Assembly (NCBI RefSeq): GCF_964213995.1 | Contig: NC_135808.1 | Location: 24,614,001-24,678,000 of the forward strand | Reading direction: 5' to 3' | Origin: Mustelus asterias | Lineage: Eukaryota | Length of the DNA stretch: 64,000 bases | Shown: piece by piece, positions 1 through 64,000 of the stretch | Layout: every line of letters starts with the position of its first letter | Position numbering within the stretch: position 1 is the stretch's first letter | Notes under the pieces: generated by a model | Database searches by the model: none | What the model saw: the letters and a program-made list of their open reading frames with translations, nothing else | Told to the model about the DNA's origin: nothing | Made by a program: the position numbers and the translations under genes

Positions 1-164
1 GGATATTACAGGAGGTTGGGCACCGTGGAATATCAGAGGATGGAGAGAGCCTGGTGTATCCAAGAAACAATGCTTTTCACTGTGTACCAATACATGTGAC
101 AATAATAAATCACATCAAATATTACAGTAGGACTGGACCCAGTGCATCCTGGAAGTTTACTTCA

Positions 165-1470
165 GTCAGATTAAGATCAGTATTCAGAGAAATAATGGAA
201 TTCCTTCTATTGGAGACAATTCATGAAAATCTAGAATCAAATACTATAACAATGAATATTCAGCATGGATTTTGAAATGGAAAATCTTGTTTTACTCCAA
301 TTAGTGGATTTTTTGAGGATGTAACAAAGGGAATAGACAATGGTAATGTAATAGATATAATATCATATAATTTTTTTAATGTAATAGAAAAGGGGGTTCG
401 TGATGGACTGATTGACAAGGTGAAAGCATGTGGAGTTAGGGGATGAGTGACAGAATGGATCACTCACTGACTTTGGGACAGAAAGCAGAGAGTGTGAGTA
501 AAGGGTGTTTCAGAGTTACAGAAAGTGTTCCACAAGGATCAGTGCTGGGATCACCGCTGTTCACAAGTTACACTCCATAACTTGGATATTGGAATCAAAA
601 ATACCATTTCTTAATTTGCAGATAACATCAAATTGGGAGAATTATTTGATTTTGAGGAGAACTGGAATAAATTAATAGGACATGAATAAACTTGAACAAA
701 TAGTTGGTAAATAAAGTTCAGCACAGTTAAACGTGAGGTATTTTTCAGTTAACGATGAATAGGGAGGGTTGAGGAACAAAGGGATCTTGATGTACAAATA
801 CACCAATCAGTAAACATAGAGTTACAGGTTAGACAATAAACAAAATACAATCGAAAACCAGGTTTGATTTCTCGAGGAATAGAATTGTAAAGTAGTGATT
901 TTATTGCTAAACCTGTATCAAACCTTGGTTAGACCACATTTAAAGACCGTGTGCAGTTCCGGTCACCATTTCATAAAAAGGATATAGAGTCAGGGGAGAG
1001 AGTGTAGAGAAGATTTACAGAGATGATTCCAGAAATGAGTGGGTGGACATCTCAGGAAAGGATTGACCGGCTGGGTCTCTGCTCTCGGGAAAACAGAAGG
1101 CTGAGGGTTGACCGAATCGAGGATTTAAAATTAGGAAAGTTTTTTTTATAGGCCAGACACATCGAGAGTGTTCCTCTTGTGGGAAGAGCATATCCAGTGG
1201 CCATCAATACAAGAAACCCAATGGGGAATTCATGAGAAACCTCTTCACCCAAAGAGTGATGAGAATGTGGAGCTCGCTGCCACAGGGAGTGGCTGAACTG
1301 AACAGTATAGTTTAAGGGGAGGATAGACAAGCAAATGAGGGAAAGGGGAATAGAGTTAAAATGGTTGAATTAGATGAGGAATGATGGGAGAAGGCTCAAG
1401 TGGAACATAAATACCAGTATCAACTAGATGGGCCGGAAGGCCATTTTCTATGTTGTATATCCTGTGTTTC
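165..1470 (+). mobile_element. Old degraded CR1-type LINE fragment in intron 4 of gene A (paralogues ~17130-18430 and ~40980-41960)
   Basis: Remnant RT motifs (IQHGF, cacaaggatcagtgctggga, tttgcagataac) interrupted by many stops; boundaries approximate. Confidence 0.75.
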
Positions 1471-1757
1471 CTGATTCACTTTCACTCTGATTCTCTCTCA
1501 CATTTCTCTTTCTTTCACTCTGATTCACTCTTTCATTCTGTCTCTCTGATCTTTCTCTGTCTCTCATTCTCTCTCTTCCTCACTCTTAGTTGCTCATCCT
1601 CTCTCTCATTCTCTCCCACTCGCTCACATTCTATTTCTCTCTGAGTCTCACTGTTCCCTCTCCCTGATTCACTCAGTCTCTCACATTCTGTCTCTCTGAT
1701 TCTCACTTTTTTCTCTCCCTGACTCACTCAGTCTCTCTGATTCTCTCTCTCTAACAG

Positions 1758-2803
1758 AACCAAAGTCTCGCTCCCAGGTTGCTGTTACTGTCGGGATTGT
1801 GGTCGGGGTCCTCGTGCTCATCGCTCTCATCATTGTGGCTGTCGTCATCTACAACAAGAAAGGTAGGAATTGGAGGGAAAAGAGCGGTGGGTGAACTGTA
1901 GTGGATCCAGGCAGTCCGGGAGGCTGGAATTGATTCGTGCCATGACTAGCTTTTCGAATCATTTCATAACGATGGATGTCAGAGCCACCGGATGACAGCT
2001 CACTGGGGGCAGGGATTCTGGGAGAGTATTCCAGGGTGGCGGTGGCTCAGGCTGTGGGTCTCAGATTGGTGTGGGGGCGGGGATGGGGGGCTGGTGGTTG
2101 TACAGAGTGGGTGGAAGAGCTGCAGGTTTGGGATAGGGATGGTAAGGGGCTCATGATAAAGGATGAGTGTCTGAGAATTGTGGGAAGGGCCTCAAATTGG
2201 GTGAGGAGTTCAGGGTATCAGTGAGGGCTCAGCTAAGAGTGAGGGTCTAGGGACAGGACGGGAGTGATGGTCCAGGGTCAGGGTGGGAGTGAGGGTCTTG
2301 TGTCAGGATGGGAGTGAGGGTCTCTGGTTGTGGTGGGAGTGAGGGTTCAGAATTGTGTTGTTGGGGCTCAGTGCGAGTGAGAGTTCCAGCCTCTGTCTCT
2401 GATTTTCTCTCAGTCTCGTCACTCACTGAGCATTCCATGTTTTACAGGGAGAGGGAAGAGCAACTACAATCCTGCAAATAGTAAGCTGATCATCAAACAT
2501 TGTCCCTGTGCAACTGTGTACATCATTGTTCATTCTGTTTCAACGTTAGTTTGTGTGTGTGTGTGTGTGTGTGCGTGCATCGTGCGTTTCTGTGTGGGTG
2601 TGTGGGCTTCTGTGTGTCGCCGTTAGTATGGGTGTGTGAGAACCTCTTTCTCTGTGTCTCTCTGTCTCTCTCATTCTCTCTTTATCATATTCACAGTCTC
2701 TGCCTCTGTCTCTCTGATGTTGAACAATGTTTTAACACCTCTTCTTCCTTTAACAGCTTCTGATGATGGGGATTCCTCATCCAGATCCTCCACAAGTACC
2801 TGA
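1758..2803 (+). CDS. MHC class I heavy chain gene A, 3' part only: TM exon 1758-1862, cytoplasmic exons 2448-2480 and 2757-2803
   Basis: AG/GT-bounded phase-1 exons splice to EPKSRSQVAVTVGIVVGVLVLIALIIVAVVIYNKK-GRGKSNYNPAN-TSDDGDSSSRSSTST*, identical in protein to gene B exons 5-7. Upstream exons lie before position 1. Confidence 0.88.
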
Positions 2804-3234
2804 GGTATGAACTGTGTTGATAAATATTGGGAGCTGATCCTTCTAACTGGGATATTCCCGCTGGATTTAGCTGTACAATCTGGTGGGTGGGCTGTGAGCT
2901 CAGTGTCTGTCTCTCGCTCTATAGTCACTAAAGAGCAGCTCATCCAATCCAACACTGAGCTTTGAGACTGGCCTTCTGGAGACGGCTGTTCCTGTACAGT
3001 CTGAGGGTGGAGACATTGTGGGTGTTGAGGTGTCGAGACATCCGGAAACATCTCACCCTGGACAGCCTCCTCTGAGCTGCTCAATTTCCTGAAGGAATTT
3101 GTAACTCCCAGACTTTTCCCTGAAGTTGGTCACTGAGCTGTGCCGCTCCCACAGGTTTTTATTTTAGTCGTGTTTTGTGATGAGTCTGATCATTAGCTGG
3201 ATGTTTGGGGCGTGGAGTAGAGTTTAGGAGTTAA

Positions 3235-4224
3235 GCTGGTGATTGGTGGTCTGATGGGTTTCGCTGGTGTTTTGTATTCTATTGGGTTTTGCTGGTGTTT
3301 GGGACTCTGATGGGTTTAGCTGGTGTTTGGTGCTCTATTGGGTTTAGCTGGTGTTTGGGGCTCTGATGGGTTTAGCTGGTGTTTGGGGTCCTGATGGGTT
3401 TAGCTGGTGTTTGGGGATCTGATGGGTTTTGCTGGTGTTTGGGGGTCTGATGGGTTTTGCTGGTGTTTGGGGCTCCGATGGGTTTTGCTGGTGTTTGGGG
3501 CTCTGATATGTTTTGCTGGTGTTTGGGGGTCTGATGGGTTTAACTGGTGTCAGGGAGTCTGATGGGTTTAGCTGGTGTTTGGGGCTCTGATGGGTGTAGC
3601 TGGTGTTTGGGTTTCTGCTGGGTTATCTGGTGTTTGGAGGTCTGATGGATTGAGCTGGTGTTTGGGGCTCTGATGGGTTAGCTGATGCTTGGGGTCTGAT
3701 GGGTTTTGCTGGCGTTTGGGGGTCTGATGGGTTTTGCTGGTGTTTGGGGTCTGATGGGATTTGCTGGTGTTTGGGGCTCTGATGGGTTGAGCTGGTGTTT
3801 GGGGCTCTGATGGGTTCAGCTGGTGTTTGGGGCTCTGATGGGTTTCGCTCGTGTTTGGGGCTCTAATGGGTTTTGCTGGTGTTTGAGGGTCCGATGGGTT
3901 TCGCTGGTGTTTGGGGATCTGATGGGTTTTGTTGGTGTTTGGGGCTCTGATGGGTTTAGCTGGTGTTTGGAGGTCTGATGGGTTTTGCTGGTGTTTGGGG
4001 CTCTGATGGGTTTAGCTGGTGATTGGTGCTCTGATGGTTTAGCTGGTGTTTGGGGCTCTGATGGGTTTAACTGGTGTTTAGGGCTCTTGTGGGTTTTGCT
4101 GGTGTTTGGGGCTCCGAAGGGTGTTGCTGGTGTTAGGGGCTTTTGTGGGTTTAGCTGCTGTTTGGGGCTCTGATGGGTTTCGCTGGTGTTTCGGGGGTCT
4201 GATGGGTTTTGCTGGTGTTTGTGG
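3235..4224. repeat. ~28-bp satellite (TCTGATGGGTTTWGCTGGTGTTTGGGGC)n downstream of gene A stop; resumes at 5138-5220 and ~6900-6980
   Basis: Tandem array directly visible in the sequence. Confidence 0.95.
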
Positions 4225-5137
4225 TCATAGAGTCATAGAGGTTTATAGCATGGAAACAGGCCCTTCGACCCAACTTGTCCATGCCGCCCTTATATATTTT
4301 TAAAAACCCCTAAACTAATCCCAATTGCTCGCATTTGGCCCATATCCCTCTATACCCATCGTACCCATGTAACTATCTAAATGCTTTTGAAAAGATAAAA
4401 TTGTACCTGCCTCTACTACTACCTCTGGCAGCTTGTTCCAGACACTCACTATCCTCTGTGTGAAAAAATTGCGCCTCTGGACAGTTTTGCATCTCTCCCC
4501 TCTCACCTTAAACCTATGCCCTCTAGTTTTAGACTCCCCGACCTTTGGGAAAAGATATTGACTATCTACCTTGTCTATGCCCCTCATTATTTTATAGACC
4601 TCTAGAAGGTCACCCCTTAGCCTCCTACACTCCAGAGAAAAAGTCCCAGTCTATTCAGCCTCTCCTCAAAACTCAATCCATCAAGTCCCGGTACCATCCT
4701 AGTAAATCTTTTCTGCACTCTTTCTAGTTTAATAATATCCTTTCTATAATAGGGTCGACAGAATTGCACACAGCATTCCAAGTGTGGCCTTACCAATTCC
4801 GTGTACAACTTCAACAAGACGTCCCAACTCCTGTATTCAATGTTCTGACCAATGAAACCAAGCATGCCGAATGCCTTCTTCACCACTCTGTCCACCTGTG
4901 ACTCCACTTTCAAGGAGTTATGAACATGCACTCCGAGATCTCTTTGTTCTGTAACTCTCCCCAACGCCCGACCATTAACTGAGTAACTCCTGCCCTGGTT
5001 CAATCTACCAAAATGCATTACCTCGCATTTGTCGAAATGAAACTCCATCTGCCATTCGCCGGCCCACTGGCCCAATTGATCAAGATCCCGCTGCAATTGG
5101 AGATAACCTTCCTCACTGTCCACCATGCCACAAATCT
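4225..5137 (-). mobile_element. 5'-truncated CR1 LINE inserted in the satellite
   Basis: ORFs 4617-5126 and 4315-4587 encode the CR1 RT C-terminus (LQRDLDQL, LVRPHLE, TRGHRFK); (CTCTATGA)n tail at the left end. Confidence 0.92.
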
Positions 5138-5229
5138 GGGTCTGATGGGTTTTGCTAGTGTTTGGGGTCTGCTGGGTTTAGCTGGTGTTTGGAGGTCTGA
5201 TGGGATTTGCTGGTGGTGTGTGGTTGGAA

Positions 5230-6890
5230 TGTTGAAGGATAGAATATTTATGATTGAGAGCGAGGCCATTCAGCCCATCATATCCCTTCCTGTTCATGAA
5301 GAACTCTCCTGCTTAATATCACCTCCTGTACTCGATCTGTAGCTCTGTCGATCACAGCTCTTCAACTCGACGTCCAAGAATGGATTCAATGTGGTGAGAG
5401 TTTCTGCGTCTACCATCCTTTCAGACAGTGCTTCAGCTGTCGTCTATCTGGTGTTGTTACAATTCTAGCAAAACCATTCTGCTGTCTGTCTCAACTGATG
5501 AAAGAAAAGCATGTTATGTACCTTCTTTACCATGTAATTAACCTGTCCTGAAAACTTTCCCAATCTGTGGACATGCACTCCTGGATCCCTCTGATCCTCC
5601 ACATTACTCATTATCCTCCCATTTACTGGGGAATCCCTTTGCCTTGTTCATCCTCCCGAAATCCATCACCTCTCACTGCTCCAGATTGAATTCCATTTTC
5701 CAATGCTTTTCCCAACTGCTCAGGCCATCTCTATCTTCCTGCAATCTGAAGCTTTCCTCTTCACTGACACCCACACAGATAATATTTGTACCTCTGTAAA
5801 CTCTTTATCATTCCCGCTGCATTTGAATCTAAATGATTCACATGAACTACAAAAAGTGAGGGTGTGAGTGCTGGGTCCTGTGGAACCCCCACTGGTAACA
5901 AGAAGTCTTGTTTAGGTCTGAGAAGTCTCTCAACATCAGGTTAAAATCCAATTCGGAATCACGAGCTTTCGGAGAACTGCTCCTTCGTCAGATGAGTGAT
6001 GGTCAGTCCAACGCCGGCATCTCCACATCATGGGCATCATTCTAGTCGCAATCAACCCCTTACCCCTTTGCTTCCTGCCACTGAGCTAATTTGGGGTCTG
6101 ATTTGTCAATGTCTCTTGGATCTCGATGAGTTTTACATTTCTGACCAGCCTGCCATGTGGGACCTTGTCCAAAGCATTATTAAAATGCATGTTGACCTTG
6201 TCCACCTCACTGCCCTCATCAACCCTCCTTCTCACCTCTTCCAAATTTTCAGTCAGAAAGCTTGAGATGAGCTCCCCTTAAATCCACGCTAACTTCCCTC
6301 GACTAATCTGTGCCTTTCTCGATGAAGGTTTGTACCGTTCCTCATAATTGGTTCCAACAATGTTCCCACTGCCGAAGTTACACTAACTGGTGTATAATTA
6401 CTCAGATTGCCCCTTCTCTTTTCAATCCATGGTGTAATGTTGGCAGTCATTTAATCTTCTTCCACACTCCTGTAGCCCGGGAGGAATGATTCTGATGATC
6501 AGAGCCTCTGCAATTCCCTCCTTTGCTTCTTTTAACCCGGTGATTTACCATCTTTCAAAGTTATAAAATCCCTGAATACATCATCTCTTACAGTGTTTAT
6601 CTGATGCAGTAATTCACACACTTCTTCTTTAAGTGCAATGTCAGCATTGCTCCCTGTTTCCCAAAGACAGTGGCAATGTATTTATTCACAACCTCAACAC
6701 ATTCTCCCTCCTCTCTCACAGACTATCTTATTGGTGTTCACCAGGCCTTACTCTTTCCTTATCCTTTTCTCTTCAGGTACTTAAAGAACATCCTTGGAGG
6801 TTCCTTGATTTTTCTTGCCAGTATTTTGTCGTGCCCCCTCTCCTTTCCCAGTATTCCTCTCTCAGTATCTCTTCCAGGTTTCTGCATTGT
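5230..6890 (-). mobile_element. Old degraded CR1-like LINE carrying a Penelope terminal fragment (~5905-6030); paralogues ~24015-25680 and ~44480-46280
   Basis: Reverse-strand RT remnants shared by three units; the Penelope piece is present only in units A and B. Confidence 0.65.
5959..5995 (-). ncRNA. Minimal hammerhead ribozyme motif of a Penelope fragment
   Basis: Reverse complement reads TCAT-CTGACGA-A-GGAG-CAGTT-CTCC-GAAA-GC-TC-GTGA. Confidence 0.75.
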
Positions 6891-7249
6891 TAGGCGTGAG
6901 GGGTCTGATGGATTTTGCTGCTGGTTTTTGTGGGGGTCTGATGGGTTTTGTTGGGTGTGTTCCAGCTCTGCTGGCTTTGCCTCAGTTTTTCTTTCTCATC
7001 CCCAGTGCCCTCCAGTGCATTCCAGGGTTTGTAATCTAGGAACACCAGTTCCCAAGAACAGCAGCGGGAGAGGATGAGAGAATGAGGGAAGATGTGATTT
7101 CATCAAGGTGACAGCGACCGACTGATTCAAGCTCCACATATGTGATTCTGTTTAAATGGAACTGTGATGATGGTTTGGAAGTAATTGCTATATCTGGAGC
7201 TGCACTTTCTGAGCTATTCTGATCTGAGCTGCTTATTCTGCACAGACAC

Positions 7250-8170
7250 TAGAGGGCGATCTTATGAAAAATATTCTCTGTCCAGAAAGAGCATGAAAAT
7301 GGGAGAGTTTCTGATCCGTGTTTCAGGCGTATCCAAATCTACAATCTTATGCACTTGTTTCTCACCCTTGTAGGGGGAGGGGGCAGGTCTTAAATAACCA
7401 GAATGCTGCCTGAAAGCAGCAGAGGACACCATTGCGCATCTGCAGGTCCCTCTGCTCTGAGCTGCAGAGAGACCTGTCACTCAGCCTCTGCTGCTTTCAC
7501 CAGACCTCCATGGCCTAAACACGGACTCCCCAGCTGCCACGGCGGTCCGTGGCCTAATGCAACCCCTGATGGTCGGACCAATTGACCCCGTGACACCCTA
7601 CATGTCCGGACAGACCAAACCGCGCCTCTGGGACAGATTGAACCCCGTGACCCCCCTCCCCCTAATTCGGACCGACTTTCCCTGTCCATCCCACCACCGA
7701 TCGCAATGCAGTAGCCCCCGCTACTTCTCTCACTGATGGCAAATACTCAGTGGCAGTAGCCCCCCCACACCCCAAATTGCAAATGCATAGCGTGCAGCGC
7801 CCCGCCCCCATCACCACAGGTTGGTCCCACCCCAGTAGAGCCCCCCTCCAAATAATCAGGCTCCACACCCTTCCCACTCCCACTGCCTGGTGCGCACTTC
7901 GAAGATACCAGGCTGGCACTGCCCGCAAGGCACTCCCCCCAACCTCTCGGGGTGGCTTCAATGGCTTCTGGATCCACGAGCGAGGCATCGGGTCTGGTCC
8001 CTGTTGTGATTCTCGCTGGAGTGAACCTCTCCCGTGAGGCCACAGAGACGAGAGCCCAGATGATTGCGCCGCGGGCTCGCTCATTTTGTTCTAAACAGGT
8101 TTTAAATGTAGTCAAGTATTTTATTCAGCCTCGCGCCGCAATGTGTGAGAAATCGGGTGCGAATCTCATC
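7250..8170. repeat. GC-rich interspersed repeat, possibly a non-autonomous DNA element (paralogue ~26040-26955; absent from unit C)
   Basis: GC-rich block present in units A and B but not at the matching place after gene C; no recognisable protein. Confidence 0.4.
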
Positions 8171-9096
8171 TGTATTGAACTCATGAATTCCAATATCTTC
8201 TGCCCTTTCCTGATTTTTTCTCTTAATGTCTGTTATTCATTGGTGAGTGTGTTTGTGTCACATCCCCCCTTCCCAAGCACTCTGTCTGGGGAAATAACAA
8301 ACATTATTGAAATATCAGAGCTTTTGTATCAAACTGTCATCTGCAACTCCAAATGTCAGATCGCGGTAAATTTCCAATTCTTGTCACTGTTGGAAATATT
8401 GTTACACTTTGCAGTATTGGACACAATTGTTACCTGTATGTGTGTGTGTGTTATTAAAACAACAGAAAAGGTTTATTCTGCTCGGAGCTGAATGGGTTAA
8501 TTCTAAATTAAAACACATTTGGTGAAGGAATTCACTGTCACCGCGATTTCAGAAAGTGACTGGGTTACAATGTTCTCAGAGTAATGGCGGTTTCAGCAGA
8601 ACAAAGATATTTCTTCATCTCTTGTGGATTCACCAATTCAAACTGGATACTTCCGAATAAAAACCTTGGAGCAAAATGGATTAGAAGATAAAGTCCCAAT
8701 TGTTCCCCAGGGTTGTTTTTAAATGGAGATTTTAAAAACAAGAATAATCCATGAACAATCACCTTCAATTCATTCCTGAATTTGAAATTACACCATTAAA
8801 GCTTAAAAAAAATGACCCCACTCTGACAGATGTGAATTTGTATCTGGATTAGAGATCCCACATGTTTCACCCATTTCAACAGAGTTTCATTGTAACGGCA
8901 ACAAGCTCCCAGTTTAAAAACTTTTAAACTGTTCTCCCCCTTTAGACCTCACCATTTTGAGGAAAACACAGAGTTGGAGCTGGTCTGAAGGAACAGCAAC
9001 ACAGAGCATTCACACAGCCTTTTCTCATTCACTAACAGGAAGTTTACACACACACATCTGTCCACACAATTCTTTCTCACATCACTTCAAGTTTCA

Positions 9097-9980
9097 CATT
9101 TGGAGGAAAATGTAACTGGATTGATTAGTCAGTTTGCGGACGACACAAAGGTTGGTGGATTTGCGGACAGCGATGAGGACCATCAGAGGATGCAGCAAGA
9201 TGTAGATCAGTTGGAGACTTGGGTGGAGAGATGGCAGGTGAAGTTTAATCCAGACAAATGTGAAGCAATGCATTTTGGAAGGTCTAATACAGATAGGAAA
9301 TATACAGTAAATGGCAGAACCCTTCAGAGTATTGATAGCAAAGGGATCTGGGTGTACAGGTACACAGGTCACTGAAAGTGGCAATGCAGGTGGAGAAGGT
9401 AGTCAAGGCGGCATATGGCATGCTTACCTTAATTGGCTCTTGGAATATCGTGTTCCATTCTGGTCGCCACACTACCAGAAGGATGTGGAGACTTTGGAGA
9501 GAGTACAGAAAATATTTACCAGGATGTTGCCTGGTATGGAGGGCATTAGCTATGGGGAGAGGTTGGAGAAACTTGGTTTGTTCTCACTGGAGCGACGGAG
9601 GTTGAGGGGAGGCCTGATAGAAGTCGACAAGATTATGAGGGGCACGGACAGAGTGGATAGTCAGAAGTTTTTTCCCAGGGTGGAAGAGTCAATTACTAGG
9701 GGGCACAGGTTTAAGGTGCGAGGGGCAAGGTTTAAAGGAGATGTACAAGGCAGATTTTTTTTAAAAACAAAGAGTAGTGGGTGCCTGGAATTCGTGGCCG
9801 GGGGGAGGGAGTGGAAGCGGGTATGGCAGTGACTTTTAAGGGGCATCTTGACAAGTACATGAATAGGATGGGAATAGAGGGATATGTTTCCCGGAAGAGT
9901 AGGGGGTTTTAGTTAAGTTAGGCAGCATGGTTGGTGCAGGCTTGGAGGGCCGAAGGGCCTGTTCCTGTGCTGTAATTTTC
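9097..9980 (+). mobile_element. 5'-truncated CR1 LINE, specific to unit A
   Basis: ORFs with FADDTK, FWSPHYQKD and TRGHRFK; it interrupts sequence that is continuous at ~27880 and ~48930. Confidence 0.92.
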
Positions 9981-10649
9981 TTGGCATATATTCCTATTCT
10001 CATGAAAGAGCATCTTATCCAAACTGAAAGTTGGCCAAGGCCGGAATTGAACCCGCGTCCCTGGTACTGTGAGGCAGCAGCGCTAACCACTGTGCCAGCG
10101 TGTCACCCACTTGGACACAGGTTGCTTCACATCCTTTAGATCTGTGCACAGAACGGAGACATATTCATAAAGTAAAAGGAACAGTTGTTTGTTTACAAAT
10201 CAGGATATCTCTGAACATAAACAACCCGGTTGTTCACACAGTATTTTAAACTTTACTGTGAGTTTCTTTAATTGCTTTTTTCTAACCTGCTTCTGATATT
10301 CCACCAACCAGACATCAACAGCCCATTTCTGAAAAGCAGCGAGATCCATTTCTTCATCCTGATTCAATAATCTAATCTTTGGCCTCACATCTCCGTGATC
10401 TCTCACTATTTGTTTCTTCCCGTCGATTTTCTCCCAAACATTCCAATTTCCCTACTCTGATCCAAGCATCCAATCACCAAATACTGTTTCTTTGTGCACC
10501 ATTTGACCTTTCAATTTAACTCTGCTCGATCAACTGTCCACTTTCTCAAATCACTTCCTTCCTGAACAAACACTAACTTCTCAAACAAGGCTCGGCAAGC
10601 TGAGACCTATTTTTATCGTGATTGCTTCAATGGTACAAGGTTTAATATA

Positions 10650-10887
10650 AGTACAGGACACAGCTCACACACTGAGAGGGACAGTATCAGTACAGGACAC
10701 AGCTCACACACTGAGAGGGACAGTATCAGAACAGGACACAGCTCACACACTGAGAGGGACAGTATCAGTACAGGACACAGCTCACACACTGAGAGGGACA
10801 GTATCAGTAATGGACACAGCTCACACACTGAGAGGGACAGTATCAGTAAAGCACAGCGCTCACACACTGAGAGGGATGCTATCAGTG
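10650..10887. repeat. 39-bp minisatellite (AGTACAGGACACAGCTCACACACTGAGAGGGACAGTATC), about 6 copies
   Basis: Direct tandem repeat; it produces the repetitive ORF 10613-11125. Confidence 0.95.
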
Positions 10888-11242
10888 CAGAACTGTGACC
10901 GGGATGCAGAATGATCTGGACAGGTTGAGTGAGTGGGCAAATTGATGGCAGATGCAGTATAATTTGCATAAATGTGAGGTTATTCACTTTGGAAGCAAAA
11001 AAAAGGCAGATTACTATCTGAATGGTGTAAATTGGGAGAAGGGAGTGTGCAGTAGGACTTGGGTGTCCTTGTGCATCAGTCACTGAAGGTAGGCACGCAG
11101 GTGCAGCAGGCGGTAAAGAAGGCAAATGGCATGTTCGCCTTCACTGCGAGAGGTTTTGAGTGCAGGGGCAAGGATGTGTTGTTGCAATTAAACAGGGCCT
11201 TGGTGAGGCCACACCTAGGGTATTGTGTGCAGTTTTGGTCTT

Positions 11243-12494
11243 TGTTTACTTGCAACAATGATGTGGAGATGCCGACGTTGGACAGGTAAAAACACAGTCA
11301 GAATTTTAACAACACCAGGTGAAGGTCCAACAGGTTTATTTGATGGCAAATGCCATTAGCTTTTAGGTGTCTGTTGCGATCCTCCTCCAGACGCTGAAAG
11401 ATGCCCTCATAAGAACAGGATATGGCGCTCGACTCATTGATCAACATTTCCGACGCGCCACAGCGAAAAACCGCACCGACCTCCTCAGAAGACAAACACG
11501 CGACACGGTGGACAGAATACCCTTCGTCGTCCAGTACTTTCCCGGAGCGGAGAAGCTACGGCATCTCCTCCGGAGCATTCAACATGTCATTGATGAAGAT
11601 GAACATCTCGCCAAGGCCATCCCCACACCCCCACTTCTTGCCTTCAAACAACCGCACAACCTCAAACAGATCATTGTCCGCAGCAAACTACCCAGCCTTC
11701 AGGAGAACAGTGACCATGACACCACACAACCCTGCCACAGCAACCTCTGCAAGACGTGCCGGATCATCGACACGGATGCCATCATCTCACGTGAGAACAC
11801 CATCCACCAGGTACACGGTACATACTCTTGCAACTTGGCCAACGTTGTCTACCTGATACGCTGCAGGAAAGGATGTCCTGAGGCATGGTACATTGGAGAA
11901 ACCATGCAGGCGCTACGACAACGGATGGATGAACACCGCTTGACAATCACCAGGCAAGACTGTTGTCTTCCTGTTGGGGAGCACTTCAGCGGTCACGGGC
12001 ATTCAGCCTCTGATGTTCGGGTAAGCATTCTCCAAGGCGGCCTTCACGACACACGACAGCGCAGAGTCGCTGAGCAGAAACTGAGAGCCAAGTTCCGCAC
12101 ACATGAGGACGGCCTAAACCGGGATGTTGGGTTTATGTCACACTATCAGTAACCCCCACAGCTTGCCTCCTGGACTTGCAGAATCTCACTGGTTGTCCTG
12201 TCTGGAGACAATACACATCTCTTTAACCTGTGCTTAATGCTCCCTCCACTCACATTGTCTGTATCTTTAAGACCTGGTTGGCTGTAGAGATTCGCATTCT
12301 AATCAGTATTCTGTAACTTGATTTTGTGTCTCTGTATGCCCTGTTTGAGAGCAGATTTCCACTCCATCTGACGAAGGAGCAGCGCTCCGAAAGCTAATGG
12401 CATTTGCTACCAAATAAACATGTTGGACTTTAACCTGGTGTCGTTAAAACTCTTATTGTGTTTACCCCAGTCCAACGCCGGCATCTCCACATTA
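11243..12494 (+). mobile_element. Penelope-like retroelement, 5'-truncated, with GIY-YIG endonuclease ORF 11367-12152 and an inverted terminal copy
   Basis: CxxxxCKTC, VVYLIRC...WYIGET...LRQRMDEH and GLN motifs; 11243-11363 is the reverse complement of ~12390-12510. Confidence 0.92.
12364..12400 (+). ncRNA. Minimal hammerhead ribozyme in the Penelope terminal repeat
   Basis: CCAT-CTGACGA-A-GGAGC-AGC-GCTCC-GAAA-GC-TA-ATGG: intact core, stem II and stem I (CCAT/ATGG). Confidence 0.82.
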
Positions 12495-13269
12495 TTGTTG
12501 CAAGTAAACAGGGCCTTGGTGAGGCCACACCTCGAATATTGTGTGCAGTTTTGGTCTCCTTTTCTGAGGAAGGATGTTCTTGCTCTCGAGGGAGTGCAGC
12601 AAAAGTTTACCAGGCTGATTCCGGGGATGGCGGGACTGATGTATGAGAAGAGATTGACTAGGTTAGGATTGTTTTCGCTGGAGTTCAGACGAATGAGGGG
12701 GGATCTCATAGAGACTTATAAAATTCTAACAGGACTAGAAAGGGTAAGTGCAGGGAGGATATTCCCAATGGTGGGGGAGTCCCAAACCAGGGATCACAGC
12801 CTGAGGATTCAGGGTGCATCATTTAGGATGGAGGTGAGGAGACATTTCTTCACCCAAAGTGTGGTGAGCCTGTGGAATTCATTACCACAGGAAGTAGCTG
12901 ATGCCAAAACATTGAATGTATTCAAGAGGCAACTGGATAAAGCACTTGGGGCGAATGGGATCAAAGGTTATGGAGAAAAAGCAGGATTCGGCTATTGAAT
13001 TGGATGATCAGCATGATTGTAATGAATGGCGGAGCAGACTCGAAAGGTCAAATGGCCTCCTCCTGCTCCTATCTTCTATGTTTCTGTGTTTCTATGGACC
13101 AATTCTTCCTGTTTCAGTCTTGCAGGTCCAAAATGCAGAGAGGTTACACTCAGATGAGGATTCTCTGGCAGCAGGTTGTGAACCAGACACAACTTGAGGC
13201 AAGGCAGAGAGAGAATCAGGTTGCGTTGCCTTCATTTTCCAACTTTTTTGCCCAGAGAGACTCGTGGAA

Positions 13270-13556
13270 TGGCTACAGTGCAGAAGAGGCCATTCAGCCC
13301 ATTGAACCTGCACCAACAACAATCCCATCCAGGCCCTATTCCTGTCACCCAACATATATACCCTGTTAAACCCCCTGACATTAAGGGGCAATTTAGCATC
13401 GCTAATCCACCTAACCAGCACATCTTTGGACTGTGGGAGGAAACCAGAGAACCCAGAGGAAACCCATGCAGACACAATCAGTCACCCAAAGGTGGAATTG
13501 AATCTGGCTCCCTGGCACGGTGAGGGAGCAGTGCTGACCGCTGTGCCATCATGGCA
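13270..13556 (-). mobile_element. tRNA-headed shark-type SINE (related copies ~9990-10095, 28300-28460, 29555-29870, 34835-35150, 35890-36176, 47785-48090, 49620-49895, 54578-54890)
   Basis: Head GGCACAGYGGTYAGCACTGCT...GGTTCAAT with A/B-box-like motifs and shared body GGTTTCCTCCCACAGTCC. Confidence 0.8.
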
Positions 13557-14520
13557 CCCCAATTCAATTCAAACCAGCAGTTTCAAAACTTAAAGTTTCT
13601 CCCTGCCGTGTGATTTCCAGAACACCACGAGACTTTGCTTTTCAGTTTTATTACCCAGCAATTAAAGTGAATCCAGTTCAAAACTAGCAAACAACTCTTC
13701 CTCAAGTACCATACAGGTCAGGTGAAGGCAGGCTGGCTCTCAGTCCAAGGAGTATTTATGGCCCTCTTTTGAGAAAAAAACTCCAAGTCAGTATCAACTA
13801 TCCGGACAGTGCAATATGTTTCCATGTTTTATGAAAGATATGCGTTTCCCAACACATTGAATTGTCCCAGTGTCATTCAGAAGTCCCTTATCTCCAATAA
13901 TATTCCAGCAAATCTCCTCTGCACCCTCTCTAATACGTTGATATTCCTCCTAAAACAGTATGACCAGAGGTGGGGTCAATTCTCCAGCTGGGATCTAATC
14001 AATATTTTATCAATGTTCAGCGTGACCTCCTTGCTTTTGTACTCTGTGCCTCTATTTATAAAGCAATGGGGTCCAGATGCTTCTTTCACAGTCTCATCAC
14101 ACCTTCCTGCCAGCCTCATACTCACTCAGGTCTCTCTGTTCCTGCAATCCCTTTATAACTGTACCATTCAGTTTACATTACCTCTGTACATTCTTCTGTT
14201 CAAACTGCATCACTTCAAATACTTCACTGGATTGTATTTCACCTGCCCTGTGTCTGCCCATTTCACCAACCTGTCTAATGGAACATTGATTGTGTCTGGA
14301 TGGGAGACAAAGTGATGGAAGTGAAGCTTCAGTTTCACAGAGTCTTTGTTCAGAGCCTGTCTGGAGTAACTGTGTTCAGTTCTGGACACCGCACCTCAGG
14401 AAGGGGAGATTGGTGTTGGAGAGGGTTCTGATCACCAGAATAATAAAAGGAGGTTAAATGAAAGGGGTTTTTATCCCCCAGAGTTTATCTGATTGGACAG
14501 TTCTCATTGAGGCAGTTTCT

Positions 14521-14583
14521 CAACCTGTTTGTGTCTATTCTGCCGGAGACTGATGACTCACTGAATCTCTTTATTCTGATTGG
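14521..14583 (+). promoter_or_regulatory. S-X1-X2-Y promoter module of gene B, plus an orphan Y box at 14489-14496
   Basis: CAACCTG (14521), GCCGGAGACTGATG-ACTCA (14542-14560), CTGATTGG (14576); 20-bp X1-to-Y spacing, as in MHC SXY modules. Confidence 0.8.
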
Positions 14584-14720
14584 TTTAAATCCTATTTTGT
14601 GTCCAATCAGATTGAGGCTCAGTGTAAACAGGGAAAGACAGAAGGAGTGAGTTGAGAAGATCACCTTTCTTTGAAAAAGAGTTTCCTCCAAATGTTTCCC
14701 CCAACATGAGGGAAGCAGCA

Positions 14721-17700
14721 ATGATTGGACTGATAGAGCTGGTCCTTCTGTGTGGAGAGGTGTCTGCAGGTGAGTGATGGGGTGTGAGAGGGGCAATGCC
14801 AGGCTGGGTAATGGGGCATTAACCCTGGGTCAGTGAGTGATGGGGTGTGAGAGAGGCAATGCCAGGCTGGGTGGAGGTCTTGCTCTCGGTTTGGAATCAG
14901 TGTTTGGGGTTCATGCCCTGATCTGTGTGTGTGTGTGTGTGTGTGTGTGAGGGTGTTGGTGTTTTTAGGGTGTCTATCCTGAATTCTCTCTCTCTCTATT
15001 TCAGGCTCTCACTCTCTCCGGTATTTCTTCACGGGAATGACTCCGATCCCGGGTTTCCCGGAGTTTGTGGTTGTCGGTTCTGTGGACGGTGTCCAGTTTG
15101 TTGTGTACGACAGCGATCGGAGGGAGCTGATCCCCCGGGAGCAGTGGATGGTGGAGAGCGAGGGTCGGGCAGCCTGGGAGCGGAAGAAGATCTTCGCACA
15201 GGAGCGGGCGATGCGTTTCAAACGTGCATTTCCACTGCTCATGTCCGACACCAACCAGACAGGAGGTGAGTGCTCACTCTCCCAGCACCCGGGGATCCAG
15301 GTGGGAATGAGGAGAAACCCAGAGTGGATCAGGAACCGAGAGCCAGAGGCTGATTGGCTGCGATTGGAGATGTGACAGGAAATGTGATTGGCTGTGAATG
15401 TGTGGAAGGATTGTTTCCAGGGAGGCTGCCTCTGATTGGCTGTGTGTGAGTGGAGGAGGTGGGGGGTGGGGGGGCGAGGGGCGGGAGCAGTTGACGGTGA
15501 TTGGCTGTTAGGATGAGATTGCCCAGTGAGACTGGTTCTGATTGGCTGTTTGTGTTTCTGATCCACAGGGATCCATGTCTGCCAGATAGTGACTGGCTGT
15601 GACCTGAGCGATGATGGGACCATGAGTGGATTCAGCCAGTACGGGTGGGATGGACATGATGTTCTCAGCTTCGACAAGGATCACATGGTGTGGGTGACCC
15701 CGGTCACATGGGGGAAGAGCATCAAAAACTGGTGCAACCGGCAGACTGGCAACATTCAGCAATGGAAACATTACCTGGAGGTGGAGTGTATCGAGTGGCT
15801 GAGAAAATACCTGGAGTATGGACAGAGAGAATTGAGAGTCTGTGAGTGAGGGGGGAGTGAGAGTCGGTGAGTGAGGGGGGAGTGAGAGTCGGTGAGTGAG
15901 GGGGGGAGTGAGAGTCGGTGAGTGAGGGGGGAGTGAGAGTCGGTGAGTGAGGGGGGAGTGAGTGAGAGGGGAGTGAGAGTCGGTGAGTGAGGGGGGAGTG
16001 AGAGTCGGTGAGTGAGGGGGGGAGCGAGTGTGGGGAGAGCGAGTGTGGGGGGGGTGAGTGTGAGCGAGGGTGGGGGGAGCGAGTGTGGGTGAGGGTGGGG
16101 GGAGCGAGTGTGGGCGAGTGTGGGGGGAGCGGGTGTGGGCGAGGGTGGCGGGCGGGTGTGGGCAAGGGTGGGGGGAGCGGGTGGGGGCGAGGGTGGGGGG
16201 GCGAGGGTGGGGGGAGCGAGAGTCGGTGAGTGAGGGGGGATTGAGAGTCGGTGAGTGAGGGGGGAGTGAGAGTCGGTGAGTGAGGGGGGAGTGAGAGTCG
16301 GTGAGTGAGGGGGGAGTGAGAGTTGGTGAAGGGGGTGATGCCGGGACTCTTATCTCGAGGTTCCTGTACTGACTCCTCTTTCTTTCTCTCTCAGTTGGCC
16401 CCGTCGTGTCCTTTACCCGTCTGGGTGATTCTAACCGGCTGTCCTGTGCCGTCATCGGGTTTTACCCTCAACCCATCGAGGTGAATCTGTGGAGAAACAG
16501 AGTGGTGATTGATGAGACTCTGTCCAGTGGGATCTTACCCAATCACGACAGCACCTACCAGATCCGGAAATGGGTAGAGTTTGATCCAGAGGACCAGGCC
16601 GAATATTCCTGTCGGGTGGAACACAGCGGGATGAAGGAGACACTGGTGGTGATTTACGGTAAGACTGTTTCTCACTGTTAGAGAGGACCCAGCCTCAGAC
16701 CAGGATCACAGGAGTGAGGGTCAGTGCTGAGCTGTCAACCCAGGATATCGAGAGAGGGAAATAAATATTATTCAATGCGTTATATATCATGGTTCCACAG
16801 TGCAACATGATACAGCGGATCATTGGATATTGGGATCGCACTGGGCCTGGTGTAACATTGGACACGAGTGTCGGTCTGGGCCTGGGGTATTCTGGGATAT
16901 TGCAGTATAGTGGGGCCCAGTGTATCCTGGGATATTGCAGCCTGTCAGGGCCTGGTGAATCCTGGGATATTACAGGAGGTTGGGCACCGTGGAATATCAG
17001 AGGATGGAGAGAGCCTGGTGTTTCCAAGAAACAATGCTTTTCACTGTGTCCCAATACATGTGACAATAATAAATCATATCAAATATTACAGTAGGACAGG
17101 ACCCAGTGCATCCTGGAAGTTTGCTTCAGTCAGATTAAGATCAGTATTCAGAGAAATAATGGAATTCCTTCTATTGGAGACAATTCATGAAAATCTAGAA
17201 TCAAATACTATAACAATGAATATTCAGCATGGATTTTGAAATGGAAAATCTTGTTTTACTCCACTTAGTGAATTTTTTGAGGATGTAACAGAGGGAATAG
17301 ACAATGGAAATGTAATAGATATAATATCATATAATTTTTTTAATGTAATAGAAAAGGGGGTTCGTGATGGACTGATTGACAAGGTGAAAGCATGTGGAGT
17401 TAGGGGATGAGTGACAGAATGGATCACTCACTGACTTTGGGAGAGAAAGCAGAGAGTGTGAGTAAAGGGTGTTTCAGAGTTACAGAAAGTGTTCCACAAG
17501 GATCAGTGCTGGGATCACCGCTGTTCACAACTTACACTCCATAACTTGGATATTGGAATCAAAAATACCATTTCTTAATTTGCAGATAACACCAAATTGG
17601 GGGAATTATTTGATATTGAGGAGAAGTGTATTAAATTAATAGGACATGAATAAACTTGAACAAATAGTTGGTGAATAAAGTTCAGCACAGATAAACGTGA

Positions 17701-19702
17701 AGTATTTTTCAGTTAATGATGAATAGGGAGGGTTGAGGAACAAAGGGATCTTGATGTACAAATACACCAATCAGTAAACATAGAGTTACAGGTTAGACAA
17801 TAAACAAAATACAATCGAAAACCAGGGTTGATTTCTCGAGGGATAGAATTGTAAAGTAGGGATTTTATTGCTAAACCTGCATCAAACCTTGGTTAGACCA
17901 CATTTAAAGACCGTGTGCAGTTCCGGTCACCATTTCATACAAAGGATATAGAGTCAGGGGAGAGAGTGTCGAGAAGATTTACAGAGATTATTCCAGAAAT
18001 GAGTGGGTGGACATCTCAGGAAAGGATTCACCGGCTGGGTCTCTGCTCTCGGGAAAACAGAAGGCTGAGGGTTGATTTAATCGAGGATTTAAAATTAGGG
18101 AAGTTTTTTTTATAGAGCGGACACATCGAGAGTGTTCCTCTTGTGGGAAGAGCATATCCAGTGGCCATCAATACAAGAAACCCAATGGGGAATTCATGAG
18201 AAACCTCTTCACCCAAAGAGTGATGAGAATGTGGAGCTCGCTGCTACAGGGAGTGGCTGAACTGAACAGTATAGTTTAAGGGGAGGATAGACAAGCAAAT
18301 GAGGGAGAGGGGAATAGAGTTAAAATGGTCGAATTAGATGAGGAATAATGGGAGGAGCCTCAGGTGGAACATTAACACCAGCATCAATAGATGGGCTGAA
18401 AGGCCATTTTCTATGTTGTATATCCTGTGTTTCCTGATTCACTCTCTCTCTGATTCACTCCCACATTTCTCTTTCTTTCTCTCTGATTCACTCTCTCATT
18501 CTGTCTCTCTGATCTTTCTCTGTCTCTCATTCTCTCTCTTCCTCACTCTTAGTTGCTCATCCTCTCTCTCATTCTCTCCCACTCGCTCACATTCTATTTC
18601 ACTCTGATTCTCACTTTTCCCTCTCCCTGATTCACTCAGTCTCTCTGATTCTCTCTCTCTAACAGAACCAAAGTCTCGCTCCCAGGTTGCTGTTACTGTC
18701 GGGATTGTGGTCGGGGTCCTCGTGCTCATCGCTCTCATCATTGTGGCTGTCGTCATCTACAACAAGAAAGGTAGGAATTGGAGGGAAAAGAGCGGTGGGT
18801 GAACTGTAGTGGATCCAGGCAGTCCGGGAGGCTGGAATTGATTCGTGCCATGACTAGCCTTTCGAATCATTTCATAATGATGGATGTCAGATCCACCGGA
18901 TGACAGCTCACTGGGGGCAGGGATTCTGGGAGAGTATTCCAGGGTGGCGGTGGCTCAGGCTGTGGGTCTCAGGTTGGTGTGGGGGTGGGGAGGGGGTGGG
19001 TGGGCGGGTGGAAGAGTTGCAGGGGTTGGGATAGGGACAGTAAGGGGCTCATGATAAAGGGGGAGTGTCTGAGAATTGTGGGAAGGGCCACAAATTGGAT
19101 GAGGACTTCAGCGTATCAGTGAGGGCTCGGGTAACAGTGAGGGTCTAGGGACAGGAACCGGAGTGTGGGTCCAGGGTCAGCGTGTGAGTGAGGGTCCAGG
19201 GTCAGGGTGGGAGTGAGGGTCTCTGGTTGTGGTGGGAGTGAGGGTTCAGAGTTGTGTTGTAGGGGCTCAGTGCGAGTGAGAGTTCCAGCCTCTGTCTCTG
19301 ATTTTCTCTCAGTCTCGTCTCTCACTGAGCATTCCATGTTTTACAGGGAGAGGGAAGAGCAACTACAATCCTGCAAATAGTAAGCTGATCATCAAACATT
19401 GTCCCTGTGCAACTGTGTACATGATTGTTCATTCTGTTTCAAATATAGTGTGTGCGTGTGCGTGTGCGTGCATCGTGCGTTTCTGTGTGGGTGTGTGGGC
19501 TTCTGTGTGTCGCCGTTAGTATGGGTGTGTGAGAACCTCTTTCTCTGTGTCTGTCTGTCTATGTCTCTCTCATTCTCTCATTATCATATCCACAGTCTCT
19601 GCCTCTGTCTCTCTGATGTTGAACAATGTTTTAACACCTCTTCTTCCTTTAACAGCTTCTGATGATGGGGATTCCTCATCCAGATCCTCCACAAGTACCT
19701 GA
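14721..19702 (+). CDS. MHC class I heavy chain gene B (nonclassical-type), complete, 343 aa: join(14721-14769,15005-15265,15569-15841,16395-16658,18666-18770,19347-19379,19656-19702); alternative in-frame ATG at 14706
   Basis: All introns GT-AG and phase 1; 1032 nt open. Leader [16 protein letters not shown], alpha1 GSHSLRYF...NQTG, alpha2 with C101/C164, C1-set alpha3 (GFYP, YSCRVEH), TM, Tyr-containing tail. Confidence 0.93.
15005..15265 (+). CDS. Gene B exon 2 (alpha1)
   Basis: [87 protein letters not shown]. Confidence 0.95.
15569..15841 (+). CDS. Gene B exon 3 (alpha2)
   Basis: GIHVCQIVTGCDLSDDG...[16 protein letters not shown]...KNWCNR...YLEVECIEWLRKYLEYGQRELRV. Confidence 0.95.
15842..16330 (+). 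repeat. 25-bp G-rich minisatellite (GTGAGTGAGGGGGGAGTGAGAGTCG)n in intron 3 of gene B
   Basis: Units start at 15842, 15867 and 15892; the middle of the array is degenerate. Confidence 0.95.
16395..16658 (+). CDS. Gene B exon 4 (alpha3, Ig C1-set)
   Basis: LSCAVIGFYPQPIEVNLWR...ILPNHDSTYQIRKW...YSCRVEHSG. Confidence 0.95.
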
Positions 19703-20497
19703 GGTATGAACTGTGTTGATAAATATTGGGAGCTGATCCTTCTAACTGGGATATTCCCGCTGGATTTAGCTGTACAATCTGGTGGGTGGGCTGTGAGCTC
19801 AGTGTCTGTCTCTCACTCTATAGTCACTAAAGAGCAGCTCATCCAATCCAACACTGAGCTTTGAGACTGGCCTTCTGGAGACGGCTGTTCCTGTACAGTC
19901 TGAGGGTGGAGACATTGTGTGTTTTAACCTGTAGAGACATCCGGAAACATCTCACCCTGGACAGCCTCCTCTGAGCTGCTCAATTTCCTGAAGGAATTTG
20001 TAACTCCCAGACTTTTCCCTGAAGTTGGTCACTGAGCTGTGCCGCTCCCACAGGTTTTTATTTTAGTCGTGTTTTGTGATTTGTCTGATCATTAGCTGGA
20101 TGTTTGGGGTGTACAGTAGAGTTTAGGAGTTAAGCTGGTGATTGGTGGTCTGATGGGTTTAGCTGGTGTTTGGTGCTCTATTGGGTTTAGCTGGTGTTTG
20201 CGGCTCTGATGAGTTTAACTGATGTTAAGGAGTCTGATGGGTTTAGCTGGTGTTTGGGGATCTGATGGGTTTAGCTGGTGTTTGGGGGTCTGATGGGTTT
20301 AACTGATGTTAAGGAGTCTGATGGGTTTAGCTGGTGTTTGGGGATCTGATGGGTTTAGCTGGTGTTTGGGGGTCTGATGGGTTTAACTGATGTTAAGGAG
20401 TCTGATGGGTTTTGCTGGTGTTTGGGTATCTGATGGGTTTTGCTGGTGTTTGGGGATCTGATGGGTTTTGCTGGTGTTTGGGGGTCTGATGGGTTTT

Positions 20498-22588
20498 AAG
20501 AAGAAAGAATAAAGAGCAATACAGCACAGGAACAGGCCCTTCGGCCCTCCAAGCCCGTGCCGCTCCCTGGTCCAAACTCGACCATTCTTTTCTATCCCTC
20601 CATTCCCACTCCGTTCATATGGCTATCTAGATAAGTCTTAAACATTCCCAGTGTGTCCGCCTCCACCACCTTGCCTGGCAGCGCATTCCAGGCCCCCACC
20701 ACCCTCTGTGTAAAATATGTCCTTCTGATATCTGTGTTAAACCTCCCCCCCTGCCTTCACCTTGAACCTATAACCCCTCGTGAACGTCACCACCGACCTG
20801 GGGAAAAGCTTCCCACCGTTCACCCTATCTATGCCTTTCATAATTTTATACACCTCTATTAAGTCTCCCCTCATCCTCCGTCTTTCCAGGGAGAACAACC
20901 CCAGTTTACCCAATCTCTCCTCATAACTAAGCCCCTCCATACCAGGCAACATCCTGGTAAACCTCCTCTGCAGGCTCTCCAAAGCCTCCACGTCCTTCTG
21001 GTAGTGTAGTGTGGCGACCAGAACGGGACGCAGTATTCCAAATGTGGCCGAACCAACGTTCTATACATCTGCAACATCAGACGCCAACTTTTATACTCTA
21101 TGCCCCGTCCTATAAAGGCAAGCATGCCATATGCCTTCTTCACCACCTTCTCCACCTGTGACGTCACCTTCAAGGATCTGTGGACTTGCACACCCAGGTC
21201 CCTCTGCGTATCTACACCCTTTATGGTTCTGCCATTTATCGTATAGCTCCTCCCTACATTATTTCTACCAAAATGCGTCACTTCGCATTCATCAGGATTG
21301 AACTCCATCTGCCATTTCTTGGCCCAAATTTCCAGCCTATCTATATCCTTCTGTTGCTTCTGACAATGCTCCTCACTATCTGCAAGTCCTGCCAACTTTG
21401 TGTCGTCCGCAAACTTACTGATCACCCCAGTTACACCTTCTTCCAGATCGTTTATATAAATCACAAACAGCAGAGGTCCCAATACAGAGCCCTGCCGAAC
21501 ACCACTAGTCACAGGCCTCCAGCCAGAAAAAGACCCTTCCACTACCACCCTCTGTCTTCTGTGACCAAGCCAGTTCTCCACCCATCTAGCCACCGCCCCC
21601 TTTATCCCATGAGATCCAACCTTTTTCACCAGCCTATCATGAGGGATTTTTTTAAACGCTTTACTAAAGTCCATATAGACCACATCCACGGCCCTTCCCT
21701 CGTCAACCATTCTGGTCACTCCTTCAAAAAACTCCACCAGGTTAGTGAGGCATGACCTCCCTCTCACAAAACCATGCTGACTATCATTAATGAGTTTATT
21801 CCTTTCTAAATGCGCATACATACTATCTCTAAGAATCTTCTCCAACAACTTCCCCACCACGGACGTCAAGCTCACCGGCCTATAGTTACCCGAGTTATCC
21901 TTCCTACCCTTCTTAAATAATGGGACCACATTAGCTATCCTCCAATCCTCTGGGACCTCACCTGCGTCCAGTGACGAGACAAAGATTTTCGTCAGAGGCC
22001 CAGCGATTTCATCTCTTGTCTCCCTGAGCAGCCTTGGATAGATTCCATCAGGCCCTGGGGATTTGTCTGTCTTTATATTCTCCAACAAACCTCACACTTC
22101 CTCCCTTATAATGGAGATTTTCTCAAACGGTTCAACATTCCGCTCCGAGACACTCCCAGTCAACACATCCCTCTCCTTTGTGAATACCGACGCAAAGTAT
22201 TCATTTAGGATCTCCCCTACTTCTTTGGGCTCCAAGCATAATTCCCCACTTTTGTCCCTGAGAGGTCCGATTTTTTTCCTGACAACCCTTTTGTTCCTAA
22301 CGTATGAATAAAATGCCTTGGGATTCTCCTTAATCCTGTCTGCCAAGGACATTTCGTGACCCCTTTTTGCCCTTATAATTCCCCGTTTGAGTTCTTTCCT
22401 ACTTTCTTTGTACTCCTCCAGAGCTCCCTCCGTTTTTAGCTACCTGGACCTAACATACGCCTCTCTTTTCTTTTTGACCAGTCCCTCAATTTCCCTGGTT
22501 ATCCACGGTTCTCGAATCCTACCCTTCCTATCCTTTTTTACAGGCACATGCCTGTCCTGTAGCCCTAACAACTGTTCCTTAAAAGACT
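20498..22588 (-). mobile_element. Relatively young 5'-truncated CR1 LINE with a 405-aa RT ORF (20871-22088), specific to unit B
   Basis: KSPGPDG, NYRPVSLTS, SQHGF, DFSKAF, QGSVLGP and FADDTK motifs. Confidence 0.95.
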
Positions 22589-23019
22589 GGTGTTTGGGGC
22601 TCCGATGGGTTTTGCTGGTGTTTGGGGGTCAGATGGATTTTGCTGGTGTTTGGGGTCTGATGGGATTGGCTGGTGTTTGGGGCTCTGATGGTTTTTGCTG
22701 GTGTTTGGAATTATGATGGGTTTAACTGGTGTTTGGGGCTCTGATGGGTTCAGCGGGTGTTTGGGGCTCCGATGGGTTTAGCTGGTGTTTGGGGCTCTGA
22801 TGGGTTTAGCTGGTGTTTGGGGATCTGATGGGTTTTGCTGGTGTTTGGGGCTGTGATGGGTTTAGCTGGTGTTTGGGGCTCTGATGGGTTTAGCTGGTGT
22901 TTGGGGGTCTGATGGGTTTTGCTGGTGTTTGGGGCTCTTGTGCGTTTAGCTGGTGTTTTGGGGGTTTGATGGGTTTTGCTGGTGTTTGGGGGTCTGATGG
23001 GTTTTGCTGGTGTTTGTGG

Positions 23020-23934
23020 TCACAGAGTCATAGAGGTTTACAGCATGGAAACAGGCCCTTCGGTCCAACTTGTCCATGCAGCCCTTATATTTTTTTAAAC
23101 ACCCCGAAACTAATCCCAATTGCCCGCATTTGGCCCATATCCCTCGATGCGCATCGTACCCATGTAACTATCTAAATGCTTTTTAAAAGATAAAATTGCA
23201 CCCACCTCTACTACTATCTCTGGCAGCTTGTTCCAGACACTCCCTATCCTCTGTGTGAAAAAATTGCACCTCCTGGACACTTTTATATCTCTCCCCTCTC
23301 ACCTTAAACCTATGCCCTCGAGTTTTAGACTCCCCGACCTTTGGGAAAAGATATTGCCTCTCTACCTTGTCTATGCCCCTCATTATTTTATAGACCTCTA
23401 TAAGGTCACCCCTTAGCCTCCTACACTCCAGAGAAAAAAGTCCCAGTCTATTCAGCCCCTCCTCATAACTCAATCCATCAAGTCCCGGTACCATCCTAGT
23501 AAATCTTTTCGGCACTCTTTCTAGTTTAATAATATCCTTTCTATAATAGGGTCACCAGAATTGCATACAGCATTCCAAGTGTGGCCTTACCAATTCCTTG
23601 TACAACTTCAACAAGACGTCCCAACTCCGTATTCAATGTTCTGACCAATGAAACCAAGCATGCCGAACGCCTTCTTCACCACTCTGTCCACCTGTGACTC
23701 CACTTTCAAGGAGCTATGAACATGTACCCCTAGATCTCTTTGTTCTGTAACTCTCCCCAATGCCCGACCATTAACTGAGTAACTGCTGCCCTGGTTCAAT
23801 CTACCAAAATGCATCACCTCGCAGTTGTCTAAATTAAACTCCATCTGCCATTTGTCAGCCCACTGGCCCAATTGATCAAGATCCCGCTGCAATTGGAGAT
23901 AACCTTCCTCACTGTCCACCATGCCACCAATCTT
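23020..23934 (-). mobile_element. CR1 LINE, duplicate of 4225-5137
   Basis: Same breakpoints and same ORFs. Confidence 0.92.
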
Positions 23935-24746
23935 GGTCTGATGGGTTTTGCTCGTGTTTGGGGTTTAGCTGGTGTTTGGAGGTCTGATGGAATTTGCTGC
24001 TGGTGTGTGGTTGGAATGTTGAAGGATAGAATATTTATGACTGAGAGCGAGGCCATTCAGCCCATCATATCCCTTCCTGTTCATGAAGAACTCTCCTGCT
24101 TAATCTCACCTCCTGTACTCGATCTGTAGCTCTGTCGATCACAGCTCTTCATATCGACGTCCAAGAATTGATTCAATGTGGTGAGAGTTTCTGCCTCTAC
24201 CATCCTTTCAGACAGTGCTTCAGCTGTCGTCTGTCTGGTGTTGTTACAATTCTAGCAAAGCCATTCTGCTGTCTGTCTCAACTGATGAAAGAAAAGCATG
24301 TTATGTACCTTCTTTACCATGTAATTAACATGTCCTGAAAACTTTCCCAATCTGTGGACATGCACTCCTGGATCCCTCTGTTCCTCCACATTACTCATTA
24401 TCCTCCCAGTTATTAGGGATTCCCTTTGCCTTGTTCATCCTCCCGAAATCCATCACGCCTCACTGCTCCGGACTGAATTCCATTTTCCAATGTTCTTCCC
24501 AACTGCCCAGGCCATCTCTATCTTCCTGCAATCTGAAGCTTTCCTCTTCACTGACACCCACACAGATAATATTTGTACCTCTGTAAACTTCTTTATCATT
24601 CCTGCTGCATTTGAATCTAAATGATTCACATGAACTACAAAAAGTGAGGGTGTGAGTGCTGGGTTCTGTGGAACCCCCACTGGTAACAAGAAGTCTTGTT
24701 TAGGTCTGAGAAGTCTCACAACATCAGGTTAACATCCAATTCGGAA

Positions 24747-24783
24747 TCACGAGCTTTCGGAGAACTGCTCCTTCGTCAGATGA
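24747..24783 (-). ncRNA. Minimal hammerhead motif, duplicate of 5959-5995
   Basis: Identical core sequence. Confidence 0.75.
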
Positions 24784-27700
24784 GTGATGGTCAGTCCAAC
24801 GCCGGCATCTCCACATCATGGACATCATTCTAGTCGCAATCAACCCCTTACCCCTTTGCTTCCTGCCACTGAGCTAATTTGGGGTCTGATTTGTCAATGT
24901 CTCTTGGATCTCGATGAGTTTTACATTTCTGACCAGCCTGCCATGTGGGACCTTGTCCAAAGCATTATTAAAATGCATGTTGACCTTGTCCACCTCACTG
25001 CCCTCATCAACCCTCCTTCTCACCTCTTCCAAATTTTCAGTCAGAAAGCTTGAGATGAGCTCCCCTTAAATCCACGCTAACTTTCCTCGACTAATCTGTG
25101 CCTTTCTCAATGAAGGTTTGTACCGTTCCTCATAATTGGTTCCAACAATGTTCCCACTGCCGAAGTTACACTAACTGGTGTATAATTACTCAGATTGCCC
25201 CTTCTCTTTTCAATCCATGGTATAATGTTGGCAGTCATTTAATCTTCTTCCACACTCCTGCAGCCCGGGAGGAATGATTCTGATGATCAGAGCCTCTGCA
25301 ATTCCCTCCTTTGCTTCTTTTAACCCGGTGATTTACCATCTTTCAAAGTTATAAAATCCCTGAATACATCATCTCTTACAATGTTTATCTGATGCAGTAA
25401 TTCACACACTTCTTCTTTAAGTGCAATGTCAGCATTGCTCCCTGTTTCCCAAAGACAGTGGCAATGTATTTATTCACAACCTCAACACGTTCTCCCTCCT
25501 CTCTCACAGACTATCTTATTGGTCTCCACCAGGCCTTACTCTTTCCTTATCCTTTTCTCTTCAGGGACTGATAGAACATCCTTGGAGGTTCCTTGATTTT
25601 TCTTGCCAGTATTTTGTCGTGCCCCCTCTCCTTTCCCAGTATTCCTCTCTCAGTATCTCTTCCAGGTTTCTGCATTATTAGGCGTGAGGGGTCTGATGGA
25701 TTTTGCTGCTGTTTTTTGTGGAGGTCTGATGGGTTTTGTTGGGTGTGTTCCAGCTCTGCTGGCTTTGCCTCAGTTTTTCTTTCTCATCCCCAGTGCCCTC
25801 CAGTGCATTCCAGGGTTTGTAATCCAGGAACACCAGTTCCCAAGAACAGCAGCAGGAGAGGATGAGAGAATGAGGGAAGATGTGATTTCATCAAGGTGAC
25901 AGCGACCGACTGATTCAAGCTCCACATTTGTGATTCCGTTTAAATGGAACTGTGATGATGGTTTGGAAGTAATTGCTATATCTGGAGCTGCACTTTCTGA
26001 GCTATTCCGATCTGAGCTGTTTATTCTGCACAGACACAAGAGGGCGATCTTATGAAAAAAAATTCTCTGTCCAGAAAGAGCATGAAAGCGGGAGAGTTTC
26101 TGACCCGTCTTTCAGGCGAATCCAAATCTACGATCTTATGCACTTGTTTCTCACCCTTGTAGGGGGGAGGGGGCAGGTCTTAAATAACCAGAATGCTGCC
26201 TGAAAGCAGCAGAGGACACCATTGCGCATGTGCAGGTCCCTCTGCTCTGAGCGACAGAGAGACCTGTCACTCAGCCTCTGCTGCTTTCACCAGACCTCCA
26301 TAGCCTAAACACGGACCTCCCCAGCTGCCTAATGCAACCCTTGATGGTCGGACCAATTGACCCCGCGACACCCTACATGCCCGGACAGACAAAACCGCGC
26401 CTCTGGGACAGATTGAACCCCGTGACCCCCCCCCCCCCCCCCAATTCGGACCAACTTTCCCTGTCCATCCCACCACCGATCGCAATGCAGTAGCCCCCGC
26501 TACTTCTCTCACTGATGGCAAATACTTAGTGGCAGTAGCCCCCCCACACCCCAAATTGCAAATGCATAGCGTGCAGCGCCCCGCCCCCCCCGCCCCCATC
26601 ACAGGTTGGTCCCACCCCAGTAGAGCCCCCCTCCAAATAATCAGGCTCCACACCCTTCCCACTCCCACTGTCTGGTGGGCACTTCCAAGATACCAGGCTG
26701 GCACAGTCCGCAAGGCACTCCCCCCAACCTCTCGGGGTGGCTTCAATGGCATCTGGATCCACGAGCGAGGCATCAGGTCTGGTCCCTGTTGTGATTCTCG
26801 CTGGAGTGAACCTCTCCCGTGAGGCCACAGAGACGAGAGCCCAGATGATTGCGCCGCGGGCTCGCTCATTTTGTTCATAACAGGTTTTAAATGTACTCAA
26901 GTATTTGATTCAGCCTCGCGCCGCAATGTGTGAGAAATCGGGTGCGAATCTCATATGTATTGAACTCATGAATTCCAATATCTTCTGCCCTTTCCTGATT
27001 TTTTCTTTTAATGTCTGTTATTCATTAGTGAGTGTGTTTATGTCACATCCCCTCTTCCCAAGCACTCTGTCTGGGGAAATAACAAACATCATTGAAATAT
27101 CAGAGCCTTTGTATCAAACTGTCACCGCGATCTGACATTTGGAGCTGCAGATAAGTTTCCAATTCTTGTCACTGTTGGAAATATAGTTACACTTTGCAAT
27201 ATTGGACACAATTGTTACCTGTGTGTGTGTGTTTTATTAAAACAACAGAAAAGGTTTATTCTGCTTGGAGCTGAATGGGTTAATTCTAAATTAGAACACG
27301 TTCGGTGAAGGAATTCATTGTCACCGCGATTTTAAAAAGAGACTGGGTTACAATGTTCTCAGAGTAATGGCGGTTTCAGCAGAACAAAGATATTTCTTCA
27401 TGTCTTGTGGATTCACCATTTCAAACTGGATACTTCCGAATAAAAACCTTGGAGAAAAATGGATTAGAAGATAACGTGCCAAATGTTCCCCAGGGTGATT
27501 TTTATGAAGATTTTAAACACAAGAATAATCCATGAGCAATCGCCTTAAATTCAGCTCCTGAATTTGAAGTTACACCATCAAAGCTTAAAAAAAACGACCC
27601 CACTCTGACAGATGTGAATTTGTATCTGGATTAGAAATCCCGCATGTTTCACCCGTTTCAACAGAGTTTCATTGTAGCGGCAACAAGCTCCCAGTTTAAA

Positions 27701-30700
27701 AACTTTTAAACTGTTCTCCCCCTTTAGACCTAACCATTTTCAGGAAAAAACATCAGAGTTGGAGCTGGTCTGAAGGAACAGCAATGCAGAGCATTCACAC
27801 AGCCTTTCCTCATTCACTGACAGGGAGTTTGCACGCACACATCTGTACACACAATTCTTTCTCACATCACTTCAAGTTTCACTCTGGATCTTTTCAACAT
27901 TAAAAACGTGTCTTTAAAAAGGGGGTAAAATAAATTCCATCACATCTTCTTTCTTCACTCATGTCTGTTGTTGAAATTAAGGGAAAACCGCGTTTCACAA
28001 ATAACAGAAAAGGAAACATTGAAGATTGTTACATTGAAACAACAGAGGGCGGAATTTCCAACAGACTGTGTTTCAATTCCAAAACTTATACAAACATCTT
28101 CAACTTGAAAATTATCATACAATGGGCTAAATAGCCTCTGTCAACACCAGAACAATTCTGTAACTCCAAATGTCAAGGTGAGATAGTTAGCTTCACGAAT
28201 GTTAGAGATGGCCATTGTCTGGCACTTGTGGGTGTGAATGTAATCTTCCACATATCAGCCAAAGCCTGAATTTTGTTCACCTCTTGCATCACATAGAATC
28301 CACAGAATTCCTACAGTGCAGAAGGAGGCCATTTAGCTCATCACCTCCATGTTGATTCTCCAAAAGTGCATCTTATCCAAACTGACAGTTAGCTAAGGCT
28401 GTAATCGAATCTGGGTCCTTGGTGCTGTGAGGCAGCAGCGCTAACTACTGTGCCACCGTGTCACCCACATGGACACAGGTTGTTTCACATCCTTTAGATC
28501 TGTGCACAGAATGGAGGAATATTCATAAAGTAAAAGGAACAGTTGTTTGTTTACAAGTCAGAATATCTCTGACCATAAACAACCCAGTTGTTCACACAGT
28601 ATTTTAAACTTTGTGAGTTTCTTTAATTTCTTTTTTCTCATCTGCTTCTGATATTCCACCAACCAGACATCAACAGCCCATTTCTGAGAAGCAGCGAGAT
28701 CCATTTCTTCATCCTGATTCAATAATCTAATCTTTGGTCTCACATCTCCGTGATCTCTCACTATTCGTTTCTTCCTGTCGACTTTCTCCCAAACATTCCA
28801 ATTTCCCGACTCTGATCCAAGCATCAAATCTCTAAATACTGTTTCTTTGTGCACCATTTTACCTTTCAATTTAACTCTGCCCGATCAACTCTTCACTTTT
28901 TCAAATCAATTCATTCCCGAACAAACATAGTAACCTTTCAAACAGGACTGGACAGCCTGCTCACCTTTTCCTCATAAAACAAATCCCAATCATTCCAAAT
29001 AAACATTCTCTGTACATCTGCCAGAAAAACACTGACACAAATTACAGGTGTGGTGTTAACAATGGTGTGTACATTTGTCACAAGGCTGATTTATTCTGTT
29101 CTGTAATCCCTTTACAATAAAGACCAAAGTACCATTTGCTTTCCTGGTTGTGCACATTGCTGCCTCACAGCACCAGGGACCCGGGTCCAATCCGGGTTTG
29201 CATGACTCTATGTGGAGTTTGCACATTCTCCCTCTATGATTCTACCTGGAGGAGTTTCTGTGTTCCTTGTAGAGTACATACAAGTGTCTCATTTTCAAAG
29301 AAGTGTTCTACTTTTCCATCCTTGCTCGCAAAGTTGAATAGCCCCCACAGCTGTGTCCTCTGCCACATACAAGCAGTTTGAGTGCTTTCCAACTGTGTGA
29401 AACAGGAAGCCACATTTCAACTCAAAGACACAGTCATTATGCCATGTGCATTCACTGTACCCACAGACAAAACTGTTTGACTTCATTTCACCTGAATTAA
29501 TAAGTAAATACATGTGCCCTGGTGTCAGAAATACCCTGACACAGAATCAGTTATGGGCAGCACGATGGCAAGTGGTTAGCACTGCTGCCTCATTGCACAA
29601 GGGCCCCGGATTCAATGCCGGCTTCGGGTCACTGTCTGTGCGGAGTTTGCATGTTCTCCCCGTATCTGCGTGTATTTCCTCCGGGTGCTCCGGTTTCCTC
29701 CCACAGTCTGAAAGACGTGCTGCTCAGGTGCATTGGCCATGCTAAATTCTCCCTCAGTGTACCCGAACATGCACCGCAGTGTGGCAACTAGGGGATTTTC
29801 ACTGTAACTTCATTGCAGTGTTAATGTAAGCGTACTTGTGACTAATAAATAACTTTAAAATAAACTTTAAAAAACATTTCAAATCTGCAGATATTTCAAC
29901 AGATCAGAGAGGCTGAGTGTGAGATTAATACTGTGCTTGTCTCCGAAACAATATCACAAAGAGATGAGACTGCCTCTTCGATAGAACTTTTTTAGGTAAG
30001 AAACAGCCTTTACAAGGTTTCCTGGAACCAATACTTTGTTTGATAATCTGTGCCTCACAGCCAAGACTCACTCTGACTCTGTCCCTCACTCTGCCCTCTC
30101 TTTATTTCTCCCTTGCGCGGTGGAGCAAAGTGGGACACTCTCAGTGAAGGCTGGACTCGCTTCAATGTACAGGTCTACTGGCAGGCTGGTTTAGCAAAGT
30201 GACATCCGTACGGACCAGTAGAAATGCGCAGAAGGCCATATTGTGTTGGCAGGAGACACAGTGTGGCCCCCACATCCACCCACATTACACTCCATCTGCC
30301 ACCTTGCAGCCCATTTGATTAACTTCTCCACATCACTTTGCAGCTCTCTCCATGTCCTCCATACAGTTTGCGTTTCATAGAAACAGAGAGAAGAGAAACA
30401 GGAGTAGGACATTCGGCCCTTCAATCCTGCTCTGCCATTCATTATTATCATGGCTGATCTTCCAACTTAATAGCCTGATCCAGTCTCCCCCATTGATCCC
30501 CTTCACCCCTCCTTCTTGAAAATAAACAATGTTTTGGCCTCAATTGCTTGTTGTGGTAATGAATTCCACAGGCTTACCGCTATCTGGGTGAAGATATTTC
30601 TCTTCATCTCAGTCCTCAATGGTTTACCCTTTATCTTTAGAGGACAACCCATGGTTCTGGACTCCCCCACCATCCTTCCTGCACCTGCTCTGTCTCTTTC

Positions 30701-30765
30701 TGTTACAATTTTATAGGTTTCTATGAGATGCCCCTCATTCTTCTAAACTCTAACAAATACAAGCC

Positions 30766-31592
30766 TGTTATGGTTGAGGTCAGAAACTAGAAAGGGTTTT
30801 ATGGAGCTCGCCTGGATCATAAGTTTTGCATCATCAATTTGGCTCGGAATAACATGATAGGCTTCCCTTCAGATATGATTCAAATGACCCACTAGGGAGC
30901 TTTTATCAAACAAAGTTTATTTAAGAATATAGTTAATCTGTACAGTCAGAAAAGTAGCAAGAACTCTTATCAATTACAAACAAGAAACAAAACAACCGCT
31001 ATAATGTATAATCCTCAACAAATATATCTAATGTGTTCCAATCAAACCAATCCCGTAGACAAAATACCCTGTTCACGGGGTTAACACAGCACAGTCTAAT
31101 GCTCATGTGATACTGGACTTGAGTCCTTTGGATGAAGTCTGCAGTTCCCTGGATAGACTCAGAACAGTTTGGAGTCTGAACAGCTTCCACAAACACCAGG
31201 GACTCTCGGCAAGCCACCAACAGCACATTTCTCCCCTTCAGAATTTCCAAAACCAGGGAGAGAGAGAGAGAGAGAGACTTTCAGCTTGCTGCCCCTTCTG
31301 AAACTCAACTCTAACTGCAGCCAAACAGAAAATGAAACCTTAAACTCACTGATAGAAAAACTGTCCAAAAACACATGACCATCCTCCTAGCAATGCAGGG
31401 TCACAAAACAACCCAGAGTTAAAATAGACAGATCCCATTTAAACAATTGAAGTAGCACTAAAAGGACATCTCCAATCAAACCAGCAGCAAATGACATTAC
31501 CTGAGGTTGTGAGCTGAGAAAATATTGAAGCTGTGAGAGTTGCAGAGATCATGATTTTTAAAAAACTTTCTCAAAAGTACACTGACGTCACA
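30766..31592 (-). mobile_element. Probable solo LTR inserted in a CR1 remnant
   Basis: TGTTA...TCACA ends, flanks agcc/atcc (4-bp TSD with one mismatch), AATAAA on the minus strand near 30920; empty-site-like sequence at ~50150-50180. Confidence 0.65.
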
Positions 31593-32202
31593 ATCCCAAC
31601 CAACTCAATCTCTCCTTATTTCCTATCTTTGTAGCTGCTCCAAATTTAGATCCATCACATTCTGTCTCTTCATCTGAGTCACACATAAAGATTGTAAATG
31701 ACTGATTTTCCCAGCACTGATCTCGTGACACTCCACTCGTCACAGTCGGCCAACTTGTAAATGCCCCATTTATGCCAAATCAATGTTTCCTGTCCATGAG
31801 CCAATCCTCTATTAATGCAAATACATTGCCCTCAACTCCTGGTCTTGGAGGGGGTGCAGTTCTGATCACCAGAATAATAAAAGGAGGTTAAATAAAAGGG
31901 GTTTTTATTCCCCAGCTTTTAGAATGTTGATGGGTGATCTGATCGATCTGTTTAGAATGCTAAAATAATTCAGCAGTGTGGAATCCACATCCAGTCTCTC
32001 CACAATAAAAAGTTAACAATTGGAGCTTTTCAATCTCAGAGTGACAGATTTTTATTGGGTAATGATATCTGAGGATATGGTTTATAGTCAGAAACTGGGG
32101 TCCAGATCTGCAGTGATTTCACTGAATGGTTCGCTCAGACCTGCTGCTGTTCTTAATGTCCTTCCCTCTGTCACTGGATCAAACTCCTTTCAGCTGATTC
32201 TA

Positions 32203-32334
32203 CCCGGCAACTGATGATGTCAGCAGCTGTATTTACCTGATTGGACAGTTCTCAACATTGAGGCACTCTCTCACCCTGTTTGTGTCTATTCCGCCGGAGA
32301 CTGATGACTCACTGAATCTCTTTATTCTGATTGG
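32203..32334 (+). promoter_or_regulatory. Two tandem X-Y modules in the gene C promoter
   Basis: Distal: CCCGGCAACTGATG-ATGTCA (32203-32222) then CTGATTGG (32237). Proximal: CACCCTG, GCCGGAGACTGATGACTCA (32293-32311), CTGATTGG (32327). Both have 20-bp X1-to-Y spacing. Confidence 0.8.
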
Positions 32335-33673
32335 TTCAGTCCTATTTTGTGTCCAATCAGATTGAGGCTCAGTGTAAACAGGGAAAGGCAGAAGGAGTGA
32401 GTTGAGCAAATGGCCTTTCTTTGAAAAAGAGTTTCCTCCAAATGTTTCCCCCAACATGAGGGAAGCAGCAATGATTGGACTGATAGAGCTGGTCCTTCTG
32501 TGTGGAGAGGTGTCTGCAGGTGAGTGATGGGGTGTGAGAGGGGCAATGCCAGGCTGGGTACTGGGGCATTAACCCTGGGTCAGTGAGTGATGGGGTGTGA
32601 GAGGGGCAATGCCAGGCTGGGTACTGGGACATTAACCCTGGGTCAGTGAGTGATGGGGTTTCAAAGGGGCAATGCCAGGCTGTGTGGAGGCCTTGCTCTC
32701 GGTTTGGAATCAGTGTTTTGGGGTTCATGCCCTGATCTCTGTGTGTGTGTGTGTGTGTGTGTGAGGGTGTTGGTGTTTTTAGGGTGTCTATCCTGAATTC
32801 TCTCTCTCTCTATTTCAGGCTCTCACTCTCTCCGGTATTTCCTCACGGGAATGACTCCGATCCCGGGTTTCCCGGAGTTTGTGGCTGTCGGTTATGTGGA
32901 CGGTGTCCAGTTTGTTGTGTACGTCAGCGATCGGAGGGAGCTGATCCCCCGGGAGCAGTGGATGGTGGAGAGCGAGGGGCTCGAGTCCTGGGAACAGAAG
33001 AAGAAGCTCACACAGGAAGGGGAGCGATGTCTCAAAGATAATATTCAGACCCTCATGTATCGAACCAACCAGTCGGGAGGTGAGTCTTCAAACTCCCAGC
33101 ACTCAGCCTCTTTCTCAGGATGCAGGGCGTATGGGTCAGAGTGGGAGAAACTGGGAGCGGATCAGGATCTGGGACTGGGGGCTGAGGTTGTGCATGAGCT
33201 CTGTCAGGTCTGTTGGTCAATTGAATCTGATTGTGTGTGTTTGGTGGTTTTCCCTCTAGTTGGATTGGGCCGGATTGGCTGTGTGTGTGTGTGTGGTGGC
33301 TGGACCTCCAGTGGGAACGGATCTGTTTGGGTGGGTTCATGGTGAGTGCAGCTTTTATTGGGACTGGCCCTGATTGGCAGGTTATCTTTCTAATCCACAG
33401 GGATCCACATACACCAGCTGATGACTGGCTGTGACCTGAGTGATGATGGGAATACGACTGGATTCAACCAGTATGGGTGGGACGGACTAGATTTCATCAG
33501 TTTTGATAAGGATCTTCTGGTGTGGGTGACCCCCGTCCCTTGGGGAGAGATCATCAAACAAAAGTGGGAGGGCAGCACGGGCATTAACCAGCGATGGAAA
33601 CGTTACCTGGAGGTGGAGTGTATCGAGTGGCTGAGGAAATATCTGGAGGACGGACAAAAATTACTGAGAGTCG

Positions 33674-34410
33674 GTGAGTGAGGGCGGGAGTGAGAGTCGG
33701 TGAGTGAGGGGGGAGTGAGAGTCGGTGAGTGAGGGGGGAGTGAGAGTCGGTGAGTGAGAGTCGGTGAGTGAGGGGGAAGTGAGAGTGAGGGAGGAGTGAG
33801 AGCCAGTGAGTGAGGGGGGAGTGAGAGTCGGTGAGTGAGGGGGGAGTGAGAGTCGGTGAGTGAGGGGGGACTGAGAGTCGGTGAGTGAGGGGGCACTGAG
33901 AGTCGGTGAGTGAGGGGGGACTGAGAGTCGGTGAGTGAGGGGGGAGTGAGAGTCGGTGAGTGAGGGGGGAGTGAGAGTCGGTGAGTGAGGGGGGAGTGAG
34001 AGACGGTGAGTGAGGGGGGAGTGAGAGATGGTGAGTGAGGGGGGAGTGAGAGTCGGTGAGTGAGGAGGGGAGTGAGAGTCGGTGAGTGAGGGGGGGAGTG
34101 AGAGTCGGTGAGTGAGGGGAGTGAGAATCAGTGAGTGGTGGGGAGTGAGAGTCGGTGAGTGAGGGGGGAGTGAGAGTCGGTGAGTGAGGGGGGAGTGAGA
34201 GTCGGTGAGTGAGGAGGGAGTGAGAGTCGGTGAGTGAGGAGGGAGTGAGAGTCGGTGAGTAAGGGGGGAGTGAGAGTCGGTGAGTGAGGGGGGAGTGAGA
34301 GACGGTGAGTGAGGGGGGAGTGAGAGTCGGTGAGTGAGGGGGGAGTGAGAGTCGGTGAGTGAGGGGGGAGTGAGTGTCGGTGAGTGAGGGGGGAGTGAGA
34401 GTCGGTGAAG
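33674..34410 (+). repeat. 25-bp splice-donor minisatellite in intron 3 of gene C
   Basis: Regular tandem units filling almost all of the 801-bp intron. Confidence 0.95.
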
Positions 34411-36221
34411 GGGGTGATGCCGGGACTCTCTATCTCGAGGTTCCTGTACTGACTCCTCTTTCTTTCTCTCTCAGTTGCCCCCGTCGTGTCCTTTACCCGT
34501 CTGGGTGATTCTAACCGGCTGCCCTGTGTCGTCACCGGGTTTTACCCTCAAGCCATCGAGGTGAATCTGTGGAGAGATGGAGTGATGATTGCTGAGACTC
34601 TGTTTAGTGGGATCTTACCCAATGAAGACAGCACCTCCAGATCTGAAAATGGATCGAGTTTGATCCAGAGGACCAGGCCGAGTATTCCTGTCGGGTGGAA
34701 CACAGCGGGATGAAGGAGACACTGGTGGTGATTTACGGTAAGACTGTTTCTCACTGTTAGAGAGGACCCAGCCTCAGACCAGGATCACAGGAGTGAGGGT
34801 CAGTGCTGAGCTGTCAGCTGAGGACAGGGCTGTGAGGCCCAGTGATTAGCGCTGCTGCCTCACAGCGCCAGGGATCCGGGTTCAATTCCAGCCCCGGGTC
34901 GCTGTCTGTGTGGAGTTTGCACATTCTCCCCGTGCCTGCATGGGTTTCCTCTCGGTTCTCCGGTTCCTCTCGCAGTCCAAAGATGTGCAGGTTCGGTAGA
35001 GTGGCCATGCTAAATTGCCTGTTAGTGTCAGGGGGATTAGCAGGGTAAACACATGGGTCACGTGGATAGAGCCTGGGTGGGATTGTTGTTGGTGCAGGCT
35101 CGATGGGCTGAATGGCATCTTTCTTTCTGTACTGAATGGATTCTATATTTCTCTGATTCTCTGACAGCCTGAGGCCCAGGACACAGAGCGAGGGAAAGAT
35201 ATCTTAATCTTCAATACATTATATACCATGGTGCTACCATTCGGGGACAGGAATTGGGATTACTGGGATTTTACTGTGCCACAGGCCCCATTGTCTCCTG
35301 AGATATTATCGTACGAATGGGCCCAGTTTATCCTGGGATATTACAATATGGCAGGACCCAGTGAATCCTGTGTTACAGGCGGTGGGGGGTTGTCAGTATA
35401 AACTGCCCTGATTTCCCCCCTCACGACTCGTCCACTAACAGTAAGTTTTTAAAAAAATTCTGAGCTCCCTCTTTATAAATGGTGGCATCTTTTCCCCAAC
35501 CCATAAATTTGGAGTGTTCCTATTCTCTGTGAATAACTTGCACAGTAAACCTGAGGTAAGATGAAAATACACACATGAGAAAAGTTTCACAAAATTGACC
35601 CCTCTGCACTCACACAGTGAACGGGGAAGGAAGAGGGTTCAGGGCCCGATCACAATAAAAAAAATGCGAGGGTTTTACATGTGTCCAGAATGAGCAGTCT
35701 AATGGAAGGTTTCTTTCAAGGGGAGGTTGATGGATTAGAGGGTGGTCCACCTGCAGTGACTTTAACAAGGCCCACGATGTGGACCTCTTAGAATACTCGC
35801 TCCCAAATTAAGCCAGTAATGGATTGTCCAATCAGGGAGCCCTGTATGTGTACATAATGTGGAGTGTCAGCGTTACTCGCACTCTGGGTTTAAAGTTTGA
35901 AGTTTATTTATTAGTGGTACAAGGAGGCTTACATTAACACTGCAATGAAGTTACTGTGAAAATCTCCTGGTCACCACATTCCGGCACCTGTTCGGGTATC
36001 CTGAGGGAGAATTTAGCATTACTAATGCACCTAACCAGCACAACCTTTGGACTGTGGGAGGAAACCCACACAGACACGGGGAGAATGTGCAAACTCCACA
36101 CAGACAGTGACCCAAGCGGTAATTGAACCCAGGTCCCTGGTGCTGTTAGGCAGCAGTGCTAACCACTGTGCCACCAGTATGAGGAAGTACCTGTCTGAGA
36201 GTTGCTTACTTTGTTGCTTAC

Positions 36222-37403
36222 TCTTGCCTTTGACAAGGTACTGCATGGTAGGTTATTGCTTAAGGTTAAATCTCACGGGATCTGGGGTGAGGTATCTAAA
36301 TGGATACAAAATTGGCTTCTTGACAGAAGCCAGAGTGTGGTTGTAGAGAATTGTTTTTCAAACTGGAGGCCTGTGACCAGCGGTGTGCCTCAGGGATCAG
36401 TGCTGTGTCCACTGTTATTTGTCACTTATATTAATGATTTGGATGAGAATAGAGGAGGCATGGTTAGTGAGTTTGCAGATGACATGAAGATTGGTGGCAT
36501 AGTGGACAGTGAAGAAAGTTATCTCCAATTGCAACGGGATCTTGATCAATTGGGCCAGTGGGCTGACGAATGGCAGATGGAGTTTAATTTAGACAAATGC
36601 AAGGTGATGCATTTTGGTAGATTGAACCAGGGCAGGACTTACTCAGTTAATGGTAGGGCATTGGGGAGAGTTACAGAATAAAGAGATCTCGGGGTACATG
36701 TTCATAGCTCCTTGAAAGTGGAGTCACAGGTGGACAGAGTGGTGAAGGAGGCATTCGGCATGCTTGGTTTCATCGGTCAGAACATTGAATACAGGAGTTG
36801 GAATGTCTTGTTGAAGTTGTACAAGACATTGGTAAGGCCACACTTGGAATACTGTCTGCAATTCTGGTCACCCTATTATAGAAAGGATATTATTAAATTA
36901 GAAAGCGTGCAGAAAAGATTTACTAGGATGCTACTGGAACTTGATGGATTGAGTTATAAGGAGAGTTTGGATAGACTGGGATTTTTTTCTCTGGAGCGTC
37001 GGAGGCTGAGGGGTGATCTTATAGAGGTCTATAAAATAATGAGGGGCACAGATCAGCTCGATAGTCAATACCTTTTCCCAGAGGTAGGGGAGTCTAAAAC
37101 TAGAGGGCATAGGTTTAAGGTGAGAGGGGAGAGATACAAAAGTGTCCAGAGAGGCAATTTTTTCTCACAGAGGGTGGTGAGTGTCTGGAACAAGCTGCCA
37201 GAGGTAGTATAGAGGCGGGTACAATTTTGTCTTTTAAAAAGCATTCAGATAGTTACATAGGTACGATGGGTATAGAGGGATATGGGCCAAATGCGGGCAA
37301 TTGGGATTAGCTTCGGGGTTTAAAAAAAAAAATGGGCGGCATGGACAAGTTGGGCCGAAGGGCCTGTTTCCATGCTGTAAAGCTCTATGACTCTATGACG
37401 CTA
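36222..37403 (+). mobile_element. CR1 LINE, 5'-truncated, same family as 4225-5137
   Basis: ORFs 36202-36681 and 36712-37212; (CTCTATGA)n tail. Confidence 0.93.
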
Positions 37404-37419
37404 TGTTAATGAATCTAAA

Positions 37420-40320
37420 TTTGGTGAAGGGACACCAGCCTTGTGGGAGTTATTTCAGAGACGAACATGATGGAACTTGTAAAATTTGGCCTAAGTTGGG
37501 GTCAGCCATTTTTCTGCATCATTCCTTTGTTTGGTAGACGAGACTCGTTCAACCCTGCTGTCGAGAACTGGGCCCAAGATGTGGATCACATGCATTATTT
37601 TTTCGGGCAAATGACATTATGGCAGATGAAAAACAAAGGGTGCTGTGAATGCTGTGGTGCTTGAGCGTTTGCTGTCATTCGGAGTTAAACTTTCCCTGAG
37701 GCCCCAGATACTAAAACCTTTCAAGAATTGCCTGAGGTCGTTGGAGAATGCTACAACCCCAAGCCACCTCTAATTTTGAAACAGTATTGTTTATACTAAA
37801 CAATCTGTTATGGGATTCGTAACTAGGTTAAGACAACTGGCGAAAGCATGTGAATTTATTTTAACTCTTAACAAGATGCTTAGAGACTGTCTGGTGTGCG
37901 GTATTAATAATGTGACTGTTCAAAAATGCCTATTAGCTGAAGCACAAGTGGACTTCAAACAGGTGCTACAGCAGGTTTTACCATTGGAAAATGCTGCATG
38001 TGGAGCATATGAGTTGCAAGCCATCCCGAAGTGGACACCCGCGCCAGTCCGACTGAGTTCAGGGACCACTATTTGAGAGCAGGCAATTACATAGCCTCCC
38101 TCAGGAAGTATCCAGATACACATAACTCCAGGTCTGCACAAAGCAAAGCCAAACTTCGACCAAACAGTCACAAGTCCTACCTGATAGCAACAGCAAAGGA
38201 GTCCTACAGGACTGAGATTTAGTAAAGCAACTTGTAGTCCGGTATCCAGGAGTGTTCACACCCTGGGAAGATCCACCTACATCTGATTTAGTGCAATTAA
38301 ATTGCATATCGATGTCCAAATCAGATCAAATCAAGATTAACGTATGGTTAAGTGGACATCTGGTACTAATGGAAGTTGATATCGATGCGGCAGTATCAGT
38401 GTTCAGAGAATCAGCGTTCCATAAAATTCACTATGGACTCTAGCGCTTATTGTTACTGAAGACCTCAGCAAGATAGGGAACCTGTATCGGGGAACCTTTC
38501 TGAATTTTGAGTGGAACCCCTGACCCTGTCTCCTATGAAAGGCAGCTGGTTCAGTTACCAATGATTGTAGTGAGGGCATGGGGAAGCCTAATGGTGTGAA
38601 ATTGGTTGCAAGAGATCCACCTTGGCTCAACATCTTCAGCCAGAGAATGGCTGCCTTAGTGAAGTCCTGCCGAAGTACGCTAAAGCTTTCCAGGAAGGTC
38701 TTGGGACTATCAAAGGAGCCAAGGCGACCTTACCTGTTGACGAGGAAGTGATTCCACAATTTTGCAAGGCCCGCCCAGCGCCATTTGACTTACGAGTAAA
38801 AGTTGAAGCAGAAATCCAAAGACTGGAACGTGAAGGGATCATCAAACCAGTCCAATTTGTGGAATGGGCAGCACCAGTCTTACCAATTTTGAAGCCAGGT
38901 GGATCATTCCATCTTTGCGGGGATCCGAAACAAACGGGAAACTGTTTCTTGCAGCTGGTTGGAAGGATGACTCTTGTTTGTGAAACTTGACATGAATCAC
39001 GCTTACTTACAATTACAACTAGATGACGATTCCCAGAGATATTCAGCAATTCATACTCAGAAGGGCCCTGAGCGATCCACTTGTCTGCCATTTGGGGTAT
39101 AGTCACCCTGTTCAACCTTCCAGCGAACGATGGAGAACATTTTGCAAAGCCTCCCTCAGGTTGCTATATATCTGGATGAAGTCCTCTTAACTGGTAAAAA
39201 AAAAGAAACACTTAAAGAACCTTGAGGAAGTTCTCAGTCAATTTTTCAAGGCAGGTGTACGCCTACGAAGGGAACAAATGTGTAATCCAGGTTCCCCCAA
39301 GAGAAAGCTCCATCTCAATAGCAAAGGTACAAAGAAGAAAGAAGTTCCAGGCAGAAGAATCAACAGAGAAAGCCCAAATATTCCGGAAGACACAAAAACT
39401 TTGTTAATAAGTGGGAATTGTATTCACCTGAACAGCATTCCATTTGAATCATTTTATTCAGGTTGTTAATAGTTTAGTTAACTTGTTCACTGTCAATTCG
39501 ATAAATAAGTTGTTCCTTGTTGATTTTTGAGAGTGTCAGGGAGTTATTTTGATTGAACCAGTAAAAGTTGCTGAAGAGCAGATTGTACCACTTCACACTC
39601 ACTTTTACAGATTATGGCGAGTTGCTCCTCTTTGAGTGGTGAGGCCTTAGTTCTCAGAGGGGGGATCAACCTCGGCTTCATAACAATAACCTATTTGGGA
39701 AATTAAGCCCATTCGTGCCTCCATCCTGGCTCCATTACACCAACTACTAAAAAAAGATCAGCCTTGAGAGTCGTCTTCCAGTCAATCCTTGGCTTTCAAT
39801 AAAGTAAAGCAACAACTTTCCTCTTTTAATGTACTGGCGCATTATGATCCCAGGAAAGAACGACCACTGACCCGTGACACATCCTTGTATGGCTTCATGA
39901 CGGCTTTGGCACATAGGTGGCCAAACAGAGTGGAATTGCTTATGCTCCCAGGACCTTGACTATTGCAAAAAAGCCTATGTCGAAAAAGAAGGGTTGGCGG
40001 TGATATTAGGAGTGAAAAGGTTCCACCAGCGCCATTATGGGTAGAAATTTGTCATTAAGACACAGACCACAAGCCACTCCTCGGACTGTTTAAAGAGGAC
40101 AAGGCAGTGTTGCCCATAACATCAGCCCAATCCAGCAGTGGGCTTTATTACTGACCGCCTACAATTACCAATTGGAACACTGTCCAGGAGGCCTTGAGCT
40201 GACTATCATTAGCAGATATCCGATCGGTGGTATCCCCAGTGGAAGAGTCTGTAATGACAATGATTTTTTTTGGAGACTTTCCCAGTGCCACTAAATAAGA
40301 TTTGACCGTGGACTTAAAAA
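37420..40320 (+). mobile_element. Degraded Ty3/Gypsy gag-pol remnant in intron 4 of gene C, with an LTR-like insert at ~39295-39686
   Basis: gag (FVTRLRQLAKACEF, LRDCLVCGI), protease-like (MEVDIDAAVS), RT (WAAPVLPILKP) and RNase H remnants. Confidence 0.82.
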
Positions 40321-42955
40321 GGCCCAGTCTTTGCTAAATTTAAAACATTCATTTGTGGGACATGGATGTTGCTGACTGGCCAGCATTTATTGCCCACCCC
40401 TAGTTGTCCTTGTCCGGAGGGCATTTGAGAGTCAACCACATTGCTGTGGATCTGAAGTGACAAGTAGGCCAGACCAGGTAAGGACGGCAGATTTTTTTCC
40501 CTAAAGGACATTATTCAACCCAGATGATTTTTTTTTTGACAATTGACAGTGATAGTGCCGGGGATTGTCAGAGGATACAACAGGATATCGATAGGTAGAT
40601 TGGAGACTTGGGCACAAAAATGGGAGATGGAGTTTAATCTGGATTGATGTGAGGTGATGCATTTTGGAGGTTCAAATGTAGGTGTGAATTATACGTAAAT
40701 AGCAGAACTCTTCGGTACATTAACATACAGAGGGATCTGGGTGTGCAGGTCCACAGTTACCTAAAAGTGGCAACACAAGTGGCCAAGGTGATTAAGAAAT
40801 CATTTGGCATGCTTGCCTTTATCAGCTGGGGCATTGAGTCCAAGAGTTGGGAAATCATGTTGCAGCCATATAAAACCTTGATTAGGCCGTATTTGGAGTA
40901 TTTTGTGCTGTTCTGGTCACCACCCTATCAGAAGGACGTAGAAGCTTTGGAGAGAGTGCAAGGAAGGTTCACCAGGAGTGACAGAAGGTGGGAAATGGTG
41001 TTCCGCAGTAATCAACGCTGGAATCACCACTGTTCACACTTTACACTCACTTATTTGGACATTGGAATCGAAACACAATTTCTCAATTTGCTAAGGTCAC
41101 CAAATTGGGACGAATTATTCGATATGCTACAAAATAATAGAACATTAATAAACTTGTAGAATGGGCAAATAATTGGTGAATGGAGTTCAGCACAGATAAA
41201 CATGAGGTAGTTTTCTATTAGGGGTGAATAGAGAGGTCACTTATTACTTAGGAGGTGCCGGGCTGGATGGGGTTGAGGAACAAAGGGATTTCGGTTTACG
41301 TTAAACCAATCCGCAACAGGTTAGGCAAAGCCATGAACAAAATAAATGGAAAATCAGTCTTTATTTCTAGAGGGATAGAATTGTAAAGCACGGAAGTTAT
41401 TGCTAAACTGTTATCAAATCATGATTAGACCACATTTACAGACTGTGTGCAGTTCCAGTCACCATTTTACAGAAGGGTTTTTACTCACAGGAGAGGACAT
41501 AGAGAAGATTTACAGAGATGATTCAAGGAATGAGTGGGTGGAGATCTCAGTGAAGGATTGACTGGCTGGGTCTCTGCTCTCAGGAAAACAGAGGGCTGAG
41601 GGTTGACCTAATCGAAGATTTAAAATTAGGAAAGGTTTTCATAGACTGGACACAGAAAGAGTGTTTCCTCTTGTGGGAAGAATGTAACTCGGGGTCATCA
41701 ATACAAGATGGTCACCAAGAAACACAATAGGGAATTCAAGAGAAACTTATTCACTCAAAGAGTGATGTGAATGTGGAGCTCGCTGCCACAGGGAGTGCTT
41801 GAAGTGAACAGTATAGTTTAAGGGGAATGAATGAGGAGGAAATATGTAGTTAAGATGGTCAGTTTCGATGAGGGAAGATGGGAGGAGGATCAAATGGAGC
41901 ATAAACACCAGCATCAACTAGATGGGCCAAATGGCCAGGTTCTGAGTCAGGTATTCTATGTTTTCTGATTGTCTCTCTCGCTCTCTAATTCACTCTCTCT
42001 CCATCATTCTCAGGTTCTCTCTCCTCTCTTCCTCTCACATTCTCTCTCTCTCTCTGATTCTCACTTTTCCCTCTCCCTGATTCACTCAGTCTCTCTGATT
42101 CTCTCTCTCTAACAGAACCAAAGTCTCGCTCCCAGGTTGCTGTTACTGTCGGGATTGTGGTCGGGGTCCTCATGCTCATCGCTCTCATCATTATGGCTGT
42201 CGTCATCTACAACAAGAAAGGTAGGAATTGGAGGGAAAAGAGCAGCTCCTTACTGGGGGGAGGGATTGTGGGAGAGTATTCCAGGGTGGGGGGGCTCAGG
42301 CTGTGGGTCTCAGGTTGGTGTGGGGGTCACAGAGTGGATGGAAGAGCCCAGGGTTGGGATAGGGAGGATAAGGGGCTCATGATAAAAGGGAAGAGTCTGA
42401 GAATTGTGGGAAGGGTCTCAGATTGAATGACGAGTTTAGGGTATCAGTGAGGGTCCCGGGTCAGTGCGGGAGTGAGGGTCTTCAGTCAGTGTGGGAGTGA
42501 GGGTCTTCAGTCAGTGCGAGAGTGAGGGTCCCCGGTCAGAGGGGAGTGAGGGTCCTGGGTCAGAGGGGGGAGTGAGGGTCCTAGGTCAGAGGCGGAGTGA
42601 GGGTCCTGGCGAAAGAGGGGGAAGTGAGGGTCCCAGGTCAGAAGAGGAATGAGGGTCCCGGGTCACAGGGGGAGTGAGGGTCCCGGTTCACTGTGGGAGT
42701 GAGGGTCCTGGTCAGGGTGAGAGTGAGGATTTCAGAATTGTGTTGTCGGGGCTCAGTACGAGCGAGAGTTCCAGCCTCTGTCTCTGATTTTCTCTCAGTC
42801 TCGTCACTCACTGAGCATTCCATGTTTTACAGGGAGAGGGAAGAGTGACTACAATCCTGCAAATAGTAAGCTGATCATCAAATATCGTCTCTGCGTAACT
42901 GTGTGAATCACCATTGATTCTGTGTCATATAGTGTGTGTGTGTCTTTCTCTCGCA

Positions 42956-43274
42956 NNNNNNNNNNNNNNNNNNNNNNNNNNNNNNNNNNNNNNNNNNNNN
43001 NNNNNNNNNNNNNNNNNNNNNNNNNNNNNNNNNNNNNNNNNNNNNNNNNNNNNNNNNNNNNNNNNNNNNNNNNNNNNNNNNNNNNNNNNNNNNNNNNNNN
43101 NNNNNNNNNNNNNNNNNNNNNNNNNNNNNNNNNNNNNNNNNNNNNNNNNNNNNNNNNNNNNNNNNNNNNNNNNNNNNNNNNNNNNNNNNNNNNNNNNNNN
43201 NNNNNNNNNNNNNNNNNNNNNNNNNNNNNNNNNNNNNNNNNNNNNNNNNNNNNNNNNNNNNNNNNNNNNNNNNN
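42956..43274. other. Assembly gap (319 N) in intron 6 of gene C
   Basis: Run of N flanked by TG/CT microsatellite sequence. Confidence 1.
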
Positions 43275-44049
43275 CCTCTCGGCCTCTCTCTCTCGCTCTC
43301 AGTCTGTCTGTCTGTATGACTCTTTCTCTGTATCTACCCGAACAGGCAGCTCGGGGATTTTCACAGTAATTTAATTGCAATGTTAATGTAAGCCTACTTG
43401 TGACACCAATAAATTAACTTATAATTATAAATTGCTTTCTCTTTCTCTCTTTTTCTCTCTCACTCTTTCTCTCACTCTCCTTTCTCTCACTCTCTCTCTC
43501 CATCTTTATCTCTCCATATCTCATGCACTGATTTTGTCTGATGACAAACAGTATTTTTAATGCCTCTCCTTCCTTTGACAGCTTCTGATAAAGGGGATTC
43601 CACAACCAGCTCCTCCACAGGTTCCTGAGATATGAATTCTGTTGATAAATATTGGGAGCTGATCCTTCTACCTGGGATATTCCCGCTGGATTTAGCTGTA
43701 CAATCTGGTGGGTGGGCTGTGAGCTCAGTGTCTGTCTCTCGCTGTATCGTCACTAAAGAGCAGCTCATCCAATCCAACACTGAGCTTTGAGACTGGCCTT
43801 CTGGAGACGGCTGCTCCTGTACAGTCTGAGGGTGGAGACATTGTGGGTGTTGAGGTGTCGAGACACCCGGAAACATCTCACCCTGGACAGCCTCCGCTAA
43901 GCTGCTCAATTTCCTTAGGAAGTCGGAATTCCCAAGAGTTTTCCCTGAAGTTGGTCACTGAGCTGTGTCACTCCCACAGGATTTAACATTTAACGTTTTG
44001 TGATGGGTTTGATCGTTTTCTGGATGTTTGGGAAGCGGAGTGAATCTTA

Positions 44050-44455
44050 GGGGTTTAGCTGGTGTTTGGAGGTCTGATGGGTTTAGCTGGTGTTTGGGGC
44101 TCTGATGGGTTTAGCTGGTGTTTGGGGGTCTGATGGGTTTAGCTGGTGTTTGGGGCTCTGATGGGTTTAGCCGGTGTTTGGGGATCTGATGGGTTTAGCT
44201 GTGTTTGGGGCTCTGATGGGTTTAGCTGGTGTTTGGGGTCTGATAGGTTTTGCTGGTGTTTGGGAGTCTGACGTGTTTTGCTGGTGTTGGGGCTCTGATG
44301 GGTTCAGCTGGTGTTTGGGGGTCTGATGGATTTTGCTGGTTTTTGGGGCTCTGATGGGTTTTGCTGGTGTTTGGGGGTCTGATGGGATTAGCTGGTGTTT
44401 GGGGGTCTGATGGGATTAGCTGGTGTTTGGAGCTCTGATGGGTTTAGCTAGTGTT
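44050..44455. repeat. ~28-bp satellite downstream of gene C
   Basis: Same unit; lacks the two younger CR1 inserts. Confidence 0.93.
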
Positions 44456-47400
44456 GTGTGGGTGGAAAGTTGAATTTAATAAAATTTATGTTTGACAGCA
44501 AGCTCATTCAGCCCATCATGTCCCTGCCTGTTAATGAAGAGCTCTCCAGCCTAATCTCACCTTCCTGTACTCGGTCTGCAGCTCTGTAGATCACAGCTCT
44601 TCAACTCGACATCCAAGAATTGATTCAATGTGGTGAGAGTTTCTGCCTCTACCATCCTTTCAGACAGAGAGTCCCGGGTCCCTCCCACCCTCTGGGTGAA
44701 AAACTCTTTCCTCATTTCCCACTGATCATTCTAACAATTACTTTAAACCTGTGTCCTCTGGTTTTTGATCCTCTGCTAAGGTAAATGTGTCATCTCTATT
44801 TACCATGGCTCCTCATAATTATATCCACTCCAATTAAATCTCCCCTCGGCCTCCTCTATTCTCTTTCCTCACAGTGAACATTCTCCAGTCCTGTCCACAT
44901 TAAACAATCTCCTCTGCATTCTCTCCAACACAATCACATCTTTTGTGTAATGTGCTGACCAGACTGTCTGCAATGCTTCAGCTGTCGTCTATCTGGTGTT
45001 GTTTGCAGTTCCAGCAAAACTACTCTGTTCTGTGCCTTGGCTAATAAAGGAAGGCATGTAATATACCTTCTTAACTACATTATCAACCTGTCCTGACACC
45101 TTTCCCAATCTGTGGACACGCACTCCTGGGTCCCTCTGTTCCTCCACATTCGTCATTATCCTCCCATTTATTGGGGATTCCCTTTGTTTTGTTAATCCTC
45201 CTGAAATCCATCACCTCTCACTGCTCCGGATTGAATTCCATTTTCCACTGTTCTTCCCAACTGCCCAGACCATCTCCATCTTCCTGCAACCTGAAGCTTT
45301 CCTCCTCATTGTCACCCATACGGACAATTTTTCTAAATCTCTAAACTTCTTCCTCATTCTCTCTCCATTTAAATCTAAATCATTCACCTGAACCACAAAA
45401 CGCGAGGGAGTGAGAGCTGGGCCCCATGGATCCCCCACTGGTAACATCATTCCAGTCGCAATAAGCCCCTTAACCCTTTGCTTCCTGCCACTGAGCTAAT
45501 TTGGGCTCTGATTTGTCATTGTCTCTTGGATCTCAATGTGTTTTTATATTTCTGACCAGCCTGCCATGTGGGACCTTGTCTAAAACATTAAAATCTATGT
45601 TGACCACATCCACCTCACTGTCCTCATCAACCCATCCTTCTCACCTCTTCCAAATTTTCAGTTAGTTTAGCCTGAGATAACTTTCCTTGATTAATCTGTG
45701 CGTTTCTAAATGAAGGTTTATGCTGTTCCTCACAATTGATTTCAATAATGTTCCCACCACCGAAGTTACACTAACTGGTGTATAATTACTCAGATTGCCC
45801 CTTCTTCCCTTTTCAATCCATGGTGTGATATTGACAGTCCTTTAATCTTCTTCCACACTCATGTAGCCCGGGAGGAATGATTCTGATGGTCAGAGCCTCT
45901 GCAATTTCCTCCCTTGTTTCTTTTAACCCGGTGATTCACCATCTTTCAAAGTTGTAAAATCCATTAATATGTAATCTCTTATGCAGTAATTCACACACTT
46001 CTTCCTTCATTGCAATGTCAGCATTGCTCCATGTTTCCCAAAGACAGGGGCAATGTATTTATTCACAACCTCACCACATTCCCCACCCTCTCACATGCAC
46101 TTCTTATTGGGCGCCACAAGGCCTTACTCTTTCCTTATCCTTTTCTCTACATGTGCATCCTTGGAGGTTCTTTGTTTTTTCTTGGCAGCATTTTTATGCC
46201 TTTCTTTACTTTCCTGGTTTCCCTTTCAATTTCACCCCTACTCTCTCTGTACTCTTCCAGGTTTCTGCAGTATTAGGCATGAGGGGTCTGACGGATCTTG
46301 CTGCTGGTATTTGTGGGGGTCAAGTGGATCTGCTGGGTTTTGTTGGGGGGTGTTCCAGCTCTGCTGGGTTTGCCTCCCTCGATAGTGATGTATTTCTTTC
46401 TCATCCCCAGTGTTCTCCAGTGCCCCAGGGACACCAGTCCCCAAGATCAGCAGCAGGAGTGGATGAGAGAATCAGGAAGGATGTGATTTCATCAAGATGA
46501 TAGCGACTGACTCATTTAGACACTACATATGTGACGCTGTGTAAATGGAACTGTGACGATGGTTTGTCAGGAATTACTCTATCTGGAGCTGCACTTCTTA
46601 AGCTATTCTGATCTGCACTTGAAAGGCTATTATGATCTGCCCTGTTTCTACAGACTCTCGGAATCTGTCTGGTTCACTCACTGCCAACTCAGTCACCTGT
46701 TACTGCAGTCTGTAACATTGCTGCAATTTCTACAATAAATGTGATTTAGTTTTTCACTTCCTGCCTCTGTAAAGTCTTCAGTACAAAACTATCAATGGGG
46801 TAGGGTAACACCACTGCAATGGGGAACATTTTAAGACTTTTAAGAACAATTTACCAAAAATGCACATCAAGAGGAATTAATAGCAATAAATTAGCAGTAA
46901 ACACATATTTTAAAAGGGAAGATGGTGCTTGTCAAAGCTCCGAGTATTCGTTGAGATGGTAACAGACATGGTGATGGGAAAATGTGATAGATATACTTAT
47001 ATGGACTTTAGAAAAAAGTTACCACATGGGGGTTTATTAGTTAAGATTAAACGAATACTTTGCACATCTCTTCAGCTGGATCACAATGTTCTTTTCCCAT
47101 TCCAGCCTCTCATTCCAGATTAAGACCTGGAAGATGCAGGAAGGTGACAACAAGTAACTTTCGTGGTCCTGTCCAGTTCCACCTCCCCAATCAGTAATTC
47201 CTGATTTTAATAACCCACCACACATCCAGGTGCATGACACATGTCCATTACGTCCAGGTGGAGTTTGGGCTGTCGGCGGTGTAGAGGTATTGTCAGTGGA
47301 CTAGGAATCCAGAGACACAGGAGAAAGCTCTGGGAACCTGGATTTGAATCCCACCAAGGCAGAGGGTGGAATTTGAACTCAATTAAAGAATAAAATCTGG

Positions 47401-48299
47401 AATTAAAAGTCGAATGATGACTATGAAGCCATTGTTGATTGCTGTAAAAACCTATCTTGTTTCATGTTCTTTAGGGAAGGAAATCTGGGGTCTCTATCTG
47501 GTCTGGCCTACAGACCCACAGCAATGTGGTTGACCATTAAATGTCTTCTGAAATTACCCAGCAGGATCAAGGTGGAGGCCGTGCAATGTTCATGTTCCCA
47601 ATTCTTCTGCATAACTGTAGCCTTGCCCAGACAGCCCACTGTATTGTTTATTTCTTAATATTCAGTGAAAGGAGCTAAGATGTATTTTAATTCTCCTTTA
47701 ATGTTTTAAAGTATTAATTCATATTATTGAATTGATGAATTCCAATTTTGTCTGCCCTTTTATGTTTCTCGAAATTAGTGCTATGGGACGGCAAGGTGGC
47801 ACAGTGAATGGCACTGCTGCCTCACAGCACCAGGGACCCGGCTTCTTTTTCCGGCTTGGATCATTGTGCAGAGTCTGTATGTTCTCCCTGTGAGTGCATG
47901 GGTTTCCTCCGGCTATCCGGTTTTCTTCCCACAGTCTGAAAGACAAGCTGGTAAAGTGTATTGGTCATGCTAAATTCTCCCTCAGTGTACCCTAACAGGC
48001 GCCAGAGTGTGGCGACCAGGGGGTTTTCATAGTAACTTCATTGCAGTGTAAATGTAAGCCTATTTGTGACACTAATAAACAAACTTAAACGTAATTGGTT
48101 AGTGTGTTGACGTCAAGATCTCCCATTCCCAAGCACTCTCGGGAAATAATAAACATCTTTGAAATATCAGAGCCTTTGTACCAAATCGGTGTCTGCAAAT
48201 GTTTCCAAATTCTTGTCGCTGCTGGAAAAATTGTTACACTTTTCAGTACTGAACGCAATTGTCACCTGCGCGTGTGTGTGTGTTTCTAAAACCAACACA

Positions 48300-49150
48300 A
48301 AAGGCTCATCCTGCTCGGAGCTGAATGGGTTAATTCTAAATTAAAACACGTTTGGTGAAGGAATTCACTGTCACCGCGATTTCAAAAAGTGACTGGGTTA
48401 CAATGTTCTCAGAGTAATGGCGGTTTCAGCAGAACAAAGATATTTCTTCAAGTCTTGTGGATTCACCATTTCAAACTGGATACTTCCGAATAAAAACCTT
48501 GGAGCAAAATGGATTCGAAGATAAAGTCCCAAATGTTCTCCAGGGTGATTTTTTAATGGAGATTTTAAACACAAGAATAATCCATCAACAATCACCTTAA
48601 ATTCCGCTCCTCAATTCAAAATTTCACCGTCGAAATTTAAGAAACGACTCTACTCTGACAGATGTGAATTTGTATCTGGATCAGAAATCCACATGTTTCA
48701 CCAGCTTCAACAGAGTTTCATTGTAGCCAGTAACAACCTCCCAGTTTCAAAACTTTTAACTGTTCTCCCCCTTTAGACCTAACTATTTTCAGGAAAACAT
48801 CAGAGTTGGAGCCGGTCTGAAGGAACAGCAACACAGAGCATTCACACAGCCTTTCCTCATTCACTAACAGGACGTTTACACACTCACATCTGTACACACA
48901 ATTCTTTCTCACATCACTTCAAGTTTCACTCTGGATCTTTTCAACATTAAAAACGTGTCTTTTAAAAGGGGATAAAATAAATTCCATCACATCTTTTTTC
49001 ACTAATGTCTGTTGTTGAAATTAAGGGAAAATCGCGTTTCACAAATAACAGAAAAGGAAACATTGAAGATTGTTACATTGAAACAACAGAGGGCGGAGTT
49101 TCCAACAGAGTGTGTTTCAATTCCAAAACTTCTACACATTTTTTCAACCT
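48300..49150 (-). pseudogene. Possible decayed F-box/LRR-like coding remnant (paralogues ~8460-9096 and ~27250-28110)
   Basis: Minus-strand fragments LLETPPSVV, LKVLKLGGCYWL, NETLLKLVK and RLEEISLFC with stops and frameshifts; acceptor-like TTTACTTTTTAG at 49149-49160. Confidence 0.3.
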
Positions 49151-50816
49151 AAAAAGTAAAACTTGTTTTATTTTCTCAATTCTGGGGACACAATCTGAAT
49201 TTCCTTTCACTCACTCTAATTTCTATTTCACTGGAATTTTCCTGTTTAATTTTTCCCACCCGGAAGCCGAGGATCCGCTTCAGTCACTGTTTTGATTTAA
49301 AACTTATTTTAACTTTCTCTCTTTCCGACAACAGTCAATCCCGCAGCTCATTTTCCATCATCTCAATGGCATTGCCCCAGGTCTGTCTCCCCGCGGTTAC
49401 AATCCGGACAACAGCATCAAACTGCCTCAGTTCACGCAGAATTTTCCAACTTCAACACGGACTTCACAGAACATCAGCAACCGCGCCCGCGCCTTCCCCC
49501 CGTCTCTCTTTATTGGTTGTCTCAACACAACTCAATCCGACAGTGCAGAAGGAGGCCATTCGGCCCATCGTCTGCACCACTTGCATCAACCCTCCGAAAG
49601 AGCATCTTGCATAAGAGGTGAGTTACTGGGGTTGGTGGCACAACGCCAGGGACCCTGCTTCGATTCCTTGTTTTGGTCACTGTTTGCACGGAGTCTGCAT
49701 GTTCTCCTCGTATCTGCATGAGATTCTTCCGGGAGCTCCGGACGTGCTGGTTGGATGCACTGGCCATGCTATATTTCTCCCTCAGTGTACTCGAACAGAC
49801 ACTGGAGTGTGGCAACTGGAGGACTTTCACAGTAACGTCATTACAGTATTAATATAACCCTATGTGTGATAGTAAAACATAAACTTAAAATTTAAACTAT
49901 CCACAAAATTCCCAGCCTCTAACCCACTGTTGTAGCTACAGTGTTTATATGGCTGGTTCAGTTCAATTTCTGGTCACTGGTAATCCCCAGGATGTTCATA
50001 ATCAGTCCTCAATGGTTTTCCACATATACTTCAAATAGGACCCCTGGTTCTGGACTCCCCTGCCATCGGGAACATCCTTCCGCATCTAGCCTGTCTCTTC
50101 CTGTTAGAATTTTATAGGTTTTGATGAGATCCTCCTCATTCTTCTAAACTCCAGCGAACACAATCCTAACTGAGTCAATCTCTCCTCATTTCCACCGAGC
50201 TTTGTCGCTGCTGTAAATTTAGATACATTACACTTGGCCTCTTGGTCTGAGTCACGAATAAAGATTGTAAATGGCTGATTGTCCCAGCACTGATCCTAGT
50301 GTTGGCGAACTTGAAAATAGCCCATTTATGACAAATCAATGTTTCTTGTCCATTAACCAATCCTCTGTTCTTGCAACAATATTAACCCCAACTCCTGAGC
50401 ACTGACAAAGGGCAAACAGATCAATTCAGTCTGCAGAGATGTGCTTTAGAGGATCGGCTCTTCACAATAAAGTGTAAAGTTTGATAGCATGTAAAAACTT
50501 ATTCCCTCGGGTTTAGAATGTTGAGGGGTGATCTGATCCATATGTTTATAATGTTAAAATGATTCAGCAGTGTGAAATCCACATCCAGTCTCTGCACAAA
50601 AAAATGTGAACAATTGGAGCTTTCAAATGTAAGAGTGATAGATTTTTATTGGGGAATAATTTTATTGGGTAATAATATTATAGTCAGAAGCTGGGGTTGA
50701 GATCAGCAGTGATCTAATTGAATGGTTAGCTCAGATCTGCTGCTCTTCTTCATGTCCTTCCCTTTGTCACTGTATTAAACTCCTTTTGGCTTATTCTACC
50801 CGGCAACTGATGATGT

Positions 50817-51130
50817 TAGAATCATAGAATGAGCCCATTCAAGTCAGCACCAAATCTCAGACAGAGCATCTTTACCCAGGCCCCATCCCTGTTACCCTAC
50901 ATATTTACCATGGCTAATCCCCTATCACACACATCTTTAGACAGTAAGGGGCAATTTAGCTTGGCCTGTCCATCTAACCTGCACATCTTTGGCGTGCAGG
51001 AGGAAGCAGGAGTACCAGGAGGATACCCACACAGGGAGAATGTACAAACTCCACACAGACAGTCACCCAAGGCTGAAATTGACCCTGGGTCCCTGGCGCT
51101 GTGAGGCAGCAGTGCTAACCACTGAGCAAA
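50817..51130 (-). mobile_element. SINE inserted between the distal X box and Y box of the gene D promoter
   Basis: tRNA-like head at ~51080-51125; the flanks match sequence that is contiguous at 32203-32244. Confidence 0.88.
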
Positions 51131-51322
51131 CATAATATAACCAGTTGTATTTACCTGATTGGAGAATTCTGAATATTGAGGAAGTTTGCCAACCTGTTTT
51201 GTGTCTAATCAGATTGCGGCTTCGTGTGAACAGAAAAAGACAGAAGGAACAAGTTGAGAAGATCCCCTTTCTTTGGAAAAGAGTTTCCTCCAAAGGTTTC
51301 TCCCAACATGAGGGAAGCAGCA

Positions 51323-54300
51323 ATGATTGGACTGATAGAGCTGGTCCTTCTGTGTGGAGAGGTGTCTGCAGGTGAGTGATGGGGTGTGAGAGGGGCAATG
51401 CCAGGCTGGGTACTGGGGCATTAACCCTGGGTCAGTGAGTGATGGGGTGCGAGAGGGGCAATGTCAAGCTCGGTGGAGCTCTTGCTCTCAGTTTAGAATT
51501 CACATTTTGGGATTCATAGCCTGGTGTTTCACTATGTGTGACAGTGGGTGTTTTGGGGTTCATGGCTTGATGTCTCTCTCTGTGGTGTTGATATTTTGGG
51601 TTTGTACCTCAATTTCTGTGTGTGTGTGTGTGTATGTATGTTTTGGTGTTTGGGGGTTCACACCCTGATGTCTCTCTCTCTGGGTGTTGGTGTTTTGGGG
51701 TTCACACCCTGATGTCTCTCTCTCTCTGGGTGTTGGTGTTTTGGGGTTCACACCCTGATGTTTCTCTCTCTCTCTGGGTGTTGGTGTTTTGTGTTTCTTA
51801 CCCTGAGGTCTCTCTCTCTCTGGGTGTCGGTAGGGTTCATACCCTGATGTATCTCTCTCTGTGGGTTGACGTGCCTTCAAGGAAGGTTTTTATATCATGT
51901 TTCTTGTGAAGGGAATGTTTTAAACTCAGCACTGAGCACCGTGCTGATTTGTTTGCAACCTGCAGTCTACCTGATGAGAACGCAGTAGCATAATTAATCC
52001 TAGATAATGGGTTGTTTTGTTTATCGTCTGGGTTGTCCCCTGGGGTTTCAGAGTCGGGTTTGATTCGATTGATTTACAAGAGGAAGTCATCTGCTAATGG
52101 AAGAAGCTATTCTTACAGAGAAACAAAGCAGGCAGTTATCTGCTTCGGTCTGTCATCAGCAAGAAGTGTTATTCTCTCTCACTCTCTCTCTTTTAGGATT
52201 ATAGTTTGGGACCTGTTTGAAAATAGGTCTCTCTCCATATTTGTTCTGGGGCTTAAGGACTAGCAGTCGCTGACCAGCACATAAGCCTGTTGTTTGCTAA
52301 CTGATGTTAAAGATGAGTTTACGTCTCTGAGGAATATTGCTTAAATTGGGACTAATACAGATAGACAAGCAGCAAAGAATTTGATCTTGTCTTGTTTCAG
52401 TATTTAAGTTGGTAAGATATACATCAATTCTTTTTGTTCTTGTTTAAACTGTTTTGTTCATTTTTTTAAAGCTTCCCATTGGGTCAATAGAATCACAGCT
52501 GGAGTGATTCACTTCATCCTCACACTCATGCCAAAATAAAAATAAAAATGTGGGTCTAGTCTAACTTCATAATATAACTTGGAGTTTGAGGTCTGGTCCC
52601 TAAAAAAATTTAGGGAGTGACCGAGATCAGAGTTGAGAATTCCTTGTTCAGCTTAGGATTACTGAACTCAAAGTCAGTGAGTGTTGAGTTTTTGTGTGTT
52701 CTCTTGAGGTGAATGCCGTATGGAATAAATGGTTCTTTTACTGGCTGAGGTTTTCCTGGGTGTGGAAGAAGTGACTCAGGATGGTTTACAAAAAGTGGAT
52801 AAAGCAAAACTTCTGGCATTGCCAAACAAGTTGCAGCTTTCAGTGATAGCTCGGCACTTAAAATTGCCAGAAACATTGGAATTGGCTTGAATTCAACTCC
52901 AAATCTCACAGCTTGAATTAGAGGCAAAGGAAAGAAAACACAATTGAAACTGTTGAAATTGCAATTAAAAGCAAATGAAAAAGAGTTGAGATAGTTTGAA
53001 TTGTAATTTAAGGAAAAAGAAAGCGAGAGAGAATAGCCCTGGCAGAGCAAAACAAAGGGAAAAAGAATTAGAACTTCAGGAAGTGAAAAGGCAATTTGAA
53101 CTTGAAATGTCTGAAAGGCAAATGTGTAAAACTGCGCGTGTATCAGGAAAAGGACAGATGATTTTGAATCAGTTTGTGAATCATATGTTGGCTTTCAACA
53201 TCAGTTTCAGCCTGTGAGAGACAGAGAAATCCTCAGGTGGTAAAGGAGATGCCATTGGAGATCGTAAAGATAGTTTCCCTCAGGTAAATTCTTTCCACTA
53301 ACTGAACTTCAACTTCTTTATCTTTACTTTGTGATTTCCCCTCCTGGCCAACCTGTGGCTTTGTAAACTTGTTATCCCGCAGTCAGGAAAAAAACCCCAG
53401 GATATGCTTCCTGCATCACCTCAGCTGTCTGATTTTCCACTGGCTTTTCAACCACAGTAACCATCACTCCCACCTGTGATCCAGCTTTATCATTACCCAG
53501 GATAAACTGTATTCCTGGAAAAGATCATTTCCCTATCACTCCAACCCCCACCACCACTTTCGCCAGAATCTCCAACCTTACACTTTATAATGGAACACTA
53601 CTCTTTTCACAAGTAATTTCACTTATTTCCACATTTTTCCGGCAATACTCCTTCCAAACTACATATCTCCTCATCTTTCACCATCAAAGATTGACTTGAT
53701 CCTGTACCTTTTAAAATCTGAGCTTCTTTACCTCCTCCTCCTGGTACACATAAGTAAACCTTACCCACATAAGTAAATTATTTAAAACGACTAAGCACTT
53801 GCTTATCAACCAATCCCTGACCAGGCTGGACACTTTTTCACCTGTTCAGCTTCAACTATGGTTTCCTTTATCAGTTAACAGACCCCAGATGGTTGAGCAA
53901 GAACATAAACTGTTGGAGGATGGAGGTCACTATTTTTAGTTCAGAAAGTTGTCAGAATTACAGCAGAAGGATATAGAAATAAAGCAATTGTATCAGAAAG
54001 CATATACAGAAGAAGAATCTGAGTGTATACCAGAGTGATACTACATTACAAATGATGAATTGATGAGATGCTGGAGATCATTACATATTCAGGCAGATGC
54101 ATCAAAGTTATTCCGGGAAGTTGTGGATAGCTTAGGAGTAAAGCAATTTAAATCAACTCTGTACCATCCAGAATCGCAGGGAATATTGAAACGCGAGCGT
54201 CAAATTTTAAAGGCCATGTTGAGGACCTCCAGGCAAGATTATCCAGAGGATTAGGATAAAGGATGCACCAAATGAATGAACTAAATTCAGTCTATTTGAA

Positions 54301-57300
54301 TTAAGTTTTGTCATGAGATAAGTGGACCACTTAAATTCATCAAGGAAAAGTTGGTGAGTCAGCATTCTGGGACTATGTTGGACTATGTGTCAAACTTTAT
54401 GGAGAGATTAACTAGGGGTGGGAAGTTCATGAGACTGCAATTAAAGGTGGCACAGCATGTGAAGAAAAAAAGTGGACAAGAAAAGTTCCTCGTTTTGCTC
54501 GCAGGGATAAGGTGTTAGCATTATTAGCAGTGCTAGGTGAACATTTAACAGCTAGGTTTAGTGGGCCTTATCAAATAGGGTGGCATGGTGGCACAGTCGT
54601 TAGCACTGCTGCCTCACAATGTCAGGAACCGGAGTTCAATTCCAGCCTCAGGTGACTGTCTGAATGGAGTTTGCACTTTTTCCCGTGTCTGCGTGAGTTT
54701 CCTCTGGGTGCTCCGGTTTCCTCCCACAGTCCAAAGGTGTACAAGAGAGGTTGATTGTCCATAATAGCTTGTCCCCTTCGTGTCAGGGGGATTAGTGGGG
54801 TCGATGCAATGATGAGGTCGAGGTGGGATTGTTGTTGGTGCAGGCTCGATGGGCCAAGTGGCCTCCTTCTGCACTATAGGGCTTCAATGAAATTGAAAGA
54901 AAATTGAATAAGATGATTTTTAAAAATTCATTCATAGGACATGGGCATGGCTGCTGGCCAGCATTTATTGCCCATACCTAGTTGCCCTTGAGAAGGTGAT
55001 AGTGAGCTGCCTTCTTGAATCGCTGCAGTCTATGTGCTGTAGGTTGACCCACACTGCCATTAGAGAGGCAATTCCAGGATTTTGACACAGCGACTGTGAA
55101 GGAATGGCGATACATTTCCAAGTCACCATGGTGAGTAGCTTGGAGGGGAACTTGCAGGTGGTGGTGTTCCCATGTAACTGCTGCCCTTGTCCTTCGAGAT
55201 GGATGTGGTTGTGGGTTTGGAAGGTGCTGTCAAGGATATTTGGTGAATTGTTGCAGTGCATCTTGTAGATAGTACACACTATTGCTATTGAGCGTCAGTG
55301 GTGGAGAGAGTGGATGTTTGTGGATATGGTACCAATCAAGTGGGCTGCTCTGTCCAGGATGGTGTCAAGCTTCTTGAGTGTTGCTGGACCTCATCCCATC
55401 CAGGCAAGTGGGGAGTATTCCATCATACTCCTGATTTCTGCCTTGTAGATGGTGGGCAGACTTTGGGGAATCAAGAGGTGAGTTACTCGTCACAGTATTC
55501 CCAGCCTCTCACCGGCTCTTGTGTTTATGTGGCGAGTCCAGTTGAGTTTCTAGTCAATAGTAATGCCAAGGATGTTGACAGTGGGGGATTCAGTAATGGT
55601 AACACCATTGAATGTCAAGGGGTGGTTGTTAGAGTGTCTCTTATTCATGATGATAATTGCCTGACATTTGTGTTGCTCGAATGTTACTTGCCACTTGTCA
55701 GCCGAAGCTTGGACATTGTCCAGATCTTGTTGCATTTGAACATGGACTGCTTCAGTATATGTGGAGTCATGAGTGGTACTGAAAATTGTGCAATCGTCAG
55801 CAAACATCCCCACTTCTGACCTGATGATGGGGGGAAGATCATTGATGAAGGAGTTGAAGATGGTTGGGCTGACGACACTACCCCAAGGGATTCATAAGAA
55901 CATAAGAACCAGGAGCAGGAGTAGGCATCTGGCCACTCGAGCCTGCTCTGCCATTCAATAAGATCATGGGTGATCTTCTCGTAGACTCAGCTCCACTTAG
56001 CCGCCAGCTCACCATAACCCTTAATTCCTTTACTGTTCAAAAATGTATCTATCCTTGCCTTAAAAACATTCAATGAGGTAGCCTCAACTGCTTCACTGAG
56101 CAGGGAATTCCACAGATTCAAACTCATTGTGTGAAGAAGTTCCTCCTCAATTCAGTCCGAAATCTGCTTCCCCTTATTTTGAGGCTATGCCCCCTCATTC
56201 TTGTTTCACCCGCCAGTGGAAAAAACTTCCCTGCTTCTATCTTATCTATTCCCTTCATAATCTTATATGTTTCCTTCAGATCTCCCCTCATTCTTCTGAA
56301 TTCCAATGAGTATAGCCCCAGTCTACTCAGTCTCTCCTCAAAAGCCAACCCTCTCAACTCTGCAATCAACCCTAGTGAATCTCCTCTGCAACCCCTCCAG
56401 TGCCAATATATCCTTTCTCAAGTCAGGAGACCAAAACTGTACACAGTACTCCAGGTGTGGCCTCACCAGCACCTTATACAGCTGCAACATCACCTCGCTG
56501 TTTTTCAACTCCAATAAAGGACAACATTCCATTTGCCTTATTAATTACCTGCTCCACCTACAAACCAACTCCTTGAAATTCTGCACAAGGACACCCAGGT
56601 CCCTCTGCACAGCAGCATGCTACAATTTTTTACCATTTAAATAATAGTCCATTTTGCTGTTATTCCTACCAAAATGGATGACTTCCCATTTACCAACACT
56701 ATACTCCATCTGCCAAACCCTCGCCCACTCACTTAGCCTATCTATATCCCTTTGCAGACTTTCAGCGTCCTCTGCACACTTTGCTCTGCCACTCATCTTA
56801 GTGTCATCTGTGAATTTTGACACACTACACTTAGTCCCCAACTCCAAATCATCTCTGTAAATTGTAAACAATTGCGGTCCCAACACTGAACCATGAGGCA
56901 CACCACTAGTCACTGATCGCCAACCAGAAAAACACCAATTTACCCTCACTCTTTGCTTTCTGTTAGTTAACCAATCCTCTATCCATGCTAGTACATTACC
57001 CGTAATACCGTGCACCTTTATCTTGTGTAGCAGTCTTTGGTGGGTCACCTTGTCAAATGCCTTCTGGAAATCCAGATACACCACGTCCACAGGTTCCCCA
57101 TTGTTCATTCCTGCACAGATGTCCTGGAGCTGAGATGACTGACCCTCCACAATCACATTCCTATGTGCCAGGTATGACTCCAACCAGCGGAGAGTTTGCC
57201 ACCTGATACCCATTGATTTCAGTTTCGCTAGAGTTCCTTGATGCCACACTTGGCCGAATGTGGCCTTGATATCAAGGGCTGTCACTTTCACCTCACCTCT

Positions 57301-59112
57301 GGAATTCAGCTATTTTGTCCATGTTTGAACCAAGGCTGTAATGAGGTCAGGAGCTGAGTGACCCTGGTGAAACCCAAACTGGGCGTCACTGAGCAGGTTA
57401 TCATTAAGCAGGTGCTGCTTGATAGTACCCGTGGAGAATTATATGACAAGAACGTTGGATCGAAGGAAATCTCACAGAGTGTTTCCTGAGAATATACTCA
57501 AGCAATATTTTGATCGGGAAGGAAAGCAGAAGGGGGATGCATTAGTTATGACAATGCAGAGTGAAGAAATAAGTCCAGATGATTCTGCATTTGACATTCT
57601 TCAAATTAGATTGGATAATGTGGAAGTAATCGGAAATTGAAATAAACGATTGAGTTACCTTCTGGAGGAAAATCAAAATGGCCTGAAAGAGTTACTACAA
57701 CCACATGGAGAGATATGTGGGAATAAACTGGGAAGGACTAAAATAATTATGCACAACGTAGATGTAAGAAATGCTGTTCCAATTAAGCAATATCTGTACA
57801 AGCTTAACCCTCCAAAGTTGGCATAGGTTCAAAAGGAGATTGAAAGCATATTTAAAAATTACATAATTGAAGTGAGTTGGAGCGAGTGCAGCTCACCCGT
57901 AGTGAGGGTTCCAAAATGAGATGACACCCAACAATTCTGTGTGGACTATAGGAAAGTTAATGCAGTTACAAAATAAGATTCATATCCCATTCCTTTCTTG
58001 GGAGACTGCATTCAGAAGGTGGGACAAGTGACTTTTATTTCCAAACTTGACTTACTAAAAGGATACTGGCGGGTACCTTTATCCGAAAGGGCAAAGGAGA
58101 TTTTGGCTTTCATGACAAAAAATGGTCAGTACCAGTTTAAAATCATGCCATTTGAAATGAAAAATGCACGAGCCACATTTCAAACATTAACTAATAAGGT
58201 CATTTCTGGACTACCTAATTGTGCTGTGTACATAAACAAACTGGTGGTTTTCAGACAGATGTGGAAGGAACATTTGGAGCACCGAGCGGAATTGTTCAAT
58301 TGGCTTCAGGATGCAGGCTTGGTGGTAAACTTGGCTAAGAACGAGTTTACAAAAACCAAAGTCACATTCATAGTCCATACAATTAGACATGGATGGAAGG
58401 CCCTACGGTCGGTGAAAACAAAGGTTATTGGGGAGTGCCCAATACTGCCGGTGAAAAGTGAAGTACTGCATTCTTGGACCTGGATGGTTTTTATAGGAAT
58501 TTTGTGCCAAACATTTGCATTATGGTTGCTGCACTGACTGACTTGCTGAAAAAACATGCAAAATTTCAGTGGACGGTGAATGTCAGAGGGCATTTGGCAG
58601 CCTGAATAATGTGTTAACCACTGCACCTGTGTTGGCAAGAACAAATTATGCAAAACCATTCAAGATGGCCATTGATGCGAGTGATGTGGCTGTTCTATTA
58701 CAAGAAGATGACAAAAGGATATAAAGACCAATTGGGTACGTTTTCTGGAAAACTAAATAACCATCAAAAGAGATTCAACCATTGAGAAAAGAAACATTGA
58801 GTTTGGTGTTGGCATTGCAACATTTTAACGTTTATGTTGTCAGCAATTCATCTGAGACAGTTATTTACACTGATCATAATCTATTGACGTCTCTGGAGAA
58901 ATTTAGAGATCAAAGTGAAAGGCTCTTTAGATGGAGTTTATTATTACAGCCATTTTATATGAGAATTACAATGTGGCAGAAAGTGAGAATGTGATTGCTG
59001 ATGCTTCATCAACAATTTCATGAAAGAGGAAGGAATATTCAATGTCGGAAGAGAATGACTGTACTGGACAATAGAACTATTATACTTGCATGCATTGATT
59101 TACTAGAATGTG

Positions 59113-59151
<39 letters not shown>

Positions 59152-60931
59152 ACTAATAGTGTGAAACTTGAAGTTATGAAAAATGAAGCCATTTTTTATT
59201 GCTGTTTTTTTTAAGGGGGAGGTGTGAGGATACTGTGCCTTTAAGAAATGTATCTATATCATGTTTCTTGTGAAGGGATTGTTTTCAACTTCAGCTCTGA
59301 TTACAGTGCCGATTTGCCCACAAACAGCAGCCCACATGCTGAGAGTGCAGAAGCATAATTTATCCCAGATAATGTTTCTTTTTGCTTTTATCTGAGCTGT
59401 TTTGTTTATTTTTTTGGGTTGTCCCTGGGGTTTCAGAGTAAGGTTTAATTCGGTTGATTGACAAGAGGAAGTCATATGCTGATGGGAAGAGCTAAGCTTA
59501 CAGGAAGACAAGCAGACAGTTGTCTGCCTGGACCTGCCAGAAGCATTATTCTCTCTCTCTTTCTCTAAAGACTGTAGTTTGGGACCTGCTCGAAAATAGG
59601 TCTCTCTCCAGAGGTGTTTTGGAGGCTGGAGATACCCAGCTCAGATACCCACATGTAAGGCTGTTTGCTGACTGATTTTCAGGAGGTGTTTATGTCTATG
59701 AGGAATATTGCTTAAATTGGAACAATTAGAAATAATCCAGCAGTTAAGAGTTGTATCTTGTCACATGTAAGAATTTCAGTTGGTAAAAGTTGAGGCTATT
59801 TCTTTTTGTTATAGTTAAACTGTACTGTTAAATAAAGTTTGTTTTGACAAAAGCTTCCTAGTGGGTCATTGGAATGACACCTCGAGTGAAACACTTTATC
59901 CTCACACGAATGTCAAAGTCAAAAAAGAGAGTTGGGGTCTGGTCTAAATTCATAACATGGAGTTTCTAATCTGGTGCCCAACGGTGGATGCTGGTGTTTT
60001 GTGTTCATACCTTGATCTCTCTCTGTTTTTCAGGTTCTCACTCTCTCCGGATTTCCGTCACGGGAATGACTCCGATCCCGGGTTTCCCGGAGTTTGTGCT
60101 TGTCGGTTATGTGGATGATCTCCGGGTTGTTGTGTACGACAGCGATCGGAAGGAGCTGATCCCCCAGGAGCAGAGGATGGTGGAGATCGACGGACATGAG
60201 GCTTGGGAACAGAAGAAGATTCTCGCACAAGAGCTGGGGATGATTGTCAAATTGTCTTTTCCGGTCTTCATTTCTCTGTCCCAGCAGACAGGAAGTGAGT
60301 CCTCACTTTCCCACCACTCGGGGGTGCAGGTGGGAAGAAACCAAGAATGGATCAGGAACTGGGAGCCAGAGGCTGATTGGCTACGATTGGATATGTGACA
60401 GCAAATTTGATTGGCGATCAATGAGTGGAGGGAATGTATCCAAGAGAGACTGGCTCGGATTGGCTGTGTGTGGAGGACATGAGATCCACTTAGTGTAACT
60501 GCCGCTGATTGGCTTTCTATGTGGTGGGAGGTGCCTCGCTTGATTTGATTGGCTCTTGATAGAATGGGTCTGGCTTCTGAGTGGAACTAGCTTGGATTGG
60601 CTGTGGGGGTGGGATCTCACATTGGGACTGACTCTAATTGGCTGTTTGTGATCCACAGGAATCCATGTTTTACAGATGATGACTGGCTGCAATCTGAGGG
60701 ATGATGGGACCACGAGTGCATTCAACCGGATTGGGTGGAATGGACAGGATGTGCTCAGCTTCGACAAGGATCACATGGTGTGGGTGACCCCAGTGACCTG
60801 GGGAGAGATCATCAAAAACAATCTTGACAGGGATACTGCCCAGAATGAGCGATTCAAACAATTACTGGAGGTGGACTGTATTGAGTGGCTGAGGAAATCC
60901 CTCGAGTTCGGACAGAGTGAACTGACAGCTG
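51323..60931 (+). CDS. MHC class I gene D (highly divergent nonclassical-type), 5' part: exons 51323-51371, 60034-60294, 60659-60931; alpha3 onward not in the window
   Basis: Leader identical to B and C; alpha1 261 nt and alpha2 273 nt, open, GT-AG, with C101/C164 retained. Intactness of the rest is unknown. Confidence 0.85.
51640..51860. repeat. ~44-bp tandem repeat (TCTCTCTGGGTGTTGGTGTTTTGGGGTTCACACCCTGATG) in intron 1 of gene D
   Basis: About 5 visible copies; the unit resumes after the LTR element at ~59985. Confidence 0.85.
51860..59983 (+). mobile_element. Decayed full-length Gypsy LTR retrotransposon (Gmr1-like INT-before-RT order) in intron 1 of gene D; LTRs ~51860-52605 and 59223-59983
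   Basis: Two diverged ~750-bp direct repeats, PPT AAGGGGGAGG at 59213-59222, integrase (YHPESQG, ~54160) upstream of RT (LDLLKGYW, ~58050) and RNase H ([13 protein letters not shown]). Confidence 0.88.
54927..57425 (-). mobile_element. LINE (L2/CR1-group) 54927-55890 plus 57105-57425, interrupted by a CR1 at 55893-57104, all nested in the Gypsy element
   Basis: [15 protein letters not shown] and MFADDCTIF in the outer element; DFQKAFDKV and FTDDTK in the inner one. Confidence 0.85.
60034..60294 (+). CDS. Gene D exon 2 (alpha1)
   Basis: [87 protein letters not shown]. Confidence 0.93.
60659..60931 (+). CDS. Gene D exon 3 (alpha2)
   Basis: [17 protein letters not shown]...[16 protein letters not shown]...IKNNLDR...[26 protein letters not shown]. 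Confidence 0.93.
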
Positions 60932-61809
60932 GTGAGTGAGGGGGGAGCGAGAATTGGTGAGTGATGGGGGGAGCGAGAGTCGGTGAGTGAGGGGGGGAGT
61001 GAGAGTCGGTGAGTGAGGGGGGGAGTGAGAGTCGGTGAGTGAGGGGGGAGCGAGAGTCGGTGAGTGAGGGGGGGAGCGAGAGTCGGTGAGTGAGGGGGGG
61101 AGCGAGAGCCGGTGAGTGAGGGGGAGCGAGAGTCGGTGAGTGAGGGGGGAGCGAGAGTTGGTGAGTGAGGGGGGAGCGAGAGTCGGTGAGTGAGGGGGGA
61201 GCGAGGGTCGGTGAGTGAGGGGAGAGCAAGGGTCGGTGAGTGAGGAGGGTTTGGGAATCAGTGGGTGAGGTAGGAGTGAGTGGGAATCGGTGAGTGAGGG
61301 AGGGAGTGAGAGTCGGTGAGTGAGAGGGGGGAGCGAGAGTCGGTGAGTGAGGGGGGAGGGAGAGTCGGTGAGTGAGGGGGGGAGCGAGAGTCGGTGAGTG
61401 AGGGGGGGAGCGAGAGTCGGTGAGTGAGGCGGGAGTGAGAGTTGGTGAGTGAGGGGGGGAGCGAGTGTCGGTGAGTGAGGGGGGAGCGAGGGTCGGTGAG
61501 TGAGGGAGGAGCGAGGGTCGGTGAGTGAGGAGGGTTTGGGAATCAGTGGGTGAGGTAGCAGTGAGTGGGAATCGGTGAGTGAGGGAGGGAGGGAGACTCG
61601 GTGAGTGAGGGGGGAACTGAGAGTCGGTGAGTGAAATGTGAGTGAGAGTCGGGGAGGGGGTGGGAATCAGTGGGTGAGGGGGTGTGGGAATCAGTGGGTG
61701 AGGGGGGAGTGAGTGGGAATCAGTGGGTGAGGTGGGAGTGAGTGGGAATCAGTGGGTGAGGGGGGAGTGAGTGGGAATCGGTGAGTGAGGGAGACTGAGT
61801 CATTGAGTG

Positions 61810-62572
61810 ACTCGGGACAGATAGAGAGAAAGGTAGAAAACACCTCCTGCATTTTGCAGAAAGCTGGAGGGAGATACTTATTTTCTATCAGCTCCCAGAC
61901 TGCAATTTCCAGACAGAGAAAGGGAGAGAGAAAGAGCTGCTCCTTCGTTTTTCAAATTGAAACAGCAACTGCCTGCCTGTCCCTCTGTAACCCAAACTGC
62001 TCCCATTGACATGATTTCATTCTTGCCAATCAACCTAATTACACCCGACTCTGAAACACCAGGAGAAAACCACAACATTTCACAAAACTGCATTAGCTCA
62101 GATTAAAACAAACACCCCAATACTTAGGACCAATTACTCTTCTGCATTATGTTGTGAAGTTTATGTTTTTAAAATGATAACACAATTGTAACAATTGGAG
62201 TTTTCTAAACAGCATTCCATTGGAATCGTGCTTTATTCGGTTTGTTAATTGTTTTGTTAACCTGATTGCTGTTAGTTAGATAAATAAAGTGTTACTTGTT
62301 GCTTTACAGAGGGAATCTCAGGTAGTTATTTTGATTTGACCACTAAAAGTTGCTGAAGAGCAGATATTAACCCTTCTCACACACACTTTAACAGATTATG
62401 AAGGGACGTAATGCTCTTTCAGTGGCTGAGTATCAGTTCTCAGAGAGGAAATCAACTTCCACTTCGTAACAATTATCAGCATGTGGGCTGCTGCAGTAAT
62501 CAGAGTTGACACATAAAACAGTCCCTTTAGAAGAAATGCAAATACATTCCTTAAAAGCACAGTTCTGACACA
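61810..62572 (-). mobile_element. LTR fragment related to the intron-1 Gypsy LTR, itself interrupted by another LTR-like piece (~62150-62471)
   Basis: Reverse complement resembles 59223-59600; the inner piece resembles 39480-39686. Confidence 0.6.
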
Positions 62573-63104
62573 GGGGACTTAGAGTGAGTGAGGGAGGGAG
62601 GGAGTGAGATTCGGTGAGTGAAGGAGGTGAGAGAGCCGGTGAGTGAGGGGGGGGAGTGAGAGTTGGTGAGAGAGGGGGGAGCGAGAGTCGGTGAGTGAGG
62701 GGGGAGTGAGAGTCGGTGAGTGTGCGGGAGTGAGAGTCGGTGAGTGAGGGGGGAGTGAGAGTCGGTGAGTGAGGGGGGAGTGAGAGTCGGTGAGTGGGGA
62801 GGGGAGTGGGACTCTCACTCCCGCTCACTCACCGACACTCACTCCTCCCTAACTCACCCACTCTCACTCCCCCCTCACTCAACGACTCTCACTCCCCCCT
62901 CACTCACCGACTCTCACTCCCCCCTCTCTCACCGACTCTCACTCCCCCCCCTCACTCACCGGCTCTCTCACCTCCTTCACTCACTGAATCTCACTTCCTC
63001 CCTCCCTCACTCACTCTAAGTCCCCTGTGTCAGAACTGTGCTTTTAAGCAATGTATTTGCATTTCTTCTAAAGGGACTGTTTTATGTGTCAACTCTGATT
63101 ACTG
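62494..63104. repeat. ~610-bp fold-back inverted duplication, centre near 62810
   Basis: CAGTAATCAGAGTTGACACATAAAACAG... is mirrored by ...CTGTTTTATGTGTCAACTCTGATTACTG; minisatellite polarity flips at 62811. Confidence 0.92.
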
Positions 63105-64000
63105 AGGGGAGGAGTGAGCATCGGTGAGTGAGGGGGGAGTGAGAGTCGGTGAGCGAGGGGGGAGTGAGAGTCGGTGAGCGAGGGGGGAGTGAGAGTCGGT
63201 GAGTGAGGGGGGAGTGAGAGTCGGTGAGTGAGGGGGGGAGTGAGAGTCGGTGAGAGAGGGTGGAGTGAGCATCGGTGAGTGAGGGGGGAGTGAGAGTCGG
63301 TGAGTGAGGGTGGAGTGAGAGTCGGTGAGCGAGGGGAGAGTGAGAGTCGGTGAGTGAGGGGGGAGTGAGAGTCGGTGAGTGAGGGGGGAGTGAGAGTCGG
63401 TGAGTGAGGGGGGGAGTAAGAGTCAGTGAGTGAGGGGGGTAGTGAGAGTCGGTGAGAGAGGGTGGAGTGAGAGTCGGTGAGTGAGGGGGGAGTGAGAGTC
63501 GGTGAGTGAGGGGGGGAGTGAGAGTCGGTGAGAGAGGGTGGAGTGAGAGTCGGTGAGTGAGGGGGAATGAGAGTCGGTGAGTGAGGGGGGAGTGGGTGTC
63601 GGAGGGTGAGGGGGGAGTGAGAGTCGGTGAGTGAGGGGGGAGCGAGAGTCGGTGAGTGAGCGGGGAGTGAGAGTCGGTGAGTGAAGGGGGAGGGAGGGTC
63701 GGTGAGTGAGGGGGGAGTGAGAGTTGGTGAGTGAGGGGTGGAGTGAGAGTTGGTGATTGAGGGGGGAGTGAGAGTCGGTGAGTGAGGGGGAACTGAGTCG
63801 TTGTGCGAATGTGAGTGAGGGGGGAGTGGGAGTCGGTGAGTGAGGGGGAACTGAGTCGTTGTGCGAATGTGAGTGAGGGGGGAGTGAGAGTCGGTTAGTG
63901 AGGGGGGAGTAGGAATCAGTGGGTGAGGGAGGAGTGAGTGGGAATCGGTGAGTGAGGGGGGAGTGAGAGTCGGTGAGTGAGGAGGGAGTGAGAGTCGGTG

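Follow-up and report, generated by a model that had tools for sequence, protein, structure and literature searches.

The window, the whole 64-kb stretch of Mustelus asterias DNA that was analysed, belongs, as judged from its sequences, to the cluster of multiple UBA class Ib genes, an already named lineage, of this smooth-hound. We consider it probable that the full account given here holds, namely, a UBA cluster that evolves by birth and death and whose members have an altered ligand clamp and provide diversified receptor ligands.

Organization of the array

Four class I units (A to D), all on the plus strand, were found in the window, with only retroelement open reading frames between them. 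B is the only complete gene; A consists of TM and tail exons, and the alpha3 exon of D lies beyond the window. The features are as follows.

1758-1862, 2448-2480 and 2757-2803, plus strand: 3' end only of gene A (TM exon and two tail exons), identical to the matching B exons
14551-14583, plus strand: promoter block of B, shared with C and absent from D, containing the motif TGATGACTCA and the box CTGATTGG
14706-19702, plus strand: gene B, intact UBA class Ib gene of 348 amino acids, identical to P0125 (XP_078073677.1); leader 14706-14769, alpha1 15005-15265, alpha2 15569-15841, alpha3 16395-16658, TM 18666-18770, tail 19347-19379 and 19656-19702
15833-16329, plus strand: G-rich 25-nt minisatellite at the beginning of B intron 3
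32456-43628, plus strand: gene C (6/8 anchors), either a pseudogene or a truncated gene of UBA type; leader 32456-32519, alpha1 32819-33079, alpha2 33401-33673, alpha3 34475-34737 (broken), TM 42116-42220, tail 42833-42865 and 43582-43628
33665-34408, plus strand: 25-nt minisatellite within C intron 3
34636 to 34713, plus strand: alpha3 lesions of C, a 1-nt deletion behind 34636, an in-register TGA at 34644-34646 and a frameshift stop at 34711-34713
51308-60931, plus strand: 5' part of gene D; leader 51308-51371, alpha1 60034-60294, alpha2 60659-60931; alpha1-alpha2 identical to P0025, P0139 and P0140
51871-59981, plus strand: insertion resembling a decayed LTR retrotransposon, within D intron 1; paired LTR-like sequences at 51871-52603 and 59235-59981, reverse transcriptase 57977-58534, RNase H 58761-58991
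56623-57309, minus strand: nested reverse transcriptase in the D insertion
60931-64000, plus strand: 25-nt minisatellite, expanded and interrupted, in intron 3 of D

We take the TGATGACTCA and CTGATTGG elements of the B promoter block to be X2-like and Y-box-like, respectively. The preliminary description of this DNA had reported four head-to-tail genes with identical B, C and D leaders and near-identical A, B and C TM and tail exons, and this layout was confirmed. The leaders are identical at 64/64 nt. A and B agree at 105/105 positions of the TM exon and at 33/33 and 47/47 positions of the tail exons; the corresponding figures for C are 103/105, 31/33 and 40/47. DNA identity between B and C is 100% in the leader, 97% in the first half of alpha1 and 86% in its second half, 80% in intron 2 and in alpha2, 93% in alpha3, and 98% in TM. 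The units, duplicated in tandem, have retained a near-identical leader, alpha1 floor strands, alpha3 and TM, and the block that spans the alpha1 helix, intron 2 and alpha2 is old and diverged. The B, C-type and D-type paralogues are 57 to 70% identical in alpha1-alpha2 and near-identical elsewhere, a uniformity that may reflect homogenization or recent exon shuffling.

Assignment to the UBA lineage

RefSeq proteins of Mustelus asterias match B, C and D exactly. In an alpha1-alpha2 tree of 96 rows, all three fall in a 49-row clade (100/98) together with P0015 and the horn shark sequence P0016. P0015 is AAC60347, which the supplement of PMC10751288 labels Gcirratum_UBA (nurse shark), and a second alpha1-alpha2 tree places B, C and D with this labelled reference at 97/93. 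In the tree of alpha3, all 14 UBA rows from Mustelus fall in a single clade (96/89), and a 46-row shark UBA clade (94/92) lies marginally below the star threshold. The per-domain trees that had been proposed with named elasmobranch lineages gave UBA nesting in both alpha1-alpha2 and alpha3, for sequence sets from which UEA, UDA, UCA, UFA and UGA were absent; a short-motif screen for these five gave unverified matches only, which were left out of the analysis, and a search among representatives at 50% identity yielded no named sequence. A UEA identity for B, C and D was dropped, as the reference in their clade is labelled UBA.

A grouping of UAA with B, C and D was rejected (p-AU 5e-5). The earlier suggestion that these are nonclassical genes descended from UAA-type ones is supported. 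We also rejected a classical class Ia (UAA) identity on the basis of the anchor counts (6/8, 3/8 and 0/8), the lack of a UAA clade and the tandem multicopy arrangement. Classical UAA (nurse shark 6LUP, Triakis UAA and Mustelus P0054) shares the fold, the short alpha3 and a similar tail with B, C and D at about 50 to 54% identity but has 8/8 anchors and E, Q or N at position 63 and forms a separate clade. Passages of PMC10751288 describe UAA as a single gene adjoining TAP and PSMB, and its section 9 describes UBA as a multicopy MHC-linked cluster. No TAP or PSMB8/9 gene was found in the 64-kb window. A UBA cluster would be expected to lie on the MHC chromosome, with c4 and rxrb at its flanks. 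The Mustelus UBA and UAA models come from contigs of the same length, 140,552,254, only a hint of a shared chromosome.

Anchor residues and lineage-wide groove positions

Anchors were scored at positions 7, 59, 84, 143, 146, 147, 159 and 171, with numbering checked against shark UAA 6LUP and published HLA-A2/UAA/UBA alignments. The residues are Y,S,R,I,K,W,Y,Y in C (6/8), Y,A,D,I,W,C,Y,Y in B (3/8), and I,A,L,I,N,L,L,S in D (0/8), exactly as first listed, and K63 is present in all three. Loss of Y59, K63 and I143 are indeed shared by B, C and D, but they are UBA-wide traits rather than marks of a sublineage: among related rows that include RefSeq isoforms and fused models, Y59 occurs in 0/49, K63 in 45/49 and I143 in 41/49 UBA rows. 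I143 is not universal even in the array: T143 stands in its place in 6 of the 25 distinct alpha1-alpha2 units from Mustelus. The number of anchors per array member ranges from 0 to 7. K63 was found in none of the 34 UAA-like rows. It is paired with E or D at 163 in 44/49 UBA rows, and W167 is present in all 49, so that K63 (mostly with E/D163) and W167 stay constant amid an otherwise variable groove.

The B protein has Pfam MHC_I and C1-set domains and 0/39 framework changes. Its model (pLDDT 82.5) retrieved 6LUP as the best fold match, followed by MR1 and bird or fish class I, a ranking that tracks sequence likeness and is uninformative on ligand. B carries two extra cysteines, C95 and C147, at sites that would face each other across the F pocket. 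They co-occur in 6/25 Mustelus units with 0 discordant, and these units look like a single subgroup, the three that were included in the tree grouping together at 94/98. C147 without C95 was seen in two other species.

Gene D and the hydrophobic subgroup

In addition to lacking all eight anchors, D has Q86 (no glycan site) and a hydrophobic groove. Mean hydropathy over 29 groove sites is 1.6 to 2.1 in four D-type units versus -0.6 to 0.7 in the other 21. The diverged P0037 and P0002 unit 2 also carry I7 (where present), L84, Q86, L95 and L159, and the D model is a complete class I fold (pLDDT 88). These observations would fit a reading in which D-type molecules are functional presenters of lipids or hydrophobic metabolites, CD1-like or YF1-like, derived from UBA and possibly several times in elasmobranchs. 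With CD1-like lipid presenters, the D type shares a hydrophobic groove without terminal anchors, at the sequence level only. We hold this reading as a tentative possibility, for hydrophobic grooves also bind hydrophobic peptides, as a passage of PMC1174912 describes for Qa-2 and HLA-E, and D itself bears signs of decay. Its promoter has a 67-bp deletion, and its 5/39 framework changes, including W51R, are the array maximum. As to several origins, a single clade of all eight low-anchor rows was rejected (p-AU 0.013), but groupings of D with zebra shark, horn shark or ray look-alikes, taken one by one, were not (p-AU 0.14, 0.36 and 0.15), so that the D type may have had one origin or several. 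No ancient D-type orthologue was found, the best non-Mustelus identity being 62% among 49 matches, although the AU tests would be compatible with one.

The true leader of D lies 8.7 kb upstream of the alpha1 exon; RefSeq D models begin within the retroelement instead. A run search with D alpha1-alpha2 returned no RNA run among the 15 rows listed, a result uninformative on expression. Under the UBA cluster account, D belongs to a hydrophobic, glycan-less subgroup and may itself be decaying or only weakly expressed.

Selection on the groove

In DNA-level comparisons of the three genes, groove dN was 0.39, 0.61 and 0.70 for B-C, B-D and C-D, against non-groove dN of 0.14, 0.14 and 0.20, a three- to fourfold difference. 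Non-groove dN/dS was 0.32 to 0.45. Groove dN exceeded groove dS in 67%, 95% and 99.8% of bootstraps, respectively; the B-C excess (dN 0.39 versus dS 0.33) is unclear, and only the pairs with D are clear, to which relaxed constraint could contribute. Entropy across the 25 Mustelus units, whose rows are likewise related, was 1.35 at groove sites and 0.58 elsewhere. The earlier proposal of birth and death with groove diversification is supported by these values and by the near-identical leader, alpha3 and TM.

Some copies do die: C, and apparently other C-type copies too. It could be argued that groove variety is mostly the neutral decay of redundant copies, which lost their anchors along with their function. 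Besides the broken C, further RefSeq models of the C type appear to carry lesions, and D combines the promoter deletion, the intron 1 retroelement and the framework changes with RefSeq models that start inside that retroelement. Even so, the changes concentrate on groove codons, non-groove dN/dS remains at 0.32 to 0.45 with the D pairs included, the alpha1 and alpha2 frames of D are open despite an LTR-like pair decayed to 72 to 82% identity, and K63 and W167 are kept in 25/25 Mustelus units. We therefore regard neutral decay as an unlikely main source of the variety.

The preliminary description had proposed that these genes may form a novel, as yet unnamed sublineage of class Ib, functionally graded from C as a peptide binder to D as a non-peptide binder. 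Its anchor counts are correct, and the D-type group is distinct (100/100 clade) and remote from the non-Mustelus matches noted above. The genes nest within UBA, however, and the shared substitutions are lineage-wide and already present in the published nurse shark UBA sequence; moreover, the 29 UBA rows scored from outside Mustelus likewise include counts from 0 to 6. Because of this nesting, the sublineage is refuted at the lineage level, and the proposal as a whole is very unlikely, although the D-type subgroup alone could merit a name. The anchor counts stand, but a functional gradation is not supported in the form proposed, given that C (6/8) is broken and D (0/8) has decay signs. There is no positional gradient either, since the chromosomal order is 3/8, 6/8, 0/8.

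C is not an intact class I gene. Its product, equal to RefSeq P0022, has 278 amino acids and lacks the second alpha3 Cys and TM. A contig from public run X4 corresponds to 34554-34683 (130 nt) with 0 differences across both lesions, such contig matches showing presence only; X4 may be from the same animal, as it comes from the same study as the best-matching runs. That the lesions are assembly errors in an intact 6/8 gene is scarcely credible: X1 and X13 contigs carry the extra base but are paralogues, given 9 and 14 other differing sites, whereas the two lesions are separate (8 nt apart), both are in X4, and the truncated product is in RefSeq. An intact C allele in other individuals is possible.

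Candidate ligands and known systems

Intact copies such as B would be beta2m-associated surface glycoproteins without the classical two-end peptide clamp. They would keep a partial A pocket (Y7, Y159, W167, Y171 and the lineage-fixed K63 facing E163), with a freely remodelled F pocket, in B formed by D84, I143, W146 and C147. Their likely cargo would be noncanonical peptides or peptide-like ligands, and together they may offer a diversified ligand set to innate-like T or NK-type receptors, as in Xenopus XNC. Array members may differ in ligand type, as the preliminary description suggested.

A more specific proposal, in which UBA would be more than a degenerate UAA, is doubtful. The A pocket, with no Y59 and with K63 bridged to E/D163 under W167, would have been rebuilt and kept across sharks and rays for ligands with blocked or anionic heads (N-formyl, N-acyl or phosphate); glycan-less lipid-type grooves would have arisen from peptide-type ones more than once, D being one case; and a putative C95-C147 disulfide would close the F pocket in the B subgroup. 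If true, the array would be a natural series from peptide presenter to CD1-like or MR1-like presenter. K63, a lysine at the A/B end of the groove, prompts a comparison with MR1. The Schiff-base lysine of MR1 is K43, which aligns to L45 in B, C and D and not to K63, and a Schiff-base site of the MR1 kind was rejected on these positional grounds.

The closest known sequences are elasmobranch UBA (AAC60347, nurse shark; AAC60348, horn shark), which share the clade in the alpha1-alpha2 and alpha3 trees, 64 to 72% identity to B, and non-Y59, K63 and I143. Nurse shark UBA has 4/8 anchors versus 0 to 7/8 in the Mustelus array, which also includes a C95/C147 subgroup and a glycan-less, hydrophobic D type that lacks a close match in other species. 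UEA, UCA, UDA, UFA and UGA are also nonclassical shark class I, with UEA likewise multicopy; by eye, in published alignments, they are far more diverged from B, C and D, and UEA, UDA and UFA lie in another class Ib cluster. Almeida 2021 is said to describe a hydrophobic UEA groove resembling the D type. Our literature search found no text on UBA groove residues; K63 and I143 may well appear in Bartl 1997 and Almeida 2020/2021. PDB searches found no UBA structure, and section 9 of PMC10751288 describes UBA function as unknown. Xenopus XNC (mhc1-uba) and mouse H2-M10 are also class Ib genes arrayed in tandem, include pseudogenes and have lost terminal anchors to varying degrees. Innate-like T cells are restricted by XNC10 and XNC4. 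The comparison with UBA concerns workings only, and the shark cluster differs in being MHC-linked.

The present result annotates a known lineage in one more shark and makes two corrections: C is broken, and the D leader is relocated. The fixed residues K63, E163 and W167, together with the closely related paralogues of B, C type and D type, provide constructs for testing a switch from peptide to non-peptide ligands, and sharks, as the oldest group with an MHC, are relevant to how class I grooves switch.

Four class I units of the UBA lineage

The forward strand of the 64-kb window carries four class I units, A to D in window order, with only retroelement fragments and simple repeats between them. 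Exon models with canonical splice sites give the transmembrane (TM) and tail exons alone for A, a complete gene of 348 aa for B, seven exons for C, and the leader, alpha1, and alpha2 for D, the remainder of which lies past 64000. The leader exons are identical at 64/64 nt, as the preliminary description had stated; the TM and tail exons that it called near-identical in A, B, and C are the same in A and B and match those of C at 85 to 98%. A and B are 93 to 94% identical over their 3' halves and the intergenic DNA downstream (1-9097 versus 16965-27882) and are thus a recent duplication; the flanks of C are 80 to 87% alike.

Residues were numbered by alignment to the shark UAA (classical class I) structure 6LUP and to published HLA-A2, UAA, and UBA alignments. 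The residues that anchor peptide termini (7, 59, 84, 143, 146, 147, 159, and 171) had been read correctly: C retains 6/8, B 3/8, and D 0/8, and each of the three carries K63 and I143 and lacks Y59.

B is identical to XP_078073677.1, and the C product and D alpha1-alpha2 match further RefSeq proteins of Mustelus asterias exactly. Among named cDNA-type records, the nearest are AAC60347 (nurse shark), labelled Gcirratum_UBA in the supplement of PMC10751288, and AAC60348 (horn shark). In a 96-row alpha1-alpha2 tree, which omits 17 near-duplicates or fragments, 7 odd models, and all proteins of >420 aa, B, C, and D fall with both records in a 49-row clade supported at 100/98. A second, 46-row tree agrees on UBA placement (97/93); the trees lacked UEA, UCA, UDA, UFA, and UGA sequences. 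Joining the three genes to UAA was rejected (p-AU, 5e-5). We conclude that their residues are real and their lineage is UBA, not the unnamed sublineage proposed earlier. Section 9 of PMC10751288 describes a cluster composed solely of multicopy UBA genes, and a passage of PMC12562908 describes UBA as an expanded family of UAA origin.

Loss of Y59, K63, and I143 had been noted as common to B, C, and D; published nurse-shark UBA has F59, K63, and I143. Across the 49 UBA rows, Y59 occurs in none (two gaps), K63 in 45, I143 in 41, W167 in all, and K63 together with E/D163 in 44. Among 34 elasmobranch UAA-like rows, hand-picked from the tree with six odd rows and bony vertebrates excluded, Y59 is found in 32, K63 in 0, and T143 in 33. 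The three features are traits of the UBA lineage, and these residues may already have been described in Bartl 1997 or Almeida 2020, 2021. The 25 distinct alpha1-alpha2 units of Mustelus keep between 0 and 7 anchors (these are RefSeq models including isoforms and fused models, so their number does not count loci, and position 7 is missing from three), and the 29 scorable of 34 non-Mustelus UBA rows keep 0 to 6; such a spread is therefore normal for UBA. Within UBA, a carpet-shark pair (P0042, Stegostoma; P0044, Hemiscyllium) has S63 and T143. A sevengill protein (P0060, Heptranchias) with K63, Y59, and 7/8 anchors is basal in the UBA clade and possibly a UAA-to-UBA intermediate.

Gene C is broken in alpha3

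The alpha3 exon of C has a 1-nt deletion, with a TGA in the original register 8 nt beyond, and the stop of the shifted frame falls within the same exon. In the product (RefSeq P0022), the TM and the second cysteine of alpha3 are missing, and Pfam C1-set matches only positions 11-45 of 86. Since the stop in C precedes the last exon junction by a wide margin, nonsense-mediated decay of its transcripts is expected by the established rule. Four public sequencing runs were compared with this exon. A 130-nt contig from X4, possibly from the assembly's own animal, crosses both lesions with 0 differences; contigs with the extra base from X1 and X13 differ from C at 9 and 14 further positions, respectively, and so represent paralogues; X3 does not cover this position. 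Because C is broken, the graded series of 6/8, 3/8, and 0/8 anchors is undermined.

C-type is the groove type closest to classical. At the level of RefSeq models rather than DNA, the other C-type copies seen (including P0280, P0097, P0286, and P0001) all look damaged, each differently: P0097 and P0286 have an alpha1 frameshift, P0280 (7/8 anchors, T143) has an aberrant tail, and some fused models begin with a lone alpha2.

Diverged grooves on apparently homogenised flanks

The per-domain trees differ in depth: in alpha3, 14 Mustelus rows form one shallow clade (96/89), and in alpha1-alpha2 the Mustelus rows form a deep clade with weak support (73/77). B and C share 93 to 100% identity over the leader, the first alpha1 half, alpha3, and TM, but only about 80 to 86% over the stretch that starts at the alpha1 helix and takes in intron 2 and alpha2. 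The dS values are 0 (leader), 0.07 (alpha3), 0.18 to 0.25 (alpha1), and 0.42 to 0.71 (alpha2). Because identity and dS diverge between groove block and flanks, we infer old groove cassettes on flanks homogenised by conversion or unequal crossing-over. Repeats and retroelement fragments lie between and inside the genes:

15833-16329, 25-nt minisatellite in B, amplified exon 3/intron 3 junction
33665-34408, the same in C
60931-64000, the same in D
11367-12149, retroelement fragment resembling a Penelope-type endonuclease (by eye; no Pfam match)
20874-22091, retroelement fragment
36199-37209, retroelement fragment
38592-38987, retroelement fragment resembling a Gypsy pol piece (by eye; no Pfam match)

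Pfam confirmed LINE-type reverse transcriptase frames in two fragments. The minisatellite carries the splice-donor context 10, 23, and 42 times in B, C, and D, respectively, and as it sits at the boundary of the diverged groove block and homogenised alpha3, it may promote exchange or supply cryptic donors.

Over a list of 36 groove sites, groove dN was 0.39 (B-C), 0.61 (B-D), and 0.70 (C-D), above non-groove dN (0.14, 0.14, and 0.20), with non-groove dN/dS of 0.32 to 0.45. Positive selection on the groove is suggested in pairs including D, where groove dN exceeded groove dS in 95% (B-D) and 99.8% (C-D) of bootstraps, and is not demonstrated for B-C (67%).

Gene D

Groove hydropathy is 1.6 to 2.1 in four D-type units, which lack the N86 glycan site, and no higher than 0.7 in the remaining 21 Mustelus units. 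None of 49 non-Mustelus matches exceeds 62% identity to D-type. A single clade uniting D with every low-anchor UBA gene from zebra shark, horn shark, and rays was rejected (p-AU, 0.013); pairing D singly with those of zebra shark, horn shark, or rays was not (p-AU, 0.14 to 0.36).

Several features count against function of this copy. Relative to B (14535-14601), the D promoter (~51196) has a 67-bp deletion flanked by short direct repeats, removing TGATGACTCA and CTGATTGG, which we take to be X2-like and Y-box-like motifs; the next CCAAT is altered as well. A decayed LTR-type element sits in intron 1, 5/39 framework sites are changed (including W51R), and the RefSeq D models (P0025, P0139, and P0140) start within the intronic retroelement (58684), missing the true leader at 51308-51371. 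In favour of function are frames that stay open, a non-groove dN/dS of less than 0.5, the existence of several near-identical copies, and a good predicted structure.

Gene B and candidate ligands

B is intact, with 0/39 framework changes, and is predicted to adopt a normal class I structure (pLDDT, 82.5; top fold match, 6LUP). B would be expected to pair with beta2m on the cell surface. As it would retain part of the A pocket and have lost the C-terminal clamp, its ligands should be noncanonical peptides or peptide-like molecules. As functional analogues, mouse M10 and the Xenopus XNC genes (section 7 of PMC12562908) come nearest. Lysine for an acidic residue at 63 should, we infer, disfavour a free amino terminus. 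K63 with E/D163 could bridge the A/B end like R62-E163 of H-2Dd, beneath which, as a passage of PMC1174912 describes, peptides still pass. An MR1-type site was rejected, K63 aligning at a different position from MR1 K43.

Within alpha2 of B, the stretch 15580-15740 encodes extra cysteines, C95 and C147, which occur together in 6 of the 25 Mustelus units and singly in none. They may form an extra disulphide or remain free thiols, for which HLA-G offers a comparison.

The residues are thus real and were read correctly, in a lineage already known. The fixed K63 pocket and the D-type grooves have a modest chance of representing a ligand class not yet described.

Follow-up and report, generated by a model that had tools for sequence, protein, structure and literature searches.

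Our analysis of a 64,000-nt window of the Mustelus asterias genome, by which we mean the whole stretch of DNA analysed, shows that the junction of exon 3 and intron 3 has given rise to a 25-bp minisatellite within intron 3 of B, C and D, three MHC class I genes in tandem. This array is probably a tolerated product of slippage, with extra donors that stay nearly silent as the spliceosome likely takes the first donor that it meets. A previous reading, made from the letters alone, had seen in the array a copy-number switch of protein output; that switch is unsupported.

Results

Four tandem class I genes lie in the window: B and C are complete, A is represented by its 3' end and D by its 5' part (Table 1). 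Gene B has an intact reading frame, and its alpha2 exon is 100% identical to the named M. asterias protein P0003, which differs from the gene B translation by one alpha3 residue. Gene C carries a 1-nt deletion, a frameshift, in exon 4 (34475-34737); the resulting frame is 278 residues long, lacks a transmembrane segment and equals the named model P0022. P0003 retains three of the eight conserved peptide-anchor residues of class Ia (UAA), placed on the 6LUP chain, and by this measure the B-type protein falls outside classical class Ia. Judged by domain identity, the genes of the window are assigned to the UBA lineage, as P0003 is nearer to P0015 (54/87, 58/90 and 65/86 identical over the three domains) than to the nurse shark 6LUP chain (47/87, 49/90 and 47/88) in all three domains. 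P0015 serves as the UBA reference on a match by eye of its alpha1 and alpha3 to a sequence labelled G. cirratum UBA in the PMC10751288 supplement. The shark UBA class Ib lineage, described in the same paper as a multicopy non-classical class I cluster, resembles the present locus in its multicopy tandem arrangement (four genes in the window) and in its lost anchor residues; its hallmark is a cluster flanked by c4 and rxrb. We found no description of an intron 3 array in work on this lineage (PMC10751288 and PMC12562908), and none of an intron 3 repeat in the shark class I literature searched, which was largely that outside subscription journals.

A recent tandem duplication links genes A and B, which are 93-96% identical over several kb (1-9097 against 16965-27882) and have identical exons 5-7; arrays of a 28-bp repeat lie behind both. 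The array behind gene B is broken by a retroelement-like fragment on the minus strand (20874-22091, a 406-codon open frame). Intron 1 of gene D (51372-60033) is 8662 nt long, against 235 nt in B and 299 nt in C, and intron 6 of gene C contains 319 N at 42956-43274. In the named models P0001 and P0002, exons from adjacent class I genes are combined (alpha2-alpha1-alpha2-alpha3; two fused genes), and both are possibly annotation artefacts of the tandem cluster.

Table 1. Features of genes B, C and D in the window
Feature	Position	Strand	Remarks
Gene B exon 1 (leader)	14706..14769	+	in-frame stop directly behind this donor too
Gene B exon 2 (alpha1)	15005..15265	+	
Gene B exon 3 (alpha2)	15569..15841	+	T at donor position -1
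Gene B authentic donor	after 15841	+	TCT/GTGAGT
In-frame TGA met once the first donor of B is passed	15847..15849	+	
Gene B array	15833..16329	+	TRF: period 25, score 296, 19.5 copies, 76% matches
Gene B, 10 exact decoys TCG/GTGAGT	after 15866, 15891, 15917, 15942, 15982, 16007, 16225, 16250, 16275, 16300	+	
G-rich variant block in B array	16021..16216	+	4 canonical quadruplex motifs, mean G4Hunter score 1.91; exact decoys absent
Unique intron 3 tail of B, pyrimidine tract and acceptor	16325..16394	+	matches C at 70/70 aligned bases
Gene B exon 4 (alpha3)	16395..16658	+	264 nt
Gene B exons 5-7 and introns (transmembrane, cytoplasmic)	18666..19703	+	
Gene C array	33665..34408	+	TRF score 1225; 23 decoys with the authentic donor's 9-nt core
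Gene D intron 3, incomplete	60931..64000	+	array blocks, at least 48 exact decoys, insert ~61795-62565, inverted duplication 62494-63104

The sequence-only reading had placed the 25-bp array through intron 3 of B, C and D and had given intron lengths of 553 bp, 801 bp and more than 3 kb. Our measurements agree: intron 3 is 553 nt long in B (15842-16394) and 801 nt long in C (33674-34474), while in D it runs off the window after 3069 nt, which is thus a minimum length, and both TRF and the distribution of the unit confirm the array. Allowing up to four mismatches, the unit occurs 103 times in the window, and since every one of these copies (103/103) lies within the three intron-3 arrays, the array is not due to chance. 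In gene B it takes up 483 of the 553 nt of the intron (87%). The number of units differs between the paralogs B, C and D; short-read contigs collapse the array. The unit had been defined as the last 9 nt of exon 3 plus the donor. Its origin from the junction stands, whereas the exact match holds in C only, the last 9 exonic nt being off at the last base in B and at several in D (codons LTA). The exon ends of B and D have drifted, and the arrays keep the ancestral junction. The commonest unit is common to B, C and two of the three D blocks, and each unit bears a G6-7 run.

Besides its array blocks, intron 3 of gene D contains about 770 nt of non-array DNA. The inverted duplication in this intron has arms that are 97% complementary over 235 nt, about 85 nt of it non-array DNA. 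Folding of the pre-mRNA into a long hairpin is conceivable here, and the duplication is either a real fold-back or an assembly chimera. Intron 1 also opens with a repeat, a 63-bp unit from the exon-1 donor in 2-2.6 copies (14770-14895, 32520-32682 and 51372-51500). Its decoys are weak (73 vs 97), and it reaches a summed depth of 1700-4500 in the DNA-like sequencing runs treated below, with one contig of depth 75 in run X2.

The array had also been called prone to G-quadruplexes. With four G3+ runs and loops of up to 7-12 nt, or a G4Hunter score >1.5, as the criterion, this is true of the variant block of B, whereas the pure 25-mer array of gene C has no canonical motif and a G4Hunter mean of 1.25. 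Strong G-quadruplex potential is thus confined to the B variant block; motifs occur in introns 2 and 5 of gene B as well.

We counted 10 exact decoys in gene B and 23 in gene C; in D, as far as the window reaches, there are at least 48. The authentic donor of C has the same 9-nt core as the decoys, while those of B and D differ from it in their exonic bases. As had been noted for B, the real donor has T where the decoys have G, and the decoys lie closer to consensus: the donor consensus value is 72 for B, 85 for the decoys, 85 for C and 89 for D, on an approximate scale from a Shapiro-Senapathy table, which matched two of the five values printed in PMC1557585 and gave the others 3-7 points low. 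The predicted U1 pairing energy is -6.3 kcal/mol for the B donor and -10.2 kcal/mol for the C donor, the latter being equivalent to a decoy-type site. For comparison, the exon 6 donor of gene B has a value of 74. Among 28 aligned proteins, B is the only one with F at the exon 3 junction. RNA folding around the donor, computed without a shuffle control, gave weak structure and was uninformative.

What happens once the first donor is passed is readily computed. The reading frame runs through CE in B and through GE in C and D straight into a stop, and all of the listed downstream GTRAG positions of B intron 3 (35/35) fall behind this TGA. Use of a later donor ends the protein two residues past alpha2, with a stop after 201 codons, as the earlier reading had held for any downstream donor. 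A stop that lies more than 50 nt before a later junction makes a transcript an NMD target. The read-through stop is computed to sit 281, 386 and 419 nt before the later junctions, so that by this usual rule the donor-2 form of B would be an NMD target, in line with the NMD-type stop claimed before.

Is this stop a property of the array? All three exon-1 donors run into the same immediate stop, and outside the arrays 18 of 54 GTGAGT sites precede a stop-making dinucleotide, from which we conclude that the stop is generic, a by-product of a phase-1 GTGAGTGA donor. A phase-1 intron that starts with GTGAGT places a T at the start of the third codon, and TGA is present in each frame of the repeat. 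The in-frame stop is thus not special to the array and lacks the specificity, beyond the donor consensus, that would mark regulated unproductive splicing (an AS-NMD switch). Nor is an immediate stop universal, since the model P0029, whose alpha2 is identical to that of the named whale shark protein P0031, continues five residues into the intron.

Homologous proteins of at least 191 residues continue past alpha2 in 54 of 56 cases. One of the two exceptions is P0042, a named, UAA-like M. asterias protein of 196 residues that retains seven of the eight anchor residues and ends two residues past alpha2, with the CE ending of B; its short end may be either RNA-based or due to a missing exon 4. Short truncated proteins end exactly at the exon end in three of three cases and say nothing on read-through.

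Four of 21 listed sequencing runs, none of the 21 being recorded as RNA, were aligned to 14650-15900 at 85% likeness, so that joins to exon 4 become visible as loose ends. In X20 and X21, which come from the best-matching organism, introns and exons are covered alike, and these runs are DNA-like. The T at 15841 has a depth of about 10 of 532 in X20 and 8 of 644 in X21, similar to single B-type contigs; its presence in two DNA-like runs shows that it is not an assembly slip, although the runs may be from the assembly's own individual. Both runs carry the unit at a summed depth of about 20,000 against roughly 30-290 on the exons (we do not take summed contig depth as copy number), and one contig leads out of the array to the unique tail. 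Among the contigs listed, none covers the whole stretch 14650-15900.

X1 and X2 come from other shark organisms. In both, intron 1 is skipped at GT..AG, and these joints support the guess that both are RNA. Among the loose ends listed, those at 15837-15840 match the first bases of exon 4, and thus, among the joins listed, the first donor is the only one from which exon 3 of these other shark genes is spliced to exon 4. The last bin that is wholly exonic has a depth of 2348 in X1 and 489 in X2, whereas depth at 15841 is 0 in both, and the bin 15868-15900 has a depth of 7.2 in X1 and 0 in X2; the former value is close to the background in intron 2 of X1 (0.8-5.2 in four bins, with 214 in one G-rich bin). 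Array-like contigs have a depth of 13.7 in X1, where they do not cover 15841, and are absent from X2. In neither run does a contig cross the first donor, and the joins listed include none from exon 3 to exon 5; rare forms are lost from contigs, and donor-2 products would be hidden by NMD.

Discussion

Minisatellites that reiterate a donor are known from several human genes, and the shark array, with its boundary-spanning unit and reiterated donor, is of the same type as that in intron 7 of human F7 (IVS7). Borensztajn et al. (2006, PMC1557585) describe the latter as a 37-bp VNTR whose first monomer spans the exon-intron boundary and whose donor is reiterated downstream. In their minigenes, splicing kept exclusively to an upstream donor of value 74 even when later sites were raised to 82-91, among them TGG/gtgagt, one base from the shark decoy core; only a perfect downstream site competed. 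With a weak first and a stronger later donor, as in gene B, the first still won. There are differences: F7 has 5-9 copies identical to the authentic site, while the shark genes have 10 to at least 48 decoys and an authentic site that has drifted in B and D; the shark array sits in a multigene family; and the F7 donor has the -1 G that the B donor is without. The same source lists further donor-reiterating intronic minisatellites, using the first donor only in LMNB2 and PDGF and two extra donors in CBS intron 13 and interferon-inducible 6-16. The same unit length occurs in ABCA7 intron 18 (PMC5954066), where the donor is part of a VNTR of 25-bp units. There, one unit is retained in 2 +/- 1% irrespective of VNTR size, which leads to a premature stop and NMD, as one-unit retention would in the shark, and skipping of the downstream exon rises with VNTR length. 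The length effect in ABCA7 falls on the next exon rather than on decoy use.

We propose that a junction duplication older than the split of B, C and D expanded and was then homogenised among the paralogs, and that either exon definition or 5'-to-3' scanning would select the most upstream donor. The G6-7 run of each unit probably helps this choice: according to PMC1877881, when two sites compete in human reporters, intronic elements lying between them, G-rich ones included, repress the site nearer the intron, with a G-triplet control that was run on 3' sites. A small leak to donor 2 would bear a premature stop and be cleared by NMD, which would lower the cost of the array and need not be its purpose. 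First-donor dominance is favoured by the human cases, where F7, LMNB2 and PDGF use the first donor, CBS and 6-16 the first few, and the ABCA7 leak is independent of length; for sharks it would fit the first-donor joins of the RNA-like runs X1 and X2 and the proteins that continue past alpha2. Against it count the weak B donor with its lost -1 G and poorer U1 pairing, the CE ending of P0042, and the two extra donors used in CBS and 6-16.

Could the array instead matter for recombination? The earlier reading had proposed a hotspot separating groove from alpha3, and an array that acts as a shared homology block, promoting unequal exchange or conversion that sets old alpha1-alpha2 cassettes onto a homogenised alpha3, is possible, if doubtful, and compatible with tolerated slippage. 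Identity between B and C is 95-100% from intron 1 to about 15145 and 52-90% from there through exon 3 (72% over intron 2, 79% over exon 3), returns to 70 of 70 bases right after the array, and is 93% in exon 4 and 97% over the first 87 nt of intron 4. That B, C and two of the three D blocks have the same commonest unit would fit exchange too, as would the domain trees, in which alpha3 of the seven M. asterias proteins forms one group (88/90) and alpha1-alpha2 does not; within-species identity is 94% for alpha3 and 72% for alpha1 and alpha2. These trees cover 28 of 32 proteins (P0001, P0002, P0029 and P0032 were excluded, and P0022 also from alpha3), and the alpha3 tree is weakly resolved, with unsettled bootstrap. 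The identity step at the array is circumstantial support. A second step, just as sharp, occurs within exon 2 at about 15145, where there is no array. Moreover, with 483 of the 553 nt of the B intron taken up by the array, almost any crossover between exons 3 and 4 lands in it, purifying selection on alpha3 contributes, and homogenisation of alpha3, a general trait of class I genes, is reported for those of mammals in PMC1403747.

Viewed as a whole, the segment 15145-15841 of B against 32959-33673 of C is a diverged stretch between near-identical flanks, a mosaic with one boundary inside exon 2.

A second alternative is that gene B is a hypomorph, in which the G-to-T change at donor position -1 sends a sizeable share of transcripts through donor 2 to NMD, unregulated and as an early step of pseudogene decay. 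The drop from 85 to 72 in consensus value and from -10.2 to -6.3 kcal/mol in U1 pairing, the F found at this junction in B only, the frameshift already present in the neighbouring gene C and the stop of P0042 at the equivalent of the read-through stop all point this way. We nevertheless consider it unlikely: F7 donors of similar strengths set a precedent to the contrary (PMC1557585), the exon 6 donor of B reaches only 74 in an otherwise intact gene, and the named predicted model P0003 uses the first donor. Quite unlikely, in our judgement, is that the UBA array is a working part, both an exchange point that brings old groove cassettes onto a common alpha3 backbone and, in B, with its true donor now weaker than the ten copies, an element whose length sets the share of NMD or alpha1-alpha2-only product.

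Turning to the switch itself, we regard as very unlikely that repeat number tunes full-length protein against NMD or a secreted alpha1-alpha2 product, or, in a variant, that exon 4 is skipped in frame to a degree tuned by the length of the array. The position of the stop relative to the later junctions would suit it, as would P0042, an alpha1-alpha2-only model. So would the dependence of next-exon skipping on VNTR length in ABCA7 (PMC5954066), exon 4 being of a length, 264 nt, that keeps the frame when skipped, and the lower enzyme activity tabulated with the CBS VNTR in PMC1395315. Direct support is lacking, however: decoy use in ABCA7 is independent of length and F7 shows first-donor dominance; X1 and X2 join at the first donor and contain neither a read-through contig nor, among the joins listed, one from exon 3 to exon 5; the stop is generic and, as the five further residues of P0029 show, not always immediate; and since the alpha1-alpha2 product would come from an NMD target, little protein is expected. 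In the literature searched for length-tuned donor arrays, largely that outside subscription journals, we found nothing beyond ABCA7. Finally, that the arrays are an assembly artefact is hardly credible, for although intron 3 of D has a fold-back duplication and no listed contig spans 14650-15900, the units bear locus-specific variants, the DNA-like runs carry the unit far above exon depth and one contig runs from the array into the unique tail; only the exact unit counts rest on the assembly.

Most likely, the array adds an immune gene family of sharks to the known hosts of donor-reiterating minisatellites. It offers a natural series, with a donor that is weaker than the decoys in B, equal in C and stronger in D and with 10 to more than 48 decoys, in which the mammalian first-donor rule can be tested in cartilaginous fish, a use of modest value. 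If the array did drive groove shuffling or tune expression, it would provide a sequence-level mechanism for the diversification of non-classical class I genes.

Follow-up and report, generated by a model that had tools for sequence, protein, structure and literature searches.

In the 64,000-nt stretch of Mustelus asterias DNA analysed here (the window), shark class I genes are arranged in tandem on the + strand; four of them (A–D) were recognized, gene A being represented by its 3' end only. Two paralogues of UBA type, B (14706..19381) and C (32456..42867), served as comparison genes for gene D, the subject of this study; both lie on the + strand. In paralogue B the leader, α1, α2, α3, transmembrane (TM) and first tail exons are open. 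Paralogue C has a frameshift and a stop codon in its α3 exon (34474–34736) and is likely a pseudogene or the source of a truncated product; its first tail exon is closely followed by a run of 319 N (42956–43274). The leader exons of B (14706–14769), C (32456–32519) and D (51308–51371) are 100% identical at the DNA level, compared with differences of 16–28% in the α1/α2 exons and of about one third in the 200 nt upstream, which suggests gene conversion or a strong constraint on the leader.

Gene D starts with this 64-nt leader exon, which has an intact ATG and a GT donor, and continues on the + strand with an intron 1 of 8.66 kb, the α1 exon (60034..60294, 261 nt), a GT–AG intron 2 (60295..60658), the α2 exon (60659..60931, 273 nt) and an intron 3 that runs from 60932 to the end of the window (64000), the α3 exon lying beyond it. 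A preliminary description of the locus had stated that the exon lengths and splice sites of gene D are kept and that its reading frame has no stops despite an old retroelement in intron 1. Both statements were borne out for the α1 and α2 exons, which have the same lengths as in B and C and the expected AG/GT ends. Intron 3 contains an expanded 25-bp repeat whose unit carries a splice-donor consensus (55 donor-like sites in gene D, 27 in C and 11 in B), as well as a 615-nt fold-back (92%) at 62494–63104; these repeats and the fold-back could be a source of cryptic donors.

The insertion in intron 1 is a decayed LTR retroelement on the + strand (51860..59981, approximate boundaries) with nested insertions. 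Its LTRs, at about 51860–52603 and 59225–59981, enclose reverse transcriptase and RNase H remnants with Pfam matches to RVT_1 and RNase H, and differ by a p-distance of 0.24 over 705 sites (K2P 0.29). Had gene D evolved neutrally since this insertion, the chance of finding it stop-free would be about 0.08, and frameshift-free about 0.02, in a rough estimate that ignores gene conversion.

Gene D matches the Pfam MHC_I family, to which a C1-set match is added by the α3 domain of RefSeq models with an identical α1α2. Structure modelling, one of the checks proposed in the preliminary description, gave a class I fold (AlphaFold, pLDDT 89.5), a result that concerns the fold only, and a fold search with this model, which is blind to groove type, returned classical nurse-shark UAA (PDB 6LUP) as the best match, followed by MR1. 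In a tree of the α1α2 region built from 83 of 102 aligned domains, mostly of sharks and rays (19 rows were left out), gene D and two sister types, the second gene of P0001 (P0001b) and P0003, form a 100/100 clade with a stem of 0.38, hereafter the D type. This clade is nested in a 100/98 clade with the horn-shark sequence AAC60348 (P0009), which we take to be a UBA, in part from its similarity. Gene D is 61% identical to AAC60348 in α1α2 and shares 74 of 88 positions with it in α3; counted by eye, its α3 also agrees with the labelled Gici UBA at about 70 of 88 positions (about 80%), vs 50 of 88 for UAA. The UBA label of the nurse-shark sequence AAC60347 is that of the supplement of PMC10751288. 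Given the tree clade with AAC60348 and the α3 likeness to labelled UBA, gene D is thus, judged from its sequence, a UBA, a member of the multicopy nonclassical class I family of sharks. Sections of PMC10751288 and PMC12562908 describe UBA as a multicopy class Ib family derived from UAA, and the former also gives c4 and rxrb as flanks of the UBA cluster. The present locus is likewise multicopy, with four genes in 64 kb and dozens of RefSeq models on one contig, and gene D has in common with shark UBA this tandem arrangement together with residues A59, K63 and I143. Two other identities were considered and rejected, that of a classical UAA allele, as gene D has Q86 and no peptide-end anchor, and that of a UFA, UGA or CD1 orthologue, as it is 31% identical to UGA, whose structure has been released (PDB 9CH4), vs 52% to UAA, and the UFA, UGA and CD1 rows are distant by eye.

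Residues were numbered after UAA 6LUP, and HLA-A2 as aligned in the supplement of PMC10751288 served for a visual check of the numbering. Every residue named in the preliminary description is present in gene D, including I7, A59, K63, L70 and L84, encoded with Q86 by the α1 exon, and I116, N119, V123, L147, L159 and S171, encoded with D163 by the α2 exon, as well as V9, R51, L66, I73, V74, V80, F81, H93, L95, Q96, M97, G120, D122, I143, N146 and F156. The C101–C164 pair, in the α2 exon, is also kept. The peptide anchors had been described as gone, and indeed 0/9 peptide-end anchors remain in gene D, vs 9/9 in UAA; the glycan site at N86 is lost as well, through Q86. An α3 sequon is present in the gene D type (P0011, residue 276) and in P0003 (residue 248) despite the loss of the N86 sequon; it also occurs in P0020 and is therefore not clade-specific.

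A comparison with 53 other UBA domains, 48 of which cover position 7, distinguishes changes of the whole family from those of the sub-clade. Y59 (53/53), T143 (47/53), K146 (44/53) and W147 (26/53) are lost across the other UBA, whereas Y7 (47/48), R84 (41/53), N86 (53/53), Y159 (41/53) and Y171 (46/53) are retained by most of them and lost in the D-type clade (P0003 does not cover position 7), whose marks are I7, L84, Q86, L159, the loss of Y171, and N119. K63 had been put forward as a possible polar spot for the ligand. We rejected it as a D-specific ligand site, since 51/53 other UBA carry it, 50/53 together with an acidic residue at 163. Because of this co-occurrence, and because a Lys64–Glu156 pair roofs the A' pocket of chicken YF1 (as stated in a section of PMC12212280), K63 more likely acts, by analogy, as a helix-to-helix roof than as a ligand spot.

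The hydropathy of the groove also sets the D type apart. Averaged over 36 positions that we take to line the groove, it reaches 1.82 in gene D, 1.85 in P0001b and 1.46 in P0003. Among the rest of the 83 domains, the zebra-shark protein P0051 has 1.36 and all others, including the other Mustelus UBA, 0.99 or less. The hydrophobic lining claimed for gene D is thus confirmed, the D-type groove being the most apolar of the 83 domains. In a wider ranking of 216 class I domains, D-type sequences hold ranks 1, 2, 3 and 6, rank 3 being a truncated duplicate of gene D and two other proteins (1.59 and 1.52) ranking in between; classical-like domains (n = 68) have a mean of -0.08 and a maximum of 0.77. 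Relative to 19 other Mustelus UBA domains, hydropathy went up at 16 groove sites and down at one, vs 14 up and 11 down outside the groove, a directional shift of the groove (Fisher p = 0.013). In neutral simulations starting from B or C, a value of 1.82 was reached in 0/12,000 cases and 1.46 in 4/12,000. The comparison of B with D gives a dN/dS of about 1.9 for the groove (0.61/0.31) and of about 0.40 outside it (0.14/0.36). As the groove value is also raised between B and C (1.2, vs 0.32 outside), these substitution patterns suggest that groove diversification is general in UBA and that it is its direction that is special in gene D. The D type hence combines the two features sought in a lipid presenter, an apolar groove lining and the loss of the peptide anchors.

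The α1α2 of gene D is found, identical, in four RefSeq models under the Mustelus asterias label (P0002 and P0010–P0012), which allowed the downstream exons to be checked as proposed in the preliminary description. The α3 is open in 4/4 of these models and a TM is present in 3/4, as read from models that share the α1α2 of gene D and not at the locus in the window. The leader and the usual cytoplasmic exon are absent from 4/4; three models start inside the RNase H remnant of the retroelement (58684–58735) and one within α1. Going by the genomic sequence, the three N-termini in the remnant are false, the real leader exon being located 7.3 kb farther upstream.

Four public runs (X3, X5, X6 and X11) were compared with gene D at 86% likeness. 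In X3, another sample of the same study under the Mustelus asterias label, two contigs equal the α2 of gene D exactly, and we accordingly rejected an assembly artefact; both contigs listed over position 60174 encode Trp at position 51 (among the 32 of 129 pieces listed). X6 (organism C) yielded a 639-nt contig about 93% identical to gene D across α1, intron 2 and α2, and about 11 letters at one loose contig end match the LTR insertion, which is only a hint that gene D and organism C have this insertion in common. X5 (organism B) contains pieces that resemble gene D, and one of these lacks 1 nt of α1. In X11 (organism D), presumed to be RNA, a 94% contig keeps the Ile7 codon and joins a leader-like end (28/30 letters), and a second contig skips intron 2 and carries the clade-specific Ser90. 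The D-type contigs of X11 have F8, Q32 and W51 and therefore represent sister types rather than gene D. Going by this single run, at least one further organism appears to splice a D-type gene, and the spliced leader–α1–α2 contigs under this third other organism label indicate that the D-type sub-clade is probably expressed. At the protein level, searches that were word-limited or clustered at 50%, and so constitute a weak test, turned up D-type sequences under no label other than Mustelus asterias.

At 13 sites gene D itself is unlike either sister type, and it has private changes W51R, Q32R, R48Q, F8S, Q115R, S90R and F171S. W51 is kept in 208/216 class I domains, and F8, Q32, R48 and Q115 are common to HLA-A2, UAA and most UBA. 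The changes at these last four conserved sites (S8, R32 and Q48, within the α1 exon with R51, and R115, within the α2 exon) had escaped the preliminary description, and several of them presumably lie on the β2m face. Its claim that the β2m contacts are kept therefore stands in part: H93, Q96, G120 and D122 are there, but W51, F8, Q32, R48 and Q115 are altered only in gene D. Of the two substitutions it had mentioned as possible signs of decay, W51R is private to gene D, whereas D119N was rejected as such a sign, being common to the D-type clade and present in 4/53 other UBA. Outside the groove, synonymous to non-synonymous codon changes number 7:21 on the D branch, 4:7 on B and 7:10 on C; the numbers are small, and the excess on the D branch would fit relaxed constraint as well as remodelling. 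The odds are about even that gene D is a copy which arose by recent amplification within a functional sub-clade and has since partly decayed. Better candidates for a working molecule are the sister types, P0003 and the second gene of P0001.

A hydrophobic ligand is our leading reading because the groove is apolar and free of anchors, has shifted in one direction and is shared by the sub-clade. We give an even chance to the proposal, drawn from sequence and from analogy, that the D-type UBA is a β2m-paired presenter of lipids or lipopeptides comparable to YF1. The preliminary description had proposed lipid-type presentation from a classical-like scaffold; the properties of the groove agree with the first part, but the scaffold is that of a nonclassical UBA. 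Gene D is one of several near-identical D-type copies among the tandem nonclassical UBA genes. Along the stem of the sub-clade, the remaining peptide-end tyrosines and R84 were lost together with the N86 glycan, and the aliphatic lining was gained. The D-type heavy chain would pair with β2m, and absence of the N86 glycan may lead to loading outside the classical peptide-loading complex. An acyl chain could then occupy an enlarged A pocket (I7, V9, A59, L66, L70 and L159) roofed by K63–D163 and W167, and a single-chain lipid or lipopeptide might be shown to innate-like T or NK-type receptors.

HLA-F and Qa-1 provide parallels for the binding of hydrophobic or long, free-ended peptides, and the D type might bind hydrophobic or unusually long free-ended peptides as well, in the way of Xenopus XNC4. 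Gene D keeps the class I fold, the domain lengths and the C101–C164 pair, polar T99, N114, S77 and R155 remain on the floor and walls of its groove, and the F pocket of XNC4 is hydrophobic, with long peptides reportedly bound (PMC12562908, in a section on this molecule). However, such peptides are hard to reconcile with the loss of all nine end anchors and of N86, and the apolar shift spans both the A and F ends; we hold this reading to be fairly unlikely. It is also unlikely, in our opinion, that the apolar residues fill and shut the groove, leaving an empty, receptor-binding class Ib molecule that acts, for example, as a stress or self ligand. Closed-groove class I-like molecules are known, such as RAET/ULBP (according to part of PMC6769792), and the sister types have bulky F74, F77, F116 and F171, but the replacement of Tyr by the smaller Ile, Ala, Leu or Ser at positions 7, 59, 159 and 171 should leave space, and the groove residues vary among the three types, as they do in ligand binders.

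The directional groove shift, the frames kept open despite an old insertion, the spliced contigs of X11 and the existence of three divergent types, in each of which α1α2 and α3 are open, all argue against a decay of the whole D-type branch. On that reading the branch would be a by-product of birth and death among the UBA genes, and the intron 1 retroelement would have silenced or crippled it. Points in favour of such decay are the broken state of the neighbouring gene C, the many non-groove replacements on the D branch, the lack of leader and tail in the RefSeq models and the frameshifted D-like contig of X5. We consider it quite unlikely.

Presentation of a lipid or lipopeptide may not be confined to the D type. 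P0051/P0251, under the Stegostoma tigrinum label, combine the hydropathy of 1.36 with 1/9 anchors, keep N86 and possess both leader and tail. The position of P0051 in a clade other than the D type suggests, within the tree, a second, independent apolar shift. It is thus possible, if tentative, that peptide-type grooves in the UBA array are repeatedly remodelled for lipids or lipopeptides, as would have happened once in the D-type branch and, in a separate event, in P0051. P0051/P0251 are the better-preserved candidates for a test. If this repeated switch is real, sharks would have recent YF1-like lipid presenters besides the ancient UFA and UGA, and the steps from peptide to lipid binding would be preserved in close paralogues. 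Even with the D type alone, a lipid ligand would mean that lipid-type presentation arose recently and independently within an expanded class Ib family of sharks, with paralogues 60–87% identical providing a way to test which few groove changes switch a molecule from peptide to lipid binding. No description of the D-type sub-clade was found in the literature searched, which covered part of the work on shark class Ib, and the sub-clade may already have been described.

Among known molecules, classical shark UAA (PDB 6LUP) is the best structural and sequence match to gene D in the PDB and has the same exon plan, with an α1α2 identity of 50%, but it has 9/9 anchors and N86. Shark UEA, in work ascribed to Almeida et al. 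2021, is said to lack the nine anchors and to have a hydrophobic groove. Both UEA and gene D belong to expanded nonclassical families; UEA has been described as a lineage of its own that is older and located in another cluster. The MHC-linked, CD1-like class Ib molecules UFA and UGA of sharks bind lipids according to a personal communication mentioned in PMC12562908 and unpublished data mentioned in PMC10751288. They are ancient single or low-copy lineages, whereas gene D is nested in UBA, so that any lipid binding by gene D would be independent of theirs. The nearest functional parallel is chicken YF1*7.1 (MHC-Y; PDB 3P73, 9EB2–9EB6), which, as set out in portions of PMC2998441 and PMC12212280, binds lipids and N-myristoylated peptides. 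Current views are left standing by our results, as lipid-binding shark class Ib molecules (UFA/UGA) and a lipid binder on a classical scaffold (YF1) have already been reported. YF1 and gene D have in common a classical-type fold and a hydrophobic groove, but YF1 is not orthologous to gene D and keeps Tyr7, so that there is no match at the level of residues, and its ligand binding and structure are known, whereas gene D is known here from its sequence and a model.
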